Assembly: GCA_963781585.1 (NCBI GenBank)
Contig: CAWAGQ010000013.1
Coordinates: forward strand, 96,001-160,000
DNA from: an uncultured Gemmatimonadaceae bacterium
Lineage (GTDB): Bacteria > Gemmatimonadota > Gemmatimonadetes > Gemmatimonadales > Gemmatimonadaceae
Direction of reading: 5' to 3'
DNA: 64,000 nt
A model generated the notes under the pieces. The model did no database searches and was not told the origin of the DNA. It was given only the letters and a program-made list of their open reading frames with translations. The translations under genes were made by a program, and so were the position numbers. This document shows positions 1 to 64,000 of the stretch, piece by piece (positions within the stretch are counted from its first letter, which is position 1; each line of letters begins with the position of its first letter).

Positions 1-1148
1 CCGCGGATGTCGTTGAACAGCACCGCGACCCGGCGACGCTCTCCCCCCGCGCGTAGGGCGGCAGGGGTGGCCGCAATCTTGGCCGCCAGGTGAGGGGTGA
101 AGAAGCGCTCGAAATTCCCGCGGATCACGGCCTCCTGGCGACTGCGCTCAGCGAACCGGAGGTTCTCGAGCGCGACCGCCCCGATGCCCGCGCACGCCAC
201 CAGAAACTCGAGGTCGTCCTCATCGACCCGCCTCGTCAGAACCGGGCGATCGCCGGCAGTCAGGCTCGCCGCGTACAGAACCCCCAGCACACGCCCTTCT
301 CCGCCCAGCAGCGGCGCACAGACCGCGGACCGCCGCATCGACACCATGGGGATGGTGGTCGCCTCGTCGCTCGGTCGAAAGGTGGCAGAGACTGGCGCGG
401 ACACCGGATGATCGTCGGAGAGAAGGGCGACCTTCTCGCGCACCGCCGTCTGCGCGAGTGAAATCGGCACCGGCGGCTCGCCATGACCCTTGGCCGGTCC
501 CGAGCGAGCCCGCTGCGCGCCCACTCGCAGGTCCCCGTCGCCGTCGGTCAGGAGGACTGCGGCCTGATCGACGTCGAGCATGCGGCAGGTGAAGCCCAGG
601 AGCTGTTCCAGCAGCTCTTCTTCGGTGGGCACCCTGGTCAGCGCCTTCGAGATCTCCAACAACAGGGTCAGCTTCAGCCGGTCGCGCTCCTGCTGCGGCA
701 CCACGACTGCCGTCTCGTCCACGGTCCGCTGCACGCCGCTGGCGCGGAGGGCACGCTCCAGGGTCTGGTCCGCGTCCGGGACGGGTACCTGTCGGATGAT
801 GGTGGTGCCGGCGCGGGCCGCCCGGCGCATCGTTTCGGCCGAGCCGTCGTCGATCAGGACCGGGCTCAGGTCGCGCAGCTCGAAGAGGATCTTGCCGAAG
901 ACGACGCGATCCCCGGCGGCAACGCGGGCGGTAGCCACGCGCTTGCCATTCACGAACGTGCCGTTACTCGATTCCAGATCCCGCAAGGCGACGCCGGTGG
1001 CTTCGACCACGACCTCGGCGTGGCGCCGCGAGACGGTGGGATCGAGCACGGGCAGGTCGCTGCTCAGTGCCCGCCCGAGCACGAGAGTGGAGCCGGCGCG
1101 CAACTCGAACGAGAGCTGGCCGTCGGCGCTGACCAGGCGATAGGGCAT
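1..1148 (-). CDS. FHA-GAF-class III adenylate/guanylate cyclase (3' end outside window)
   Basis: Not in the ORF track; translated by hand from ATG 1148. MPYRLV...LGRALSSDLPVLDPTVSRRHAE...DLESSNGTFVNG gives FHA motifs; a GAF-like middle follows; GGERRRVAVLFNDIRG at the window edge is the start of the cyclase domain. Confidence 0.88.
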   Translation of the reverse strand, partial: MPYRLVSADGQLSFELRAGSTLVLGRALSSDLPVLDPTVSRRHAEVVVEATGVALRDLESSNGTFVNGKRVATARVAAGDRVVFGKILFELRDLSPVLIDDGSAETMRRAARAGTTIIRQVPVPDADQTLERALRASGVQRTVDETAVVVPQQERDRLKLTLLLEISKALTRVPTEEELLEQLLGFTCRMLDVDQAAVLLTDGDGDLRVGAQRARSGPAKGHGEPPVPISLAQTAVREKVALLSDDHPVSAPVSATFRPSDEATTIPMVSMRRSAVCAPLLGGEGRVLGVLYAASLTAGDRPVLTRRVDEDDLEFLVACAGIGAVALENLRFAERSRQEAVIRGNFERFFTPHLAAKIAATPAALRAGGERRRVAVLFNDIR

Positions 1149-1187
1149 CCGTGTTACCAATATACGTCCCGGCGGCGCGCCTGCGGC

Positions 1188-2684
1188 CTATCTTGCCGCC
1201 GCGCGTACGCGACCGAGTGCGAGGAGCAGCGCGCGTGCCTTGTTTTCCGTTTCCTCCCATTCCCGGACCGGATCGGAGTCGGCGACAATTCCGGCGCCCG
1301 CCTGGATGGACGCGATTCCCCCCGCAATGACGCAGGTCCGAATCGTGATCGCGAGGTCCATACGCGCGTCGCCCGATGCGACGTAGCCGACGGCGCCTGC
1401 ATACGGACCGCGACGCTCCGGCTCGAGTTCGTCGATGATCTGCATGGCCCGCACCTTCGGCGCCCCGGTCATGGTGCCGGCGGGAAACGACGCCCGCAGG
1501 GCGTCGAGTGCCGAGAGCCCTTCGCGCAGCTCGCCCTCAACCTGGCTCACGATGTGGAGTACGTGGGAATACCGCTCGACGATCATCAGGTCGGTCACGC
1601 GCACCGTACCGAACCGCGCGATGCGTCCCACGTCGTTGCGGCCGAGGTCCACGAGCATCAGGTGCTCGGCGCGCTCCTTCTCGTCGGCGAGCAACTCGGC
1701 CGCCAGACCGTCGTCCGCCTCGGGGGTGGCACCGCGGGGCCGGGTGCCGGCGATGGGACGGAGGGTAACGCGCCCATCCGAGACGCGTACCAACAGCTCG
1801 GGAGAAGAGCCGACCAGCTCGACGCCATCGAGGACCAGGTGGTACATGTAGGGCGATGGATTGACCGCTCGCAGGGCGCGGTACAGCGACGTCGAATCGA
1901 AGTCGTGCGGCAACTCGATTCGCCGGGCCAGCAGGGCCTGGAAGCAGTCGCCGGCAAAGATGTACTCGCGGATCCGCTCGACGTCGCGCACGAAACGATC
2001 ACGCGGGTAGGTCGACCGGCCGGCCGCCGGAGGCGTGGCCGGGTCGAGGCGGAGCGGCGGCAGAGACGACGGCGCCTGGAGCCGGCGCTCCAGGCTGTCG
2101 ATCTCCAGCACCGCGGCATCGTAGCGGGAGCGGAGATCGGCGTTAGGCGTGCCGGGCGGAACGGGTACCGCCACCACGATTCGACCCTGGCCCCGCAGGT
2201 TATCGATGATGACCAGCGCGCGGGTGAACACGAACAGGGCGTCGGGCACGTCGAGGGCGCGCGCCGGCGCATGCGGCAGCTTCTCGAGGCTGCGCACCAC
2301 GTCGTAGCCGAAGTATCCCACGGCGCCGCTCCAGAACGCGCCCAGTTCCGGGACCTCGGCCGGGCGCTCCTCGCGCAATCGCCGCTGCAGGTCGCCGATC
2401 GGGTCAGCGGTGGGACGCGATTTCTGCCAGCCCCGGTCCGGGGTCCACTCGTCCACCACGTCATCGCGCCAGCGCCACGCGGCGCGGGGTTCGGTGCCCA
2501 GAAAGGTGTACCGCGCCCACGTCTCGCCGCCGGCCGGGGCCGATTCCAGCAGGAACGCGAACGGCGGACGCCGCAATTTGGCAAACACCGCCACGGGCGT
2601 ATCGGTGTCGAGCAGCACGTCACGCCACACCGGAACGAGCGTGCCCTGCCGGGCGAGCGCGCTGAACCGTTCGAACGTGATCAC
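1188..2684 (-). CDS. trpE: anthranilate synthase component I
   Basis: Motifs FLLESA, NPSPYMY, RPIAGTRPRG, KERAEHLMLVDLGRND, FPAGTMTGAPKVRAM, QAGAGIVADS. Likely start GTG 2684; the longer ORF-track start is an extension. Confidence 0.93.
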   Translation of the reverse strand: MITFERFSALARQGTLVPVWRDVLLDTDTPVAVFAKLRRPPFAFLLESAPAGGETWARYTFLGTEPRAAWRWRDDVVDEWTPDRGWQKSRPTADPIGDLQRRLREERPAEVPELGAFWSGAVGYFGYDVVRSLEKLPHAPARALDVPDALFVFTRALVIIDNLRGQGRIVVAVPVPPGTPNADLRSRYDAAVLEIDSLERRLQAPSSLPPLRLDPATPPAAGRSTYPRDRFVRDVERIREYIFAGDCFQALLARRIELPHDFDSTSLYRALRAVNPSPYMYHLVLDGVELVGSSPELLVRVSDGRVTLRPIAGTRPRGATPEADDGLAAELLADEKERAEHLMLVDLGRNDVGRIARFGTVRVTDLMIVERYSHVLHIVSQVEGELREGLSALDALRASFPAGTMTGAPKVRAMQIIDELEPERRGPYAGAVGYVASGDARMDLAITIRTCVIAGGIASIQAGAGIVADSDPVREWEETENKARALLLALGRVRAAAR

Positions 2685-2732
2685 GTCACGCTCGCTTGTT
2701 CGCGCGAGGCCGGACTTCGATATTCGCGAAGC

Positions 2733-4838
2733 ATGGATCGACTCCTCAGGGCAAGAGCCCGATCGAGCCGGGCTGCGACGGTGACCATCGTGGCGACGCT
2801 GATCCTGCCCGCGCTCGGATCGCCGGAAGCGGCGAACGCCCAGTCCTGGAACGACGCGCGCACCCGCGCGCTCGTGACCCTCGCCACCGAGCGACGCGCG
2901 CTGCAACTTGCCGACACCGGGCTCGCCGCCTACGCCGCCACGGCGCACGGCTACCTGACGTTCCTGGCGCAGCTTGGCGAAGGCTTTCCCGATCCGCCCA
3001 AGGTGGTGAAGGCCGACGAGATCGCGCTGGAAGTCTATTGGCGCGCGCCGAACTACAGCAAGCAGGTGATTGTGGGGCGCCGGGACACCCTGGTGCTCCC
3101 CACGGATATCCAGTACCACCGCGATCACCTCGGAATCGTCCAGAACAACTTTCCGGATTTCATCCGGTTGGGAGAAGGGGACGAAGTCCGCGACGTGCCC
3201 CATCCGCTGTCCGCGACGGGCGGAACGGTCTACGATTTCGCCATCAGTGATTCACTCCGGATCGGCATTCCCGGGCGCACCATCGAGGTCTACGAGGTGA
3301 AGTTTCGTCCTCGTGACGACCGTATGTCGGCGGCGGTGGGCGCGGTGTATCTGGCGCGGGAAGACGCCCAGGTCGTTCGCATGGCGTTCTCGTTCACCCG
3401 TGCGGCACTGATCGATCACGAGCTGGAGGACGTATCGATCGTCCTGGAGAACGCGCTTATCGAAGGGCGCTTCTGGCTGCCCCGTCGCCAGGAGATCGAG
3501 ATCCGCCGCACTGGCACCTGGCTCGATTTTCCGGCGCGCGGCATCATCCGCGGCAGGTGGGAGATCTGCTGCTACCGGGTCAATCAGGCGCAGCCCGCGG
3601 CGTTCTTCGCCGGCCCTGAGATCGTGGTCGCCCCGCCGGCGGTCGTTGAGGCGCACCGATGGGAGGGCGCCATCCTCGACTCGCTGCCGACCGACGTTGG
3701 GGTCGCGAGCGAACAGGAGGTCCGGCGCGTCCAGGCCGAGGCGCGCGCGCTGGTGAGCTCGGCTGCGCTGGCGCGCAGCCGGCGGACATCGGTCAGCGCC
3801 CCGCGGCTGTCCGACATCGGCCATGTGGCCCGTGCTGAAGGACTGTCGTTAGGCTTCGGAGTCCGGCGGCGCCTCGGCGCCGGCCTCGATGCCGCCGTCC
3901 TGGCGCGGTTTGGCGTCGGCGATCACGAGCCGAAAGGCAGTCTCGAGGCGGGCTGGCGCAACGGCGCCGGCGATGCCGTTCGCCTGCGCGTGTTTCGCGA
4001 ATACCGGGACGCCGGCGACGAGGCGGAGACGTCGGGGATTCGGAACAGCCTCGCCGCGCAGGAGTTCGGAAGCGACTACTCCGATCCCTTCGACGCGCGC
4101 GGCGCCGAGCTGGTGCTGGAGCGACGGGGACGGACGAACGGGCGCTGGCGAGCGACGCTGGGTTACGAGTGGCACGACTCGGTACGAGTCATGGCGCATC
4201 CCACATTCGGCGCATTCCAACCGGTTCTCCCGGTTGTGAACGCCAGCGGCCCACGGTTGGCCCTGGCGTACGAGAACACCGCGATCGCATGGCCGGCCGG
4301 GCTCTCGGCGCGGGCACGGGTGGACCTCCGCTCGGGGCTCACAAGGTCCCGCGGCTATGAATCGTCCGTCTACTCCCGCGCCTTCGCCGACGTCGAGATC
4401 GAGCGCAAGTTCGGGGAACGACGGCTCGTGTTCCGGGCCCTCGGCGGTGCGGCCGGGAGCGATCGATCGCTTCCGGTGGAGGAGAATCTGTTCGCGGGCG
4501 GGCCGCTGACCGCTCCGGGGTACGAGTTTCATCAGTTCGGATCTTCGCGCCTCGTCGCCTTTCACGCCGAGTGGCAGGTCCCTGTGCCGTTTCCAACCAT
4601 CCCGCTCGGTCGGTGGGGCCGAATCCCGGGACGCGCTTCGATCGTCCCTCTTGGGAGCCTCCTCGGGACCGGACGCCCCGCCGCGCCGCGATTCCTCCGC
4701 GCCGGATGGTACCCGTCTCTCGGACTCGGGCTGCAAACCCTTTTTGACCTGCTGCGATTCGATGTCGCGCGAGGACTTCGCGATGGTCGATGGACGTTCA
4801 GTGTCGACGTGGCTCGGGACTTCTGGCGCATCATGTAG
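2733..4838 (+). CDS. exported protein with a probable C-terminal outer-membrane beta-barrel
   Basis: Signal-peptide-like N-terminus (ANA-QS) and amphipathic beta strands ending LLRFDVARG...WTFSVDV. The upstream part of the 1451-aa ORF is an antisense shadow of trpE and the cyclase. Confidence 0.6.
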   Translation: MDRLLRARARSSRAATVTIVATLILPALGSPEAANAQSWNDARTRALVTLATERRALQLADTGLAAYAATAHGYLTFLAQLGEGFPDPPKVVKADEIALEVYWRAPNYSKQVIVGRRDTLVLPTDIQYHRDHLGIVQNNFPDFIRLGEGDEVRDVPHPLSATGGTVYDFAISDSLRIGIPGRTIEVYEVKFRPRDDRMSAAVGAVYLAREDAQVVRMAFSFTRAALIDHELEDVSIVLENALIEGRFWLPRRQEIEIRRTGTWLDFPARGIIRGRWEICCYRVNQAQPAAFFAGPEIVVAPPAVVEAHRWEGAILDSLPTDVGVASEQEVRRVQAEARALVSSAALARSRRTSVSAPRLSDIGHVARAEGLSLGFGVRRRLGAGLDAAVLARFGVGDHEPKGSLEAGWRNGAGDAVRLRVFREYRDAGDEAETSGIRNSLAAQEFGSDYSDPFDARGAELVLERRGRTNGRWRATLGYEWHDSVRVMAHPTFGAFQPVLPVVNASGPRLALAYENTAIAWPAGLSARARVDLRSGLTRSRGYESSVYSRAFADVEIERKFGERRLVFRALGGAAGSDRSLPVEENLFAGGPLTAPGYEFHQFGSSRLVAFHAEWQVPVPFPTIPLGRWGRIPGRASIVPLGSLLGTGRPAAPRFLRAGWYPSLGLGLQTLFDLLRFDVARGLRDGRWTFSVDVARDFWRIM

Positions 4839-4951
4839 GCAGGCCCACCGGTTAACGGGCGCAGCGCACGCGCCGAAACTATGAAAGCCCAACCGTCCGC
4901 GTTAGCTTCGACCAATCCCCCCTCTCAATCCGCGCGAGCGACTGAAACGAG

Positions 4952-7189
4952 ATGACCGAGCGCTCCATCCGAGATGACTGGCTCCTTCCGACGCTTCAGG
5001 CGTTGATCGATGCCCAGTCGCTCTCCCACTTGAAGCAGCAGGCAAGGGAGAGTCTCTGGGACGCCGCCATCCGACACGGCCTCGTGACCGATGGCGACAT
5101 TCTCGCTGCCTTGTCGGCACGCTTTCGCATGCCAATCGCCGACCTGACGTCCATCACCAGCGAAGCAAAGTCTGTCGTGCCCGAGTCGCTCGCGCGCAAG
5201 TACCGCATCGTGCCCTTGCGCGTCTCCGATTCCGCACTCGACATCGCCACTGCCGATCCGCACGATCTGGATTGCGAGCGCACGCTCGGCTTTGCGACCG
5301 GACGCACCATTCGCATGCACCTCGCCTCGCCGAGCCAGCTCAGCGAGCGCATCGACGACCTCTACCGTCCCGACAACGCGGTTGAAAAACTGCTCGAAGG
5401 GATGACGCAGTACGACGTGCAGTCGATGCTCGACGAAGACGTCCCCGACGAAATGGATGTCTCCGCAAGCAAGGCGTCCGAGCGGCCGATCATCCGACTG
5501 GTCGACCACATCATCGCCGAAGGGATCCAGCAGCGAGCCTCGGACATCCACCTCGAGTCGCAGGAAGGAGGCGCGGTCGTCACCTATCGCATCGACGGTG
5601 TGCTCCGGCAGGCGATGCAGCTGCCCAGGGCCGTCGGCATTCCGCTGGTGTCGCGGGTGAAGATCATGTCGGGGCTGGACATTGCGGACCGACTCCGGCC
5701 GCAGGATGGTCGCGCGCGGGTTTCTGTAAACGGCGCACGCGTGGATCTGCGCGTGTCGACCCTTCCGGCGTCGAACGGTGAGAAGGTCGTCATCCGAATT
5801 CTCGACAGCCGTTCCACCGTCCTCTCCCTCGAGGGCCTGGGCCTGGGCGAAAAGGAACTGGCGCGGGTGCTGCACCTGGTCAATCTGCGCGAGGGAATCA
5901 TCCTGGTGACGGGCCCGACGGGTTCGGGGAAGACGACCTCGCTGTATTCCGCGCTCCGGACGATTCAGGCCCGCGGCGTCAACATCGTCACGGTCGAGGA
6001 TCCCGTTGAGTACAAACTCACCGGCGTGGTGCAGGTGCAGGTGAATGAGAAGGCAGGCCTGACGTTTGCGGCCGCGTTGCGCTCGATCCTTCGACAGGAC
6101 CCCGACGTGGTGCTCGTCGGAGAGATCCGCGACCACGAGACAGCCACAATCGCGACTCAGGCTTCGCTGACCGGCCACCTCGTCCTCTCCACCCTCCACA
6201 CCATCGATGCCGCAAGCGCCGTGGCGCGCCTCATCGACATCGGCGTCGAGCCGTTCAAGATCGCGGCAGCGCTCAAGGGCGTGGTGGCGCAACGCCTGCT
6301 GCGGCGGCTGTGCACGCACTGCAAGATCCCCGCGACCGAGTCCGTTCCGGAGCGACTGCAGCGGTGGATTCCGGAGGGATCCCAGATCTTCAAGGCGGTG
6401 GGCTGCGCGGAATGCAGTAACATGGGCTACCGCGGCCGGATGGCGGTGATGGAGGTCATGATCAGCGACAGCGAGGTCGAGCGCCGCATCGCGGCGGCCG
6501 ATTCCACCGATGCGATCGCCGAAGCAGCGCGCGATGGTGGTATGCGAACCCTGTGGGAATCGGGGGTGGAGCAGGTGTTGTCGGGCACCACCGACATCGA
6601 AGAACTGCTACGCGTGGTGGAGCCTCCCCTCGAAAGCGTGGAAGAGCGCGATCGCAACGGACGACTGTCTGCGGCTCCGGCGGCCGCACCGCGGACGCGC
6701 ACTCCGGCTCCGGCGCCGGCCGTCGTGCGAACCGCAACTCCCCGTGCGGGTCAGTCGTTCCTGCCCGCTGAAGTGCTGGAGCTGGTGGACGACTCAGCGC
6801 ACGGCCCAACGACCAAAGGACCTCGCCACACCGTCCTGCTGGTCGAAGACGAAGAGCCGCTGCGGCTCGTCCTGCGCGATCTGCTCGAACGGGAGGGCTA
6901 CACGATTGTCGAAGCGAGCGACGGTATCCAGGCGCTCGATGAGATCGACCGGAGCGCCCCCGACGCGATCGTGCTTGACCTGAACCTGCCGAGATTGGAT
7001 GGGTATGGCGTACTCAGCCATATACGTGCGCGCGCCGCGACGTCGTCTCTCCCCGTACTCGTCCTGACGGCCAGGGCAGACGAGGACAACGAGGTGCGGG
7101 TATTCGAGATCGGCGCAAACGACTTCATCACCAAGCCGTTCCGTCCGCGGGCACTGAGCGCGCGGCTGAAGGCCCTCATCAAGAAGTAG
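4952..7189 (+). CDS. GspE/PulE/PilB-family secretion ATPase fused to a C-terminal receiver domain
   Basis: RASDIH, Walker A GPTGSGKTT, TVEDPVEY, LRQDPDVVLVGEIRD, HLVLSTLHT, two CxxC pairs. Receiver motifs VLLVEDE, DLNLP, FITKPF. Confidence 0.92.
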   Translation: MTERSIRDDWLLPTLQALIDAQSLSHLKQQARESLWDAAIRHGLVTDGDILAALSARFRMPIADLTSITSEAKSVVPESLARKYRIVPLRVSDSALDIATADPHDLDCERTLGFATGRTIRMHLASPSQLSERIDDLYRPDNAVEKLLEGMTQYDVQSMLDEDVPDEMDVSASKASERPIIRLVDHIIAEGIQQRASDIHLESQEGGAVVTYRIDGVLRQAMQLPRAVGIPLVSRVKIMSGLDIADRLRPQDGRARVSVNGARVDLRVSTLPASNGEKVVIRILDSRSTVLSLEGLGLGEKELARVLHLVNLREGIILVTGPTGSGKTTSLYSALRTIQARGVNIVTVEDPVEYKLTGVVQVQVNEKAGLTFAAALRSILRQDPDVVLVGEIRDHETATIATQASLTGHLVLSTLHTIDAASAVARLIDIGVEPFKIAAALKGVVAQRLLRRLCTHCKIPATESVPERLQRWIPEGSQIFKAVGCAECSNMGYRGRMAVMEVMISDSEVERRIAAADSTDAIAEAARDGGMRTLWESGVEQVLSGTTDIEELLRVVEPPLESVEERDRNGRLSAAPAAAPRTRTPAPAPAVVRTATPRAGQSFLPAEVLELVDDSAHGPTTKGPRHTVLLVEDEEPLRLVLRDLLEREGYTIVEASDGIQALDEIDRSAPDAIVLDLNLPRLDGYGVLSHIRARAATSSLPVLVLTARADEDNEVRVFEIGANDFITKPFRPRALSARLKALIKK

Positions 7190-7260
7190 CGCTTGCATCG
7201 GGAGCACCGATGGAGAATGGGAGCACCGCATAGGTGCTCCCATGTACCGGTGGAGCACGA

Positions 7261-7725
7261 ATGACCGAACTTTCCGTTGGATCGGTAGACGTTTTCGTTT
7301 TGGATGGGACCGGAGATGCGATCAAGGTTCTCATCCTGCGACGGGCTCGCGGCACCCGATGCACCGGAGCGTGGGAAGCGGTCCACGGCCGTATGCAGGG
7401 GCGGGAGCGGCCTGAAGAGACTGCCTTGCGTGAACTGCGCGAGGAAACGGGGCTGGAGACAACTCGGCTGTACAACGTCACCTGTCAGCCCTTTTACCTG
7501 CACCGTGAGCAGACGGTGCTCGTGGCGGTGGTGTTTGCTGCTTTCGTCCGGTCCGAGGCTCCCATCGCGCTCAGCGCCGAACACGACCAGGCGGAGTGGG
7601 TCAGCGTGGCGGAGGCCCTCCGGCGCCTCTCATGGCCCCGCTCGGCCGCGGCGCTCCGCGACGCCGTGGCACTGGTCGGCACAGGCACGGCGGGCGCTGT
7701 CGAGGACGTGCTGCGGGTAGTATAG
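7261..7725 (+). CDS. NUDIX hydrolase
   Basis: Nudix box G-x5-E-x5-ALRELREETGL, the SAEH motif, and GGAG 5 nt before ATG 7261. Confidence 0.88.
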   Translation: MTELSVGSVDVFVLDGTGDAIKVLILRRARGTRCTGAWEAVHGRMQGRERPEETALRELREETGLETTRLYNVTCQPFYLHREQTVLVAVVFAAFVRSEAPIALSAEHDQAEWVSVAEALRRLSWPRSAAALRDAVALVGTGTAGAVEDVLRVV

Positions 7726-7732
7726 GCTCCCG

Positions 7733-8575
7733 CTAGTCCCGGCTTCCGCGATCGCGACTGGGCGAAAGCACGTCGTCGAGTGCCGGTGCGTTCGGCTTTA
7801 CCCGGACGCTCTTCGCGGGAACGCCCACGTTGACGTGGTACGGGCGCACGTCCTTGGTCGCCACGGCACATGCGCCCACCATCCCCTGCACCCCCACGCG
7901 CACTCCCGCGAGCACAGTCGCGTGGTAGGTGATCCGCACGCCGTCCTCGAGAACAGTGGCGGCGTCTGTCACCTCCTTCTGATCCACGATGCTGTGGGTG
8001 TGACTGTAGATGTTCGCATAGTCGCTCACCGAGACACCGTTCCCGAGCACCAGGCCGCCACGGTCATCGAGCAGAACATGGCGATGCACGACGACGTCGT
8101 CGCCGATCTCGAGGTTGTAGCCGAACGAGAACTCCACATGCTGAAAGCACTTGAAGTTCGCACCACAGCGCTTGAAGACGTGGGGCGCCAGCGTGCGGCG
8201 GAATTCCACCCCCAGCTCCACGTTCTGACCGCCAGCCGGAAGACGGTCGAACGAATACCACAGCCAGAGGAGCGGCTTGACGCGCCGGAACTTTTCGTCG
8301 TCGCATTCGGCGTAATATTCGGGCTCCAGCGTGACGTTACGGGGGTCGAGCGCTGACAACGCCAACCTCGTGCCCAGCGGCAACGCGTTGTCCGACACGG
8401 CGCTCTCCCAGTCGCCAGCGAACTGCGGATACGCCAGCTCGCAGAGGGTCTCGCGGCAGAGGCGCGCGCGGTCACAGTTCACGTCGCGCAGCGCTTCGGC
8501 GAGCCGATCGAGCCACTGCCCGGCAACCGGCTGCTCCGTACGTGAGGTAAGAGCTCGTAGGGGACGCCAGACCAT
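7733..8575 (-). CDS. hexapeptide-repeat acyltransferase
   Basis: Left-handed beta-helix repeats LEIGDDVVV, LGNGVSVS, VRVGVQGMVGACAVATKDV and GVPAK. Confidence 0.85.
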   Translation of the reverse strand: MVWRPLRALTSRTEQPVAGQWLDRLAEALRDVNCDRARLCRETLCELAYPQFAGDWESAVSDNALPLGTRLALSALDPRNVTLEPEYYAECDDEKFRRVKPLLWLWYSFDRLPAGGQNVELGVEFRRTLAPHVFKRCGANFKCFQHVEFSFGYNLEIGDDVVVHRHVLLDDRGGLVLGNGVSVSDYANIYSHTHSIVDQKEVTDAATVLEDGVRITYHATVLAGVRVGVQGMVGACAVATKDVRPYHVNVGVPAKSVRVKPNAPALDDVLSPSRDRGSRD

Positions 8576-8648
8576 GATTCGGCTCCTGTTATTGCCTTCG
8601 TTCACCCTGCCGAGCACCACACACGGCGATGCGGCGGGCAACCGCGAC

Positions 8649-9309
8649 TCATTGCGGCTGGGGGTTCTTCCTGATTCCCACTCGCGACCGGACGAGGGCG
8701 CGCTCGCGCTCGATGCGTGCCAGCGCGTTGGACCAATCGCTGTTGCGCGCGGTTTCGTACTGCACGGTCAGCGGCTGGTTCACGTCGATTTCGGGGTCGA
8801 ACACGTACAGTGCGCTCTTCCGCTCCCGTTGCCGCAGTCGCTGCTCCCCGAAGCCTGCCGACAATGGGAGAATCTCGAAGTGGTCGAAAGTCCTGCCCGA
8901 CGCTCGTAACGATGAATTCCATCGGGCTGAAGCGCGTGTCGCCCTGCTCGAGTCCGAAGTACTGGACGTACCACAGGCTGAATGCATTCAGCCCGGTGCG
9001 CCGCGCAACCGCGTCGAGCTCGGCTTTCCGGCTCGCCACAATATCTCGCAGGGCGCGATAGCTGTCGGGCGAAAGCACGCGGATCACGGTCTCGTCGAGC
9101 GGGATCGCACGCACCTGCAGGCCGAGCACCTGCAGGTTGATAGCGATGTCCTCCTGATGCAGGGAGCCGTACCCGGCCGGCACGAGGAACCGGGAAGAGT
9201 CGCTCGATGCGGGCGATGGCGTTTGCGTCGCCGAGGTACCCGTGCCCGCGCAGGCCGCCAGCAGCACGGGCGCCAGCGCTCTGCCGGCGCGGGTCAAGTG
9301 GCTCGCCAC
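8649..9309 (-). pseudogene. hypothetical lipoprotein with an apparent single-base frameshift near 8878
   Basis: Lipobox LAAC. The frame reads ...GQDFRP, then a plausible protein continues in another frame as EILPLSAGFGEQRLRQ... to the stop at 8649. Confidence 0.65.
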
Positions 9310-9926
9310 GCCGGTTGCTCCACCAGGTGCATGATTGCCGCGGCGAGATCGTCGCGCCCGCGTCCGGTCTGCGCGCTCACGGCAAGGACCTGTTCCGGGC
9401 TCAGATCCAGTGCCGTGACAATCTCGCCCACGCGCGCCTCCGCAGCCTGAGGGCGAAACTTGTCGATCTTGGTGATAGCCACGAGGGTCGGAACGCCCAT
9501 CTGTGCGAGGAACTCGAGCATATCCCGGTCATCGACACCGGGCTCGCGCCTCGCGTCGAGGAGGAGGACGATGCCTCGCAGCTGGGACGATTCCCTGAGA
9601 TACGCTTCAATCAGCGGGCGCCATTCGGCGCGCCGCTCCTTCGACACGCGAGCGTATCCGTAGCCGGGCAGGTCGACGAAGACGAACGCGTTGTTGACCC
9701 GGAAGAAGTTGATCTCCCGTGTGCGACCGGGCGTGCGGCTGACGCGGGCGAATGCGCGTCGGCGCACGAGCGTATTCAGGAGAGACGACTTGCCGACGTT
9801 CGAACGACCGGCGAACGCGATCTCGGGAAGCGATGTCGCGGGCTTCCAGCCGCCGGCGCTGGCGGCCCCGCCGAGGAATTCCAGCTCCCGTACCACCAAC
9901 GGATCCCGCATTCCCACGGGGGACAT
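9294..9926 (-). CDS. engB: ribosome biogenesis GTPase YihA/YsxC
   Basis: GRSNVGKSSLLN, DLPGYGYA, TKIDK; directly downstream of lon. Confidence 0.95.
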   Translation of the reverse strand: MSPVGMRDPLVVRELEFLGGAASAGGWKPATSLPEIAFAGRSNVGKSSLLNTLVRRRAFARVSRTPGRTREINFFRVNNAFVFVDLPGYGYARVSKERRAEWRPLIEAYLRESSQLRGIVLLLDARREPGVDDRDMLEFLAQMGVPTLVAITKIDKFRPQAAEARVGEIVTALDLSPEQVLAVSAQTGRGRDDLAAAIMHLVEQPAWRAT

Positions 9927-12352
9927 CAGTGTGACAGCGGGAGTGAGGCCCGTGTCGCAGCGTGTCGAGGGCGGACCGCCTCGCGAAAGGCCAGGGACAG
10001 CACTTCATCCATCGTGCGGACCGGGTGGAATCGCATGGTCGCACGAACGTCAGCCGGCAACTCCTCGATCTCTCGGACGTTCGACGCCGGAATGACGACC
10101 TCATGGATGCGGGCGCGGAGCGCCGCTACCGCCTTTTCCTTGAGGCCACCAATCGCAAGCACCCTGCCGCGGAGGGTGATCTCGCCGGTCATGGCCACAT
10201 CGCCGCGGACGGGCGTCCCGGTCAGTGCCGAAATAATTGCGGTTGCGATGGCGATACCGGCGGACGGGCCGTCCTTGGGCGTGGCGCCTGCCGGAATGTG
10301 GACGTGGAGGTCGCGACTGCGATGAAAATCGACCTCCACACCCAGGTGGCGCGCGCGCGACCGAATATAGCTGAGCGCAGCAGTGGCCGATTCCTTCATC
10401 ACGTCCCCAAGCGTGCCCGTGAGGTGGAGTTTTCCTCGACCCGGCACCGCGCTCACCTCGATCTCGAGCACCTCGCCGCCCGTTGACGTGTACGCAAGAC
10501 CCGACGCGACCCCCACCTTGTCATCCAGCGTCCCTTCGTCGGGATCGTAAGGCGCCACGCCGAGAAGTGCGCGCAGGTCGGCGGTGCCTATCTGCACGGG
10601 CGATCGCTCGCCGCGCCGCGCGGGCCCTTCGACATCATCGTCAATTCGGAGACGCTCGGTCTCGCGGCGCGCGACTTTTCGCGCGAGCCGCGCAAGCCGC
10701 CGCTCGAGCTCGCGTACGCCAGCCTCCCGGGTGTACTGGCGCACGATGGTCGGAAGAACGTCGGAGTCGAGCGTGACGTGGTCCCTTGCCAGCCCCGCCC
10801 GTTCCAGTTGCCGCGGCACGAGGAACTGTCGGGCAATGGCGTACTTCTCATGATCCAGATATCCCGGCAGACGCAGCGTCTCCATCCGGTCGCGCAACGG
10901 ATCGGGAATGTTGGCCAGCGAGTTCGCCGTGGTGAGGAACAGCACGCCCGACAGGTCGTAATCGACTTCCAGATAGTGATCGCTGAACGCGCGATTCTGT
11001 TCCGGATCCAGCACTTCGAGCAGCGCCGCCGATGGATCGCCGCGATAGTCCTGGCCCAGCTTGTCTATCTCATCCAGAAGCAGCACCGGATTGACCACCT
11101 CGGCGCGGCGCATCGCCTGAATGATGCGACCCGGTTGGGCGCCCACATACGTTCGGCGGTGCCCACGGATCTCGGCCTCATCTCGCACACCGCCAAGCGA
11201 CATGCGCACGAATCGACGGCCGAGCGCGCGGGCAATCGACTTTCCCAGCGAGGTCTTTCCGGTTCCGGGAGGGCCGACGAGACAGAGAATCGGGCCCTCG
11301 AGGCGCCCGACCATTGCGAGCACCGCAATGTGATCGAGAATCCGGTCCTTGGCTTCCTCCAGACCATAGTGGTCTTCGTCGAGCACGCGGCTGGCGTGGG
11401 CCACGTCCAAGACGTCATCGGTGCGTTCCGTCCAGGGCAGGGCAAGCAGCCAGTCAACATAGTTGCGACTGACCGTCGACTCCGGTGACATCGGCGACAT
11501 CCGTCGCATCTTCCGGACTTCACGCTCGATGCGCGTGCGTACCGATTCCGGCAGTCCCTTGGCGGCAAGTTGCGCGTCGAGCTCCTGCAGGTCGTCGCTC
11601 TCCTCCTGGCCGAGCTCCCGGTTGATCGCCTTGAGCTGCTCCTGGAGATAGAACTCGCGCTGGTTGCGGAAGAGTGACCCGCGAACGTCCTCGTCGATCT
11701 TGCGCTCGAGGCGAAGGATCTCGATTTCCGCCGCCATCAGTTCGGACAGCGCACCGAGGAGTTCCACCAGCGTCGGCGCTTCGAGCAATCGTTGGCGGAC
11801 ATCGTGCCGCACCGCCAGATGAACGGCGATGGCGCACGCCATCCGCTCTTCCGTGGCCGACGCCTGGGCCAGAGCCACCACTTCGGCAGGAAGCCGGCGC
11901 TGCAGCGCCACGTATTCCTCGAATCGCGACAGCACCTGGCGCGCCCGTGCTCGCTCGTCCGAAGAGGGCGCGCCGGCGCTGAGGGGCGCGGGCGCGATGG
12001 CGGCGCGCAGATGTCCGTGAGACTGCGAGTAGCGCGTGATACGGATACGCCCCAGCGCTTCCACCAGGACCCGGGTGGCGCCGGAGGGTAGCCTCGTGAG
12101 CTGTCGCACGCGGGCCACCACCCCCATGCGATGGAGGTCCGCTGCCGCGGGCTCCGCCGTTTCCGCGTTCCGCTGTGCTACGAGTACCAGCAGTTTGTCG
12201 TCGTCTGGTGCGGCGTCGATCGCCGCAAGCGACGCGTCCCGGCCCACCAGCAATGGCATCACGACGTAAGGAAACACCACCACGTCGCGAAGCGGCACTA
12301 CGGGCAGTCGGTTCGGGACGACGAACGATTCGGAGTCGCGGGTGAGAAGCAC
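9926..12352 (-). CDS. lon: Lon protease (endopeptidase La)
   Basis: [37 protein letters not shown]. Confidence 0.97.
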
Positions 12353-12518
12353 AGCGTGGGGTCAGGGGCCTGCAGCCAGGAACAGCGCGGGAGGCCGGAG
12401 GCAAAGGGCCAAAGGCAACGCCTGGGACCAGCGAAAACCTAAGCGTCCGAACAGCGACTCGCTGCCTCGGACGCCTGCGTGGCCGGATTCTTCCGCGCTC
12501 TCCGGCGAAGATGCGCTG

Positions 12519-13769
12519 CTACGCTTCCTTCTTCTGCCGCTTGGGCGCGATTTCGAGCATCGGAGGAGCGCCGTTGAGGATGCAGTTCTCGGTGACCTTG
12601 ACTTCCACCACATCCTCACGACTGGGCAGGTCGAACATCACGTCCAGCAGCACTTCCTCGAGGATCGCGCGAAGTCCCCGGGCACCGGTGCCGCGCTTCA
12701 GCGCCTTCTGCGCGACCGCCCGCAACCCGGACTCTTCGAACGTGATCCGCACGTTCTCGAACTCGAAGAGCTTGTGATACTGCTTGGTGAGGGCGTTCTT
12801 GGGTTCCTTCAGGATGCGAACCAGGGATTCCTCGTCGAGTGCCTCGAGGGGCACTACCACCGGAAGACGTCCCACCAGCTCGGGTATGAGGCCATAACGC
12901 AGGAGATCATCGGGCTCGATCTCGGCAAATGGATTGCGGGTGATCTTCTCGGCGCGCCCGCTCTCCAGATCCTCCTGCGTAAAGCCGATCTGTTTCCGGC
13001 CCGTTCTGGTCTCGATGATCTTGTCCAGTCCGTCGAAGGCACCGCCGCAAATGAAGAGTATGTCCTTCGTGTTGATCTGGATGTATTCCTGCTGCGGGTG
13101 TTTGCGGCCGCCCTGCGGCGGCACCGACGCGATCGTTCCCTCCAGGATCTTGAGGAGGGCCTGCTGCACGCCTTCGCCGGACACATCGCGCGTTATGCTC
13201 GGGTTCTCCGACTTTCGCGCGATCTTGTCGAGCTCGTCGATATAGACGATCCCGCGCTCACACTCTGCCACGTTGAAGTCGCCAGCCTGGAGCAGGCGAA
13301 CAAGGATGTTTTCCACGTCCTCGCCCACATATCCAGCTTCCGTGAGCGTGGTGGCGTCGGCAATGGTAAACGGGACGTCCAGGATCCGGGCCAGCGTCTG
13401 GGCGAGCAGCGTCTTGCCGACGCCTGTCGGGCCGAGCAGAAGGATGTTGCTCTTGTCGAGCTCGACATCGTTCTCGCGCGTATTGCCGGAATTGATACGC
13501 TTGTAGTGGTTGTAGACGGCGACCGAGAGCGCCTTTTTGGCGTGTTCCTGCCCGATCACGTACTGATCGAGCACGTCCTTGATTTCGGTCGGCGTGGGTA
13601 CCTGGGTGATAGCCTCCGCAACCTCGCGCTCCTCGTCCTCGGCAAGAATCTCGTTACAGAGCGCGATGCATTCATTGCAGATGTATACGGACGGACCGGA
13701 AATGAACTTCCGGACCGAGTCCTTCGACTTTCCGCAGAACGAGCAACGCAAGTGTTTGTCGTGCGACAT
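12519..13769 (-). CDS. clpX: Clp protease ATP-binding subunit ClpX
   Basis: CSFCGK zinc finger, [25 protein letters not shown] loop. Confidence 0.98.
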
Positions 13770-13902
13770 AGGCTCTGGGGGTATCGGCCCGTCGCCGCCT
13801 CACCCAAGGCGGAGTACCTCGAAATAGACGCGTGGGGCGCCTCGCTAGCAATTGGGAGCGGGGGGTAACCGGCTTGCACCCCCTGCCGCGCCCTCCTTCT
13901 TT

Positions 13903-14532
13903 CTACCCGGTCGCCGCGGGCTGGCGCAAGGCCTCCTGCACCTCGTTTCGGCTCGCCACGATGTTGTCGATGATTCCGTAGTCCTTGGCCTCTTCCGCCG
14001 ACATGAAGCGGTCCCGGTCGACGTCGCGCTCGATCTGCTCCAACGGCCGTCCGGTGTGGTGGGCCATCAGCTCATTCATCTTGTTGCGCAAATAGAGAAT
14101 CTCGCGGGCCTGGATTTCGATGTCGGCGGCTGAACCCTGTGCCCCGCCCGAGGGCTGATGGATCATGATCCGCGAGTGGGGCAGCGCCGAGCGGCGGCCG
14201 GTGCGTCCGGCGGCCAGCAGGAAGGCCGCCATGCTGGCTGCCAATCCCATGCAGATCGTGTTCACAGGCGACTTCAGGAATTGCATCGTGTCGTAGATCG
14301 CGAGTCCCGCTGAGACCGATCCGCCCGGTGAGTTCACGTACACATGGATGTCCCGTTCGGGGTTGTCCGCGTCCAGGAAGAGGAGTTGGGCAATGACGAT
14401 GTTCGCGACGTCGTCATTGATCGGCGTCCCGAGGAAGACAATGCGGTCCATGAGTAGGCGACTGAAGATGTCGTATGTCCGCTCGCCGCGGCTGGACCGC
14501 TCGATCACATAGGGTGGATAGATCGTTGGCAT
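13903..14532 (-). CDS. clpP: Clp protease proteolytic subunit
   Basis: [26 protein letters not shown]. Confidence 0.98.
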
Positions 14533-14677
14533 GGTGGTCGGTCAGAAGGAGACAGTGATAGTTATGCGGGAGGCGGCGCAACCAGACGTGGCGCGGGCCA
14601 TCGGGATGCGGAAGCGGGGACGGCCGGGGCCATCGCCGTGGTCCGTTGACCCTTCACCCTAATGCGCGGGGGTTGCG

Positions 14678-15916
14678 TCATTCAACCGTGTTTCGCTCCA
14701 GAAGCCACTTGAAGACCTTTTCCTCCGTGATACCCCGCTCCAGTTCCTTGAGACGCCCAGCCTTTTCGAGGGAGGCGTACAGCTGCCCGGGATCCGAGCC
14801 GCGTTTCGCAGCAAGCTCGCTGATTTTTTCGTCCAATTCGCTCTCTTTTGCTGCCAGGCCTTCCCGGTCGGCGAGCGTCTCGATGATCAGGTCGCGTCGG
14901 ACCTGTCGCTCCGCCATGGGGCGGAACTGCCCGACGAAGCGCTCACGCTCCTGCTCGGGAATCTGGTAGCGCTCTGCGTACGCACTCACCAGCTGAGCGA
15001 CCCAGCTTGGCGGAACGTCGAACGCGTTCGCGCCGGCGATTTCGTCGACCAGCTTCTGCCGCATCTCGGCATCGGCTTCGCGGGTGGCTTCGCTGACCAG
15101 TTCGTCCCGTACGGTCGTCCGCAACGCGTCTGCCGACTCGAATTCGCCGACCGTGTGCGCGAACGCATCGTCCAGGGTGGGAAGCGATTTCCGCTTCACG
15201 TCGTTCAGAGTAACGCGCACGACTTTGGTGCGGGAGCGCTGCGATTCGTCGGGGAAGTCCTCGGGCCACTTGACCGGCTGTTCGACTGTCTCTCCCGGCC
15301 GGGCCGACATGATGAGCTCCTCCACGCCGGCGATGGCCTGGCCTCCTCCCAGCACGAGTCGGAACTCCTTTCCTTCCGGCATCTGCCCGGATTCGTCGGC
15401 CGTGGACAGGACGACGGAAACCAGATCGCCCTCCTTCGGTTTGTCCTCCACGGGCGCCCACGAGGCGTGCTGCTCGCGAAGGGCGTCGACCTGCTCCTGG
15501 ACCTGCTCGTCCGAGACGACGCGTTCTGTGCGGGTTACCCGGAAGCCGTGGGTCCGCTCGAGCGCAATCTCGGGGCGCACCTCCAGGTGCAGCTCGAACG
15601 TGAGCGGCTCTCCCTCAGCGAACTTGAGGTCATGGACGTGCGGCTGGGCGGCCAGCTTGAGCGTGCCGTCTTCCATGACCTGCTTGTACGCCTCCTGGAT
15701 CAGCGACTCGACCGCCTCCTGGCGGATCGCCTCCCCATAGCGCTTGAGGACCATGGCGGGAGGCGCCTTGCCGGGACGAAAGCCGGGCAGGCGGACGGTC
15801 GACGCATATCGACGTGCGGCGCGCTCCTGGGCTTGTCGCACAGCGTCTGCAGGGACTTCCACCTGCAGCAGGCGTTCGACGCCCTCGGACTTCTTCGGAG
15901 TGATCTGGATAGCCAT
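14678..15916 (-). CDS. tig: trigger factor
   Basis: GFRPGKAP ribosome-binding motif, FKBP-like middle domain, tig-clpP-clpX-lon synteny. Confidence 0.95.
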   Translation of the reverse strand: MAIQITPKKSEGVERLLQVEVPADAVRQAQERAARRYASTVRLPGFRPGKAPPAMVLKRYGEAIRQEAVESLIQEAYKQVMEDGTLKLAAQPHVHDLKFAEGEPLTFELHLEVRPEIALERTHGFRVTRTERVVSDEQVQEQVDALREQHASWAPVEDKPKEGDLVSVVLSTADESGQMPEGKEFRLVLGGGQAIAGVEELIMSARPGETVEQPVKWPEDFPDESQRSRTKVVRVTLNDVKRKSLPTLDDAFAHTVGEFESADALRTTVRDELVSEATREADAEMRQKLVDEIAGANAFDVPPSWVAQLVSAYAERYQIPEQERERFVGQFRPMAERQVRRDLIIETLADREGLAAKESELDEKISELAAKRGSDPGQLYASLEKAGRLKELERGITEEKVFKWLLERNTVE

Positions 15917-15987
15917 CGGCGTGGTCGACTTGCGGCGGGGCGAGCCACCGAGTGGCGGAGCCCCGCGGGTTGCCGGTCGCCAAGAAG

Positions 15988-17538
15988 TTAACGGCTGGCG
16001 CGAGCCGCTGGTACGCGGTCCGGGGCGACCCGGGAGCGGTTCGCAGGAGGGCGACCGCCACCGGCCGCGTCCGCAGGTCCGATCATCGCGGCCACGAGCT
16101 TGGCGGAGCTCAGGACCCCGGGGATCCCCGGTCCCGGATGCGTGCCTGCGCCCACAAAGTACAGGTGCTGCACATCGGCACTTGCGTTATGAGGGCGAAA
16201 CCACGCCGACTGGGTGAGCAGCGGCTCGAGCAGGAAGGCGCTTCCGAACGGGCTGTTCATCTGGTCCCGGAAATACCGCGGATCGATTCGCATCTCGCAG
16301 ACGATGTGCTTCGACAGCTCCGGCAGGTATCGCGCTTCCAGGTACCTGACGATCCGGTCGCGCATGACGTCGCCCGCCCGCTCCCAGTCCACCCTTCCGT
16401 CCAGAAGCGGGACGGGCGCCAGCGCGTACCAGGTATCGCAACCTGGCGGAGCCAGCGACGGATCGGTCGCGGTGGGATGGTGCAGGTACAGGGAGAAATC
16501 GGGCGCGAGACGCTTGTGGCGGAAGACATCGTCCAGCAGGGCGGCGTACCGCGGCCCCATCAGAATCTCGTGGTGCGCGCGATCGGGGTAACGCCGGTCG
16601 GTGCCGAAATAGAGCACGAACAGGGACATGCCGTACTGGCGCCGTGCCACCTCTGAGGAGCCGGCGTCCCGACGGACGCGGGTGGGGACGAGATTCTCCC
16701 AGGTCCATCCGGGGTCGGCGTTGCTCACGACCGCGTCGGCAGGGACTTGCTCCCCGTTCGACAGCCGAACGCCCCCCACGCGTCGGGTCCGGGCATCGAC
16801 CAGGATCTCCTCGACCGTTGAGCCCAGGCGCAAATCGCCGCCCATCTTCCGGAACAGGGTGACCATCGCGTGTACCAGGGCGCCGGTCCCCCCGCGCACG
16901 TACCACACGCCGAACCGCCGCTCGAGCTCGGGAATAAGAGCGTAGATGGCCGGTGCGGTGAACGGATTGCCGCCAATGAGCAGGGGATGAAAGCTGAAGA
17001 CCTGCCGCAATCGAGCGTCGGCGACGTGGCGATTGACCAGCGACGCTACCGACCTCCACGCCCGCGTGCGGAGAAGGGAGGGCGCGAGTCGCATCATTCC
17101 AGCGAGCGAACCCATGGGCTGGTCGATGAGCGGCATCGCCACCTCGAAGATGCGACGTTCAGCGGCGGTCAATCGCCGGTAGCCCGCCAGGTCCCCGGGA
17201 TTGAAAGCCTCGACCTGCCGGAGCATCTCCTCCTCACTGCCGGAGCGATCGAAAGTCGAGCCGTCCTCGAAGCAGACCCGATAGAAGGGATCGAGTGGAA
17301 CCGTGGTGACGTAGTCCCGACGGTCACAGGCGCATTCGCTGAAGAGCTCGTCGATGAACTGCGGTGCGGTGATGATCGTGGGTCCGGCGTCGAACACGAA
17401 GCCGTCGCGCACAAAGACGCGCGCACGGCCGCCGGCGGTGTCGTGGCGCTCCAGCACGGTGACGTTGTGACCAAGTGCGCGAAGGCGAAGGGCGGCCGCC
17501 AGTCCTCCGAGCCCGCTTCCGACGACGACGATTCTCAC
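15988..17538 (-). CDS. crtI: phytoene desaturase family protein
   Basis: VVVGSGLGGL, FDAGPTIIT, QSAWFRPHN, GAGTHPGPGIPGV; start GTG 17538. Confidence 0.9.
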   Translation of the reverse strand: MRIVVVGSGLGGLAAALRLRALGHNVTVLERHDTAGGRARVFVRDGFVFDAGPTIITAPQFIDELFSECACDRRDYVTTVPLDPFYRVCFEDGSTFDRSGSEEEMLRQVEAFNPGDLAGYRRLTAAERRIFEVAMPLIDQPMGSLAGMMRLAPSLLRTRAWRSVASLVNRHVADARLRQVFSFHPLLIGGNPFTAPAIYALIPELERRFGVWYVRGGTGALVHAMVTLFRKMGGDLRLGSTVEEILVDARTRRVGGVRLSNGEQVPADAVVSNADPGWTWENLVPTRVRRDAGSSEVARRQYGMSLFVLYFGTDRRYPDRAHHEILMGPRYAALLDDVFRHKRLAPDFSLYLHHPTATDPSLAPPGCDTWYALAPVPLLDGRVDWERAGDVMRDRIVRYLEARYLPELSKHIVCEMRIDPRYFRDQMNSPFGSAFLLEPLLTQSAWFRPHNASADVQHLYFVGAGTHPGPGIPGVLSSAKLVAAMIGPADAAGGGRPPANRSRVAPDRVPAARASR

Positions 17539-18587
17539 GCCAGTTGCTCGCGACGATCCGCGAGGTGAGCCAGCTGCGCCCACGAGCGTGCGGGGTCAGC
17601 GAGCGCGAGCGCGGTCGGTACCAGCATTGCGGTTGCGCCGAGCGCGGCTGCCCACCAGAGTCCGTGGCGCAGGCAGATCGCGACTGGCATGATCCCGTTG
17701 ACCGCGTAGAGGAGAACAAAGAACCGCGAGCGTCCCAGTCGTTCGGCCACCAGGGAGGGTGGTGTCACCCAAAGCATCACACGCGCGATGATGGTTCCAG
17801 TGACATACCAGCCGAGCCAGTTGCTGACCGGCATGCCGTAGAACGCGTTGCCCGAGAAGAAGGTCGACACCCAACCGGGCAGCCCGGCGTCGTGAAACAT
17901 TTGACCGGCTCCCCAGCTCCAGTGCGCCATTCGCACCATGGCGGGATCCATGGAGATGTCCCAGGCCACGAGCACGGCACCAGCGAGCGCGGCCCACCGC
18001 CACCTCGCCGCCGCGTTGTCGGCGGCGCGAACGCGCCGGCTGACGATGGTGAGACAACCGACGAGCATGTAGAACCATGACACCGGTATGGGGAACGGGA
18101 CCAGGCCCAGAACACGGTAGCCCAGCAGCGACGAGTAGTGGTATTCCCCGAACGGGAGTGCGGTGCTCGTTCCGATGAGTTCAGCGCTCAGTGAGATGCC
18201 GGCACCCGCGACGAACAGTGTCAGGGCGCGTCGCGCGCCGAGTGCTCGTGCGAGAAAGGCGAGCGCTGCCAATGCGCCGAGAAGCACGTAGAGCGGCCCC
18301 GAGAATCGCCATCCGAGACGCATGACGGTCGCTGCCGGCTCCTGCAGCACCCAGGCGCCCGGGGGTCGACTGAGGATGGTCACCATCGCGGTCGTCGAGA
18401 ACGCGATGAGCGTCACGTGAGCGGTGAAGAGACCGATGGCGAGGCCGGGGCGTCGTGCGCGCACCTCGGGGCCGGTGAAGGGGAGGGGTGACGAGGGAGA
18501 CGTTGCCGAGCTCGGGGCTCGCGCAGCGTCGGCGAAGCCCGGCGGTGCGGAGGTCTCCGTGCCATGTGGGTTGCCGGCTCGTGTCAA
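17535..18587 (-). CDS. cruF: carotenoid 1,2-hydratase-like membrane protein (CruF family)
   Basis: ELIG...PFGEYHYS, VPFPIPVSWF, WDISMDPAM, YGMPVSNWLGW; lies between crtB and crtI. Start uncertain (TTG 18587). Confidence 0.78.
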   Translation of the reverse strand: MTRAGNPHGTETSAPPGFADAARAPSSATSPSSPLPFTGPEVRARRPGLAIGLFTAHVTLIAFSTTAMVTILSRPPGAWVLQEPAATVMRLGWRFSGPLYVLLGALAALAFLARALGARRALTLFVAGAGISLSAELIGTSTALPFGEYHYSSLLGYRVLGLVPFPIPVSWFYMLVGCLTIVSRRVRAADNAAARWRWAALAGAVLVAWDISMDPAMVRMAHWSWGAGQMFHDAGLPGWVSTFFSGNAFYGMPVSNWLGWYVTGTIIARVMLWVTPPSLVAERLGRSRFFVLLYAVNGIMPVAICLRHGLWWAAALGATAMLVPTALALADPARSWAQLAHLADRREQLA

Positions 18588-18594
18588 CCGGTCC

Positions 18595-19527
18595 TCACAC
18601 GGTTGCGTGCGACGTGCGGCGTGCAGCGTCGGGGGCCATTGACACCGGCGGGAGTTCGGGCAGCCGCCGGGTCCAGGCGCGTACCAGGACGCGCAGCAGT
18701 TCCGTGCGGCGGACAACCGCGCGCCGGGAGAACGAGTCGAATTCGATTGCCTCAATCGCCGCGAGGATCCCGGCATAGCCGGAAGCGCAGGCGAGGGCAC
18801 AGCGCTGCGCGTCAGATTGAAGCAGCGCAATTCCAGGTGTGGCGGCTCGATAGAGTTCACGGGCCCGCGCGATCTGGAATCGCATCAGGGCGCGCCACGA
18901 TGCGACCGCGCGGACGGCGGTGCCGTCGAGGACCTGTTCGCGCGACAGGGAGAAACGCCGCAGGTCCTCATCGGGAAGATAGACGCGGCCGCGCGCGGCA
19001 TCCTCCCCGACGTCGCGGAGTATGTTGGTCAACTGCATCGCGAGTCCGAGCGTGCGCGCGTGTCCGAGGGCGCGCTCGCGTTCGTCGGCGCCCCCGGTCG
19101 TGCCGAAGACGGCGGTGCACATCTCGCCCACGCTGCTGGCGACAGCGCGGCAGTAGCGCTCGAGATCGTTCCAGGTCGCGTAATGCGCGTACGAAAGGTC
19201 CCGCTCGACGCCGGCGAGAAGTGCTTCGAACGGCGCCCGCGGAATCTCGAAGCGGGCCATGGCGCGCAGGAGCTCGCGAAGCACCTCGTCCCGCGGCGTC
19301 TGGTGCATCGCCGCATGGAACGCATTCCGGTACTCCCGCAGTCGCGAGAGCGCGGTGGCCGCACCCTGCGGATCCGTCGCCAGGTCGACGATATCGTCTG
19401 CGGTACGGCAGAATGCGTAGACGGCATACACGCCACGCCGTTTGTGGCGTGGAAGCAGCCGGCTCGCCAGCGCAAAGGTCCGTGCGTGGCGGAGCACCAT
19501 CCGCTTGCAGCTGGCGGCATCGTTCAC
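18595..19527 (-). CDS. crtB: phytoene synthase
   Basis: YAFCRTADDIVD, YCRAVASSVG, MQLTNILRDVGEDAARGRVYLP. Start is GTG 19527 or ATG 19500. Confidence 0.92.
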   Translation of the reverse strand: MNDAASCKRMVLRHARTFALASRLLPRHKRRGVYAVYAFCRTADDIVDLATDPQGAATALSRLREYRNAFHAAMHQTPRDEVLRELLRAMARFEIPRAPFEALLAGVERDLSYAHYATWNDLERYCRAVASSVGEMCTAVFGTTGGADERERALGHARTLGLAMQLTNILRDVGEDAARGRVYLPDEDLRRFSLSREQVLDGTAVRAVASWRALMRFQIARARELYRAATPGIALLQSDAQRCALACASGYAGILAAIEAIEFDSFSRRAVVRRTELLRVLVRAWTRRLPELPPVSMAPDAARRTSHATV

Positions 19528-19529
19528 GA

Positions 19530-19577
19530 TGCGGAAGGGGGGACTCGAACCCCCACGGTTGTCCCACGGGATCCTAA
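19530..19577 (-). pseudogene. 3' half of the split host tRNA-Leu(TAG); left attachment junction
   Basis: Minus strand TTAGGATCCCGTGGGACAACCGTGGGGGTTCGAGTCCCCCCTTCCGCA contains the anticodon 3' strand, variable arm, T-arm and acceptor strand CTTCCGC. The acceptor strand pairs with GCGGAAG at 35629-35623. Confidence 0.93.
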
Positions 19578-19596
19578 AAATTATTTCCCCTTCTAG

Positions 19597-19681
19597 TGCG
19601 GGCGGAGGGATTTGAACCCACAAGTCCTTTTGGGACAACGGCTCCTAAGGCCGTCGCGTATGCCAGTTCCGCCACGCCCGC
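19597..19681 (-). tRNA. tRNA-Leu(TAG), element-encoded, 85 nt
   Basis: GCGGGCGTGGCGGAACTGGCATACGCGACGGCCTTAGGAGCCGTTGTCCCAAAAGGACTTGTGGGTTCAAATCCCTCCGCCCGCA: 7-bp acceptor stem, ACGGC/GCCGT anticodon stem, long variable arm, T-stem with one U-U mismatch, no encoded CCA. Confidence 0.93.
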
Positions 19682-19740
19682 GCTTCGATTTTTCGCCTAG
19701 TGTCCCTCTTGGTGTCCCTCTCGTCTAGTGGCACCCTGGA

Positions 19741-19749
19741 ATTCTAACA
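19741..19749 (-). promoter_or_regulatory. putative extended -10 promoter for the element tRNA
   Basis: Minus strand TGTTAGAAT (TGn-TAGAAT) about 60 bp upstream of the tRNA. Confidence 0.45.
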
Positions 19750-19992
19750 GGGCGGCGAAGAACAAGGCGACACCTGGGTCTGACACAGCCCCGTGTTTTA
19801 CCCCCATGCGATTTTACCCGAACTTCCGCGAACAACCTTCACGGGAGTTGTTGTGATGGCCAAAAGAGATAAAGAGAAGACTGGGGATTGCGCCGGAGAA
19901 CGGACTACTAAGGGTCACGTCATGTACGGCGTCGGCAAGTCAACGACGAGACATACGTCATCACGCGCCTGACGCCTCGGTACGCCCAGTAC

Positions 19993-20226
19993 ATGCTCGC
20001 GCTCACGCTTGATCGTGGCGATGCCATTGTGCTATCGGCAGACAATGAGGGGAACCTGCTACTGAGGGCGGCTTCGACCAGTGGGCGTTCGACTCGTTTC
20101 AGGATGCCTATCTCTGTGCGCGGGACCTCCTCGGCGTCGGTAATCCGGGGTTTGCGGCAACGTCGTGGTCGAGGACTGGAAATCGGAAGGCGAAAACGAA
20201 CGCCGAACCGGCATGGCGGACCTTGA
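19993..20226 (+). CDS. small hypothetical protein
   Basis: 77-aa ORF between the tRNA and the integrase; start uncertain. Confidence 0.3.
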   Translation: MLALTLDRGDAIVLSADNEGNLLLRAASTSGRSTRFRMPISVRGTSSASVIRGLRQRRGRGLEIGRRKRTPNRHGGP

Positions 20227-20414
20227 TCGTTCGCAAGCTCGAAGCGTTGATCGCCGACACGGAACGGAAGATGAAGGAAGAACAGGCAGCACAAAGCAAT
20301 ATCGCCTAACGTCATACGTCTGCGTGGCTTTGGTGTCCCATTGGGGTAAGATTTGACTATCAGCTCGTTAGGCGCTCGACCCTCAGTCGGACACCAATCA
20401 GCCACGGAGGTCAG

Positions 20415-21860
20415 ATGATCAAGAAACTCTCACCACCACCCACGGAATCGCCGCTCGGTCGTCGAGAGCGCGGGCACGGAAAACTCGTGTGCTGGCCGTA
20501 CCGCACGCCGGCTGACCGTCTCGCGGGCGTCGCCGTTCCATATGGATACGACGCGCGAGGCCGGGCGCTGTGGAAGTTCGTCCTCCGGCTCGACGGTAAG
20601 GCGGTCGTGATCCCAGCCCGTGACTGGCCGCACGCCAACAACGAGTCGCTGAAACGCCTCGGCAAGTGGGATGAGATCGTTGCCGCGAAGGCGGCGAGGA
20701 AAGAAGCGCGCAAGGCTCGGATCACCGGCATAGCCGCCAGTGAGGGATGGAGGTACGCCGACCTGACGCGCGAATGGCTAGCCCACAAGCATCAGCAGGG
20801 CAGGGCACGGCCCTCGACGCTCGCGGGGTACGCGGACGACCTCAAGCGTCACTTCGACCCGTTCTTCAACGTGAAGCTCGACAACCCGGCGCTCGCCGAA
20901 ATCACGCCGGTTGCCATTTCGGCTTTTCGTGCCGCAGTCACGGGGGCAAAGGGTGACCGGCGTCGCGAGAAATGGAACAAGCTGTTTTCACGAGGTTGGG
21001 AGATCTTTGAGTTCGCCCGCGCTCTCGGGAAGATCGACCGCAACCCGTGGATCGCGCCCGTTCATCGCTATCCCGAGCGAACCCGCGACGCGGAGCAGCA
21101 GACCACTGTAATTCCGGCGACGCAGTTGGATCTGATCCTCGACGAGGCCGAGAAGCTCGATGACCCTCGCGTTTCCGTCGCGGTGCTACTCGCTGGGTAC
21201 GGCGGCCTTCGGCTCGACGAGATGACGCACGTTCGCGTCGGCGACCTCACCGTCACCGACACGCTGGTGGATCTGAAGGTAACCAGTGGCTTTCCCTGCT
21301 CGTGCTCATCGTGCGCGAAGGACGGCAACAAGCACCTGACGAAAAATGGGACGACGCGCTACGTGCCGTTCTTGCCTGAGCACGGACAACGGTTCGCTGC
21401 ACATGTCGAACGGCTTCGCACCGCCGGCGTGAGCGGTCCCGAGACGTGGCTGCTCGCCTGCCTCGAACGGCAGCGTCGGTCGAAAGCGAAGCCGGGCAAC
21501 ATGGTCAGGCGCGATACCATCGCGGGAGCGGTCGAGGGACTCGTCGCACGGACGCTCGGTCTCGCGCCGGTCGTCTCGAAAAAGAAGGCCAAAAACAAGT
21601 CCGGACAGATCCGCGATGTGACGCGGACGCGCTACAAGCTGCCGAAGGGAGAGCGCATCCACGTACTACGCCACGCGGCGCGGACTCGGCTCTCGCATCT
21701 CGGCCTGCCGAGCGAGACCATAGACCTCATCATGGGTCACCGGCTCACGGGGATGCGCGGCACGTACACGCATCAGGACCGCGCTGCCGCGTATCGGCTC
21801 CTCTGCGAGAAAGCAGGCAGGAATCTTCCGAGCCCGGTGCAACTCGTCCGGAGCGCCTAA
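20415..21860 (+). CDS. int: tyrosine recombinase/integrase
   Basis: GGAGG RBS. Catalytic motifs GLRLDE (R), HVLRH (HxxR), IMGH and TY, plus a SAM-like RPSTLAGY...L..I region. Confidence 0.93.
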   Translation: MIKKLSPPPTESPLGRRERGHGKLVCWPYRTPADRLAGVAVPYGYDARGRALWKFVLRLDGKAVVIPARDWPHANNESLKRLGKWDEIVAAKAARKEARKARITGIAASEGWRYADLTREWLAHKHQQGRARPSTLAGYADDLKRHFDPFFNVKLDNPALAEITPVAISAFRAAVTGAKGDRRREKWNKLFSRGWEIFEFARALGKIDRNPWIAPVHRYPERTRDAEQQTTVIPATQLDLILDEAEKLDDPRVSVAVLLAGYGGLRLDEMTHVRVGDLTVTDTLVDLKVTSGFPCSCSSCAKDGNKHLTKNGTTRYVPFLPEHGQRFAAHVERLRTAGVSGPETWLLACLERQRRSKAKPGNMVRRDTIAGAVEGLVARTLGLAPVVSKKKAKNKSGQIRDVTRTRYKLPKGERIHVLRHAARTRLSHLGLPSETIDLIMGHRLTGMRGTYTHQDRAAAYRLLCEKAGRNLPSPVQLVRSA

Positions 21861-21941
21861 CGCCGACTCACCATCAGGTGAATACAAGGGCGTATATTTG
21901 ACTACATCGTAAATGGCTGGGCGCATCGCCAGCCCACCACG

Positions 21942-21982
21942 GAGCCGGGTGACGGGGGAGCCCTCGTTCCCCGGCTCTCTTT
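21942..21982 (+). terminator. GC-rich hairpin followed by TCTTT
   Basis: GAGCCGGG (21942-49) pairs with CCCGGCTC (21970-77), with inner pairing; lies downstream of int. Confidence 0.55.
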
Positions 21983-21998
21983 ATCACCGGAGTAATGC

Positions 21999-22175
21999 AT
22001 GAAAGCCAAGCGAAGGAAGACCCGCCCGTCAGCCACCCGCGCCGAAAGCATCCGGCGATCCTGGCAAGTTCAGTCGATTCGCCAGCGTCGGTCTGAGGGC
22101 GTACGGCGGTACCACGAGCGCGCCCGCGCCGCCCTCGAAGCGCAGGAACGCGAAGGTGGCATGGCCACGACGTGA
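21999..22175 (+). CDS. 58-aa arginine-rich protein
   Basis: Below the ORF-track cutoff; GGAG upstream. Sequence MKAKRRKTRPSATRAESIRRSWQVQSIRQRRSEGVRRYHERARAALEAQEREGGMATT. Confidence 0.45.
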   Translation: MKAKRRKTRPSATRAESIRRSWQVQSIRQRRSEGVRRYHERARAALEAQEREGGMATT

Positions 22176-22284
22176 GAGGTTGCTACCGCGCACCACGGTA
22201 GTCTGGTTGGGCACGACGAAAGAGAAGCGCGCCTCGGAGCCGAATCCGAAGGCGCGCACCTGAACCCGACAACTCAAATCAACA

Positions 22285-24183
22285 ATGGAATCGCAGGATA
22301 ATATCTCATCGCCGCTCGTCCAGCGGTTTTGCGACCTGTTTCAAGCTGCGGCGGTATCCGCGACCGCGACCGCTGCCTTCGCTCTCGTCGCGCACGCGGC
22401 GACACCCGTGGAAGCGGCGCACGCATATGCGTCCGCCGGGTTTCCCGTCATCGCGTGGCGAGCTGGCGCGGACGGTGCAAAGGTGCCGCTCATCGACGCG
22501 TGGCCGAGTGCTGCGACGAACGATCCCGGCGCGGCGGTGCGCTGGTGGGACCGCTGGCCCGACGCGGGCGTGGGGGTGGTCCTCGACGCCGGCTGGTGCG
22601 TCGTTGACATCGACGGCGACGATGGCCTACGGACGCTCGTCGAACGCGTTCAGCTTGGCGGACTGCCACTCGGCCCTCGCGTTAAGACTGGACGCGGGTA
22701 CCATCTATGGTATCGCGTTCCGCCCGCGCTCCAGTCAGGGCTTCGGAACGCGGCGAATGGCAAGGTTGAGTTCTACGTCGAGGCCCGCAAGCGATTCTTC
22801 GCCGCGCCGCCGTCGATACACCCGACCGGCGTCGCATACGCGTGGGAACACGCCGAGCTGCCGGTACCTGATCTTCCCGCCGACGCGTTCCGGTGGCTCA
22901 TCGACGTTGACGGCGACCACAGCGCGTCCAAGCCGAACGTGGCCGCGCCGCTTGTCGGTCGCCACGACGACCTATTTCGGGCGCTGTGCTCCATGCGGGC
23001 GCGCGGGTTCGACGAGGACGCAATCGAAGCCGCAGCCCAAAAGCAAAACGAAGCGTTCGCGGATGGTCCGCTCCCGGCCACGGAACTCGCGCGCATCGTG
23101 ACGATGGTCAACCGTTATCCGCTCGGGACGGCGCTGCCGAATCGTCCGACGACGCACGGCCTCACGCTCCGCCGCTACGACGAGATCGAGGAACGCCCGC
23201 TGTCGTGGGGGTGGCGCGGCGTGCTGCCGCGTCGGACGCTCTCGACCGTCGTGGGGGAACCCGGTCTCGGCAAGAGCCTCGTGACTTGCGACCTCGCGGC
23301 GCGATTTACGCGGGGCGAGGCGATGCCGGGCGGGAGCGCGAACGGGTTCGGCAGGCCGGTCAACGTCCTTATGATCGCCATCGAGGACGACCCCGAGGAC
23401 ACGATCAAGCCCCGGCTCGACGCTGCGGGCGCGGACATGATGCGCGTCTTCGACGTTCGCATGAAGGTCGAGACGAGCGACGACATCGGCGCGCTGCCGA
23501 CGTTCCCGGACGACGTGCCGCGCCTGTTCGAGCTAGTCCGTGAGCACGACATCAAGGTCATCATCGTCGACCCGATCACCGCCTGTCTCTCCGACAAGGT
23601 GAACGCCTGGAAGGACGCGGACGTAAGGCGGGCGCTCGCGCCGTTGATCACGCTGGCCCGCGAAGTGGATGCGGTGGCCCTCGGCGTTATGCACGTGAAC
23701 AAGAACGAGACGCAAAGCGCGATCAACCGTGTCGCCAACTCGAAGGCCTTTACGGCAGTCCCGCGCGCCGTGTGGTGGCTCGGCCGCGACCCCGAAGACG
23801 AGGCACATCAAGTGCTTGTTTCGGTCAAGTTCAATGTCGGGCCGAAAGATAAGAGCTACGGCTTCTGCATCACGGGCTTTGACGACAAGGCCCCGCGGGT
23901 GGCGTGGGACGCCGCGCCGGGAACCTTCACGGCGAAGGACCTCCAGCGGCCCCCGCTCGACGAACGGCGAGACGGGAGGTACGAGGCCGCCCTGCTCCTC
24001 TTGCAGCACCTCGGCACGGGGCTCGTCGTCGAAAGCCGCGAGATCAAGGAAGCGGCGAAGGGCAGAGGAGTCGGTGAGAAAACGCTCGAACGGGTCGCGA
24101 AGGAGTTTGGGGTCGTGATCACGCGGACCTCGGAAGTGCCGTCGCGCACCACGTGGCGGTGGCCGTCGCGACTGACCTACTAG
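22285..24183 (+). CDS. bifunctional primase-polymerase with PriCT-like and AAA (RepA/RecA-like) helicase domains
   Basis: PrimPol motifs WWDRWPDA, VVDID, TGRGYHLWY, APPSIHPTG..Y.W; Walker A GEPGLGKS; IIVDPI; VMHVNK. Confidence 0.9.
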   Translation: MESQDNISSPLVQRFCDLFQAAAVSATATAAFALVAHAATPVEAAHAYASAGFPVIAWRAGADGAKVPLIDAWPSAATNDPGAAVRWWDRWPDAGVGVVLDAGWCVVDIDGDDGLRTLVERVQLGGLPLGPRVKTGRGYHLWYRVPPALQSGLRNAANGKVEFYVEARKRFFAAPPSIHPTGVAYAWEHAELPVPDLPADAFRWLIDVDGDHSASKPNVAAPLVGRHDDLFRALCSMRARGFDEDAIEAAAQKQNEAFADGPLPATELARIVTMVNRYPLGTALPNRPTTHGLTLRRYDEIEERPLSWGWRGVLPRRTLSTVVGEPGLGKSLVTCDLAARFTRGEAMPGGSANGFGRPVNVLMIAIEDDPEDTIKPRLDAAGADMMRVFDVRMKVETSDDIGALPTFPDDVPRLFELVREHDIKVIIVDPITACLSDKVNAWKDADVRRALAPLITLAREVDAVALGVMHVNKNETQSAINRVANSKAFTAVPRAVWWLGRDPEDEAHQVLVSVKFNVGPKDKSYGFCITGFDDKAPRVAWDAAPGTFTAKDLQRPPLDERRDGRYEAALLLLQHLGTGLVVESREIKEAAKGRGVGEKTLERVAKEFGVVITRTSEVPSRTTWRWPSRLTY

Positions 24184-24189
24184 CACGCG

Positions 24190-24560
24190 GTGTCGCGTGT
24201 AACCAATGATACAAATCCACGGACCGAAGGTTATAAAAAGTAGGAGTGTCTCAACCAGGAGGAAGAATCGCGTAACTCGTTGGCACCTAACGCCGCTTCC
24301 AGTCGCGACACTTCGCGTGAAAAGGGCAGTCGCGACACGCGTCATTCACGGTGGGGCGGAGCCTCCGCTTCCAGTCGCGACACGGCGGGTCGAATACAGG
24401 GAGGCCTGGCCTACAGCCTCGCTGAATGCCCCGGAAAATGCCTGCCGCGACCACGGCGGGACACCAGCGCGGGACACCACCGCCCGGCCGATTGTAACAA
24501 GCTCACATAAGTGCTGTCGTGGCAAAGCTTTATGCACAAAGACTATCATATCAGGTACGC
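24190..24560. repeat. iteron-like repeats with AT-rich flanks; candidate replication origin
   Basis: CAGTCGCGACAC at 24300, 24327 and 24372 (19-bp identity between copies 1 and 3); GCGGGACACCA at 24456 and 24469; AT-rich tracts near 24200-24245 and 24490-24560. Confidence 0.7.
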
Positions 24561-24709
24561 TAGTTCGTCTTCGCGACAAGCCCCTAGAACACGCTCAGAC
24601 CGCCTCGCGTGCCGCCGACCTATTTCTCCCTGTCCTCACGCACGGATTGCCCTTACCGTGGCATCTGGTGCCACCACCAACCGGTTCGCTGGACCTAACG
24701 AGTTCCTCA

Positions 24710-25312
24710 ATGAAGAACCCAAAGGAAGTGAAAGCGCCGCCCTTCCCAGACCTGCTCGCTGCGCTCGACCAGTACGATCCGCGGCTATCTGCGGAGGTGC
24801 GCGCCCTCCTCGCAGAGCTAAGAAGGGTCATCGCGGAGACCGGAGCGGCAACGGGAGGAGAAGGGCTGTCCGAAACCGCAGTCACAACGATCAAAGACAT
24901 CGCGACCGCCCACGTCGGCTCCGCGATGTACAACCAGCTCTCGTTGCAGTACTCGGCGGGTCTCCCGCTGAATAAGGGCGGCGAGAAGCGGGGCGTGATT
25001 CTGAGAGCGATGGAGAAGGCAAACCCTTGGTTCAGCGCGGCACGGTTCAAGGGGATGGATGGTCGCTTGCTTAAGAAGCCAAGCGGTCAGGCTAATCTGC
25101 GGGCGCGCGGCCGTGCGGCAGCCAAGGCGCGCGAGCTTCCGCGCGTGGACATTGACGAGCTGACTGAGCGTGAGGGCGACGCCATTTACGCGGAACTAAA
25201 GGCGGAGGACCAAGCGCGGCTCGCCGCCGGGAAGCGACCGCGGAAGTCCGTCGAAATCCAAAGGCAAGCGGAGGTGCGCGCCGCCCGTCGCCTAAAGGAG
25301 CGCGGCCAGTGA
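24710..25312 (+). CDS. hypothetical protein
   Basis: 200 aa from ATG 24710, helical and basic. The upstream ORF extension runs through the repeats and is probably non-coding. Confidence 0.6.
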   Translation: MKNPKEVKAPPFPDLLAALDQYDPRLSAEVRALLAELRRVIAETGAATGGEGLSETAVTTIKDIATAHVGSAMYNQLSLQYSAGLPLNKGGEKRGVILRAMEKANPWFSAARFKGMDGRLLKKPSGQANLRARGRAAAKARELPRVDIDELTEREGDAIYAELKAEDQARLAAGKRPRKSVEIQRQAEVRAARRLKERGQ

Positions 25313-25465
25313 CAGCGCTGTATCGGACTCGTTAGGGCCATCACGGTACCTTGAAAAACGTATCGAGGCCTCACGCCTCGACGCGCTACGGACGACGGTC
25401 GGCCAGCGGAACTGAAAATCTCCGCCGCTGGTCGGCCGAAGCCCCGGACCTCAAGGAATACCAAG

Positions 25466-26068
25466 ATGGCAACAACCACCAAGCCAGAAACGCTCGACCA
25501 GAGGCGCGCTCGCCTACAGGGCGAGTGCAATCACCTCACGTGTGACGCGCGGGATGCGCTCGAGGAGAAGCTGATTGCGGCAGATACAGCGGAGAAGGCG
25601 GCCGCTACGGCCGACGACGGACCCGCATGGCAAGCCGCTCGACGAGCCAAGGCCGACCTGATTCAGGAGCGTGAGGAACTCGTCGCGAGCATCGAGGCGA
25701 AGCAGCTCGCGCTCAAAGAGTGTGAGTGGCAGATCGCCAAGCGAGACCGGGACGCCGGAATCCGCGAGGTGCAGGCGCACGCCAAGACTGCGGCCGACGT
25801 CGCGCCGGAGATCGTCGAAGCTGTCGAGACCCTCGCCGACGCCCTGCAGCGCTTCGCAGGCCAGTGCGCCGGGGTCTATCGCGCTGGCGCGGCGGTGGAC
25901 CACGACAACGAGCGCGGCCTTCGCGAGCTGACGTCGAAGGAACGCGTGTGGCGCGACGTGGAATATCACCTGCGCGCGGCGCTCGGACTTTCCACCGGCG
26001 CGTTCATTCACGGCACGGCGCTCGATCAGGCAAGCGAGCTAACAACGTACGCCGAGACGCTCCGATGA
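25466..26068 (+). CDS. coiled-coil hypothetical protein
   Basis: AAGGA RBS; Ala/Glu-rich helical sequence; first gene of a translationally coupled run. Confidence 0.75.
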   Translation: MATTTKPETLDQRRARLQGECNHLTCDARDALEEKLIAADTAEKAAATADDGPAWQAARRAKADLIQEREELVASIEAKQLALKECEWQIAKRDRDAGIREVQAHAKTAADVAPEIVEAVETLADALQRFAGQCAGVYRAGAAVDHDNERGLRELTSKERVWRDVEYHLRAALGLSTGAFIHGTALDQASELTTYAETLR

Positions 26069-26301
26069 CGCCCGACCGCCGGGCGGAGCTTCGCACCGTC
26101 GCGCGTGCCTATGCCTTCGACGTCGCCTTCGGTGGCGCGCCGCTCGTCGGGGCGATGGCGCGCACCTGGGGCCACGCCGAATCACGCGAGGAATCCCGTC
26201 GCGTCCTCGCCGACTTCAATACTGCCTTCCGCCACTTCGCCCGTCGCGCCGGTCGCGCGGCGATCCGCTCCACACTTCGTGAGGTCCGCCGTGAGCGATA
26301 A
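26065..26301 (+). CDS. hypothetical protein
   Basis: ATGA overlap with the upstream stop; begins MTPDRRAELR. Confidence 0.6.
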   Translation: MTPDRRAELRTVARAYAFDVAFGGAPLVGAMARTWGHAESREESRRVLADFNTAFRHFARRAGRAAIRSTLREVRRER

Positions 26302-26647
26302 CACGTTCGTTCTACCGGCGAAAGCCGCACATGCGTTCCGACCGGGCGAGATGATTCCGGAGGACGGCTTCACCCGCTTCGTGCCCTACTTCCCTCGTCT
26401 GACCGGCGAGTCCGACGCCGCCTACGCGGCTCGGCTAGAAGCTGTCGGGTTAGCCGTAGTCATTACCTCCGAGGATGCCCGCGACATCGCTACGTACCGA
26501 GGACTCGTAACCGAGGCCGTAACGCGGAAGCTGCCTATCGCGATGCTGACCTCTCCGATTTCCGACGACCCGGGCGACGTGGACCTCGCGACTAGAGAAG
26601 CGGCGAAGGCGGCCGCCCTCGAAGCTGCGCACAGAGCCAAACCCTGA
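26291..26647 (+). CDS. hypothetical protein
   Basis: GAGG then GTG 26291, overlapping the previous gene. Confidence 0.6.
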   Translation: MSDNTFVLPAKAAHAFRPGEMIPEDGFTRFVPYFPRLTGESDAAYAARLEAVGLAVVITSEDARDIATYRGLVTEAVTRKLPIAMLTSPISDDPGDVDLATREAAKAAALEAAHRAKP

Positions 26648-26661
26648 ACCGATACACTCCC

Positions 26662-26841
26662 ATGGCAAACAATTCGAAGCTTGACCCGTCCCCCACCTAT
26701 AGCCCGTCGCATCACGACATCGATGAGTGGCACCGCGCTCGTCAGGCTCCCGGCAACGCGCCCGCGAACTCGCCCGCCGCGCCGGGAAACGCGCCGCGTG
26801 AGAACGTCGAACGTCCCGAGAAGTCGAAGGACGGCCGATGA
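26662..26841 (+). CDS. 59-aa Pro/Asn-rich hypothetical protein
   Basis: MANNSKLDPSPTY...; its stop overlaps the next ATG (ATGA). Confidence 0.45.
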   Translation: MANNSKLDPSPTYSPSHHDIDEWHRARQAPGNAPANSPAAPGNAPRENVERPEKSKDGR

Positions 26842-27206
26842 CCGCGACGGTCGGGCTGACGGTCGGCCTTACCGACGAAGACGAGCGCCTGATCGAGCGG
26901 CTGATCGACGCCGCGCTCGTCAGGCGCTTCGGATCGAGTAACGGCGCTCCCTCCGAGTCTGACCGGCTCGCTTCGTGGCGCGAGCGGCTTTGGACGTGCG
27001 CGCCGGATACGCGCCTGTTTGCCGACGAAGTCGCGGCGGCTCTCGGCGTGTCGAAGCGGACCGTCTACCGCTGGGTAGACGTGAAGCACCTTCCCTGCCG
27101 ACGCCGCGACGACGGGCTCGTGTTCCTCGCGGGTGACGTCCGAAGGTGGGCCGACGAACAGGAAACGGTGGTCAACTCGGCCGCGCGGCTTCGGAAGGTC
27201 GGGTGA
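26838..27206 (+). CDS. excisionase-like helix-turn-helix protein
   Basis: DEVAAALGVSKRTVYRWV...LPC...F...DVRRW matches the Xis/HTH_17 pattern. Confidence 0.8.
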   Translation: MTATVGLTVGLTDEDERLIERLIDAALVRRFGSSNGAPSESDRLASWRERLWTCAPDTRLFADEVAAALGVSKRTVYRWVDVKHLPCRRRDDGLVFLAGDVRRWADEQETVVNSAARLRKVG

Positions 27207-27210
27207 CGCC

Positions 27211-27474
27211 GTGACCTTCCGCGCGGCAAAGCGCCACGCGTCCCGCGAGGGACTTCGAATCCCCCGGCCTCCGAAGACGCTCGACGACGCCGTTAGGCTC
27301 GCGTCGTGGGTGTCGATCCAGGTCGCGCGCGGGAATATCAGCCATCACGACGCCCGCGCCATCACGGACGCGCTCAAGGAATTTCGCGAGCTGCTCGGCG
27401 TTCGCGACGCGAGGGTCGAGGCCGAGTCCCTGCGTCGCCAGATCGCTGAGCTAAAGGCGCGAGCCGGTGAATAG
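27211..27474 (+). CDS. small helical protein, candidate terminase small subunit
   Basis: Directly upstream of and overlapping terL, with a C-terminal coiled coil. The call is positional only. Confidence 0.4.
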   Translation: MTFRAAKRHASREGLRIPRPPKTLDDAVRLASWVSIQVARGNISHHDARAITDALKEFRELLGVRDARVEAESLRRQIAELKARAGE

Positions 27475-28993
27475 GCGAGAGCTAGAGCGACTTCGCCGCG
27501 AACTCGGCGAGCTGGAAGAGCGGCTCTACGGCACCGCGCCGTGGCCCGACCTCTCCCGGTACGCCGGGCGCGCCCGCGCCTTCGCGGAAGACGTTTGCCA
27601 CGCGGTGCTGCTCTCCTGGCAGGGCGAGGCGTTTGACGCGCTCGACGCGAACCGGCTCCTTGCCGTCGCGTCGTGCAACGGCGCGGGCAAGACCGCGTGG
27701 GCGCCGCTCGCGCTCCTGTACGTGGCGGCGGTGCTCGGTGCGAAGGCCGTCTATCTGACCGCCAACGAGCGGACGGCGCGCACGACGATGGTGCGCGAGC
27801 TAAAGCGGTGGGTCCGCGCCGCGAAGCTGCCGTGCTCGGTCTACAACCACGGCGTCGAAACGCCTAACGGCGGCGTGATCCTCGTCCTGTCGCCCGCCGA
27901 GATGGAAGCGGCCGCGGGCCAGCACGACCCCGAGATGGTGGTGATCGTGGACGAGGCCTCGGCGCTCGAAGACGACATCTTCGAGGCGCTGATGGGCAAC
28001 GCCGTGTCGGAGCGCAACCGGCTGGTTCTGCTAGGCAACCCGCTCCGCGCCTCCGGACCGTTCGCGACTGCGCTCCGCGCCGCACAGGGCTGGTGGAAGC
28101 GCTTCGTGACCGCCGCCGAGGTGATGGCCGACGCGAACTATGCGAACATCGCGGGCCTCATCAGCAAGCCGGGCGTGGACGCGCTCCGTCAAACGTTCGG
28201 TGAGGAGTCGATGGCGTTCGCGAGCCGCGTATACGCGCGGCTTCCGGTCGCCGACGCGGACGCGCTCTATCCGGAGGCGCTGTTAGAAGCGGCCGTCGAG
28301 CGCTGGCGAGCCGGCACGCTTCGGAGGAAGCACGCGAACGCGCGTCTCAAGGCGGGGCTCGACCTGGCCGCGTCCGAGGACGGCGACGCGTCGGCGCTGG
28401 CGGTGGCCTTCGGCGGCGCGCACGTCGAGGCCATCCACACCATGCGGAGCCGCGACACGATGAAGGTCGCGGGCTGGGCGGTCGCCACACTCGGCGCGTA
28501 CAACGCGCGGCGTCGCCCTAGCTTCGCGATGGCCGAAGCCGTCCGGGACCTCGGCCTAACGAGCCCCGGCGATCCCCTCATCCAGCTTCGCGACGTGAGC
28601 ATCTATGGCGACGAGATCGCGTGGGGAAAGGGCTGCATCGACCGGCTCAAGGAGGCGGGCTTTGCGGCTTACGGCATCAATGTTTCACGACGACCGGCCG
28701 AGGCCGACAAGGCGGCGATCTACGCGAACGAGCGGGCGCGCATCGCCTACGCGTTCCGCGAAAGGCTGGTGCAGGGGACCGTGGCGATCCCACCAGACGA
28801 CGAGCTGCTGGAAGAACTACGCGCCTATAAGGCCTTCGCGAACAGCGCCGGGAAGCAGCAGTGCGTCAGCAAGGGCGAGCTTCGGCAGGTGCTCGGCCGA
28901 AGCCCCGACAAGATGGACGCGGTGCTGCTGGCGACGTGCGCGGACGCGTCGCCGACGTTCGACGCCGACGAGAGTGGCTTGATCGCGTTCTAG
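27467..28993 (+). CDS. terL: terminase large subunit
   Basis: Walker A ASCNGAGKT, Walker B VVIVDEAS, LLGNP coupling motif, nuclease motifs GLDLA...GDAS and RSPDKMDA. Confidence 0.88.
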   Translation: MNRRELERLRRELGELEERLYGTAPWPDLSRYAGRARAFAEDVCHAVLLSWQGEAFDALDANRLLAVASCNGAGKTAWAPLALLYVAAVLGAKAVYLTANERTARTTMVRELKRWVRAAKLPCSVYNHGVETPNGGVILVLSPAEMEAAAGQHDPEMVVIVDEASALEDDIFEALMGNAVSERNRLVLLGNPLRASGPFATALRAAQGWWKRFVTAAEVMADANYANIAGLISKPGVDALRQTFGEESMAFASRVYARLPVADADALYPEALLEAAVERWRAGTLRRKHANARLKAGLDLAASEDGDASALAVAFGGAHVEAIHTMRSRDTMKVAGWAVATLGAYNARRRPSFAMAEAVRDLGLTSPGDPLIQLRDVSIYGDEIAWGKGCIDRLKEAGFAAYGINVSRRPAEADKAAIYANERARIAYAFRERLVQGTVAIPPDDELLEELRAYKAFANSAGKQQCVSKGELRQVLGRSPDKMDAVLLATCADASPTFDADESGLIAF

Positions 28994-29514
28994 GTTGCGT
29001 CCAGCAACGCGTCGATGATGGTCATGCTCTCGCTGAGAGAATCGTAGCTCGGCCGATCAACCCAACCGAACCTCTCCTCGCCGGAGACAAACGCGGCACC
29101 GAGGAGGCTGCTAACCGGTATGACGCCAGGATAGCAGACCTCCACTGGTACGATCATTGGGAGGTGCTGGCCACAGCGCCGAGTTGCCTCGCGCGACGAC
29201 ACCGGAGCAGTCGGAAGCAAACCGCGATCAACGCAAAGTAGAACGGTCAACCTGTGGAGGAACACAAACCGCTCCCACTGACGATGCGTGTCGGGGTGGA
29301 ATACCTCTTCGGGTCGTGCTGCGGCGAAGTCAAAGAGCGAGATAGCGCCCAACTGCCGACAGCAGGAGTCGCGCGACTGCGGAAAGGTGTCCCGCATCGA
29401 CCCGTCCCAAGGTCTAATCTCGCCGCACTTTACGATCTCTGCGAAGTGACGAACGCTCGTCGCGTGTATAGGTCCCTTCAGAAGAATTCGATACAGCGGG
29501 TGTTCTTTCTCCAC
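28990..29514 (-). CDS. hypothetical protein with ADP-ribosyltransferase-like motif order
   Basis: IHATS...IVKCGEIRP, then ISLFD, then PVEVCYPGVIP; start GTG 29514 assumed. Confidence 0.5.
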   Translation of the reverse strand: MEKEHPLYRILLKGPIHATSVRHFAEIVKCGEIRPWDGSMRDTFPQSRDSCCRQLGAISLFDFAAARPEEVFHPDTHRQWERFVFLHRLTVLLCVDRGLLPTAPVSSREATRRCGQHLPMIVPVEVCYPGVIPVSSLLGAAFVSGEERFGWVDRPSYDSLSESMTIIDALLDAT

Positions 29515-29524
29515 GGCGATGCCA

Positions 29525-30472
29525 TCAACAGTCGCGTTCCGCGTTTGGTGTCTGCGCGTCGGAGTCGGGCGCGCGGATGGGCTCGGGCTCGAACCACGCC
29601 GCCCTCGTTTCATTCTGGCAGACCACTATCTCGTCGTCGGCGTGGACGAGCGTGCGTTGATTGAGGATGTCGACAACCATTGGCGTCGTCTTCTGAAAGC
29701 CGCTAAGACCGGCGCGGTTGTAGACGAGGGTCTGACGCGGAGAGATTGGAAGCGTGACCTCCACGGTCGGATACATCAGACCTGGCGCCCGATGCAGGAA
29801 TGGACGCTTGTACGCCTCGGGGTCGAACACGACGCAGGGCGCGTCCGATGCGATGAATCCAAGGCGATCATCCGTGGAGAGAATCGCGAGATCCATTCCC
29901 ACGAGTAGCGACGCCATTGTCTCGATCGCCACAGCCATGCTGTTTTGAAGCGGCTCGCTCGCAAGTCGTCGTACGTCCGCATGACTCATGGTCTTAGCGC
30001 GATCCGATGGCGGCATCATCAGGCGAGCTATCTGCTCGCGCTCCTCGGGCGATCGCCTCATCATGTCGTCGTGAACTCGATCCAACGTTTCGAGAAGGCG
30101 TCCCCACTCCTTCCTCTGATGGTCGCGCTGTCGACGCGACCGCGAGTGCATCGCCGCAACGAAGACCGCCAGCATGAACTGGTCGAGCGGCTCAAGCTCG
30201 ACGCGCGCCTCAAACTTCTCGCGTCGCAGCGTCGAGAAGCGATCCTCCAATTCGCTGAGCCCACGTTCAAGCCGCAGGTCCCGAGCGCCTGACCGGCCGT
30301 GAATCGTGTACATGTCGGTCTCCGCGAAGATATTGTGCGGCGCCTTCCGACGGCCGGCACCGCCATTCCACGGGAACACCCACACGTACGGCTCCTGGCC
30401 TTCGGGCGTCGTGGGGTCGCACCATGCCGAGAGGTACGAACGGGGGACCCAGTGTTGTTTCTTGTGCTTCAT
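29525..30472 (-). CDS. DUF4238 family protein
   Basis: QHWVPRSYLSAW N-terminal signature, LERGLSELE, FIASDAP, LPISPRQ. Confidence 0.85.
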   Translation of the reverse strand: MKHKKQHWVPRSYLSAWCDPTTPEGQEPYVWVFPWNGGAGRRKAPHNIFAETDMYTIHGRSGARDLRLERGLSELEDRFSTLRREKFEARVELEPLDQFMLAVFVAAMHSRSRRQRDHQRKEWGRLLETLDRVHDDMMRRSPEEREQIARLMMPPSDRAKTMSHADVRRLASEPLQNSMAVAIETMASLLVGMDLAILSTDDRLGFIASDAPCVVFDPEAYKRPFLHRAPGLMYPTVEVTLPISPRQTLVYNRAGLSGFQKTTPMVVDILNQRTLVHADDEIVVCQNETRAAWFEPEPIRAPDSDAQTPNAERDC

Positions 30473-30734
30473 GGAGCGAACCGAAATGGCCACTCGCGAC
30501 GTGCGACCGACGCGTCGCCTACCGTCGACTGATCGAGCGGCCGATAAGCCTTCTGACTGGCCCGATAAGCTACGGGACTAACCTGCCAGAGAACGCGGCG
30601 CTGATTACCTGTGAGATTGCGGCGTTCACCGCCTCGCGAGTTCCGCTCTTGAGTGCGGCACGTATGCGCTGTCCAAGCGGAGTCTGATCCTTCAGCGCAT
30701 CCGGCACGGAATTGAGAACGGTTAACCCCTTTAG

Positions 30735-32084
30735 CAGGGTGCTGAAAAAGGGTGGAAAACTTGCTGTTGCAGAACGGGAGAGCGATGCCTAACGTGGCGC
30801 GACCCCAATGGAGAGTCCCCGGTATGCGCGGCGAGAGCCCCCAGCAGACGATTCTGTTCAGCTATCGCTCGGTCGAGGACCGGATCCCGGTCGACCACCC
30901 CTTGCGCGTGATCCGCCAGCTCGTGGAACCCGTGCTGCGCGAGCTGTCCCCCCAATTTGACGTGCTGTACGCCAAGATCGGGCGGCCGTCGATTCCGCCG
31001 GAGCACTTGCTGCGGGCGCTCCTCCTCCAGGTGCTGTACACGCTCCGGAGCGAACGGCGCCTCATGGAGGAACTCGACTACAATCTCCTCTATCGCTGGT
31101 TCGTGGGACTGAATCCCGACGAGCCCGTGTGGGTGCCGACCGTGTTCACGAAGAACCGGGAGCGGCTCCTGGAGGGGGACATCGCGCACGCGTTCTTCGC
31201 GGCGGTCCAGCGGCAGGCCGAGGTGCGGCAGTTGCTCTCGCACGAGCACTTCACGGTGGATGGCACGCTCCTCGAAGCTTGGGCGAGCCAGAAGAGCTTT
31301 CGCCCGATCACCGAGGGGGGCGACGGACCCCAGGGGCCCACCCCACCGGCGGAGGCGGATGCCGCGAGTCGGCCGAAGAATCCGACGGTGAATTTCCGGG
31401 GGGAGAAGCGGTCGAATGCGACGCATCGGTCGAGGACGGATCCCGACGCGCGGCTGGCCCGGAAGAGCCGAAACACCGCCGCGATTCTCGGCTACCTGGC
31501 GAGTGTGATCATCGATAATCGCCACGGCTTGGTGGTGGCGACCGATGTGCGCGCGCCGGGCGGGCATGCGGAGGAGGAGGCCGGGCTCGAGATGCTGACC
31601 ACGCTGGAAAGCCACCGGCCGCACCGGACCCTCGGGGCCGACAAGGGCTACGATACCGAATCGTTCGTCACCGGGGCGCGGGACGCGGGGGTGACGCCCC
31701 ATGTCAGTCAGAACATTCACCCCCGCCGGCTTCGCAGCGCCATTGACGCGCGGACGACCCGCCACTCGGGCTACGAGATCAGTCAGCGCAAACGGAAACT
31801 GGTGGAGCAAGGCTTTGGCTGGGACAAAACCGTGGGCTTGCTGCGCAAACTCCGGCATCGCGGTCGCGAGAAGGTCGGCTGGATCTTCACGTTCACCAAT
31901 GCCACCTACAATCTGGTGCGGATCCGCACCCTGATCCGGGCCGGCGTATGCCCCTAACGTCGACCAGCGCGCGGAATCGCCGCCGCGATCGCGCAAAGGG
32001 ACGCTCCCTGGAACTGCCGACGGCCGCATCGCACGCGCAGCCACAACAGAAATCGTCACTTCCCTGCCGTTTTTCATCATCCTG
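30735..32084 (+). mobile_element. IS5-family insertion sequence, 1350 bp
   Basis: Terminal inverted repeats CAGGGTGCTGAAAAA and CAGGATGATGAAAAA; TTAG target duplication at 30731-34 and 32085-88. Confidence 0.93.
30824..31957 (+). CDS. IS5-family DDE transposase
   Basis: DHPLR, GRPSIPPE, VDGTL, LGADKGYD, RKLVEQGFGW. Confidence 0.93.
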   Translation: MRGESPQQTILFSYRSVEDRIPVDHPLRVIRQLVEPVLRELSPQFDVLYAKIGRPSIPPEHLLRALLLQVLYTLRSERRLMEELDYNLLYRWFVGLNPDEPVWVPTVFTKNRERLLEGDIAHAFFAAVQRQAEVRQLLSHEHFTVDGTLLEAWASQKSFRPITEGGDGPQGPTPPAEADAASRPKNPTVNFRGEKRSNATHRSRTDPDARLARKSRNTAAILGYLASVIIDNRHGLVVATDVRAPGGHAEEEAGLEMLTTLESHRPHRTLGADKGYDTESFVTGARDAGVTPHVSQNIHPRRLRSAIDARTTRHSGYEISQRKRKLVEQGFGWDKTVGLLRKLRHRGREKVGWIFTFTNATYNLVRIRTLIRAGVCP

Positions 32085-32355
32085 TTAGGCTGAGCGTAAC
32101 GCGGTACATGAGGTGGCCGTCATCGACCACATGCCCTCGAATGATTCCCTCTGCAAGAAGGAAATCCAGCGTCGAAGAAACCAACTCTGGCGTCAAGTCT
32201 GTCGTATCGTGGGCGAGCGCGGTTACATCGAGAAACATTTCGCGTGGAGCTTGCTCATAAAGCGTCGCGAGGACCAACGCGACAGCGTGGTTAAACGGGT
32301 CAGAGTATGTCATGGACTCGTCAGGCAAATTTGGTCGTCGGAGGTGCAGTTCCAC

Positions 32356-32565
32356 TCACAGCCTGGGAGACGCACCGTAAATCGTAAGAATCTTGATCGT
32401 CTGGTTCTGAAGCGGCTTCTCGCGGCGCCTAACCCTCGGTTGAGAAAGGAAATGACGAACCGACAAGAGGACCTCTTCGCGGCTCAGCGTTCGATATGCC
32501 ATTACCTGATACGTCATATTATTCGCGTCGTCGCGCAGGGTGTTGCAAATGTTAGGCATTTCCAC
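32356..32565 (-). CDS. small hypothetical protein
   Basis: 69 aa, co-oriented with its neighbours. Confidence 0.6.
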   Translation of the reverse strand: MEMPNICNTLRDDANNMTYQVMAYRTLSREEVLLSVRHFLSQPRVRRREKPLQNQTIKILTIYGASPRL

Positions 32566-32583
32566 TTTTGGCTCCCGGCGAGC

Positions 32584-32790
32584 CTATTTCTTCCGGTTGT
32601 ACGGCTTTTGATTCGTCGGGCTGAGGGAGATGTCCTCCGCGCTGGCTCGCGTATACACCGCGGCCGCCGTACGACCGAGCTTCAACGCGATCACTCGGGT
32701 CGGCGTGTTGCCGCCGGCCAGCTCACGCAGCTGCTGATCGTCGCGGGCCGTCCAATCCTTGCCGGTGTTCCTGATGTATTTCGGCGTCAT
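32584..32790 (-). CDS. small Myb/homeodomain-like HTH protein
   Basis: GKDWT..DD..LREL...IALKLGRT..AV; GGAG RBS. Confidence 0.7.
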   Translation of the reverse strand: MTPKYIRNTGKDWTARDDQQLRELAGGNTPTRVIALKLGRTAAAVYTRASAEDISLSPTNQKPYNRKK

Positions 32791-32886
32791 CTTCGGGTCT
32801 CCTGCGGTATTGAACCAGAAATCGTACGAATAGCCGGGTCCGGCACAACCACGGATCGCACATTGCTCATGAACATCATCATCTTG

Positions 32887-32915
32887 ACATTAATGAGGAA
32901 TATGGTCTTTATCAA
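32887..32915 (-). promoter_or_regulatory. putative sigma70 promoter for the leftward cargo genes
   Basis: Minus strand TTGATA-N17-TAATGT in an AT-rich tract about 100 bp upstream of 32790. Confidence 0.4.
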
Positions 32916-33165
32916 TGCATGATCGACTGCGGAGCCTTGGGTACGACGCAGCCGAATCATAGGGACTCCCAACTCGCATACCCAATCAACGGAGGAACCA
33001 CCCATGACTCGCAATCCACTTCAATCACGCCGAAGGAACACGCGGTGACCTTGCAGAAAGGTCCACAGTAAAATGGCTCCTTACGCAAGTGCGGGGAGCA
33101 ACTGGGGCATTTCACTGAGCGGGCGACCTGCAAAAAACCCAGCAAGGTCTGGGGGAGGGATTGTA

Positions 33166-33402
33166 ATGGCGAAGCTGAACGAACTGAGTGTGTCCGATCT
33201 CCGCAGCCAGCTTCCGAGTGTTCTGCACCGAGCGCTCGCGTTCGGTGAGTCGTTTCTGATTCTGAAACATGGTCAACCTTTTGCCGTTCTTTCACCACTG
33301 ACTGACAAGGAGGAGATCGAGCGCGTCCGAGCGAAGCTCAGCAGTGAGGGTGCCGACCGCGAACCGGTAGATGACGTGCTGGACGCGGAGTCGATCACGT
33401 GA
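33166..33402 (+). CDS. Phd/YefM-family antitoxin
   Basis: LSVSDLRSQLPSVL...GESFLILKHGQPFAVLSP pattern, acidic tail, GGAGG RBS. Confidence 0.8.
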   Translation: MAKLNELSVSDLRSQLPSVLHRALAFGESFLILKHGQPFAVLSPLTDKEEIERVRAKLSSEGADREPVDDVLDAESIT

Positions 33403-33446
33403 TTTCACGCCGGCGACGAGTGGTTCGCCGGAGGGGGTAAGCAGGA

Positions 33447-33689
33447 ATGGCAGTCGCGTTCTATTTCTTACCTTCGGCTGCGGAGCGGATGATGCGGTTG
33501 CCGCCCGACCTCTTGGTTCAAGCGGAGCAGATGCTCCAGGAGATCCAAGGACATGTCGGGGGTCACATCGGCGTCGAAGGCATGGTCGCGTACCGTCGAC
33601 CGACGCCACACGGCCAGATCCGAATCGTCCTCGCAGTCGTCCGGAACGAGATCATTGTCGCCGACGTAAACGTGGAGGTGTCGGGCTGA
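33447..33689 (+). CDS. divergent RelE/ParE-like protein
   Basis: 80 aa after the antitoxin; F.PSA..M..LP...YR...G..RIV...IIV layout. Confidence 0.5.
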   Translation: MAVAFYFLPSAAERMMRLPPDLLVQAEQMLQEIQGHVGGHIGVEGMVAYRRPTPHGQIRIVLAVVRNEIIVADVNVEVSG

Positions 33690-34019
33690 AGCGTTTTTCG
33701 AAACGCAACGGCGTGCAGTCCGGAATCGTTGAAAGCCAACTGATGCGAAAAAACATGACAAAGAGGGGTCAGCCAGCGTTTCGCGGGCCGACCCCTCGTT
33801 TTTCTAACCTCAGGCCGCCGACTTCTTGCCCGAGCTTTACACGGCTGCGGGCAACGCCCGTGGCAGGTCCAGCGAGCATCGTGAGATTGCGCGGTCGCCA
33901 CCATGCAAGCGGCTGGCCCCACGCCCACCGGGTTATCGCGCCGTGCTCGAAAACGGCGCACAAAGCCCGCCGTCACTCTTAAATGCTTTGGTTACGCAGA
34001 CAGCGCCGGCACGAGACTC

Positions 34020-34484
34020 CTACGTGAGGGCGCGCGGCTCGCCGCTGTTGCCCTTGAGCTCAGCGTTGCGCATCTGGTAGCAGAGAATAATCGTGGCGGC
34101 GATGCCAAGAGCGCACGCGCCGACGAGGACCCATGCTGGGTCGCTGTGGCGGCCGGAAATCAGAACTGCGGTGACTAGGACGGCATTTACAATCGCATGT
34201 GCAACTGTAAGAACGAGCGCAACTGCGAAGTGCTGTCTTGGCGCGACCGTCGCGCCAACGTATACGAATGCCAGAGGCCCGACGATGCTGTTGATGAGCT
34301 GAGAATATGCCTTTTCAAAGAATTCAGGCAAACCGGTAAGCGAGTTACCAATGGCGACGAGAATCTGAATAGCTATGTATGCGGCCGCCGCAGCGGGGAG
34401 CACGAGGGCCCAGCGTGCCCAAGCGGGGATGGAGGAGAGGGTCACGTCTCGAGTTCTTCTTACCCTGATGGCAGCGTCACGCAT
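34020..34484 (-). CDS. hypothetical membrane protein (about 4 TM)
   Basis: Four hydrophobic segments. Confidence 0.65.
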   Translation of the reverse strand: MRDAAIRVRRTRDVTLSSIPAWARWALVLPAAAAAYIAIQILVAIGNSLTGLPEFFEKAYSQLINSIVGPLAFVYVGATVAPRQHFAVALVLTVAHAIVNAVLVTAVLISGRHSDPAWVLVGACALGIAATIILCYQMRNAELKGNSGEPRALT

Positions 34485-34485
34485 G

Positions 34486-34953
34486 CTAGACGCTTCCCAC
34501 GGTTGGAACGGCGAACCTTCCGTGAAGCTTGAACGTTGCTTCGACCGCGCGAGCTGCCACAACGAGCACCGCGATGGCCAGACCAACGTTAGTCCCAGGC
34601 GCCGACGTGATACCGACGTTGTTGAGAAGAGTAACCGCGCCGCTGCCAATGGCGGCCAACAGGAGGATCACGGCGGCGATCCGCGAATGCCACTTGCGGA
34701 GGATCGCACCCAGAACGAGGTACGCGAGAGCATCAAGTAACAAGTCGGTTGACGTCGCCCGCGGAATGAAGAGCCCTAACGCTGCTTCGATTGCTGCAAG
34801 GAAGAAGAATGCCGAAGACGAGTCTTTGACCACTTTGAGCGCGTCGTCCCTGTTCGCAATCGCTGAGAACAAGCCGTTTCTCTTCGGTGCAACCGCCATA
34901 GGCAAGCTCCGGAAGGCGTTTAGCTGCCTAACTGGGTTTGGAACCCTTTCCAT
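34486..34953 (-). CDS. hypothetical membrane protein (about 4 TM)
   Basis: GAGGA RBS; four hydrophobic segments. Confidence 0.7.
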   Translation of the reverse strand: MERVPNPVRQLNAFRSLPMAVAPKRNGLFSAIANRDDALKVVKDSSSAFFFLAAIEAALGLFIPRATSTDLLLDALAYLVLGAILRKWHSRIAAVILLLAAIGSGAVTLLNNVGITSAPGTNVGLAIAVLVVAARAVEATFKLHGRFAVPTVGSV

Positions 34954-34980
34954 GTGTCCGTCCTCGCCTCGTTGACGACG

Positions 34981-35421
34981 TCATGTCGGGGGGAGGAAGA
35001 CGAAGAGCAAGACGGCGCAGATCGGCAGCACGAAGAAACCAACCCTCCCCATGATGTCGAACACACCCGTGTTATCGAGGCCTCCGAACCGAACAAGAGG
35101 GACCAAGACAGCCCACTGCATTGCCAACGACAGCGGGAATGCTATGGCCAGCAGTTTGACGGCTTCCAGCCATCCATTTCGATAGGCGAAATAGAGAAGG
35201 AAAGCCCAGCCAAAGACTCGCGCGATGAGAAGGACCGACCCAAACACCAGCTGCGGGCGGGTCGACGCGGGACCGCCACTCATGTACCCCTGGTGGAGCT
35301 TCAACATGTAGTACTCGTTCATGCGGAAGAGCGCATAGACGAGAATGAGTGAAACTGGCACGCCGAGGACCATGGCCGTGCGAATGTGCCGACTTTGTCC
35401 GATGCCGGTAAGGGACGACAA
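34981..35421 (-). CDS. hypothetical membrane protein (about 4 TM)
   Basis: Hydrophobic segments; GAGG upstream of a TTG start. Confidence 0.6.
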   Translation of the reverse strand: MSSLTGIGQSRHIRTAMVLGVPVSLILVYALFRMNEYYMLKLHQGYMSGGPASTRPQLVFGSVLLIARVFGWAFLLYFAYRNGWLEAVKLLAIAFPLSLAMQWAVLVPLVRFGGLDNTGVFDIMGRVGFFVLPICAVLLFVFLPPT

Positions 35422-35590
35422 GCCTCTTACTCCGGACCTTCACGGTAGAAATCCCAAAGGGGCACCCATTCGGCCGGTGTCCCGAGGATGTCCTAATCGG
35501 TCACCGACGGGGCCCTCCACGACTCAACCGCCAGTCGCTAAGTCCTTCTCTGCCAACGCCTGTCACTGGGTGGCACGCCTAACGTCACGC

Positions 35591-35629
35591 TCCTAAGTCC
35601 CGCGCGTCTACCAGTTCCGCCACTTCCGC
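35591..35629 (-). pseudogene. 5' half of the split host tRNA-Leu(TAG); right attachment junction
   Basis: Minus strand GCGGAAGTGGCGGAACTGGTAGACGCGCGGGACTTAGGA followed by non-tRNA sequence. CGGGA pairs with TCCCG of the fragment at 19530-77. Confidence 0.93.
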
Positions 35630-35680
35630 GTCCTGGAGAAGAAGGCACAGCGTTGACCAAGGTGTGCTCACCGCCCCTGG

Positions 35681-35710
35681 AAGATAGCCCTGCCGGAATT
35701 ACCCTGACAA
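35681..35710 (-). promoter_or_regulatory. putative host tRNA promoter
   Basis: Minus strand TTGTCA-N18-TATCTT, about 50 bp upstream of the tRNA 5' half. Confidence 0.5.
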
Positions 35711-35927
35711 CGTGGATGCCCACTCCGATGCCGGGGCGTCACCGCCGAGCCCCACGCGGCGCGATGCAGGCCGACGCCGTTCAAGCGGCCGAATGGTTGG
35801 GCCTCTTCCGGGGACTGGCGACGCCTGCCGATCCCGTCCACATTGGCAGCGCGACGCGGCCCGACCGCGGCCCGGCTTGTGCGCGGAAGCGGTCGCACAC
35901 CCTCCCACCCTAACGACCTTTCTCTTC

Positions 35928-37271
35928 GTGTCTGCGCCGCAAACCAATTCCCACGACTATCCCTGCATCATCGTTCCTCTACCGGGGCCGCGCGCGCGGG
36001 ACATCGTGGAGCGCGATCGAACCTGGACGTCGCGCGCCTACATCAAGGAGTATCCACTCGTCGTCGCGCGGGGCCGCGGCGTCATGGTTGAAGACGTCGA
36101 CGGGAACCGGTTTCTGGACTTCATGAGCGGCATCGCCGTCTCGAGTACGGGTTATGGCCATCCTCGCGTGGTGGCGGCGGTACAGGAGGCGGCAGCCCGA
36201 TTCCTGCACATTTGTGGCTCGGATTTCTACTTCGAAGGGATGGCTGCCCTGTGCGAACGTCTGGCTCGACTGGGGCCCGGGCCGTCGAAAAAGCGCGTCT
36301 TCCTCACCAACTCCGGCACCGAGGCCATCGAGGGGGCCATCAAGATGGTGCGTCATGCGACTCGCCGCACCGCGATCGTCGCGTTCAAGGGCTCATTCCA
36401 CGGGCGCACCACCGGAGCGCTCGCCCTCACGTCGAGCAAGGCGCGGCAGCACGCCGGCTTCGGACCCCTGCTCCCTGATGTGCACCACGTGGCGTACCCC
36501 TACCGCTACCGCTGCGAGTGGTGCGCGCGGGAAGACCGATGCACGCGGGACTGCGTCTCGAACATCGAGACCGATCTGTTCGCGCGCCACCTCGATCCGG
36601 GCGACGTCGCGGCGATCTTCGTCGAGCCGATACAGGGGGAGGGCGGATATATCGTGCCCCCCGATGGATTCCTGCGTGACCTGCGCGCGCTGTGCGACCG
36701 GCACGGCATCCTGCTGGTGTTCGACGAGATCCAGAGCGGGATCGGACGGACGGGGAAGATGTTCGCCTGCGAATACGAGGGCGTTGAGCCCGACATTCTG
36801 GTGACCGCGAAGGGGCTCGCATCGGGCATGCCCCTCGGCGCCATCATCGCCAGGGAGGCGATCGAAACCTGGGAAGGGGGCGCGCACGGCTCGACGTTCG
36901 GGGGCAATCCGGTGTCGTGCGCGGCGGCCCTCGCCACCCTGGAACTGGTGGAGAGCGAGCTGGCCGCCAACGCCGCGCGGCGCGGTGAGCAGCTCCTTGA
37001 CGGCGCGCGCCGCCTGGCGGAGCGGTGTGAGGGCATCGGTGAGGTGCGGGGACGCGGTCTGATGGTCGGCCTGGAATTCGTACGCGACCGCGACTCGCGT
37101 GAACCCGATGCGGAGGCCTCGCACGCTCTGGTTCACGACGCTTTTCACCGGGGCGTGCTGGTACTGGGCGCCGGGAAGAGCGTGGTACGATTGGCGCCGC
37201 CTCTGGTAATCGATCAACACGACATCGGCGTCGGCCTTCGCGTGCTCGAGGAGTGTCTGGCATCCGGGTGA
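35928..37271 (+). CDS. class III PLP aminotransferase (4-aminobutyrate/acetylornithine type)
   Basis: NSGTEA, SFHGRT, FVEPIQGEGG, DEIQSGIGRTG, TAKGLASG, HGSTFGGNP. Confidence 0.92.
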   Translation: MSAPQTNSHDYPCIIVPLPGPRARDIVERDRTWTSRAYIKEYPLVVARGRGVMVEDVDGNRFLDFMSGIAVSSTGYGHPRVVAAVQEAAARFLHICGSDFYFEGMAALCERLARLGPGPSKKRVFLTNSGTEAIEGAIKMVRHATRRTAIVAFKGSFHGRTTGALALTSSKARQHAGFGPLLPDVHHVAYPYRYRCEWCAREDRCTRDCVSNIETDLFARHLDPGDVAAIFVEPIQGEGGYIVPPDGFLRDLRALCDRHGILLVFDEIQSGIGRTGKMFACEYEGVEPDILVTAKGLASGMPLGAIIAREAIETWEGGAHGSTFGGNPVSCAAALATLELVESELAANAARRGEQLLDGARRLAERCEGIGEVRGRGLMVGLEFVRDRDSREPDAEASHALVHDAFHRGVLVLGAGKSVVRLAPPLVIDQHDIGVGLRVLEECLASG

Positions 37272-37317
37272 GTTGGCACCGGGCTGGCGCGGTGTGCCGG
37301 AGTCGCGAGGGGAAGAA

Positions 37318-37353
37318 GACGGGGGTCGCGAGCCTGGGCTCACGACCCCCGTC
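37318..37353. terminator. hairpin between convergent genes
   Basis: GACGGGGGTCG...CGACCCCCGTC stem. Confidence 0.6.
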
Positions 37354-37425
37354 GAGCCTCCACGAGGAGGCGTCGGATCAGCCGCGACGGAAGCCTGTGA
37401 CAGGCTCCCGCGCGGCACATCGTCC

Positions 37426-38979
37426 CTAGTTCCCGCCCACTCGCAGCGTCACGACGCGCGTCGACTGCGCGCCCGCGCTGTAAACGAGGAAACTGACGAG
37501 CTGCCCATCCTTGAGATTCGACACCACCTGCTGCAGATCGGTCGTGGCGCGCAGCGTGGTGCGCGTGGGGTACAGCGTTGACACGAGGATGTCGTCCTGC
37601 AGGAGCTGCGTGTGCGCCGGTCTATCCTGGTTGATGTCGGTGACACGCAAACCCCGTCGGTCCTCGGGAATGTTGTTGTCGCGCGCTTCCGCAGGCGTAA
37701 TGGGCATGACCGAGAAGCCGAGCCTGTTGTAGACCGCCCCACGGTTCGGCCGCTCGCCGGTCGGCGCCTTCGACGCCATACCAACCGTCGAGTCGGGGAC
37801 CTCGCCCAGCCTGACCTGGAACGTCTTGTCCTGCCCGAAGCGCATGGCCTCGACGCTGACCACGTCGCCCGGCTCGTGCGAGCGGATGATGCGCTGCAGC
37901 GTGCTCACGCGATCGGCGGGCTTGCCATCGGCTTTGATGATCACGTCGCCGGGCTGCAGCCCCGCCTTGCTCGCGGGCGAATCGTCGCCGGAATAGTCGC
38001 CCACCTGAACCCCTGTGATCTCCTTGAGGCCGGCGGCGGCGGCATCCTCGGGCGTCGCATTTTGAATCCGGACACCGAGCATCGCGCGGCGCACGCGGCC
38101 GTGCGTGATGATGTCATCCATCACGTCCTTGGCGAGGGTAATCGGAATCGCGAAGCCGTAGCCGGAGAAGTATCCGGTCTGGCTGGCGATCATCGAGTTG
38201 ATGCCGATGACTTCGCCGCGCACATTCACCAGCGGCCCACCCGAGTTGCCCGGATTGATCGCGGCGTCGGTCTGGATGAAATCGGTGATGGCGTAGTTGG
38301 CATTGTTCGGTGTGGGGAGATCCGTTCGGTCACGCCCCTTCGCGCTCACGATGCCGGCTGTGACGGTGAAGTCGAGACCGAGGGGATTCCCGATTGCCAA
38401 CACCCACTCGCCGACCTGGGTCGCGTCGTCGTTGCCGAGAGCGGCAACTGGAAGGTTGTGCGCGTCGATCTTGACTACGGCAACATCGGTGGTTGGGTCG
38501 CGCCCGATGAGCTTGGCCTCGAAGGTCCGGCGATCATTCAGGGTCACGTGGAGCTTGTCGAACGAGTCGACCACGTGGTTGTTGGTCAGGATGTAGCCAT
38601 CCTTGCTGACGATGAAGCCGGACCCGCTTCCCGCCCGCGGCTCCTGAAACTGCGGTCCGAACTGTCCGAAGAAGTCGTCGAGACTGGGCGCCTGATCGTT
38701 GCGACGACTGCGCTGGGGCTGCGGCTGGGTGCGTTCGGCGGTTATGGAAACCACGGCCGGGGTCACTTCCTGGGCGATGGAGGTGAACGCGTTGTTCAGC
38801 GCCAATACCGCCGGCGCATTGGGCGGCGTGGCCGGGGCGTTGGACACCCGACTGACGGGGGTCGTCTGCGCGTAGCCGAACGGGGTATGCTCGAAGCCCG
38901 ATGCGATGATGAGGCCGCCGATGAACGCGCCGACCAGCGCGCCGGCGAACTTGGCACGAGAGAGATTGAACCACGACAT
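37426..38979 (-). CDS. Do/DegP-family serine endoprotease with PDZ domains
   Basis: GSGF, TNNHVV, DVAVVK, QTDAAINPGNSGGPL; two PDZ-like regions. Confidence 0.95.
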   Translation of the reverse strand: MSWFNLSRAKFAGALVGAFIGGLIIASGFEHTPFGYAQTTPVSRVSNAPATPPNAPAVLALNNAFTSIAQEVTPAVVSITAERTQPQPQRSRRNDQAPSLDDFFGQFGPQFQEPRAGSGSGFIVSKDGYILTNNHVVDSFDKLHVTLNDRRTFEAKLIGRDPTTDVAVVKIDAHNLPVAALGNDDATQVGEWVLAIGNPLGLDFTVTAGIVSAKGRDRTDLPTPNNANYAITDFIQTDAAINPGNSGGPLVNVRGEVIGINSMIASQTGYFSGYGFAIPITLAKDVMDDIITHGRVRRAMLGVRIQNATPEDAAAAGLKEITGVQVGDYSGDDSPASKAGLQPGDVIIKADGKPADRVSTLQRIIRSHEPGDVVSVEAMRFGQDKTFQVRLGEVPDSTVGMASKAPTGERPNRGAVYNRLGFSVMPITPAEARDNNIPEDRRGLRVTDINQDRPAHTQLLQDDILVSTLYPTRTTLRATTDLQQVVSNLKDGQLVSFLVYSAGAQSTRVVTLRVGGN

Positions 38980-39119
38980 ATGATTGACCCTGTAGAGAGT
39001 TACGTGTTTGAATCTACACGCGCCGCCGCCGTTTCGTTTCCACGGCCGAGGACGACGCTACAGAAGTAGTCACACCAGCGATCGGCACGGTTGCCTCGCG
39101 CGGCGCTCGCGGAGGCTGT

Positions 39120-39151
39120 GGGGGCCGGGGCGGTGTTTCACCCCGGCCCCC
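39120..39151 (-). terminator. hairpin downstream of dnaK
   Basis: GGGGGCCGGGG / CCCCGGCCCCC 11-bp stem. Confidence 0.55.
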
Positions 39152-39227
39152 CTCACCCTTCTATGTACTGCTGCGGCGCGTACTCCGCGCCACATCGGAC
39201 GGTACCCGATCGGTCCTTAATCGCGGA

Positions 39228-41177
39228 TTACTTCTTGGTACCGTCGTCGACGATCTCGTAGTCCGCCTCCACAACGTCCTCTGGCTTGGCGTCAGTGGGC
39301 GCGCCGGCAGCGGCCGGTTCTCCGCTGGGCGCCGGCTCGCCGGCAGGAGGCGCGCTCGCCTGCTGCTGCGAGTACAGCGAGCGTCCGGCTTCCTGGTACG
39401 CGGTATTGAGCTCCTCGAGCGCCGCGCGTACCTCGCTCATGTCGGCGCCTCGATGCGCCTTCCTGGCGCGCTCGACGGCTGCTTCGAGACGAGTCCTGGC
39501 GTCAGCGCCGAGCCGGTCGGCCCACTCCTTGGCGTTCTTCTCGACCTCGTAGGCGAGCGAGTCGAGCCGGTTGCGGGTGTCGATCTCCTCCCGGTGCTGC
39601 TTGTCGTCCGACGCATTCCGCTCGGCGTCCTTCACCATTCGCTCGATCTCGTCTTTCGAGAGTCCGCTGGACGCTTCGATGCGGATCTTCTGCTCCTTGT
39701 TGGTGGCCTTGTCCTTTGCCGAGACGTGGAGAATGCCGTTCGCGTCGATGTCGAACGTTACCTCGACCTGCGGCATGCCACGCGGAGCGGGGGGAATGCC
39801 GGTCAGGTGGAATTTGCCGATGGTACGATTGTCGCGCGCCAGCTCGCGTTCCCCCTGCAGGACATGGATTTCCACGGTCGTCTGGTTGTCGTCGGCCGTG
39901 GAGAAGACCTCGGTCTTGCGGGTGGGGATGGTGGTATTGCGCGGAATGAGCACCGTCATCACGCCACCCAGGGTCTCGATTCCTAACGAGAGCGGTGTGA
40001 CGTCGAGCAGTAGCACGTCCTTCTGCTCTCCGGTGAGCACGGCGCCCTGGATGGCAGCGCCAATTGCTACCACCTCGTCGGGGTTGACACTCTTGTTCGG
40101 CTCCTTGCCGAAGAAGTCCTTGACGATCTGCTGCACTTTCGGGATGCGAGTGGAGCCGCCCACCAGGATGACCTCGTCGACCGACTTGGGGTCCAGCCCC
40201 GCGTCCTTGAGCGCCTGCTGCATGGGAGGAATGGTGCGCTTGATCAGGTCGTCAACCAGCTGCTCGAACCTGGCCCGCGTCAGCGAGTAGTTGAGGTGTT
40301 TCGGCCCGGACTGGTCGGCCGTGATGAAGGGCAGATTGATATCGGTCGTCATCGTGGACGACAACTCCATCTTCGCCTTCTCGGCCGCTTCCTTGAGCCG
40401 CTGGAGCGCCATCGGATCCTTCGACAGGTCGATCCCCTGATCCCGCTTGAACTCGGCTACCAGCCACTCGATCACCCGCTGGTCGAAGTCGTCGCCTCCG
40501 AGGTGCGTGTCGCCATTGGTTGCCTTGACCTCGAACTGGCGCGTGCCTTCGACGTCGTAAAGTTCCAGAACCGAGATGTCATACGTGCCGCCCCCCAGGT
40601 CGAAGACGGCCACCTTTTCGTCCTTGCCCTTCTTGTCGAGCCCGTACGCCAACGCCGCGGCGGTCGGCTCGTTGATGATCCGCAGCACCTCCAGCCCGGC
40701 AATCTTGCCGGCGTCCTTGGTGGCCTGTCGCTGGGAATCGTTGAAATACGCCGGCACGGTCACCACGGCCTTCGACACGCCAAAGCCGAGGTAGTCTTCC
40801 GCCGTCTGCTTCATCTTCTGAAGGATCATCGCCGAGATTTCGGGCGGCGTGTATCGCTTTCCCTGTACTTCGACCGCCGCCATGTCGTTCGGTCCGGCGA
40901 CAACCGAGTAGGGCACGCGCTTCATCTCCTCGGCAACTTCGGCAGTGCGCCGGCCCATGAAGCGCTTGATGGAGAAGACCGTGTTCCTGGGGTTCGTCAC
41001 CGCCTGCCGCTTGGCGATCTGGCCGACGAGGCGCTCACCGTCCTTGGTAAAGCCGACAACTGACGGGGTGGTTCTTCCCCCCTCGGAATTGGGAATGACG
41101 ACGGGATCGCCGCCTTCCAGGACCGCGACCACCGAGTTGGTGGTGCCCAGATCGATGCCGATTACCTTGTCCGCCAT
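39228..41177 (-). CDS. dnaK: chaperone DnaK
   Basis: [30 protein letters not shown]. Confidence 0.98.
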
Positions 41178-41425
41178 CTCCACCTCAGGGTTGAGGAACC
41201 GCGGCACCCGCGAGCGCCGCACGTCCGTTCGGGTGTTATGCTACCCGCATGCGGCGCCTGACACGGGACATCGCGCGCGCGCATGTGGCGCACTCGGAGT
41301 GAGCAATCCGAGGGCCGCAGATCTCCGTCATTTTGGCGGAGTTCCTCGCGGAAGAGTTCGAACCTGCCTCGCCGAAATGGCCGACCTGCGAACGCAATGC
41401 ACGAGAAGCGACCAAGGGTGGCACG

Positions 41426-42199
41426 ATGATCCCGATCAGCGACGATAACCCGACCCTCCGAACGCCGGTGATGACGTATGCACTCCTCGGCGGGATGGTG
41501 GCGGTGTGGTTGTTCGTGCAAGGCGGGGGATTCGACGCTCAGCGGCTGGCGGCAAGTGTCTGCAACCTGGGAATGGTCCCCGGGGAGCTCACGCATCGCG
41601 CCGCCCTTGGCACCGGCGTGCCGATCGGACCGCAGATGGCATGTGTGGTGGACAACGATCCCATCAACATCTTCACGCCGTTGACATCGATGTTCCTGCA
41701 CGGGGGATGGGCCCACATCATCGGCAACGGGCTCTTCTTCTGGGTGTTCGGCAACAACGTCGAAGACAGCATGGGACGGGGACGGTTTCTGGTCTTCTAT
41801 CTGCTGTGCGGATTGATTGCCGCCGCGACGCACGTGCTGATGCAACCGGCATCGCCGGTGCCCACGGTCGGCGCGTCGGGAGCCATATCCGGGGTGCTGG
41901 GGGCGTATCTGGTGCTGTATCCCCGGGTGCGCGTCAACATGCTGTTCTACTTCATCTTCTTCATTCGCATCATTCCGGTGCCGGCGTGGGCGGTGCTGCT
42001 CTGGTGGTTCTTTGTGCAGCTGGTGACCGCGCTTCCGTCGCTGAATTCGATGCGGCCCGATGTGTCCGGCGGCGTTGCAGTGTGGGCGCACGTGGGTGGA
42101 TTCGTGGCCGGCCTGCTCCTGGTGCGCCTGTTCGTGAACCGGAGTCTCTACCAGCGACGCGACCGCGGCCGGGTCCCGGGAGCCGCGTTGTGGGGATGA
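41426..42199 (+). CDS. rhomboid intramembrane serine protease
   Basis: SMFLHGGWAH, GASGAISG, AHVGGF. Confidence 0.93.
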   Translation: MIPISDDNPTLRTPVMTYALLGGMVAVWLFVQGGGFDAQRLAASVCNLGMVPGELTHRAALGTGVPIGPQMACVVDNDPINIFTPLTSMFLHGGWAHIIGNGLFFWVFGNNVEDSMGRGRFLVFYLLCGLIAAATHVLMQPASPVPTVGASGAISGVLGAYLVLYPRVRVNMLFYFIFFIRIIPVPAWAVLLWWFFVQLVTALPSLNSMRPDVSGGVAVWAHVGGFVAGLLLVRLFVNRSLYQRRDRGRVPGAALWG

Positions 42200-42254
42200 C
42201 CTTGGCCGCAGCGCACCCTCGCCGGTCGGGTCCGGGGCCTCTAACTTCCGCGCC

Positions 42255-42545
42255 ATGCTCCTTGCGCGCGTACTCGGGCGGGTCGTTGCCACCGTCAAGC
42301 AGGACACGCTGCAATCGGTGTCATTGCAGTGGATTCAGCCGTTGTCGGCGGGCGGTGAGCTGGCGGGGAAGCCGCTGGTTGCCACCGATCCCCTCGGTGC
42401 GGGTCCCGGCGAGGTCGTGGTTTACATCACAGCGCGAGAGGCCGCGCTCTCGCTCCGGAACAGTTTCGCCGCGGTGGACGCGAGCATCGTTGCGAAAGTG
42501 GACTGGTGCGACACGGAAGGCGGCCGAACGCTCGAGGCTCACTGA
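42255..42545 (+). CDS. EutN/CcmL microcompartment vertex protein
   Basis: MLLARVLGRVVATVK...D.LGAGPGE.V...DASIVAKVD. Confidence 0.9.
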   Translation: MLLARVLGRVVATVKQDTLQSVSLQWIQPLSAGGELAGKPLVATDPLGAGPGEVVVYITAREAALSLRNSFAAVDASIVAKVDWCDTEGGRTLEAH

Positions 42546-42546
42546 G

Positions 42547-42837
42547 GTGTACCTGGCGCGGGTAGTGGGAGACGTGGTGGCGACGCACCGGCTGGAGGCG
42601 TTGGGAGGATACAAGCTGCTCCTCGTCAGGCGGCTGACGCTCGGTGATGTCGAGCAGGGCCCGGAGGTTGTGGCGCTGGATGTCATCGGCGTCGGTGCGG
42701 GCGAGAAGGTCCTTGTGGTGCAGGAAGGAAACGCGGCGCGATCGCTGTTTCGCAGCGGTCGGATCCCGGCACAGGCCGTTGTCGTGGGGGTTGTGGACCG
42801 AGTCGATCTGGAGCGCGCACTCGAGGCGGGCGCGTGA
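42547..42837 (+). CDS. EutN/CcmL microcompartment vertex protein
   Basis: GTG start; YLARVVGDVVAT...DVIGVGAGEKVLV..EG..AR...VVGVVD. Confidence 0.9.
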   Translation: MYLARVVGDVVATHRLEALGGYKLLLVRRLTLGDVEQGPEVVALDVIGVGAGEKVLVVQEGNAARSLFRSGRIPAQAVVVGVVDRVDLERALEAGA

Positions 42838-43811
42838 GCGAGGAACTGGGGAGGCTGGCGGAGCGGATTGCGCGCGCGTTGGCGGCCGGGGACCTGCGGC
42901 GCACGGTGGAGAAGGGAGGCGCGCACCCGGCGGGGCCCCCCCCCCGAAAACAATCTGACGAAGCCGGCGCTGACGGGCACCACCGCACCATTGCCACCGG
43001 TGGCGAATCGCTGCGCTCCGCCACCGGGGCCGGACACGACGCGTTCACGTCCACGGGCGTCCACCGCATCGCCGACTACATCGACCACACGCTGCTCAAG
43101 GCGGAGGCCACTCGCGCCGAGATCGATACGCTCTGCGATGAGGCGCGCGAGAACGACTTCGCAACCGTCTGCATCAATCCCGTCTGGGTGGCGCACTGTG
43201 CCGCGCGACTGCGTGGCAGTGGTGTTGGTGTGGCCACGGTGATCGGCTTCCCTCTGGGCGCGGTGGATTCGGAAACGAAAGCGTTCGAGGCGGAGCTCGC
43301 GGTGCGGCACGGCGCGACCGAACTTGATATGGTCGCCGCCATCGGTCACATCAAGAGCGGCGACTGGCACCATGTTTTTGACGACATCGTCGCAGTAGTC
43401 CGGGCAGCGCCCTTTACACCGGTGAAGGTCATCATCGAATCGGCGGCGCTCACGCCAATGGAGATTATTCGCGCAACGGCCCTGGCCAGGGAGGCGGGCG
43501 CCCGCTTCGTGAAGACGAGCACCGGCTTCCATAGCGCGGGAGGCGCCACCGCCGAGGCGGTAGCGCTCATGCGCCTGGTAGTGGGTGACACGCTGGGTGT
43601 GAAGGCCTCGGGTGGGGTGCGCGACTGTCCTACGGCGCTTCGCATGATCGCGAGTGGCGCGACGCGCATCGGGACATCGAGTGGCGTCGCGATGGCCAAG
43701 TGTCTTGGCCCTGGCCCGATGCCCCTTCGCGACCTCCTGTCGATCGCGGCGGACCACGCGACGCACTGCACCACGGGTGCGGGTGCGCCGCAGCGGTCCG
43801 ACGCCTACTGA
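42834..43811 (+). CDS. deoC: deoxyribose-phosphate aldolase with N-terminal extension
   Basis: IDHTLLK, VIGFPLG, ELDMV, KVIIE, FVKTSTGF, VKASGG, RIGTSSG. Confidence 0.93.
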   Translation: MSEELGRLAERIARALAAGDLRRTVEKGGAHPAGPPPRKQSDEAGADGHHRTIATGGESLRSATGAGHDAFTSTGVHRIADYIDHTLLKAEATRAEIDTLCDEARENDFATVCINPVWVAHCAARLRGSGVGVATVIGFPLGAVDSETKAFEAELAVRHGATELDMVAAIGHIKSGDWHHVFDDIVAVVRAAPFTPVKVIIESAALTPMEIIRATALAREAGARFVKTSTGFHSAGGATAEAVALMRLVVGDTLGVKASGGVRDCPTALRMIASGATRIGTSSGVAMAKCLGPGPMPLRDLLSIAADHATHCTTGAGAPQRSDAY

Positions 43812-43820
43812 GTCCCCACC

Positions 43821-44432
43821 GTGCCTCTGATTCCACGCGACCGACAGTTCTTCGACCTCTTCAACGCGCTCTCGGCCAAGATGAAGACGGCCGCGGAGTT
43901 GCTCGAGCAGATGTTCGCCGAGCCGGCGCGTCTCGATCACTTCGTGGCCGCGATCAAGGTGGTGGAGCACGAGGCGGACTCCATCACGCATGAAGTCAGC
44001 ATCCGTATCGACAAGAGCTTCATCACGCCGCTCGATCGCGAGGATATCCACAACCTCGCGCAGGAACTCGACAACGTGTGTGATCTGATCGACGGCACCG
44101 CCCGGCGGGCCGCGATGTTCAAGCTCCGTGAGTCACGCCCGTACGCCGGCGAGCTGGCGCACCTGCTGCGCGAGTCAGTGCAGGCGCTGGACCGCGCGGT
44201 GACCGAAATCAGGAATCGCCGCGAAGTCGCCAGGCTGACCCACGAGGTCAAGCTGCTCGAAGAGCAGGGTGACGCCGCATATCAGCGCGCGGTGGAAGAC
44301 CTGTTCACGGGACATCCCGATCCGATCGAAGTCATCAAGTGGAAAGAGATCTACGATACGCTCGAGCGAGCGATCGACCGGTGTCAGACGGCGGCCATGG
44401 TGCTCGAGAGTATTTCGATCAAGAACTCGTGA
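43821..44432 (+). CDS. DUF47 phosphate transport regulator
   Basis: EHEADSI, FITPLDREDI, IKWKEIY; directly upstream of PiT. Confidence 0.9.
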   Translation: MPLIPRDRQFFDLFNALSAKMKTAAELLEQMFAEPARLDHFVAAIKVVEHEADSITHEVSIRIDKSFITPLDREDIHNLAQELDNVCDLIDGTARRAAMFKLRESRPYAGELAHLLRESVQALDRAVTEIRNRREVARLTHEVKLLEEQGDAAYQRAVEDLFTGHPDPIEVIKWKEIYDTLERAIDRCQTAAMVLESISIKNS

Positions 44433-44435
44433 ATC

Positions 44436-45470
44436 GTGGCCGCCTACATCGTCGTCATCGTCGCGATCGCGTTCTGCTTCGACTTCATCAACGGTTTCCA
44501 CGATTCCGCGAATTCGATCGCGACGGTGGTGGGAACGCGCGTCCTGTCTCCGCTGGCGGCAGTCGCGTGGGCGGCATTCTTCAATTTCGTCGCGGCCTTC
44601 ACCGTCGGTACGGCGGTTGCCCGAACGGTGGGCTCCGGGATGATCGACGTCTCGCTGGTGACGCCCAACGTTATTCTGGGTGGATTGCTGGGCGCGATAA
44701 TCTGGAACCTGATCACCTGGTGGTTCGGTCTGCCCAGCAGCTCCTCGCACGCGCTGGTGGGCGGCTACGCGGGCGCCGCGGTCGCCAAGGCGGGATGGGG
44801 AGCGATCATCCCGGCCGGCTGGACGAAGACATTGTTGTTCATCGTGCTGTCGCCCCTGATTGGCCTGGTCGCCGGCTTCTGGATCATGGTCCTGTACTAC
44901 CGCATCCTTCAGCACGTCCCGCCGGGTCGGGTGGATGCGATCTTCCGGCGCGTGCAACTGCTCAGCGCGGCGCTCTTTTCGTACTCGCACGGGGCGAATG
45001 ACGCGCAGAAGACCATGGGGATCATCGTCGGCCTGCTGTTTTCTGCCCAGCAGGTCTTCGCGACGCAAACCGGATGGCTCAGACACCTGCATGTCGCGGA
45101 CGTCAACCGGATCCCTCTCTGGGTCGAGATGGGCGCGTATACGGCCATCGCACTTGGCACGCTGTTCGGCGGCTGGCGCATCGTCCGCACCATGGGCTCA
45201 CGTATTACCAAGCTGCGTCCGGTCGGCGGCTCAGCCGCCGAGACGGGTGGTGCGGTGGCGATCCTGATCGCCACCAGGTTCGGGATTCCGGTGAGCACCA
45301 CCCACGCGATTACCGGGTCGATCGTGGGAGTGGGGGCGACGACTCGACTCTCCGCGGTCCGGTGGGGCATCGCAGGCCGGATCGTGTGGGCATGGGTTTT
45401 CACCATCCCTGCCGCAGCCTTGATTGCCGCTATCTGCCTTCAGGGACTGGAGTTGGTCACGCGTCACTAG
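44436..45470 (+). CDS. inorganic phosphate transporter (PiT family)
   Basis: GFHDSANSIAT, PSSSSH, HGANDAQK, PVSTTH. Confidence 0.95.
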   Translation: MAAYIVVIVAIAFCFDFINGFHDSANSIATVVGTRVLSPLAAVAWAAFFNFVAAFTVGTAVARTVGSGMIDVSLVTPNVILGGLLGAIIWNLITWWFGLPSSSSHALVGGYAGAAVAKAGWGAIIPAGWTKTLLFIVLSPLIGLVAGFWIMVLYYRILQHVPPGRVDAIFRRVQLLSAALFSYSHGANDAQKTMGIIVGLLFSAQQVFATQTGWLRHLHVADVNRIPLWVEMGAYTAIALGTLFGGWRIVRTMGSRITKLRPVGGSAAETGGAVAILIATRFGIPVSTTHAITGSIVGVGATTRLSAVRWGIAGRIVWAWVFTIPAAALIAAICLQGLELVTRH

Positions 45471-45687
45471 CGGCCAAGGCAGATGGCCCTTCCGGTTCCG
45501 CAGGCCGAACGTCATTGGTCCGCAAGTCATCGGGTCCCTTGCTGCGCAAGACGATGCGGCGCAACGATTTCGCCATCGTTACATCCGTCCGGCTGTGGCA
45601 GTCTGACGCGCGGCTGCCGGAAGGGCGATATTTGAGGCTGTTCTGACGACGGCTCCTGAGCCGTCTCGTGCTCTCAACCTGCGGGTC

Positions 45688-47904
45688 ATGACCGACACAG
45701 CCACAATCCCGTCGCTCTTCTCCAATCGGGAGCTGAGCTGGCTGGAGTTCAACGCGCGGGTTCTTCACGAGGCCCTGGACGAACGCACCCCTCTCCTTGA
45801 ACGGCTGAAGTTCCTTTCGATCTTCAGCACGAATCTGGATGAGTTCTTCATGGTGCGCGTGGCGGCGCTCCGACGACAGGTCGCTGCGGGAGTGCAACTG
45901 ACACTCGCCGACGGAATGAGTGCCCAGGCTCAGCTCGACGAGATCGATCGGCGCGTCCGCGAGCTGATGCAACAGCAGCGCGAGTGCCTCCACGAGGCTG
46001 TCCTCCCGGCGCTCGAGAAGGTGGGGGTGCGGCTGCTCACGATGAACGACCTCAGCGCCGAGGAACGAGCGTCGGTCGACCAGTTCTTCGAGTCGCAGGT
46101 GTTCCCCGTCCTCACGCCGCTGGCGGTCGACCCGGGTCACCCGTTCCCGTACATCTCCAATCTTTCGCTCTCGCTGGCGGTTCAGGTGCGCGATGACGCG
46201 CGCAACGGAGGACACTTCGCGCGGGTGAAAGTGCCGAAGAGCCTGCCACGCTGGGTACCGGTTGGTGGAAGCCGCGCGCACCACTTCGTGCCGCTGGAGG
46301 ACGTGATCGGGGCGCACCTCGAGAAGCTGTTCCCGGGAATGGAGGTTCTGGGATGGCACACGTTCCGGATCACCCGCTATTCCGATCTCGACGTTCCCGC
46401 CTCAGACGAGCCCGATGATCTGCTTGCGCTCATCGAAGCCCAGATCTTCGAGCGCCGCTTCGGAGAGGTGCTGCGGCTGGAGGTGGAGACCGGGATGCCG
46501 CAGCACATTCAGGAGCTTCTCCTGAACGAACTGCGCGAAGGGACCGAGCCGGACGTGCTCGCGCTCACCGAGCGCGACGTCTTCGACGCCGGTCCGTTGC
46601 TCGAGCTGGGCGACCTGATGGGTCTTTCCTCGCTTGAGATTCCGGAATTGCGGGATCCGCCGTTCTCGCCGGTGACGCCGCCGGAACTGCGGGATCCCGA
46701 TCGCTCGATCTTCGATGTCGTGCGCCAGCACGATCTCCTGGTGCATCACCCGTTCGAGTCCTTCGGCGCCACGGTAGAGCGTTTTCTGGACGCTGCCGCC
46801 GAGGACGACAGCGTGCTCGCTATCAAGCTGACGCTGTACCGTACGTCGGGCGACACGGCGATCGTCCGGGCGCTGGCCGAAGCGGCGCAGCGCGGCAAGC
46901 AGGTGGCGGTGCTGGTCGAGCTACAGGCCCGATTCGACGAGATCAACAACATCAACTGGGCACGGACGCTGGAGAGCTACGGCGTCCACGTCGCGTACGG
47001 GCTGCCGGGACTGAAGACGCACGCCAAGATCGCCCTCGTCGTGCGACGCGAGGCGGATGGCATCCGCCGTTATGTGCATATCGGGTCGGGGAACTACAAC
47101 TCCCGCACGGCGCGGCTGTACACGGATTTCGGTCTGCTGACCTGCAATCCGGAGATCGGCGCGGACGTGAGCGAGCTATTCAACCTGCTTACCGGCTTTT
47201 CGCGCCAGCGGGAGTACCGCAAGCTGCTGGTGGCGCCGGCGAACCTGAAGGACCGGTGCATCGAACTGATCCGGCGGGAAGCCGAGCACGCGAGGCAGAG
47301 CAGGCCGGCGCGGATCATCGCGAAGATGAACGCTCTGGTGGCTCCGGAGATCATTACCGAGCTGTACGAGGCGTCACAGGCCGGGGTCGACGTCAGTCTC
47401 ATCGTTCGGGGAATCTGCTGTCTGCGTCCGGGCGTCGCCGGCCTGAGCGAGCGAATCAATGTGATCAGCGTGATCGGGCGGTTTCTCGAGCACTCGCGCC
47501 TGTTCTATTTCGCCAACGGCGGAGCCGAGGAATTCTACATGGGCTCCGCCGACTGGATGCCGCGCAATCTCGACCGGCGGGTCGAGGTCGTGGTGCCGAT
47601 CGAGGATCGGTCCTTCTACCGGCGCCTGACGACGCTGCTCGAGACGTACCTGTCCGACTACCGGCAGGCCTGGGAGCTGCGGGGAGACGGGACGTACGTG
47701 CAGCGCGCGCCTGTCAGCGACGACGACATGGGTTCGCAACGCCGGTTGATGCGCGATCCGTGGGGCCTGGACCGGACCGAATCGCGCTACCAGACGCAGG
47801 AATTCCGTACGGCAGCTCTCACGCCACCTCCGGAGCCGCACGACCACAATGTGGTGCTGGTAAACGGCCGGAGAAAACGGGCCGGGAAGAGGCGCGGAGA
47901 GTAG
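45688..47904 (+). CDS. ppk1: polyphosphate kinase 1
   Basis: NRELSWLEFN, NLDEFFMVRV, KTHAK, GRFLEHSR, SADWMPRNL. Confidence 0.97.
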   Translation: MTDTATIPSLFSNRELSWLEFNARVLHEALDERTPLLERLKFLSIFSTNLDEFFMVRVAALRRQVAAGVQLTLADGMSAQAQLDEIDRRVRELMQQQRECLHEAVLPALEKVGVRLLTMNDLSAEERASVDQFFESQVFPVLTPLAVDPGHPFPYISNLSLSLAVQVRDDARNGGHFARVKVPKSLPRWVPVGGSRAHHFVPLEDVIGAHLEKLFPGMEVLGWHTFRITRYSDLDVPASDEPDDLLALIEAQIFERRFGEVLRLEVETGMPQHIQELLLNELREGTEPDVLALTERDVFDAGPLLELGDLMGLSSLEIPELRDPPFSPVTPPELRDPDRSIFDVVRQHDLLVHHPFESFGATVERFLDAAAEDDSVLAIKLTLYRTSGDTAIVRALAEAAQRGKQVAVLVELQARFDEINNINWARTLESYGVHVAYGLPGLKTHAKIALVVRREADGIRRYVHIGSGNYNSRTARLYTDFGLLTCNPEIGADVSELFNLLTGFSRQREYRKLLVAPANLKDRCIELIRREAEHARQSRPARIIAKMNALVAPEIITELYEASQAGVDVSLIVRGICCLRPGVAGLSERINVISVIGRFLEHSRLFYFANGGAEEFYMGSADWMPRNLDRRVEVVVPIEDRSFYRRLTTLLETYLSDYRQAWELRGDGTYVQRAPVSDDDMGSQRRLMRDPWGLDRTESRYQTQEFRTAALTPPPEPHDHNVVLVNGRRKRAGKRRGE

Positions 47905-47930
47905 ACCAGGTCAGCGCGCCGGGTGGCGCA

Positions 47931-49607
47931 TCACCGGCGCGATCGGGACTCTTCGCCAGCGGGAGGTTCGCGGACGACGGTCCCATCGGGCGCCACGATC
48001 TCCACAGGTCGTCCGGCCACTTTCTCCAGGAGCCGCGCCTTGCGGCTGGCCCCCCAGAGCTCAAGCCGAACCGAGCGCGCCCGCGGATCGGGCTCGGCCG
48101 TGAGGCGGATGGCGCGCGCCAGCGTGCGGACCTTGATGCGACCGACGGCGCCGACGTGACCGCGGTCGAAGCCATCGGCGATGCGCAGGATGGCCGACAG
48201 GCGACGGATGCGGCGGCGGGTGTCCCGGTCCAGGGAGGCGTACTGGCGATGCTTGCGTCGCGGTGGGGCGCCACGATGGTATCGCGCGACGTGGGCGATG
48301 ACCACCTGTTCCTCGGGCGGCACTCCCAGCAACTCGGCGTGCGAGATGAGATGGAAGGAGTGCTTGTGATGCTGGTCGTAGTTGATGTGATATCCGGTAT
48401 CGTGCAGCAGGGCGGCGTCGGCCAGGATGCGTCGCTCGACCGCTTCGCATCCCAGACGGGCGCCGACAGCGTCGAAGACCTGCAGGGCGAGCTTCTGGAC
48501 GTGCTGCGCGTGAAAGGACTCATAGTGGCAACGCTCGGCAAAGGCCCGCACCGAGCGCTCCCGCGCTTCGCCGGGATCTGCGACCTGGGGAGCCACCCGT
48601 GCGCTCTCCAGCAGGATGCCTTCGCGAATACCGTAGCCCGAGCAGATGATCTCGCGGGCTTCGACGCGCGCGATGACCTCGGAGGCGACGACCAACCCGC
48701 CCAGGATGATGTCGGCGCGGCCCGGATTGAGTCCGGGCACGTGCATGCGTTCGTCGGGCGTGAGTTGCTGCAGGGCGTCGATGATGTGCTCGAGCTCCTC
48801 ACGCGGCACGCGTGTGTCGTGCACGCGGCCGTCGAAGGGAAGGCCGCGCCGCGCCAGACACATGGCGCCGAGGTTGGTGAATGTTCCTCCCGATCCGATG
48901 AGCTGTGCGCCGCGCCAGTCCTTGACCGGGAGCACGCGACGGATGTCGTCGTGGATGGCATCGCGCAGCCGCTTCAGATGTTTGCGCCGTGGTCGGTCCC
49001 CCAGAAACTGCTCGGTCATGCGCATGGCTCCGAAGGGCAGCGAGATGAGCCGCTCGACGAGTCCGTCGGCACTCATCGTGAGCTCCAGCGACCCGCCCCC
49101 GATGTCCATGACGACCGCGCGCCCGACCCCGAGGTCGAAATGCGCCAGCGCGGAGCGGAACGACAGGCGGGCCTCCTCCTCGCCGTCGAGCACGCGGACT
49201 TTCAATCCGGCCTCCCGCCGGACGCGCTCGATGAACACGCGGCGATTCGTCGCCTCGCGCACGGCGCTGGTCGCCACGGCGTCGATACGGGCCGCTCCCA
49301 TCTGCCTCGCCAGCATCGCCATGCGCTGGAGGGCCTCGACGGACTGCTGCATTGCATCTTCCGAGAGGAGACCGCTCTGGGCGAGGTCCGCGCCGAGTCG
49401 CGGGGCCGCCTTCATTTCATCGACCACCCGGATGGCGCCCGACGGCGCGACGTCGGCAATGATCTGCCGGATGGAATTGGATCCGATGTCGATGGCGGCG
49501 AGCCGGAGGGGATGGGGTTCGGCGTGACCCCTCGAATGGAGATCGAACACCCGCACCCGCGGGGTGGTTACCGACCGCACGGCGGGAGACGGTACGCGGG
49601 GAGCCAC
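47931..49607 (-). CDS. ppx: Ppx/GppA phosphatase with HD domain
   Basis: AIDIGSNS, ATSAVREA, DIGGGSLE, GIREG, LLHDTG. Start uncertain. Confidence 0.92.
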   Translation of the reverse strand: MAPRVPSPAVRSVTTPRVRVFDLHSRGHAEPHPLRLAAIDIGSNSIRQIIADVAPSGAIRVVDEMKAAPRLGADLAQSGLLSEDAMQQSVEALQRMAMLARQMGAARIDAVATSAVREATNRRVFIERVRREAGLKVRVLDGEEEARLSFRSALAHFDLGVGRAVVMDIGGGSLELTMSADGLVERLISLPFGAMRMTEQFLGDRPRRKHLKRLRDAIHDDIRRVLPVKDWRGAQLIGSGGTFTNLGAMCLARRGLPFDGRVHDTRVPREELEHIIDALQQLTPDERMHVPGLNPGRADIILGGLVVASEVIARVEAREIICSGYGIREGILLESARVAPQVADPGEARERSVRAFAERCHYESFHAQHVQKLALQVFDAVGARLGCEAVERRILADAALLHDTGYHINYDQHHKHSFHLISHAELLGVPPEEQVVIAHVARYHRGAPPRRKHRQYASLDRDTRRRIRRLSAILRIADGFDRGHVGAVGRIKVRTLARAIRLTAEPDPRARSVRLELWGASRKARLLEKVAGRPVEIVAPDGTVVREPPAGEESRSRR

Positions 49608-49709
49608 GACCAGACAGCGAGGGACGAACGAGCGCGACGCCTGATGCGTCGGATGCGGAGGCAGTCGTGCGCTCCCTGCTGCCTGACGAGAGATCTCGTG
49701 TGAACGCTC

Positions 49710-50429
49710 CTATCCGGCGGCAGCGCCGGTGTCGGGCTCCATATGCAGTTCCCGTTCCGCATGATGTTTAATCTGTTTCCCCTCCGCGAGGTAGACCGCA
49801 TCTTCAGCAATGTTGGTGGCGAGGTCGGCTACCCGCTCCAGGTTCCTGCCCACGAGCAGCAGCTCCAGGGACGGGGTGATCATGCGGGGGTCGGCCATCA
49901 TGTGGGTGAGGAGGGTGCGGAAGAGCGCGTCGTGGAGCGAGTCCACCTGGTCGTCGCGCCGGCAGACGTCCCGGCCCAGCACGCCGTCGGCACGCACGAA
50001 GGCGTCGAGCGCGTCGCCGAGCATGCGTCGCGCCCGCCGGGCCATGTCCTCAATGGCGGGATCGATCCGCAGCAGCCGCTGCTCGTGGAGGTGCTGCGCC
50101 GACTGCGCGATATTGACGGCGTGATCACCCACCCGTTCCAGATCACTGGAGATCTTGATGGCGGTGATGACGAAGCGCAGGTCGCGGGCCATCGGCTGCT
50201 GCAGGGCGAGCAGCTCGATGGCGAGGTGCTCCACTTCCAGTTCGAGCTGATCCACTTCGCGGTCGCCCTGGATCACGGACTCCGCTTTGTCAGCGTCCCG
50301 CGTGAGCATCGCGTCCACGGCGAGGTCGACCAGCTCTTCGGCGCGCGCGGACATGTCGAGCAAGCGCTGTTTCAGCGTCGCCAGCTGGGCGTGGAAATGA
50401 CGGGCAGTAACGGCCTCGACGGAACTCAT
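49710..50429 (-). CDS. phoU: phosphate signalling protein PhoU
   Basis: [35 protein letters not shown]. Confidence 0.96.
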
Positions 50430-51298
50430 CCGAACCTCCCGGTAACGTACGCCTCGGTGCGTTCCTCGCGAGGAGTGGTGAAAAGTCGCTCAGTGGTGTC
50501 GACTTCTACCAGACGCCCGAGGTAAAAAAACGCCGTTCGGTCCGACACCCGTGCCGCCTGTTGCAGATTGTGTGTCACGATCACGATCGTCAACTCCGCC
50601 TTGAGCTCGTACAGCAGCTCTTCGATCTTCTGGGTGGCGATGGGGTCGAGCGCGGAGCAGGGCTCGTCGAGCAGCAGCACCTCGGGTTGATTGGCGAGCG
50701 CCCGGGCGATGCACAGCCGCTGCTGCTGGCCGCCCGAGAGACTGAGCGCGTTGTGCCGCAGGCGATCCTTGACCTCGTCCCAGAGCGCGGCACGGCGGAG
50801 CGCGGACTCGACGGTCGCCTCCAGGTCGGCGCGCGACAGATCACCGTTGATGCGCGGACCATACGCCACGTTGTCGTAGACGGACTTCGGGAATGGATTG
50901 GATCGCTGAAAGACCATTCCGACACGCTGGCGCAGCTGGACGAGGTCCACCGTGGGCGCGTGAATGTCCACGCCATCGAGAAAGATGCTCCCTTCATACC
51001 GAATACCGGGGATGAGCGCGTTGAGACGATTGATGGACCGGAGAAAGGTGGACTTCCCGCACCCCGACGGGCCGATGAGCGCGGTCACCATTTGCGGGTT
51101 GATGCCGAGCGAGATGTCGTACAGGGCCTGCTTGCCACCGTACCAGAACGAGAACTGCCGTGCCTCGATGGTTCCGGATGGCGAGGTCCCGTCGGACGGA
51201 GTCGGAATCGGCGCGGGACGTGCCTGGTCGCGTACCTCCTGTCTCGCCGGCATCGGATCCGGCGGGGCCGGCGACCCCGGAGGGAGCGACGCGCTCAT
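50426..51298 (-). CDS. pstB: phosphate ABC transporter ATPase
   Basis: [29 protein letters not shown]. Confidence 0.96.
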
Positions 51299-52131
51299 CC
51301 AAAGCGGCCGGTGATGTAGGCCTCGGTGCGTGAGTCGCGGGGGGTGGTAAAGAGTGCGCGGGTGGCTGCAGTCTCGACGAGCTCACCGAACAGCATGAAC
51401 GCTGCGTGTTCGGAGACGCGCGCGGCCTGCTGCATGTTGTGGGTGACGATGACCACCGTCACGGTGTCGCGGAGCTCGTACACCAGGTCCTCCACTTTCT
51501 GTGTGCTCAACGGGTCGAGCGACGCCGTGGGCTCGTCGAGCAGGAGGACGCTGGGACGGGTGGCGAGGGCGCGCGCGATGCAGAGCCGCTGCTGCTGCCC
51601 ACCGGAGAGCGCGGTGGCGGATTCCCGCAGCCGATCCTTGACCTCGTCCCAGAGCGCCGCACGTCGCAGGGACTGCTCCACGACGGCGTCCGTGTCGGCG
51701 CGACCAAGGTGCGCACCGCGCATTCCCCGCAACCCGGAGGCGACGTTGTCGCGAATCGACATGGTCGGGAAGGGCGTCGGGCGCTGGAAGACCATGCCCA
51801 CGTGGCGGCGCACCTCGATGGGATTCACGCCGCGTGCGTAGATGTCGGTTCCATCGAGTAGAACCTCTCCCTCCACGCGCCCGCCGGAGACCGTTTCATG
51901 CATGCGGTTGAGACAGCGGAGCAGCGTGGACTTCCCGCACCCGGACGGACCGATGATGGCGGTCACCCGGCGATCGGCCAGATCGATGGACGCGCCGCTC
52001 ACGGCGCGGCGGGCGCCATAGTAGGCGTCGAGCTGTCGCACTGCCACCCGAATCCTGACCGCTGGGTCGGTGGGTGCTTCGACGGCGCGCGTGGTGACGC
52101 GTGGGCGCACCAGATCAGCCAACTCAGTCAC
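51295..52131 (-). CDS. pstB: phosphate ABC transporter ATPase (second copy)
   Basis: [25 protein letters not shown]. Confidence 0.96.
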
Positions 52132-53035
52132 CGGCTCCTCCGTGTCGCTGGCGTGTCACGAATCGCGCGGCGAGGCTGATCACGAGCACCAGCGCAATGA
52201 GGACAAGGGCGCCAGCCCACGCAAGGCGGTGCCACTCATCGAAGGGGCCAATGGCATACTGATAAATCTGCAGCGGGAGAGCGGCGATAGGCTGTTGTAA
52301 CGACACAGACCAGAAGTTGTTACCGAACGCGGTAAAAAGCAGCGGCGCCGTCTCGCCGGCGATACGGGCGATGGCGACGAGTGCGGCGGTCACAATGCCC
52401 GGCAGGGCGGTACGGAGCACGACCGACAGGGACGTGCGCCAGCGGGGGTACCCGAGGGCAAGCGCGGCCTCGCGCAGGGCATCGGGCACCGTGCGCACCA
52501 TCTCTTCAGTGGCACGCGTCACGAGCGGCAACATCATTGCTCCCAGGGCCAGGCCACCGGCCACGGCGGAGAAGTGTCCAGCCGGACGTACAAGGGCCTG
52601 CCAGATGAAAATGCCCATGACGATGGAGGGCAGTCCATTCAGCACGTCGGACAGGAAGCGCACGCTGGTCGCCAGACGCGCGCCGCGATGCTCCGCGAGG
52701 TAGACGCCGGCGCCGACACCAACGGGCAACCCGATGACCGAGGCCGCGCCAATGAGAATCAGGGTCCCGACGATGCCGTTGGCCATACCGCCACCCGATT
52801 CCAGTGCCGGCCGGGGGTTGCGGGTGAAGAAAGAGAGGTTGATCGACGACGCGCCCTGTCGGAGCAGGTGCCAGAGAATGAGCATGAGGGGCAGTGTTGC
52901 CAGCACGGCCGCGACCCCCATGAGTCCGAGCATCACCGCGCTCACGGCCCGGCGCGCACGCATCGAGCGGCGCTGCGGACGCGGTGTGCGGCGCCGCGGT
53001 GGCCCGCGCACCGTATCCCATCGGGCAACGGTCAT
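52124..53035 (-). CDS. pstA: phosphate ABC transporter permease
   Basis: [27 protein letters not shown] 53035 overlaps the pstC stop. Confidence 0.95.
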
Positions 53036-54018
53036 ATCCTGGCCTCGCGGGCGACGCTCCAGACGAGCCAGCGGGCCATCGCGTTGACGACCAGCGTGAC
53101 AACGAACAGCACGAAGCCGCACGCCATCAGCGCCGAGACGTGGAGGCGGCCGGTGGCTTCGGAGAACTCGTTGGCGATCACCGAGGCGAGCGTGTAGCCC
53201 GGCGCGAACAGCGACGTGGAAATGTCGTGGCGGTTGCCGATGAGCATGGTGACTGCCATCGTCTCGCCGAGCGCGCGGGCCAGGCCGAGCATGATGCCGC
53301 CGATGATTCCGGAACGGGCATACGGCACCACCGCGTCGCGAATCATCTCCCACCGGGTGGCGCCCAGGGCCAGCGCCGCTTCGCGCTGGGTGCGCGGTAC
53401 CGTCATCAGCACCTCGCGTGATACGGCCGAGATGTACGGCAGGATCATGATGGCGAGGATGATCCCGGCGGCGAGCATGCTCTGCCCGTATGCCGGGCCG
53501 GAAAAGAACGGTGTGCGCCCCAGGCCCAGGGTCTGCGCGAGAAACGGCATCACCGATGACCGGAGCACAGGCAGCAGCACAAAGATCCCCCACAGCCCGT
53601 AGACAACGCTCGGGATGGCGGCCAGGAGGTCCACCAGGAACGAGACCGGCCGGCGGAGCCAGGGCGGAGAGAGATCCGACAGAAAGATCGCCACACCTAA
53701 CGCCAACGGCGTGGCGATGAACAGAGCGAGCGTCGACGAGACCAGCGTCCCATAGATCATCGGCGCGGCGCCAAACCGCTCGCGCACCGGATCCCACTCG
53801 GACGAGGTGAGGAACGACGGGCCGAAATGGCTCAGCGCCGGCCACGCCGCGATGCCGATCCCCAGCACGATCAGCAACAACAACAGGGGCACCGCCCAGG
53901 CGAACGCCGCGGTCGTGACCCGGTACAGCAGGTCGCCGATCGAAATGCCTTCCAGCCTGGACGCCGGAACCGACGACGCGAGCGCCGCCGCCTCGGGTGT
54001 CACGCGGGCGTCGGTCAC
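53032..54018 (-). CDS. pstC: phosphate ABC transporter permease
   Basis: AIPSVVYGLWG, RALGETMAV, IANEFSEA. Confidence 0.95.
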   Translation of the reverse strand: MTDARVTPEAAALASSVPASRLEGISIGDLLYRVTTAAFAWAVPLLLLLIVLGIGIAAWPALSHFGPSFLTSSEWDPVRERFGAAPMIYGTLVSSTLALFIATPLALGVAIFLSDLSPPWLRRPVSFLVDLLAAIPSVVYGLWGIFVLLPVLRSSVMPFLAQTLGLGRTPFFSGPAYGQSMLAAGIILAIMILPYISAVSREVLMTVPRTQREAALALGATRWEMIRDAVVPYARSGIIGGIMLGLARALGETMAVTMLIGNRHDISTSLFAPGYTLASVIANEFSEATGRLHVSALMACGFVLFVVTLVVNAMARWLVWSVAREARI

Positions 54019-55097
54019 TGCGCTCCGCCGATCTGGATCTCGCTCAGCCGGTCGGTGAGCCGCTGCGCCAGCGATGGCGGCAGGGGCGCATAATCGAGCG
54101 AGGCGGCGCTCTGCTCTCCCGTCTGGTACATCCAGCGCATGAAGTCGACGAGTTTCTTTCCCTTGACCGGGTCGGCCTGGTGCTGGTACACCAGGAGCCA
54201 GGTGAAGGAAGAGATCGGATACGCGGTTGCACCCGGTGCGTTGACGATCGAGATGCGATAGTCGGTGTCGGGGCCGAGTCTCGAAATGGCGCCCTCAGCG
54301 GCCGCCGAGATGCTCTCAATGGTGGGCGCAACGAACTCTCCGGCGGCGTTCCTGACATGACCGGCCGGAAGGCGATTCTGAATGGCGTACGCGAGTTCGA
54401 CGTAGCCGATCGAACCCGGTGTGGTCTTTACCTGGCCGGCAACCTGTTCATTTCCCTGCCCACCGAGCCCGACCGGCCAGTTCACCGATTTTCCACGCCC
54501 GGGCCCGTTCGCCCAGTCCTGGCTCACAGTGGAGAGATAGTCGGTGAAGATGAAGCTCGTGCCACTTGTTTCCGCGCGGTGGACGACGAGGATGTCGCGG
54601 GCCGGCAGCGTGACGCCGGGATTGAGAGCCGCCAGTCGGGCGTCATTCCACTTCGTGATCTTGCCCAGGAAGATGCCGGCAATGGCGTCGCCGGTGAGGT
54701 GCAGGGGCGAGGTCGCTTCTGCCAGATTGTACGTGATCACGACGGCGCCGAGTACGGTCGGGAAATGGAGGATCTTGCCGGCCGACGCGGCGCCCATTTC
54801 CTGATCCGTCATCGGGCTGTCAGATGCCCCGAAGTCGATGGTATTGTCGGAAAGTTGTTTGATGCCGGCGCCCGACCCCTTCGACTGATAGTTGATCTTC
54901 ACGCCGGTGGCCTGGGCATACATCGAAAACCACTTGTCATAAATGATGTAGGGAAAGGTTGCTCCGGCGCCGTTCAGGTCGACGCCGCTGCTCACCGCCG
55001 CCGACGAGTCGCCGGTTCCAGGAGCACGTTGGTCCCCGCCACAGCCGGCGACAAGAACGGCGCCGAACAGCGTGAGCGCGATGGTGCGCGGATGCAT
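54015..55097 (-). CDS. pstS: phosphate-binding lipoprotein
   Basis: Lipobox VAGC, GAGATFP, GSGAG, DFGASD, SGTS, YPISSFTW. Confidence 0.96.
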   Translation of the reverse strand: MHPRTIALTLFGAVLVAGCGGDQRAPGTGDSSAAVSSGVDLNGAGATFPYIIYDKWFSMYAQATGVKINYQSKGSGAGIKQLSDNTIDFGASDSPMTDQEMGAASAGKILHFPTVLGAVVITYNLAEATSPLHLTGDAIAGIFLGKITKWNDARLAALNPGVTLPARDILVVHRAETSGTSFIFTDYLSTVSQDWANGPGRGKSVNWPVGLGGQGNEQVAGQVKTTPGSIGYVELAYAIQNRLPAGHVRNAAGEFVAPTIESISAAAEGAISRLGPDTDYRISIVNAPGATAYPISSFTWLLVYQHQADPVKGKKLVDFMRWMYQTGEQSAASLDYAPLPPSLAQRLTDRLSEIQIGGAQ

Positions 55098-55125
55098 AAC
55101 GAGAGCCTCCGGAGAATGGACGGGA

Positions 55126-56355
55126 TCAGAAGCCGGCGATGAGATGCAGGTACACCGTGCGCGTGTTTGGCGCGACGAGTCCGCTGACAGGATAGGATGA
55201 TTGCAGGTCGAGGGTGGCCGAGGTGCGGGAACTGAAGTCCCAGGAAATACCGGCAGTCCAGGCGTGGACGACACCATCCGCGTTCACGTCCGGCTTGACC
55301 TGATCCAGTCGTACGACCACCCAGAGCGGCGCACCCGGCGACCGGGGCGTGGATGCGAAGGGATGTCCAATCGCGAACAGCGACGTGACCCGACCGGTGC
55401 GACTGCTGGCGGTGGGAACAACGTCCCTGGTCGTGTCGGCGTGCTCGACGACATCCTTGCGCCAGGCCAACTGTGCGCCGAGCGTCAGCCGCGGACCGCG
55501 CGTGGACACGAACAGCCCATAGCGGTTGCGCTCGCGTCCACGGCTGACGGCTTGCACCGTGCCGTGGCGTTGCGCATAGTCGCTCGCGCGCTCGCCAAGG
55601 CTGCCCCAGGGTGAGATCTGGAGGCTCCGAAGGGAGCCCGACCCGCGCGCAAACGGGGTCAGCGTGAGCCGCGCCGCATACTCCTTGAATCGATCGAGCT
55701 CGCGCGAGCCGTAGCCGGAGCCGTTCACGATGGTGGTGTACAGCTCGCCCGCCCGGTCCGGCAGGGTAATGGTTGATGCCACGCCGGCATCAGAGGAGGA
55801 GAAGAACCCGGTCTGTTCGATGGCGACCTGCGATAATCCGCGTTGCCAGTACTGCTCCTCCTTGTCGATGACCACCGTATGGACGAGTCCCATCCGGGCG
55901 CTGATGCGCAGGTTGTCGGCCCCGCCACGAAGGAACTCATGCTGGAGGTACGCATACTTGGCTCGAAGACTCCACCCGCGGTAGTAGCCGTCCCGGGTCG
56001 TGTCCCGTTGTTGATAGACGTCGAGGGTGATGCGAATGGAATCGCGCTCGCCGGCGCGGGTGCGGAAGTTGAGATACGCGCGCTCCAGGTCAAATCGATT
56101 CTGTGACCGACTCCCCTTGGGCCCGCCGTATTGGTAGTTCGCGTAGAGCACGCCTGAGAAGGAGAACGAGGGCGACGACGGTTGCGCGGTCCCCGCAGCG
56201 GAATCGCGAGTCGCCGGAGGGGATGCGGGTGGCGAAGTCGGAAGTGGAGCGACAGGACCCTGGGCCGCAACCGTGGCGGTCACCAGGCAGACGAGCGGAG
56301 GGAGAGGACGGAGGACGCGGACGTGGGCACGGCGGGGAGCAAGTCGGATTGTCAC
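55126..56355 (-). CDS. outer-membrane porin-like protein (probably phosphate-selective)
   Basis: Signal peptide, RFDLERAYLNF, beta strands and a terminal Phe; directly upstream of pstS. Confidence 0.7.
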   Translation of the reverse strand: MTIRLAPRRAHVRVLRPLPPLVCLVTATVAAQGPVAPLPTSPPASPPATRDSAAGTAQPSSPSFSFSGVLYANYQYGGPKGSRSQNRFDLERAYLNFRTRAGERDSIRITLDVYQQRDTTRDGYYRGWSLRAKYAYLQHEFLRGGADNLRISARMGLVHTVVIDKEEQYWQRGLSQVAIEQTGFFSSSDAGVASTITLPDRAGELYTTIVNGSGYGSRELDRFKEYAARLTLTPFARGSGSLRSLQISPWGSLGERASDYAQRHGTVQAVSRGRERNRYGLFVSTRGPRLTLGAQLAWRKDVVEHADTTRDVVPTASSRTGRVTSLFAIGHPFASTPRSPGAPLWVVVRLDQVKPDVNADGVVHAWTAGISWDFSSRTSATLDLQSSYPVSGLVAPNTRTVYLHLIAGF

Positions 56356-56423
56356 GGATCGTCACCGGGTGCGAGTGAACCAGCGTCGTTTGTAACGACA
56401 ACGCCGTACTCTGCCGGCTCTGT

Positions 56424-56450
56424 GTAACAGCTTGGCGACGAACCGGTAAC
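56424..56450 (-). promoter_or_regulatory. Pho-box-like direct repeats
   Basis: Minus strand GTTAC-N6-GTCGC-N6-GTTAC with 11-bp period, upstream of the porin-pst operon. Confidence 0.65.
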
Positions 56451-56732
56451 GGACCGGTCGTTTCACCGGCCCACGCGGACACGCAAGACCGCCGTTCCGG
56501 ACCGCGGTCCGAAACGGGAAGCTTCCCATCTGGAGAGAGAGAATCACTCGGCCGCGTTTCACCGCTGTGTCGCTTGCGTAACCGCCAGGTCACGAACGTC
56601 CGGCCGCAACGCCGCTCCCCGGCCACGAGCGCGTGGGGAACCGGCGGCTTCCGAAAGTGCCCGATCGTGGCGCTCCCGGACGGGTCGATGTCGCATTCCT
56701 GCTCGCACGCCGCTTGAACTCTGTCGCCAGGG

Positions 56733-57419
56733 TCAGAACTCGTTCCGGTAGCTCACGATCTTGTATCGCCCGTCGCGCTCGATGATCGAACCGAAGTAGC
56801 GATGCGTGCTGATCGACCCATCTGTCTCGCGGATCCGCAGGGTGCAGCCGGTCCAGATCGTATTGGGGCCCTGCCGGTCAGGTTTCGCGTCGCAGCGATG
56901 GTCGATGTAGTCCAACGGCTTGCCGCCCAGACGACGCAGGAGTCGAGTCAACCCGGACTCGCTCGGCTCGTTGATGAGCATCCAGATTCGAGCCGGGGAT
57001 TCGCGGTACGGCGGGTGAGTGTACGGTGAGCTCGGGAAAACCAGGTCCGCGAATTCGCGCGCCGAGAGCACCATGTCGTGAAGTTCGGTGCTGTCGTTCG
57101 CGGCGAGCGCCTTGACGAACCGGCTGACGACCTGGTCGCGCGACTGGCTGCCGTGGCGCAGCGCTGTGACGTGTGCCCCGCCGATGCTCTCGCTGAACCG
57201 GCGCATCTCCTCGTCCAGCGGCAGGATCGAGTCGACGATGTATCCTGGCTGGACGCGGTTGATGGAATCCTGTCGCGCGCGGGCGATCGAGTCCTCGCGC
57301 AGTGAATCGGCCGCGGTGCGGGGCGCCGGGGTTCCTTCGGCACGCCCGCAGGAGGTCAGTATGACCACGGTCGCGACGACCATGGAGGATAAACGAAAGG
57401 GCGATGTTGCGATTCTCAT
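56733..57419 (-). CDS. hypothetical lipoprotein
   Basis: Lipobox LTSC. Confidence 0.7.
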   Translation of the reverse strand: MRIATSPFRLSSMVVATVVILTSCGRAEGTPAPRTAADSLREDSIARARQDSINRVQPGYIVDSILPLDEEMRRFSESIGGAHVTALRHGSQSRDQVVSRFVKALAANDSTELHDMVLSAREFADLVFPSSPYTHPPYRESPARIWMLINEPSESGLTRLLRRLGGKPLDYIDHRCDAKPDRQGPNTIWTGCTLRIRETDGSISTHRYFGSIIERDGRYKIVSYRNEF

Positions 57420-57440
57420 GTGGGTTTCCCACCCGGACGA

Positions 57441-57473
57441 ACATGGGCGGCGCCCGGAGGACGCCGCCCATGT
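57441..57473 (-). terminator. intergenic 12-bp stem-loop
   Basis: ACATGGGCGGCG-N9-CGCCGCCCATGT. Confidence 0.55.
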
Positions 57474-57490
57474 CGATACGAAGATGCGAA

Positions 57491-59242
57491 TCAGTTGCGA
57501 GCGTAATATGTCCACCCCTCCCACCACTTGGCCCCGCCCGGTGCGACCGCGCCAAGGTATGCCGATGGCTGGACAAAGGTGCCGGCCTTGGTCAGGAGCT
57601 TTCCCGTGAAGGTGTTCATTCCGCCTGTGGCGATCGCCGATCCGTTTACCGGTGTCCAGTCGAAATCCGCCACACCGGTTGGGGCCACGCCCTGAGCGGG
57701 AATCTTGGTAAAAAGGGCGGTCGCGAGCGCACCGCCTAACGTGAGACCGTTTCCGGCCAGGTCGAGAGAATTCTGCGGGTTGGAGCCAGGGCCTTCGAAG
57801 ACCTTCGGTGTTTCCGCGAAATAGACGTTCTTCACGGCCAGGTCGGTCGTCGCCATGTCGGGGATCGGTACCGAGCCCCCCCGGGCGTAGGACTCATTAT
57901 CACGCAGCGAGACGCCATCGGTCGGGAACCGCGCCACCACGCCGTTGACGTAGAAACCGCCGGTCCCTCGCCGGAGCATCATCCCGTGCCCGCCCGAGGC
58001 GCCGACGCACGTGGCGGCCCCGCAGCCGACGAGCGTGAAATTTGCTACCACGGGCTCGGTGTACGGCTGCTGGTTGAATCCGTTGTCGCATCCCGATCCC
58101 TGGCAACCGTCGTTCTCGATGCCTTCGAGATCGGAGGCGAGAAACCCGGCGCCAGTACGCGGCGTGAGTTGCACCGAGTTGAAGCCAATCAGATACTGGA
58201 GCCGGCCTTGGAAGCCTTCGGACATGTCAAACATGTCGTCGCCGGTCTCGTAGGCCACCATGTGATCGCCGTCCAGCGCGCCGCCGAAAAACTCGTACGA
58301 GTCATCCAGGCCGCCGAGGGCCTGGACGTAGGACAGGCGTGTGCCGGAACCGACGGCGGCGAAGGTGAACGCATTCAACTCGTTGTTGAGCGAAGGGGCG
58401 TAGCCGGCGAACTGGACGCGGACGTACTGGAGCGTCCCGGAATTGTCGGTCGCCGTGGTGCCGCCCGAGTAGATGACCTGGTAGTTCTTCCCACTCACCA
58501 CCGTCGTGCCGTCCGTGCCGGATCCCTCTACCTCCACCGTCCCGCTGCGGCTGTTGATGCCGTTCCCGATGAGGAGCAATCCGCCCCAGTCGCCGATCTG
58601 TCGTTGCCCGACGGGTCGTGACGAGGTGAAGACGATGGGGCGATCCGCGGTGCCCACCGCCTGAATCCTGGCGCCGCGCAGGATCCACAGCGACGAGCCG
58701 GCCGGATCGAAGGCGCCAAGGATCGTGGTCCCGGGCTGAATGGTCAGCGTCGTGCCGTTGCCCACCACGTGGATGAACCCCTTGAGCGTATAGGTCGTGT
58801 CGGCATACAGCGTGCGGCTCGCAGTAATGTCACCGGTGATGTCAGCTGACGCGTAGCCGAGCGCGAAGGTGGTAGTAGTGGCCGGGGTCGTCGGATCGCT
58901 GCGCGCCCCCGACTTGATTGCCACCGCTTCGTACTGATATGCGGTCGACGGGTCGAGGCTGGTGTCGTCGTAGGTCTGCGTGCCGTCGGCTGACAGAGTT
59001 GGGATCGTCGTGATCACCGTGAAGCTGGCAGATCCACCGTCGGCGCGACTGATCTCGTAGCTCTCGCCGCTGCGGCCGCTGAAGGTGACGCGTACCGTGC
59101 CCGTGCCGGTCGCGGTCGCTGAGAAGCCGAGCGGCGGGTCAGGATTGGCTGGTGGCCCGGTGCTCTTGTCGTTGTTGCTGCAGGCGGACAGCATCGCGAG
59201 TGCTGCGAGCGCCGCGGTGGTGAAACGGATGGGGCTGAACAT
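57491..59242 (-). CDS. surface lipoprotein with FN3-like and beta-helix-like regions
   Basis: Lipobox LSAC, FN3-like YQYE, TLTIQPGT, PIVFTS, DWGGL, DNSGTLQYVRV, DDSYEFFGG. Confidence 0.75.
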   Translation of the reverse strand: MFSPIRFTTAALAALAMLSACSNNDKSTGPPANPDPPLGFSATATGTGTVRVTFSGRSGESYEISRADGGSASFTVITTIPTLSADGTQTYDDTSLDPSTAYQYEAVAIKSGARSDPTTPATTTTFALGYASADITGDITASRTLYADTTYTLKGFIHVVGNGTTLTIQPGTTILGAFDPAGSSLWILRGARIQAVGTADRPIVFTSSRPVGQRQIGDWGGLLLIGNGINSRSGTVEVEGSGTDGTTVVSGKNYQVIYSGGTTATDNSGTLQYVRVQFAGYAPSLNNELNAFTFAAVGSGTRLSYVQALGGLDDSYEFFGGALDGDHMVAYETGDDMFDMSEGFQGRLQYLIGFNSVQLTPRTGAGFLASDLEGIENDGCQGSGCDNGFNQQPYTEPVVANFTLVGCGAATCVGASGGHGMMLRRGTGGFYVNGVVARFPTDGVSLRDNESYARGGSVPIPDMATTDLAVKNVYFAETPKVFEGPGSNPQNSLDLAGNGLTLGGALATALFTKIPAQGVAPTGVADFDWTPVNGSAIATGGMNTFTGKLLTKAGTFVQPSAYLGAVAPGGAKWWEGWTYYARN

Positions 59243-59392
59243 TCCGGTTCCTCTGCAGGGATGGATGTGATGCGAGCTACGCGTCAGGAGGATCCGACGA
59301 CGCCACGAGCCTCCAAATTCAAAGCCGGACTGTGTTCGTTACGTCTACCCAACGTCACGAGACGGTCACGTGAATCGTGACCGTGGCGCCAA

Positions 59393-62212
59393 TCAAGGAC
59401 GCCAGACGAGTCCGGCCTGCAGAGTCCTGCCGGTGCGGAAGTATTCGCGCGTGACTGTGCCCTGCACCGTGTGGAACGGCGCGTCGAGCAGATTCTTCCC
59501 GTCGAGACGCCCGGACAACACACTGCCGAGCGGGAATCGCAGCGAAAGGTCGACCACGCTACGGGCCTGTTCCACCACGTCGGGGAGGGGAGAATCACCG
59601 GCTGCATCGATGCGATCGCCGATGCGATTGAAGAGCACGGTCGCCGAGGTGGAGCCGCTGTTGGAGATGTACGACAGTCCCGCGTTGATCACGTATGGCG
59701 CCTGTCCCACCATCCGACGCTTGAGATTCGTAGCGCTCGCCTGGGTGTTCTTGTCCAGACGGATCTGGCTCTGCATCAAGGTCACGTTGCTGAAGACCGT
59801 GAAGGGCGTAAACGCGCTGCCAAGGAAGTCGAGAGCCTTCCGCGCCTCGAGCTCCACGCCGTAGTTGTCGGCGCCTTTGGCGTTCGTGTAGTAGACGGTT
59901 CGGGTCCCCGAGCCTGAGGCCCGGTAGACGCGCTCGATCGGCTTGTCGAACCGCTTGATGAAGAACGCGATGCTGAGAACCTCCTCGGGTCTCGGGTACC
60001 ACTCCCACCGGGTGTCGATATTCAGGATGTTGGTGCGCTCCAGCGCGTCGCTCCCCTGGGTATCATCGCCATTGAGCACGTCACGGCTGGTGATGGGAGA
60101 AAGCTCCCGGTACTCCGGACGCGCCAGTGTCCTGGATGCGGACAGCCGAAGCTGCTGCGCATCGTTCAACTTCACGTCGAGCGCCAGGGAGGGGAGCAGA
60201 TCATTCCACTGTTTGGTGGTGGACACCGGCGTGCCGAGGGTGGAGGCCGCGTTGACGGTGACGTGATCCGACTCGTAGCGCACGCCACCGATCAGCCGAA
60301 GCCGCTCTGAGAGAGAGACCTCGGTCATGGCGTAGCCGGCACCGAGGTGGTCACCTGCGGTGTAGGAGCCGCCTTCAGAAATCGGTGCGATCACGAAGAC
60401 ATTGTCAGTGGGATTGGTGAACCGGCCGTCGAACAGTTCTTCGGCGGGCAGCGCACGGATGTCATTGGTCGCCCCGGGGGCCTCGATCGCATACGCGCGC
60501 GTGTCGGCGTCGCGGGCCGTGCTCCGGATCAACCCGCCGAGCTTCAGGGCGTGGTCGCGACCGCCCGCAGAAAACGTCAGCTGATAGTTCGCCTTCCCCT
60601 CGTCGCTGTGCTCATTGAGCGAAGAGAAGGTGCGCGCGGCGCCCCCATTACTCGTATTGTGCCACAGGAGTTGCTCCGCGCCGGTGGCGGGGTCCTGCAC
60701 GATTTGCTGGACGAACTCGGAGCGGTCCGGCTCGTCGCGCGTTACGCCGCTTGCGGTGGCCGCCCAGTCCACCCGGTTTCTCCTGCCCAACTGGTGTTCC
60801 CCGGACACCTGGAGCGAATGCACGCCCCGTTCGATGTACTGCATGCGCGTGATCTTCGCCGCGAATGCTTCGTTTTCAAAGGATCCACGTTCGATGCGGG
60901 CATTGTTGTCGGAAGTGCGGTCGTACATGCCGTTGAGGGAGATGCGCGACCCCAACCCGATCAAAGTGCTCAGATTCACCAGCCCGCCCCAGAGCACGCT
61001 CTGGGTGGTCGTCGATCCCTCGAACCGGTCGATCTCGGTTGTTTGCCCGGCAATATTTCCGCGGTTTGCCAGGGCACGGACCTGATCGCTCTTGACCGAC
61101 GTGCCTGACGAGTAGGTGCCAGACAGCAGATACCCCAGGCGATGACCCAGCAGGAGCGGGTCGTTCCCGCCGATCGAGAGCGAGCCCGAACCCAACGGCG
61201 GAGCGCTGATCGTCTTGGGGGTCCAGGCGTCGCGGAACTGCGACACCAGACGGTTCATGTCTGCCTGAGAGAGATTGATGCCCTGGAAGTTCCCGACCTG
61301 CCTGAGAAGCGGCGGGAGGTCGCGATCGTGATTCACCATCGCGAACTGCTCGCCGCCGGTGGTCTGTCCGGCGATGAGGTGGTCACCGGTCGCTCCGCCG
61401 GCCAACCCACTGTTCAACTGCAGGGACCAGGAGCGGCGCGCCGGGAATTCGCGGGTGCGGATGTTCACCGTGGCGCCGGAGAAATCGCCCTGCTGGTCGG
61501 GGGTAAAGGTCTTGGTCGTGGTGATGGTCTGGAGGAGCCCCGACGGGAACAGGTCCAGTGGCACCACACGCCGCTCGGGCTCCGGGCTGGGTACGCGTGA
61601 CCCATTGAGCTGGGTGGTGGTGTAGCGCTCACCCAAGCCACGCACGAAGACCACGCCGTCGCGCTGCACCGTCACGCCGCTGATGCGGCGGGCCGCCTGG
61701 GCGGCGTCGCCATCCGGTGTCTTCGCGATCTGTTCCGCGGTTACCGCGCTCACCACCTCGACAGCGGTGCGCTGCATGTTCATCGCTTCGTTGATCGTTC
61801 CGCGCTCGGTGCTTGCCGTCACGACGGTCGCGCTCAGCACGACGGTCGCGGCTTCGAGGGAGATGTTCTGCTCGAGGGTCCGATTCGCGTCGAGCATGAT
61901 CCCCGTGACGGTCTTCTGCTGGAAGCCGAGACGACGCGCCAGCAGCGTCACGGTGCCCGCGGGAATGCCGGGAATGGCGAAACGCCCATTCACGCCCGAA
62001 GTCGTACCGAGACTGGTTCCCACGACCTGGATCTGCACGTCGCTCACGCCCTCTCCTGACACGGCGTCCAGAATGCGACCCACGATCCGACCTTTCGGCA
62101 GCGGCGTGGGTGATGTCCCCTGCGCAGCGGCCGGAACCGCTACCAGCACGGGCAGCAAGGCTGCCAGCGCGAGGAGGCGCGACACGAGACGACGGGCGTT
62201 GGGACTGTTCAT
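59393..62212 (-). CDS. TonB-dependent receptor
   Basis: N-terminal carboxypeptidase-regulatory-like domain, plug VRGLGERY...PLDLFP, ARPEYRELSP, KNLLD. Confidence 0.92.
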   Translation of the reverse strand: MNSPNARRLVSRLLALAALLPVLVAVPAAAQGTSPTPLPKGRIVGRILDAVSGEGVSDVQIQVVGTSLGTTSGVNGRFAIPGIPAGTVTLLARRLGFQQKTVTGIMLDANRTLEQNISLEAATVVLSATVVTASTERGTINEAMNMQRTAVEVVSAVTAEQIAKTPDGDAAQAARRISGVTVQRDGVVFVRGLGERYTTTQLNGSRVPSPEPERRVVPLDLFPSGLLQTITTTKTFTPDQQGDFSGATVNIRTREFPARRSWSLQLNSGLAGGATGDHLIAGQTTGGEQFAMVNHDRDLPPLLRQVGNFQGINLSQADMNRLVSQFRDAWTPKTISAPPLGSGSLSIGGNDPLLLGHRLGYLLSGTYSSGTSVKSDQVRALANRGNIAGQTTEIDRFEGSTTTQSVLWGGLVNLSTLIGLGSRISLNGMYDRTSDNNARIERGSFENEAFAAKITRMQYIERGVHSLQVSGEHQLGRRNRVDWAATASGVTRDEPDRSEFVQQIVQDPATGAEQLLWHNTSNGGAARTFSSLNEHSDEGKANYQLTFSAGGRDHALKLGGLIRSTARDADTRAYAIEAPGATNDIRALPAEELFDGRFTNPTDNVFVIAPISEGGSYTAGDHLGAGYAMTEVSLSERLRLIGGVRYESDHVTVNAASTLGTPVSTTKQWNDLLPSLALDVKLNDAQQLRLSASRTLARPEYRELSPITSRDVLNGDDTQGSDALERTNILNIDTRWEWYPRPEEVLSIAFFIKRFDKPIERVYRASGSGTRTVYYTNAKGADNYGVELEARKALDFLGSAFTPFTVFSNVTLMQSQIRLDKNTQASATNLKRRMVGQAPYVINAGLSYISNSGSTSATVLFNRIGDRIDAAGDSPLPDVVEQARSVVDLSLRFPLGSVLSGRLDGKNLLDAPFHTVQGTVTREYFRTGRTLQAGLVWRP

Positions 62213-62364
62213 GCGAATTGGGCCGCTCCGAGTGAGGCGTGAAATCACGCGTAGGAGAACCACTGAATTCGCATTGACAGTGCATCAGTTGCGTTTCGGA
62301 CACCGCACGGGTATGCAACGGAAGTGTCACGGCGGGCGGGACCGTCGGTGGCTAGCCTGGGCGG

Positions 62365-64000
62365 TCAGGCGGCTCCGGGAGCCGGAATCCATGCCTCGAC
62401 AGTCGTGCCCTCGCCAACGGTGCTGGCGGCGCGCACGTGCCCACCGTGTGCTTCCACGAGGTGACGCACGATGGCGAGACCGAGGCCGGTGCCACCCTCG
62501 TTCCGCGAACGGCCCTCATCCACCCGGTAGAAGCGCTCGAAGATCCTGGGAAGTGCTTCTCGCGAGATACCGCTTCCCGTGTCGCGCACCGCGATAACAA
62601 TTCCGCCGTTCTGGCGTCGGGTGGAGACAACGACTTCGCCGGCGCCCGTGTGGCGCACCGCGTTGTCGACGAGGTTTACGAGGATCTGGCGGATCGCTGT
62701 GTGGTCCGCGTAGACCGCGGCGGCATCAGGGGAAATTTCGGTGCGAAGCCCGATTCCACCGGCCTTGGCCTTGGCGCGAACGGTGGAAAACGCCTCCGCC
62801 GCTGCGACCGCCACATCGACCTCGCTTGGCATCGGGGCCCAGCTACCCGATTCGATCCGCGAGAGGTCGAGGAGGTCGTCGACGATGCGCTGCATGCGAC
62901 GCGTGTTGGAAATGATGGTGGTCACGAATCCCTGGCGCTCCTCGGCGTTCAGGTGTTCGTCCATCAGGGTTTCGGCGAACCCGCCGACCACCGTGAGCGG
63001 CGTCTTCAGCTCGTGGGAGACATTGGCTACGAAGTCGCGCCGGACGGCTTCCAGTCGCCGCACCGGCGTGAGGTCGAACAGCGCCAGCACGGCGCCGCCG
63101 GCGGCGAGGGGGCGTGCGGTGAGGGAGACCGTGCGGTCGCCGAGCCGGAGCTCCAGGGCATCGGTGGCACCGCCGGCCACGGCCGCGTCGATGGCGTCGC
63201 GCAGAACGCGGTCCCGAGGAAGGCGGTCGGCCGGGAATGGTACGGTGTCGCGCACGTCGAGCAGCCGGCGCGCATTCGCGTTCATGTGGACCACGTCGCG
63301 TCGTGCGTCGATGGCCACGGCGCCCTCGTTCAGCGAATCGCTGAGGGCGCGGAGGAGCGCGTCATCGGCCTCGAGGGCCTGCAGGCGGGCCGAGAGCTGC
63401 TCGGCGAGCCGGTGGAACGCGATGGCCAGCTCGCCCACCTCGCCCGGGGCGGCCAGTGATGGACGGTGCTCGAGGTCGCCGCCGGCGATGGCACGAGCGT
63501 CGTCGCGCAGTTCGAGGATGGGCCGGGCGACCGTCCGGGCGAAGAAAACCGCCAGCAGGAGTGCGAACAGCGTGCCCACCGCGGCCACCGTGAGGACATC
63601 GCGCTGCATCCGGCTCACGATCACGTCCTGGGCCCGGGTGCTCACCGACACGCGGGCGATGCCCAGAGTTGTTCGGACGGCGGCGTAGAGTTCCTCATCA
63701 CCCTCCGAGGGGCTGATACGCACCGACGACCCCTCGCCGTCGGCCATCGCCTGAACAACCTCCGGGCGGTGGGCGTGGTTTTCCAGCCTGCCTAACGCTG
63801 GTGGATCGAACTCGGAGTCGCCGATGACCGTGCCGTCGGCGGCAATCAGCGTCACCCGGTGGGCGATGGCGCGACCGGCGTCATCGGCCAGGGAGTCGGC
63901 GTTGGCCCCGGCCCGCCATTGCATGCCCACCAGATGCGCCTCGCGCAGGAGCTCGGCGGCAATGTCTTCGCGCAACCGTGCGCGCAGCCGCCTGTCCAGA
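62365..64000 (-). CDS. phoR: PhoR-like sensor histidine kinase (5' end outside window)
   Basis: ENHAHRPEV, HAMP and PAS-like regions, DFVANVSHELKTPL, FERFYRVD, GGTGLGLAIV. Confidence 0.88.
   Translation of the reverse strand, partial: LDRRLRARLREDIAAELLREAHLVGMQWRAGANADSLADDAGRAIAHRVTLIAADGTVIGDSEFDPPALGRLENHAHRPEVVQAMADGEGSSVRISPSEGDEELYAAVRTTLGIARVSVSTRAQDVIVSRMQRDVLTVAAVGTLFALLLAVFFARTVARPILELRDDARAIAGGDLEHRPSLAAPGEVGELAIAFHRLAEQLSARLQALEADDALLRALSDSLNEGAVAIDARRDVVHMNANARRLLDVRDTVPFPADRLPRDRVLRDAIDAAVAGGATDALELRLGDRTVSLTARPLAAGGAVLALFDLTPVRRLEAVRRDFVANVSHELKTPLTVVGGFAETLMDEHLNAEERQGFVTTIISNTRRMQRIVDDLLDLSRIESGSWAPMPSEVDVAVAAAEAFSTVRAKAKAGGIGLRTEISPDAAAVYADHTAIRQILVNLVDNAVRHTGAGEVVVSTRRQNGGIVIAVRDTGSGISREALPRIFERFYRVDEGRSRNEGGTGLGLAIVRHLVEAHGGHVRAASTVGEGTTVEAWIPAPGAA

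Follow-up and report, generated by a model that had tools for sequence, protein, structure and literature searches.

What becomes of a tRNA gene that an integrated element has cut in two, and what then reads its codon? The question is raised by the window (the whole 64,000-nucleotide stretch of DNA that was analysed), in which the halves of a host tRNA-Leu(TAG) gene lie on either side of an island that carries a complete tRNA-Leu with the same anticodon. The island, 16 kb long and phage-derived, has very probably broken the single tRNA-Leu(UAG) gene of its host, a soil bacterium, and supplies its own complete copy to read CUA. Five parts of this account have direct support: an insertion took place, a congener shows the empty site, no tRNA is rebuilt, the assembly contains one copy, and CUA codons are used. 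The locus is defined by these features:

35591..35629, minus strand: host tRNA-Leu(TAG), displaced 5' half, still preceded by its own upstream region; core copy TTAGGA at 35591-35596
19530..19577, minus strand: host tRNA-Leu(TAG), displaced 3' half, from anticodon loop to discriminator; core copy TTAGGA at 19572-19577
19578..35590, no strand: the island as integrated, 16,013 bp; present once in the genome, its insertion sequence (IS) excepted
19596..19681, minus strand: complete island tRNA-Leu(TAG), 85-86 nt; ARAGORN, and Rfam tRNA at 54.1 bits
19578..19595, minus strand: AT-rich spacer of 18 nt from the island tRNA to the crossover core; left island end

On the minus strand, 35591-35629 reads as a tRNA-Leu 5' half with terminal CTTAGGA, and 19530-19577 as a 3' half starting with TTAGGA. 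The halves overlap by exactly these 6 nt, with mismatches flanking the core on both sides, and the core occupies tRNA positions 33-38, in the anticodon loop. The original prediction of a host gene split at this point around a TTAGGA core is borne out, as is its claim that the halves rejoin into a well-formed tRNA. ARAGORN recognises the joined sequence as an 81-nt tRNA-Leu(tag) in which the acceptor stem has 7/7 pairs and the anticodon stem 5/5. It is identical at 81/81 positions to the intact tRNA of a same-genus genome, G001 (locus L002, 2577-2657), and the displaced 3' half matches nt 34-81 of that tRNA without a difference. A split gene with displaced halves of this kind is far beyond chance.

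The congener also provides the empty site. L002 1-2615 aligns with window 38198-35591 and L002 2610-4115 with window 19577-18068, so that both G001 flanks are collinear with those of the window. The 16,013 bp that separate the two aligned stretches are thus an insertion with a 6-bp overlap. At this locus the congener has the host-type tRNA and not the tRNA at 19597-19681, whose presence in an element-free relative would have spoken against the prediction. Neither junction rebuilds the gene, again as predicted: the only tRNA that ARAGORN finds in the window is the minus-strand tRNA-Leu(tag) at 19596-19681, and an Rfam search at E<=1 across 19000-36200 matches the island tRNA alone, with none at either junction.

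The island tRNA scores 54.1 bits, against an Rfam gathering score of 29 bits and 57.8-59.8 bits for host-type genes. Its acceptor (7/7 pairs) and anticodon (5/5) stems are complete, and it has discriminator A73, a long variable arm and a single U50-U64 mismatch in the T stem. The spacer measures 18 nt by the ARAGORN end and 19 nt by the Rfam end, the latter agreeing with the 19 bp first given, and the original claim of a separate, complete tRNA-Leu(TAG) close inside the left end holds. We rejected the idea that this tRNA arose by duplication of the host gene, in keeping with the earlier claim, since the acceptor, anticodon and variable stems differ from those of the host copy and each pairs internally. 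A hybrid of the island 5' half and this host's 3' half would have 6/7 acceptor pairs and 2/5 anticodon-stem pairs; it would mispair in this host, and carrying a whole tRNA therefore removes the stem-matching limit.

With respect to dependence, the source genome G000 (17 contigs) contains 63 tRNAs by ARAGORN, of which one, the island copy, is a tRNA-Leu(tag); the assembly is 93.5% complete with 7.2% contamination, and a second tRNA-Leu(UAG) could be unassembled. The remaining leucine anticodons are caa, taa, cag and gag, none of which reads CUA under the wobble rules. The genome-wide count called for at the outset thus gives a single gene, and the premise that the host has no other CUA decoder holds as far as a 93.5%-complete assembly goes. 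CTA codons number 745 (0.67 per 1000 codons) and occur in 571 of 2313 long high-GC3 ORFs. Across the phylum, 135 of 401 genomes match an island-tRNA query, seven with two matches and the rest with one.

We infer that the cell transcribes, charges and needs the island tRNA, that an integration event lacking it would kill the cell or burden it heavily, and that precise excision would restore the host gene. The proposed addiction mechanism survives in part: a penalty would fall only on loss of the tRNA without excision, and the effect is weak, since the integrase could excise the island precisely and so bring the host gene back.

The remaining features of the island are the following:

19700..19721, no strand: two tandem direct copies of GTGTCCCTCT, upstream of the island tRNA
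20415..21860, plus strand: tyrosine integrase, 481 aa, full length; Pfam PF00589 37 bits, phrog_1 3e-25
22285..24183, plus strand: primase-polymerase fused to an AAA_25 helicase, replication module; Pfam Prim-Pol 3.6e-28, AAA_25 8.9e-31, PriCT_1
26838..27206, plus strand: HTH_17 / excisionase-like DNA-binding protein; Pfam HTH_17 3.7e-9, phrog_66 excisionase 5.8e-8
27467..28993, plus strand: terminase-large-subunit-like (TerL-like) ATPase, 508 aa; phrog_2 terminase large subunit 5e-17
29525..30493, minus strand: DUF4238 protein, cargo; Pfam 1.6e-31
30732..32088, plus strand: IS5-family insertion sequence, 1357 bp, inside the island; NCBIfam transpos_IS5_4 252 bits
35470..35590, minus strand: right island end (P' arm); AGTGACAGGCGTTGGCAG and AAGGAC-TAGCG blocks common to metagenome contig L016

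The integrase translation contains GLRLDE, HVLRHAAR, IMGH and GTYTH, which we take to be the catalytic motifs of a tyrosine integrase. The primase-helicase ORF also matches the PHROG DNA polymerase/primase (3.9e-39). The HTH_17 protein is a candidate recombination directionality factor or regulator; its TIGR01764 score of 26.4 bits lies under the 28.8 cut-off. The Atlas clusters nearest to the TerL-like protein, at a score of 0.99, are mostly viral and carry the name terminase or Terminase_6N; the protein has no match in PDB sequences and none in viral contigs. The IS5 transposase lies at 30752-31957, and a second IS copy, 99.5% identical, is present in contig C11; the IS5 insertion is later than the island that contains it. 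GC is 0.56-0.71 in the island and 0.66-0.69 in the flanks.

A motif related to GTGTCCCTCT forms an inverted pair at 20330-20346 and 20381-20397, and together with the tandem repeats it provides candidate arm-type integrase sites; a homologous repeat pair lies upstream of the tRNA at the same place in metagenome contigs L015 and L016. In the right island end, CGTTAGGCG lies 7 bp from the core. Five of its seven exact copies in the window fall in the island, and with one mismatch allowed there are 29 matches against 19.2 expected, a number reached in 3 of 100 shuffles, which makes it a weak lead.

Among the 21 island ORFs, the TerL-like protein is the only member of a virion or packaging family in PHROGs, with no capsid, portal, tail or lysis gene. 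PADLOC gave one weak match to a defence system among 11 island ORFs (E = 6e-4), and we claim no system. As no virion genes were found, we do not claim that the phage-derived island is a phage. Its left 7.4 kb have no match in G001, a genome only 64% complete.

Relatives of the island are few. A single-protein search with the integrase found none in genome contigs; an alignment search found one locus in genome contigs, three in metagenome contigs and none in viral contigs. At E<=1e-20 the integrase occurs in 2 of 401 genomes of the class, G000 included, and in a set of 5.8 billion proteins it matched six, the query itself included. In L016 (integrase 47% identical), a host 5' half is cut at the same TTAGGA and is followed by a homologous right arm. 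L015 has a full tRNA beside the integrase and ends 26 nt after it; this tRNA may have been either rebuilt or captured. In both contigs, the DNA upstream of the tRNA is homologous to that of the window at motif level.

The genome G171 carries an integrase 37-38% identical to that of the island and matches to 6 of the 21 island ORFs, in the same order. There, a full tRNA with island-type upstream DNA adjoins the integrase, two upstream copies of tRNA nt 1-40 show 100% identity, and the genome has no spare 3' half; the corresponding empty site is seen in G593. The arrangement of a regenerated tRNA at one end and a displaced fragment at the other is thus present in G171 and absent from the window, where both ends are fragments. 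The G171 element integrates at the same loop position and rebuilds the gene with an island-borne 5' half. In a further genome, G039, the 3' fragment lies downstream, following the target-regenerating rule.

In the mechanism we propose, the tyrosine integrase would recombine the island with the anticodon loop of the host tRNA-Leu(UAG) via the 6-bp TTAGGA core. The island attachment site brings no matching tRNA half, so the host gene stays broken, as two dead pieces 16 kb apart. The island's own tRNA-Leu(UAG), which differs in sequence, lies 18 nt from the crossover under island-borne upstream DNA and would now read CUA for the cell.

As to origin, the island family may ancestrally have carried the 5' half of the tRNA alone and rebuilt its target gene. 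A secondary TTAGGA excision in a former host could then have picked up the whole rebuilt tRNA with 18 nt of host DNA, and the captured tRNA would free the island from having to match host tRNA stems. The case for an ancestral 5'-half type followed by whole-tRNA capture from a former host is, in our view, evenly balanced. Counting against capture, both the tRNA and its spacer are absent from 401 phylum genomes: the best identity to the tRNA is 80%, with no match past position 130 of the 161-position query and hence no donor among them, and the 18-nt spacer has no counterpart beside any of their tRNA-Leu(TAG) genes. The exact tRNA sequence is present in contigs of three other metagenome runs, where the match stops at the tRNA 3' end, so these too carry no spacer, and a search of viral contigs with an exact 30-mer gave no match. 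The left side of the attP core is also unlike the tRNA sequence flanking attB. More tentatively, and on balance we lean against it, the integrase family may preserve the very step from rebuilding to replacing, through a secondary TTAGGA excision 18 nt beyond the rebuilt gene, after which six loop bases would suffice; on this view at least one relative, G171, brings the 5' half alone, under its own promoter region, and has to fit the stems of its host. If true, the island would need only six loop bases common to every tRNA-Leu(UAG), its host range would be any bacterium with that tRNA, and a host tRNA would be swapped for a foreign one wherever the island lands.

Other explanations of the locus bear on whether the host needs the island tRNA. 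It would be redundant cargo if another tRNA-Leu(UAG) lay in the unassembled part of the genome, and tRNA genes often go unassembled, here from a 93.5%-complete genome in 17 contigs. The counts nevertheless point to a single-copy gene: ARAGORN finds one in G000, and only seven of the 135 matching phylum genomes have two matches. In G001, the single strong match to a query of the tRNA 5' half plus flank is the syntenic site (the other hit is 28 nt), and G015 and G016 also have the gene beside an aminotransferase. Redundancy is thus unlikely. A non-functional island tRNA, with loss of CUA decoding tolerated or a recent dead-end event caught in the metagenome, is very unlikely. It could draw on the U50-U64 mismatch, the rarity of CUA and a search of 19450-20450 that found no sigma-70-like promoter (0.4 expected), a consensus that may not suit the phylum's promoters. 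Yet CUA is used in 571 of the 2313 long ORFs, the tRNA reaches 54.1 bits and its acceptor and anticodon stems pair fully, and its identical sequence in three other metagenome runs suggests a maintained gene. Moreover, in G171 island-borne upstream DNA must drive the rebuilt gene, and enough time has elapsed for an IS with a 99.5% identical chromosomal copy to enter the island.

It is extremely unlikely that the arrangement is an assembly artefact or a minority variant, the gene being intact in most cells and the contig joining an episomal or misplaced element. The genome is metagenome-like with 7.2% contamination, and no public run contains the organism: no RNA run contains the region, and no DNA run holds more than 0.17 of the sampled words. 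However, the halves sit exactly at the edges of the insert, 6 bp are duplicated, and relative to the congener no base is missing or extra. This is the mark of site-specific integration and not of a chimeric join, and the same cut point is found independently in L016 and G171. Contigs of four public runs cover tRNA-like and IS-like stretches only. Skips of 16 kb in those contigs were considered as an empty site or circle and rejected: their sides are under 30 nt with other letters between them, and they are tRNA-Leu genes of other organisms.

Replacement of the host gene by the island tRNA, the reading we prefer, takes tRNA-dependent integration beyond the actinobacterial phages and into a phage-derived Gemmatimonadota island. 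Island finders that need an intact tRNA and one displaced fragment will miss such elements, and foreign replacement copies can disturb tRNA gene trees. Decay of the integrase could leave a host lineage with a permanent imported decoder for a codon. A rebuilding relative beside a replacing island gives a concrete way into the origin of the replacing strategy, and lets one ask whether whole-tRNA carriage widens host range.

Among known systems, Williams is said to have described in 2002 the classical tRNA-targeting islands that regenerate their target. The Islander principle, in the part of PMC4383910 used here, likewise treats target-regenerating islands as an intact tRNA with a displaced fragment. 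Our island resembles Islander-type islands in bearing an integrase, lying in a tRNA gene, having displaced fragments at its ends and crossing over in the anticodon loop, but the window has no regenerated gene at either end. Because both ends are fragments, a search for a fragment plus an intact gene would not map it.

The island also contains the PICI-like module of integrase, regulator/excisionase and replication genes, without virion genes and within ~10-20 kb. In contrast to PICI-type satellites, no small terminase, capsid-remodelling gene or helper was detected for it, no family that would redirect helper packaging (small terminase, capsid-size factors) was detected among its ORFs, and it does carry a TerL-like gene. 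To our knowledge, a large-terminase-like gene is not typical of PICIs. Size (~16 kb), tRNA target, integrase-excisionase-primase/helicase module and lack of virion genes are shared with PICI-type satellites and with tycheposons as portrayed in the consulted portion of bioRxiv 10.1101/2020.12.28.424599; tycheposons leave partial tRNAs beside a full-length host gene, which this island does not.

Comparable in outcome are Sinorhizobium meliloti, where host tRNA genes are replaced by phage-related sequences (excerpts of PMC11476347 and PMC12429752), and the Lactobacillus johnsonii prophage Lj965, cited for host tRNA replacement in PMC10865867. As far as these excerpts describe them, both lie outside Actinobacteria and, like the island, inactivate a host tRNA and bring in one with the same anticodon; they come from Alphaproteobacteria and Firmicutes and are prophages or phage-related sequences.

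The nearest parallel is tRNA-dependent lysogeny, which in the sections of Guerrero-Bustamante and Hatfull (mBio 2024, PMC10865867) drawn on here involves a tyrosine integrase, cores of 8-17 bp and a required cognate phage tRNA, with examples in Fionnbharth (K4), LeBron (L), Cain (K6), Gaia (X) and Gordonia CQ2/DL. In the same sections, the authors expected the strategy elsewhere and predicted it to be widespread, and documented no case beyond Actinobacteria. The island has a PF00589 tyrosine integrase, an attB inside a host tRNA gene that is single-copy as far as the assembly goes (empty in the congener), junctions in the anticodon loop, a core too short to rebuild the gene and an element tRNA with the same anticodon. 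Rebuilding relatives within the same integrase family are a further likeness, Ximenita/Cain and Omega/Gaia in those sections corresponding to G171 and this island. The differences lie in the host (Gemmatimonadales-like here, Actinobacteria there), in the core (6 bp against the reported 8-17 bp) and in the position of the tRNA, here 18 nt from the crossover and inside the attachment region, a placement that differs from the actinobacteriophage systems. The rebuilding relatives also differ in what they bring: G171 a 5' half preceded by its own upstream DNA, the phage relatives, as described there, a 3' half. The element, moreover, is an island of 16 kb that encodes a primase-helicase and a TerL-like protein, the lone virion or packaging protein among 21 ORFs; no capsid, tail or lysis genes were detected, and we do not equate it with a temperate phage. 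tRNA-dependent lysogeny is known from experiment and this island from sequence alone; at that level, the original prediction of the same strategy in another lineage fits. The island appears to work like tRNA-dependent lysogeny, strict lysogeny not being claimed. The principle is already published, and the island is a Gemmatimonadota case of tRNA replacement; what is new here is that one relative, G171, rebuilds the gene and that a metagenome relative cuts it at the same position.

Read on the minus strand, positions 35629-35591 are the first 39 nt of a tRNA-Leu, with CTTAGGA at the 3' terminus, and positions 19577-19530 open with TTAGGA and continue through the anticodon stem, variable arm, T arm and acceptor strand. 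The halves overlap by exactly 6 bases, and the bases flanking this core differ between the two junctions on both sides. Joined by script, they give an 81-nt tRNA-Leu(tag) that pairs at 7/7 acceptor and 5/5 anticodon-stem positions and is identical (81/81) to the intact tRNA-Leu(tag) of G001, a genome of the same genus. The flanks are collinear, with positions 1-2615 of the G001 locus (L002) corresponding to 38198-35591 of the window and positions 2610-4115 to 19577-18068. G001 thus shows the empty attachment site, and 19578-35590 (16,013 bp) is the insertion. An Rfam scan of 19000-36200 (E ≤ 1) found no rebuilt tRNA at the junctions, the tRNA of the island being the sole match, and the sequences 3' of the host 5' half and 5' of the host 3' half are not tRNA-like. 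The original prediction of a host tRNA-Leu(TAG) split around a shared TTAGGA, with neither junction rebuilding the gene, is therefore confirmed as an observation, and the sequence comparison with this element-free relative supports its reading as a split with replacement.

The left host flank carries carotenoid genes and the right flank an aminotransferase; among its best 120 homologues, all those bearing organism names are from Gemmatimonadaceae or Gemmatimonadales. The same class-III aminotransferase gene adjoins the tRNA in two further genomes (G015 and G016), and the tRNA was present at three of the six loci scanned and absent at three. As listed, the aminotransferase ORF (35712-37271) has a GTG start and 519 aa, about 75 aa more than its homologues (~443 aa, 84-86% query coverage). 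Its true start probably lies further downstream, which would lengthen the intergenic region beside the host tRNA 5' half.

The only tRNA that ARAGORN called in the 64-kb window is a tRNA-Leu(tag) within the island at 19596-19681 (minus strand), 18 nt from the core. It has complete acceptor and anticodon stems, A73, a long variable arm and a T stem with one U-U mismatch, and it scored 54.1 bits against the Rfam tRNA model, compared with 57.8-59.8 for the host-type genes of L002, the metagenome contig L015 and locus L018. In agreement with the original prediction, it is not a duplicate of the host gene, because the acceptor, anticodon and variable stems differ. A donor search of 401 genomes from the phylum was negative (best identity 80%), as was one of viral contigs. 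The island tRNA also occurs in contigs of three soil or sediment sequencing runs (X2, X3 and X4; window 19597-19718). In two of these runs it shows no difference over 88-89 nt, and the X4 contig differs at 2 positions in 122 nt, of which 37 nt lie upstream of the tRNA. The contigs of all three runs diverge from the window right past the tRNA 3' end, indicating that this tRNA occurs in other contexts, these without the spacer.

The remaining features of the island are as follows.

20415-21860, tyrosine integrase, full-length
22285-24183, primase-polymerase/AAA_25 helicase fusion
26838-27206, HTH_17 excisionase-like protein
30732-32088, IS5-family insertion sequence (1357 bp), within the island
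in the island, terminase-like protein (508 aa) matching phage large terminases (phrog_2, 5e-17), its nearest Atlas clusters mostly viral
in the island, DUF4238 protein

A 99.5% identical copy of the IS5-family element lies on contig C11 of the same genome (231040-232391). Several island ORFs had no matches; no capsid, portal, tail or lysis families were found among the 21 island ORFs scanned, and no defence systems among 11 scanned. A helper phage may possibly take part in transfer of the island.

To what extent does the host need this tRNA? ARAGORN found 63 tRNAs over the 17 contigs of the genome, with five tRNA-Leu anticodons (caa, taa, cag, gag and a single tag); in this assembly of 93.5% completeness, to which the count applies, the one tag gene is that of the island. 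By the wobble rules, tRNA-Leu with caa, taa, cag or gag cannot read CUA. The codon is rare (0.67 per 1000 codons), yet 571 of 2313 long high-GC3 ORFs contain it. Relatives appear mostly to carry one tRNA-Leu(tag) gene, since 135 of 401 genomes matched the island-tRNA query, 7 with two matches and the others with one. Outside the window, the whole-genome ARAGORN run also called a "tRNA-Stop(tta)" (C14 156433-156507, minus strand), a tRNA with the four-base anticodon gcca (C7 24027-24121, plus strand) and a tRNA-SeC (C4 507125-507221, plus strand).

The proposal that this dependence acts as an addiction mechanism is weak. Because neither the core nor the two host halves are damaged, excision by the integrase would give back a whole host gene, and curing by this route should be harmless; a penalty would instead follow if the island tRNA were lost, or decayed, with no excision taking place. 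Should the integrase decay, the foreign tRNA would become fixed as the host's CUA decoder, and "entrenchment" would seem to fit better than "addiction".

Relatives of the integrase are rare, with six proteins in a set of 5.8 billion (query counted), two matching genomes (E ≤ 1e-20, this genome counted) among 401 of the class, three metagenome loci and one genome locus in an alignment-based search, and none in viral contigs. On the metagenome contig L016, whose integrase is 47% identical, the sequence terminates in a host tRNA-Leu 5' half (nt 1-39) at the same TTAGGA cut point, and the DNA past this half has sequence blocks in common with the right end of the island in the window. On L015, a full tRNA, either rebuilt or captured, adjoins an integrase region 95% identical to that of L016, and the contig stops 26 nt past the tRNA. 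Between tRNA and integrase, L015 has an Rfam c-di-GMP-I riboswitch match (342-427, plus strand; 36.4 bits, gathering score 35); Rfam gave no such match in the window's island.

The genome G171, flagged as unpublished and the sole basis for what follows on it, has an integrase of 37-38% identity and matches 6 of 21 island ORFs in conserved order. In the sense of the tRNA, a 5' half with host-type upstream DNA comes first, then a remnant of 2.7 kb. A second 5' half, with island-type upstream DNA, follows; next come the 15-kb island that holds the integrase and, last, a full tRNA, again with island-type upstream DNA. Over 40 nt, all three 5' portions match one another at 100%, and a search of the genome at E ≤ 10 gave no spare copy of the 3' half. 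In G593 the site is uninterrupted, with an intact tRNA between the G171 upstream flank and the first ~48 nt of the G171 downstream flank. Together, layout and empty site indicate that the G171 island rebuilds the gene with its own 5' half and upstream DNA.

Why, then, does the window's island carry a whole tRNA? Upstream of the tRNA, L015 and L016 share with it a repeat pair and a block containing TTAG, so its 5' half occupies the family's 5'-half place. A hybrid of this half with the host's 3' half would pair at only 6/7 acceptor and 2/5 anticodon-stem positions, and a complete tRNA thus lifts the need to match host stems; the remaining identity requirement would be six loop bases only (U33, the anticodon, G37 and A38). 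The layout runs from upstream DNA through the whole tRNA, 18 nt and TTAGGA to the family right arm, as expected if the tRNA was captured by secondary-site excision. In a former host, the island would have rebuilt the gene and then excised at a secondary TTAGGA just beyond it, taking the whole tRNA and 18 nt along.

Other inserts are found at tRNA-Leu(tag). In G039 (L065, C46 12580-18524), a full tRNA-Leu(tag) and a displaced 3' fragment (tRNA nt 33-71) flank a 5.8-kb remnant that includes a TerL-like gene (40% identical). The loop position is the same, the orientation is the classical one with a 3' half, and the remnant yielded no relative of the integrase in the window. Pairs of tRNA-Leu(TAG) 5'-portion matches 2-6 kb apart (G585 C127 33226-36005; G602 C18 20508-22557; G557 C1 420795-426842) suggest that in Gemmatimonadota this gene is commonly the site of small inserts that displace a 5' half. 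In G510, a 19-nt repeat of the tRNA 3' end, 36 nt downstream of the gene (L027 1620-1638), resembles a small att scar of the classical type.

In the definition of Guerrero-Bustamante and Hatfull (PMC10865867), tRNA-dependent lysogeny combines a tyrosine integrase with an attB that lies in a tRNA gene both essential and single-copy; the core, ~10 bp long (8-17 bp in their Table 2), does not rebuild this gene, and lysogens need the cognate phage tRNA to survive. According to these authors, a single integrase family can include both rebuilding and replacing relatives; they expect the strategy outside Actinobacteria, citing prophage Lj965. Analogous tRNA replacement is mentioned in parts of two S. 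meliloti papers (PMC11476347, PMC12429752). The island, not established as a phage, agrees with this definition in its sequence-level features, in line with the original prediction. Since the Islander algorithm, as outlined in PMC4383910, already allows the mirror case, in which a 5' fragment precedes the intact gene, the G171 layout itself is not new. As far as these comparisons indicate, the finding belongs to a published kind, with a 5'-half-rebuilding relative and the stem-incompatibility argument as its modest addition.

Follow-up and report, generated by a model that had tools for sequence, protein, structure and literature searches.

We showed that an integrated island of 16,019 bp, found in a window of 64,000 nt (the whole stretch of DNA analysed, within which all positions are given), encodes an intact large terminase, TerL, and a probable small terminase, TerS, while no ORF scanned in it matched a capsid, portal or tail gene. 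The island is probably a PICI-like satellite with its own TerS-TerL motor, which would package itself by the headful mechanism into helper procapsids and obtain portal, tails and lysis from the helper. Since the packaging enzyme is present and the shell genes are absent, travel in the capsids of another virus is the most likely route. An earlier reading of the letters alone (the sequence-only reading) had proposed a TerL without capsid; the missing capsid stood, while TerL is not by itself, because the 87-aa gene before it is a probable TerS.

The island lies between two 6-bp att cores, TCCTAA, at 19572-19577 and 35591-35596, and the crossover falls in the anticodon loop of a tRNA-Leu(TAG). 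The host gene on the minus strand is split into a 3' half with the left core (19530-19577), supported by excision in silico, by the empty site of the same-genus genome G401 (L312) and by L315 and L317, and a 5' half with the right core (35591-35629), supported by excision in silico and by the G401 site. The G401 junction matches the positions of both cores, and in-silico excision regains a host tRNA-Leu(TAG) of 81 nt. Without the 1,350-bp insertion sequence and its 4-bp duplication the element measures 14,665 bp, so that the defined ends and the size of about 14.7 kb given before are both confirmed. Two tandem GTGTCCC repeats (19697-19721, plus strand), with more copies at 20333 and 35477, are candidate arm-type integrase sites.

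The element carries a complete tRNA-Leu(TAG) of 86 nt (19596-19681, minus strand), different in sequence from the host gene. It was the single match of the Rfam scan, the one tRNA called in the window and the sole Leu(TAG) among 63 tRNAs called in the genome, which is 93.5% complete. The CTA codon is present in 1,003 of the 3,882 called genes. With its short core and a host tRNA rebuilt at neither junction, the arrangement is that of tRNA-dependent lysogeny as presented for actinobacteriophages (PMC10865867); the elements there are phages, whereas here it is a capsid-less island with a core of 6 bp. The sister element L031 uses the identical crossover but, unlike the window's element, brings the 5' half of the tRNA, so the gene is rebuilt. 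A cell that lost the window's island imprecisely would have no tRNA-Leu(UAG), an effect that would stabilise the element. Among 228 Leu codons of the element core, 21 are CTA, compared with 0.9% in the host; we do not link this usage to the carried tRNA because the sisters L031 and L045 likewise reach 6-8%.

The core genes run in a single orientation from integrase through PrimPol-helicase, repeats, small genes, an Xis-like HTH gene and the 87-aa helical gene to TerL, and the ORF calls and profile matches bear out this co-oriented order as first read. The tyrosine integrase (481 aa, 20415-21860, plus strand; PF00589, phrog_1 3e-25) stands at the att site, as in PICIs, and shares 37% identity with that of L031. 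It is followed on the same strand by a basic protein of 58 aa (21999-22175), which weakly resembles the gene after the integrase in L045 (E 2e-5), and by a primase-helicase of 632 aa with PrimPol-PriCT_1-AAA_25 profile matches (22285-24183), a primase-replicase module of the kind expected of a PICI. Iteron-like direct and inverted repeats (24165-24383, unstranded) form a probable replication origin: the 10-mer GTCGCGAC has 4 copies within 24165-24381 against a genome-wide rate of 0.074/kb, a count attained by 0 of 500 first-order Markov resamplings, and a 16-mer occurs twice. The origin-like character noticed before is thus upheld, and L031, L040 and L045 have repeat clusters of other sequence likewise 3' of the primase. 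The Xis/MerR-like HTH protein (122 aa, 26838-27206, plus strand; HTH_17, phrog_66) adjoins the terminase genes and agrees with the Xis-like gene noted there before. No CI-like or other divergent repressor was found among the gene calls of the element, as the sequence-only reading had also noted, and a promoter and terminator scan stayed at chance level.

TerL (508 aa, 27467-28993, plus strand; phrog_2 5e-17) retains all catalytic motifs, namely Walker A K75, Walker B D162-E163, the coupling motif GNP and the nuclease residues D299/D307/D382/D481/D484, and can be called intact as had been proposed. The nearest solved structure was the 'Gene 2 protein' 4IFE (E 9e-19), which we take to be Sf6 TerL. 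Judged from its sequence, the enzyme looks headful (pac) rather than of the HK97/cos type; it shares 24.5% identity with the TerL of phage B83, for which headful packaging was demonstrated according to PMC6669507. Across about 30% identity the catalytic motifs are retained in the family; in one large subclade the Walker motifs are non-canonical (GKD, T/S-E), and there the joint change of the Walker A T and the Walker B D suggests selection on the ATPase.

The 87-aa protein o27211 (27211-27474, plus strand) overlaps the terL start and has a two-helix fold, in agreement with the small helical gene noted there before. From its position it is a probable TerS. Library and fold searches returned no TerS match, the fold matches being generic helical and non-specific, and it counts against this identity that its basis is position and a generic helical hairpin. 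The protein consists of the oligomerisation core only, to which an N-terminal Cys/His finger is added in many relatives. Forty related TerLs are preceded by a gene of the o27211 family. With eight duplicate rows, including one duplicate pair, left out and with kin that are not independent, a portal was present at 1 of 26 TerS-like-TerL loci having at least 3 kb downstream, versus 97 of 123 TerLs without the TerS-like gene. The one portal-bearing locus, L275, encodes a TerS-like protein, TerL, portal (found via PHROGs) and a head protein, and its TerL is nested in the wider starred clade of the TerL tree that also includes the window's TerL; a terminase of this type is thus accompanied here by a head module.

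The genes between the repeats and the HTH gene, all on the plus strand, are small. The gene o24710 (200 aa as called, 24710-25312) has no homologue found and gave no usable match in the atlas search; its frame is open from 24206 and would then be 368 aa, but this frame has no library match, and its 5' part overlaps the repeats with a poor coding score. An all-helical hairpin protein of 200 aa, o25466 (25466-26068), is common to the sister elements and might, as a guess, be a capsid-interacting factor. For this protein and for o27211 alike, fold searches gave generic helical matches only, among which TerS, Sid, Psu, HK97 and portal chains did not stand out. An atlas lead from o25466 to Psu (0.91, rank 27) gained no support from further comparison, with hhalign probabilities of 0.1% against P4 Psu and 0.4% against Sid, and Pfam Psu had no match in 12 members of the o25466 family. 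Then follow a 78-aa protein (26065-26301) common to L031, L040 and L045, a 118-aa protein (26291-26647) common to these and L169, and a 59-aa ORF with weak coding score and no homologue (26662-26841). As called, o24710, o26065, o26291 and o26662 (59-200 aa) are presumably too small for an HK97 capsid or portal protein. All element ORFs that exceed 230 aa and score clearly as coding are otherwise assigned, or are the helical o25466 or the o24710 frame. The absence of capsid, portal and tail genes claimed at first sight thus persisted in the scans; as to an HK97 or portal fold hidden among the small ORFs, the two that were folded, o25466 and o27211, are all-helical.

Behind terL comes cargo. It comprises a DUF4238 protein identified by profile match (29525-30472, minus strand), three small genes (32077-32790, minus strand), of which 32584-32790 matches phrog_323 (transcription regulator), a Phd/YefM-like antitoxin and, behind it, an 80-aa gene without library match that is a possible toxin partner (33166-33689, plus strand), and three small hydrophobic membrane-like proteins without library match (34020-35373, minus strand). 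The insertion sequence (1,350 bp, 30735-32084, plus strand; DUF772 and DDE_Tnp_1, 13/15 terminal inverted repeats, TTAG duplication) disrupts a small cargo gene and has a second copy on contig C11 at 99.5%. PADLOC gave two marginal matches, neither meaningful.

Related TerLs were found in 19 other elements of 4.8-18.5 kb, probably of Gemmatimonadota hosts, which are bounded by direct repeats of 38-63 bp (for the most part tRNA ends) and span nine tRNA isotypes. Scanning of their ORFs returned a portal or major-capsid match in none of the 19, an integrase match in 16 and a primase, helicase or Rep match in 13; TerL is full-length in 15 and broken or shortened in 4. The search for the same synteny in other genomes, proposed by the sequence-only reading, returned L031, L040 and L045, which have their genes in the same order as the window although protein identity is only 24-59%; two of the three occupy different sites. 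Of 401 genomes of the phylum, 37 gave a match to a related terL, the strong ones mostly in surroundings without a portal. Metagenome contigs and viral contigs, each scanned with single proteins, gave no close relative; the best identity among viral contigs, reached with the alignment as query, was 31%. Some relatives have tape-measure or neck matches (L048 3e-10; L264 1e-57; L037 Neck1 5e-24), which tie the terminase family to virion assembly. A first TerL tree placed the portal-linked L194, on a long branch, within the window's clade; the second tree was built without L194 and without 16 further rows that were long, distant or broken, and six duplicate loci were excluded from both. That close homologues always carry a portal, the pattern named beforehand for a deleted prophage, was not observed: a portal was found in 0 of the 3 loci with context in the window's own starred clade and in 1 of the 22 labelled loci of the wider starred clade. 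These results support a recurrent att-bounded architecture without capsid or portal, not one deleted prophage.

As a possible life cycle of the satellite, infection by a helper would lead the Xis-like protein and integrase to excise the element, with restoration of the host tRNA, and the PrimPol-helicase would copy it with the iteron cluster as origin. TerL would be loaded on a pac site by the TerS-like protein, possibly aided by the adjacent HTH protein, since o27211 is without the N-terminal finger of its relatives. TerL would then cut the DNA, dock on the helper portal and fill heads by headful, and the packaged DNA would be concatemeric except where one of the small genes, for instance o25466, reduces head size. 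It counts against this scheme that TerL-portal pairing is usually cognate. The tight link of TerL and capsid in cf-PICIs (described in bioRxiv 10.1101/2022.09.08.507074) counts against it likewise. In the 93.5% complete genome no helper prophage, portal, capsid, second TerL, or head or tail cluster was found, which together with the absence of close relatives from the viral contigs scanned also speaks against the scheme; a second phrog_2 match on contig C4 lies within a host gene run and is not a prophage.

The terminase might instead serve interference or defence, jamming or outcompeting the motor of an invading phage or cutting phage DNA, with the island itself moving seldom or by means of the helper terminase. 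Several loci retain terL alone or with the TerS-like gene only, restriction-modification genes are among the cargo of relatives, and the non-canonical Walker motifs of the large subclade point the same way. However, a blocker needs no intact ATPase and nuclease, and the window TerL is canonical in both; the PADLOC result gives no help, and terL stands within a replication-linked run, as packaging genes do in the PICIs outlined in PMC10085698. We regard this function as unlikely. Still more doubtful is a decayed prophage or cf-PICI-like element which lost its head and tail genes and left TerL as a relic. Decay does occur, because 4 of the 19 bounded TerLs are damaged and several loci (L032, L047, L159, L164, L165, L174, L184) have terL without a recognised integrase or primase nearby; L275 keeps portal and head genes beside TerS-TerL in the same clade, and the tape-measure and neck genes of some members could be leftovers. 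But the same modules would have to vanish, with exact att ends kept, from many distant elements at nine tRNA isotypes, while most TerLs stayed whole and gene order stayed conserved at low identity; moreover, behind the window terL no portal or capsid pseudogene was seen and opposite-strand cargo starts at once. Equally improbable is a lateral-transduction or GTA-like role, in which the terminase would act from the integrated state chiefly on neighbouring host DNA and the host would retain terS-terL even as the remainder decays. The probably headful TerL and the several genomes with terS-terL pairs lacking integrase and primase nearby would suit it, but most bounded members retain integrase and replicase, the genome yielded no head or tail cluster of the host, and such packaging could be a by-product of a satellite with its own motor.

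More broadly, and tentatively, the satellite reading could extend to an old and widespread class which swaps motors, using the procapsid and portal of a helper with its own TerS-TerL. Such a class may have arisen at least twice in the phylum, some members determining the length of the tail through a tape measure of their own, and the window's member being locked in by the sole tRNA-Leu(UAG). If true, such a satellite needs no match to the helper terminase or pac site. In described satellites, TerS redirects the helper TerL (PICIs, tycheposons, VEIMEs) or the whole head is built (cf-PICIs); a full motor without a head is the missing combination, and it implies that TerL can work on a non-cognate portal. 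The terL-only islands dismissed as prophage debris or overlooked by satellite finders may then be active elements.

Compared with known systems, the element fits none of the SatelliteFinder families as set out in PMC10085698. It resembles the classical PICIs of that account in its integrase, possible HTH regulator (the MerR-like protein, which however adjoins the terminase genes), primase-replicase, probable TerS, tRNA site, size of about 15 kb, cargo after the packaging genes and absence of phage structural and lysis genes. Classical PICIs rely on the helper TerL, whereas the element encodes an intact one, a gene that the account lists as cf-PICI-specific among satellites (PMC10085698); unlike the PICIs outlined there, it has no recognised AlpA/Stl-type divergent regulator or capsid-morphogenesis gene. 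With cf-PICIs, as presented in bioRxiv 10.1101/2022.09.08.507074, it shares the encoding of a TerL and, probably, a TerS, but their capsid, protease, portal, head-tail connector and HNH genes had no match in the element, and its TerL appears headful/pac instead of HK97/cos. As for P4-like elements, no Ogr/Delta activator was matched in the element, and in contrast to helper-terminase cos packaging it encodes its own TerL. The EPIPs of Mycolicibacterium (PMC12822802), also small satellites, encode TerS and a tape-measure gene and in this resemble some relatives of the element; as described there they have a serine integrase and no TerL is listed, whereas the window's element has a tyrosine integrase and no tape-measure gene. 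The archaeal pSSVx/SRCE satellites (bioRxiv 10.1101/2025.02.15.638363) offer a precedent for a virus-derived ATPase without capsid protein, but in that description they need spindle-shaped or other non-tailed viruses and their ATPase is not TerL. We found no described TerL-without-capsid satellite family in the literature searched, and the supplementary SatelliteFinder type C/VEIME datasets could hold some. The family had been suggested to be undescribed, which agrees with the SatelliteFinder comparison and has to be qualified for one archaeal TerS+TerL island already in print, NitKor-E1 of Ca. Nitrosopumilus koreensis (PMC6563490). As portrayed there, NitKor-E1 is also integrated and has a tyrosine integrase and toxin-antitoxin cargo; its TerS directly precedes TerL, these two are its sole virion genes, and it was interpreted as a relic. 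Compared by description only, NitKor-E1 is a single archaeal case (PMC6563490), whereas the present elements form a bacterial family in which replicase and origin are present and gene order is conserved.

The element interrupts a host tRNA-Leu(TAG) gene within the anticodon loop, with the 5′ half at 35591-35629 and the 3′ half at 19530-19577, each holding the core TCCTAA. When the 16,019 bp that separate the two copies of the core were deleted by script, an 81-nt tRNA-Leu(TAG) was regained, while the excised piece retained a separate 86-nt tRNA-Leu(TAG). The carried and the split tRNA-Leu(TAG) are two distinct genes. The carried one (19596-19681, minus strand) was the sole tRNA called within the window and the sole Leu(TAG) of 63 tRNAs called in the genome (93.5% complete); a 42-nt stretch at 35589-35630 is 83% similar to its 5′ half. 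In the same-genus genome G401 (locus L312), both flanks are collinear (84-87% identity) and meet at the insertion point around an intact tRNA, and in L315 and L317 the intact tRNA gene adjoins the same aminotransferase (intact sites in 3 of the 13 loci scanned). Both ends are thus defined, as the sequence-only reading had claimed, and its size of about 14.7 kb without the IS agrees with the 14,665 bp computed after removal of the 1,350-bp IS in the cargo. At 30570-32313 the IS breaks a small minus-strand cargo gene, and a second copy on contig C11 seems divided into two ORFs. The left flank (9926-19638) holds host genes that we take from their translations to be lon, clpX, clpP and tig, then carotenoid genes, presumably crtI-like, carotene-hydratase-like and crtB-like. 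In the carrier genome, contigs C2 and C6 share the same tRNA pairs, as do C5 and C8, consistent with its 7% contamination figure.

A sister element in genome G057 (L031) shares both the crossover base within tRNA-Leu(TAG) and the orientation of insertion. It restores the tRNA gene via a carried 41-bp 5′ half, whereas the window's element brings a whole tRNA, and may have derived from an L031-like state through gain of that tRNA; this would release it from having to match the 3′ half in the host. Such split and replacement agree with the tRNA-dependent lysogeny described for actinobacteriophages (PMC10865867). In L031 and L326 (G057:C15:18178-36212) the 5′ half of tRNA-Leu(TAG) occurs twice upstream of the rebuilt gene, one copy with 143 bp of flank; these were read as tandem insertions by a 5′-half-duplicating integrase.

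Pfam or PHROGs support was obtained for the integrase (from 20415), PrimPol-PriCT_1-AAA_25, the Xis-like HTH (26838-27206) and TerL (27467-28993, 508 aa). The repeat cluster after the primase was above chance (a 10-mer four times, reached in 0 of 500 resamplings), and clusters of different sequence occupy the same place in three sister elements. Across 20415-28993, CTA makes up 9.2% of Leu codons versus 0.9% in the host; its share is also elevated in L031 and L045. None of the element ORFs scanned matched capsid, portal or tail families, and the claimed lack of such genes stood. Of the unknown ORFs o24710, o25466, o26065, o26291, o26662 and o27211 (named by start position), the expectation that they hold no HK97 or portal fold was borne out for the two folded, o25466 and o27211, both predicted all-helical (pLDDT 92 and 91).

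The catalytic motifs retained in TerL are Walker A (CNGAGKT), Walker B (VIVDE), the coupling motif and five nuclease aspartates. Its closest solved structure is 4IFE ('Gene 2 protein'), which we take to be Sf6 TerL, and its named phage relatives, B83 among them, share 24-28% identity. B83 was shown to package headfully (PMC6669507), so headful packaging by the element's TerL is likely, judged at low identity. In a subset of TerLs (L033, L035-L039, L041-L043, L047, L152, L159, L161, L165, L166, L172, L174, L182, L196 and proteins P0008 and P0009), Walker A GKT/S is changed to GKD, and T, S, G, A or M precedes the Glu (E) in place of the Walker B Asp; it looks as if the Thr-Asp pair of the ATPase were swapped.

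Iterated search over the comparison loci gave 44 homologues of o27211, and 40 TerLs have a member of this family upstream. Many homologues bear an N-terminal Cys/His finger that is absent from the window's copy and matches DUF5763 weakly, in 5 of 35 members; o27211 was nevertheless recovered (4e-16) by a profile from which both it and its closest relative had been left out. Position, size and two-helix predicted form point to TerS, and library and fold searches gave no confirming match for this identity. The metagenome contig stretch L275:48-14913 carries a primase, an o27211-family gene and a TerL of the window's clade, then portal, head-morphogenesis and major head genes. Its TerS-like gene matches a profile built without L275 (7e-11), and a 289-aa gene sits between it and terL. 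Seen from part of a contig only, L275 is a candidate helper or ancestral lineage.

Going by the names of the closest named TerL relatives, the host probably belongs to the Gemmatimonadota. Among 401 genomes of the phylum, 37 gave a match to the TerL; 37 stretches surrounding matches were fetched, as were 80 viral, 80 genome and 79 metagenome loci. In 19 of the 34 stretches examined for boundaries, terL is enclosed by direct repeats of 38-63 bp, mostly tRNA ends (Leu, Lys, Val, His, Pro, Ala, Arg, Cys, Ser). These 19 elements span 4.8-18.5 kb, 15 with full-length TerL. No portal or major capsid family was matched by any of their ORFs that were scanned; one of the 19, L058, gave a 'virion structural protein' match. 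Portals were found in L049, L054, L056 and L057, ordinary prophages of the same phylum with weak TerL matches, so the portal test is able to detect them. A search for the int-PrimPol-HTH-terL synteny, proposed earlier, found the order again in L031, L045 and L040: integrase, primase, repeats, o25466-, o26065- and o26291-like genes, then HTH, TerS-like gene, terL and cargo (o25466 kinship in L031 by alignment only). A second layout combines a helicase-only replicase with a 1,000-1,200-aa gene, which has tape-measure matches in L048, L264 and, as a fragment, L036; in L034, L037, L039 and L035 it is tape-measure-like by length and mutual similarity only. Neck1 matches occur in L037 and L035.

In a second TerL tree (121 rows, quick search, SH-aLRT only, unrooted), as the sequence-only reading had advised building, the window's TerL falls in a clade of 38 rows, of which 21 are portal-less loci, one is portal-linked (L275) and 16 lack context. 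Another portal-less group sits elsewhere, so the TerL-without-portal layout probably arose more than once. L058, with its TerL of another clade, is possibly a third origin; L058:3275-14851 is a tRNA-Ala element of 11.8 kb that encodes PrimPol, a repressor and this other-clade TerL and gave no portal match. Among the TerS-like+TerL loci whose flanks were long enough, 1 of 26 has a portal, versus 97 of 123 other TerL loci, as raw counts without statistic over related rows, in a family seeded from portal-less elements.

The simplest account, which we hold to be fairly probable, is that the element is a satellite that excises, replicates and packages itself into a helper's procapsids by its own terminase. 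The carrier genome yielded neither a portal or capsid nor a second TerL, so a helper has to be posited that is either lytic or unassembled. Against this self-packaging weigh the several genomes in which terL pairs occur with neither integrase nor primase, and the fit of TerL to a helper portal, which is an assumption. A terminase serving interference instead appears rather unlikely. In fetched flanks where no primase was recognised, TerS-like gene and terL (L159, L164, L165, L174, L196) or terL (L032, L047, L184, L195) stand amid cargo-like or host genes, and may be remnants or parts of larger islands. For the window's element, origin as a product of decay is improbable, a little more so than interference, and a terminase packaging host flanks is just as improbable as decay.

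Among known systems, PICIs are described with TerS only, TerL being the cf-PICI marker (PMC10085698); for tycheposons and VEIMEs, too, TerS is the only terminase subunit described, and EPIPs have TerS and tape measure (PMC12822802). phiAH14b has no terminase. The literature searched, supplements aside, yielded no described family of the terminase-without-capsid layout. Unlike PICIs, tycheposons, VEIMEs and EPIPs as described, the element encodes TerL; NitKor-E1, termed a relic in print (PMC6563490), has TerS and TerL, like the window's element with its TerS candidate. The element is a real variant of the phage-satellite kind, and apparently an undescribed one.
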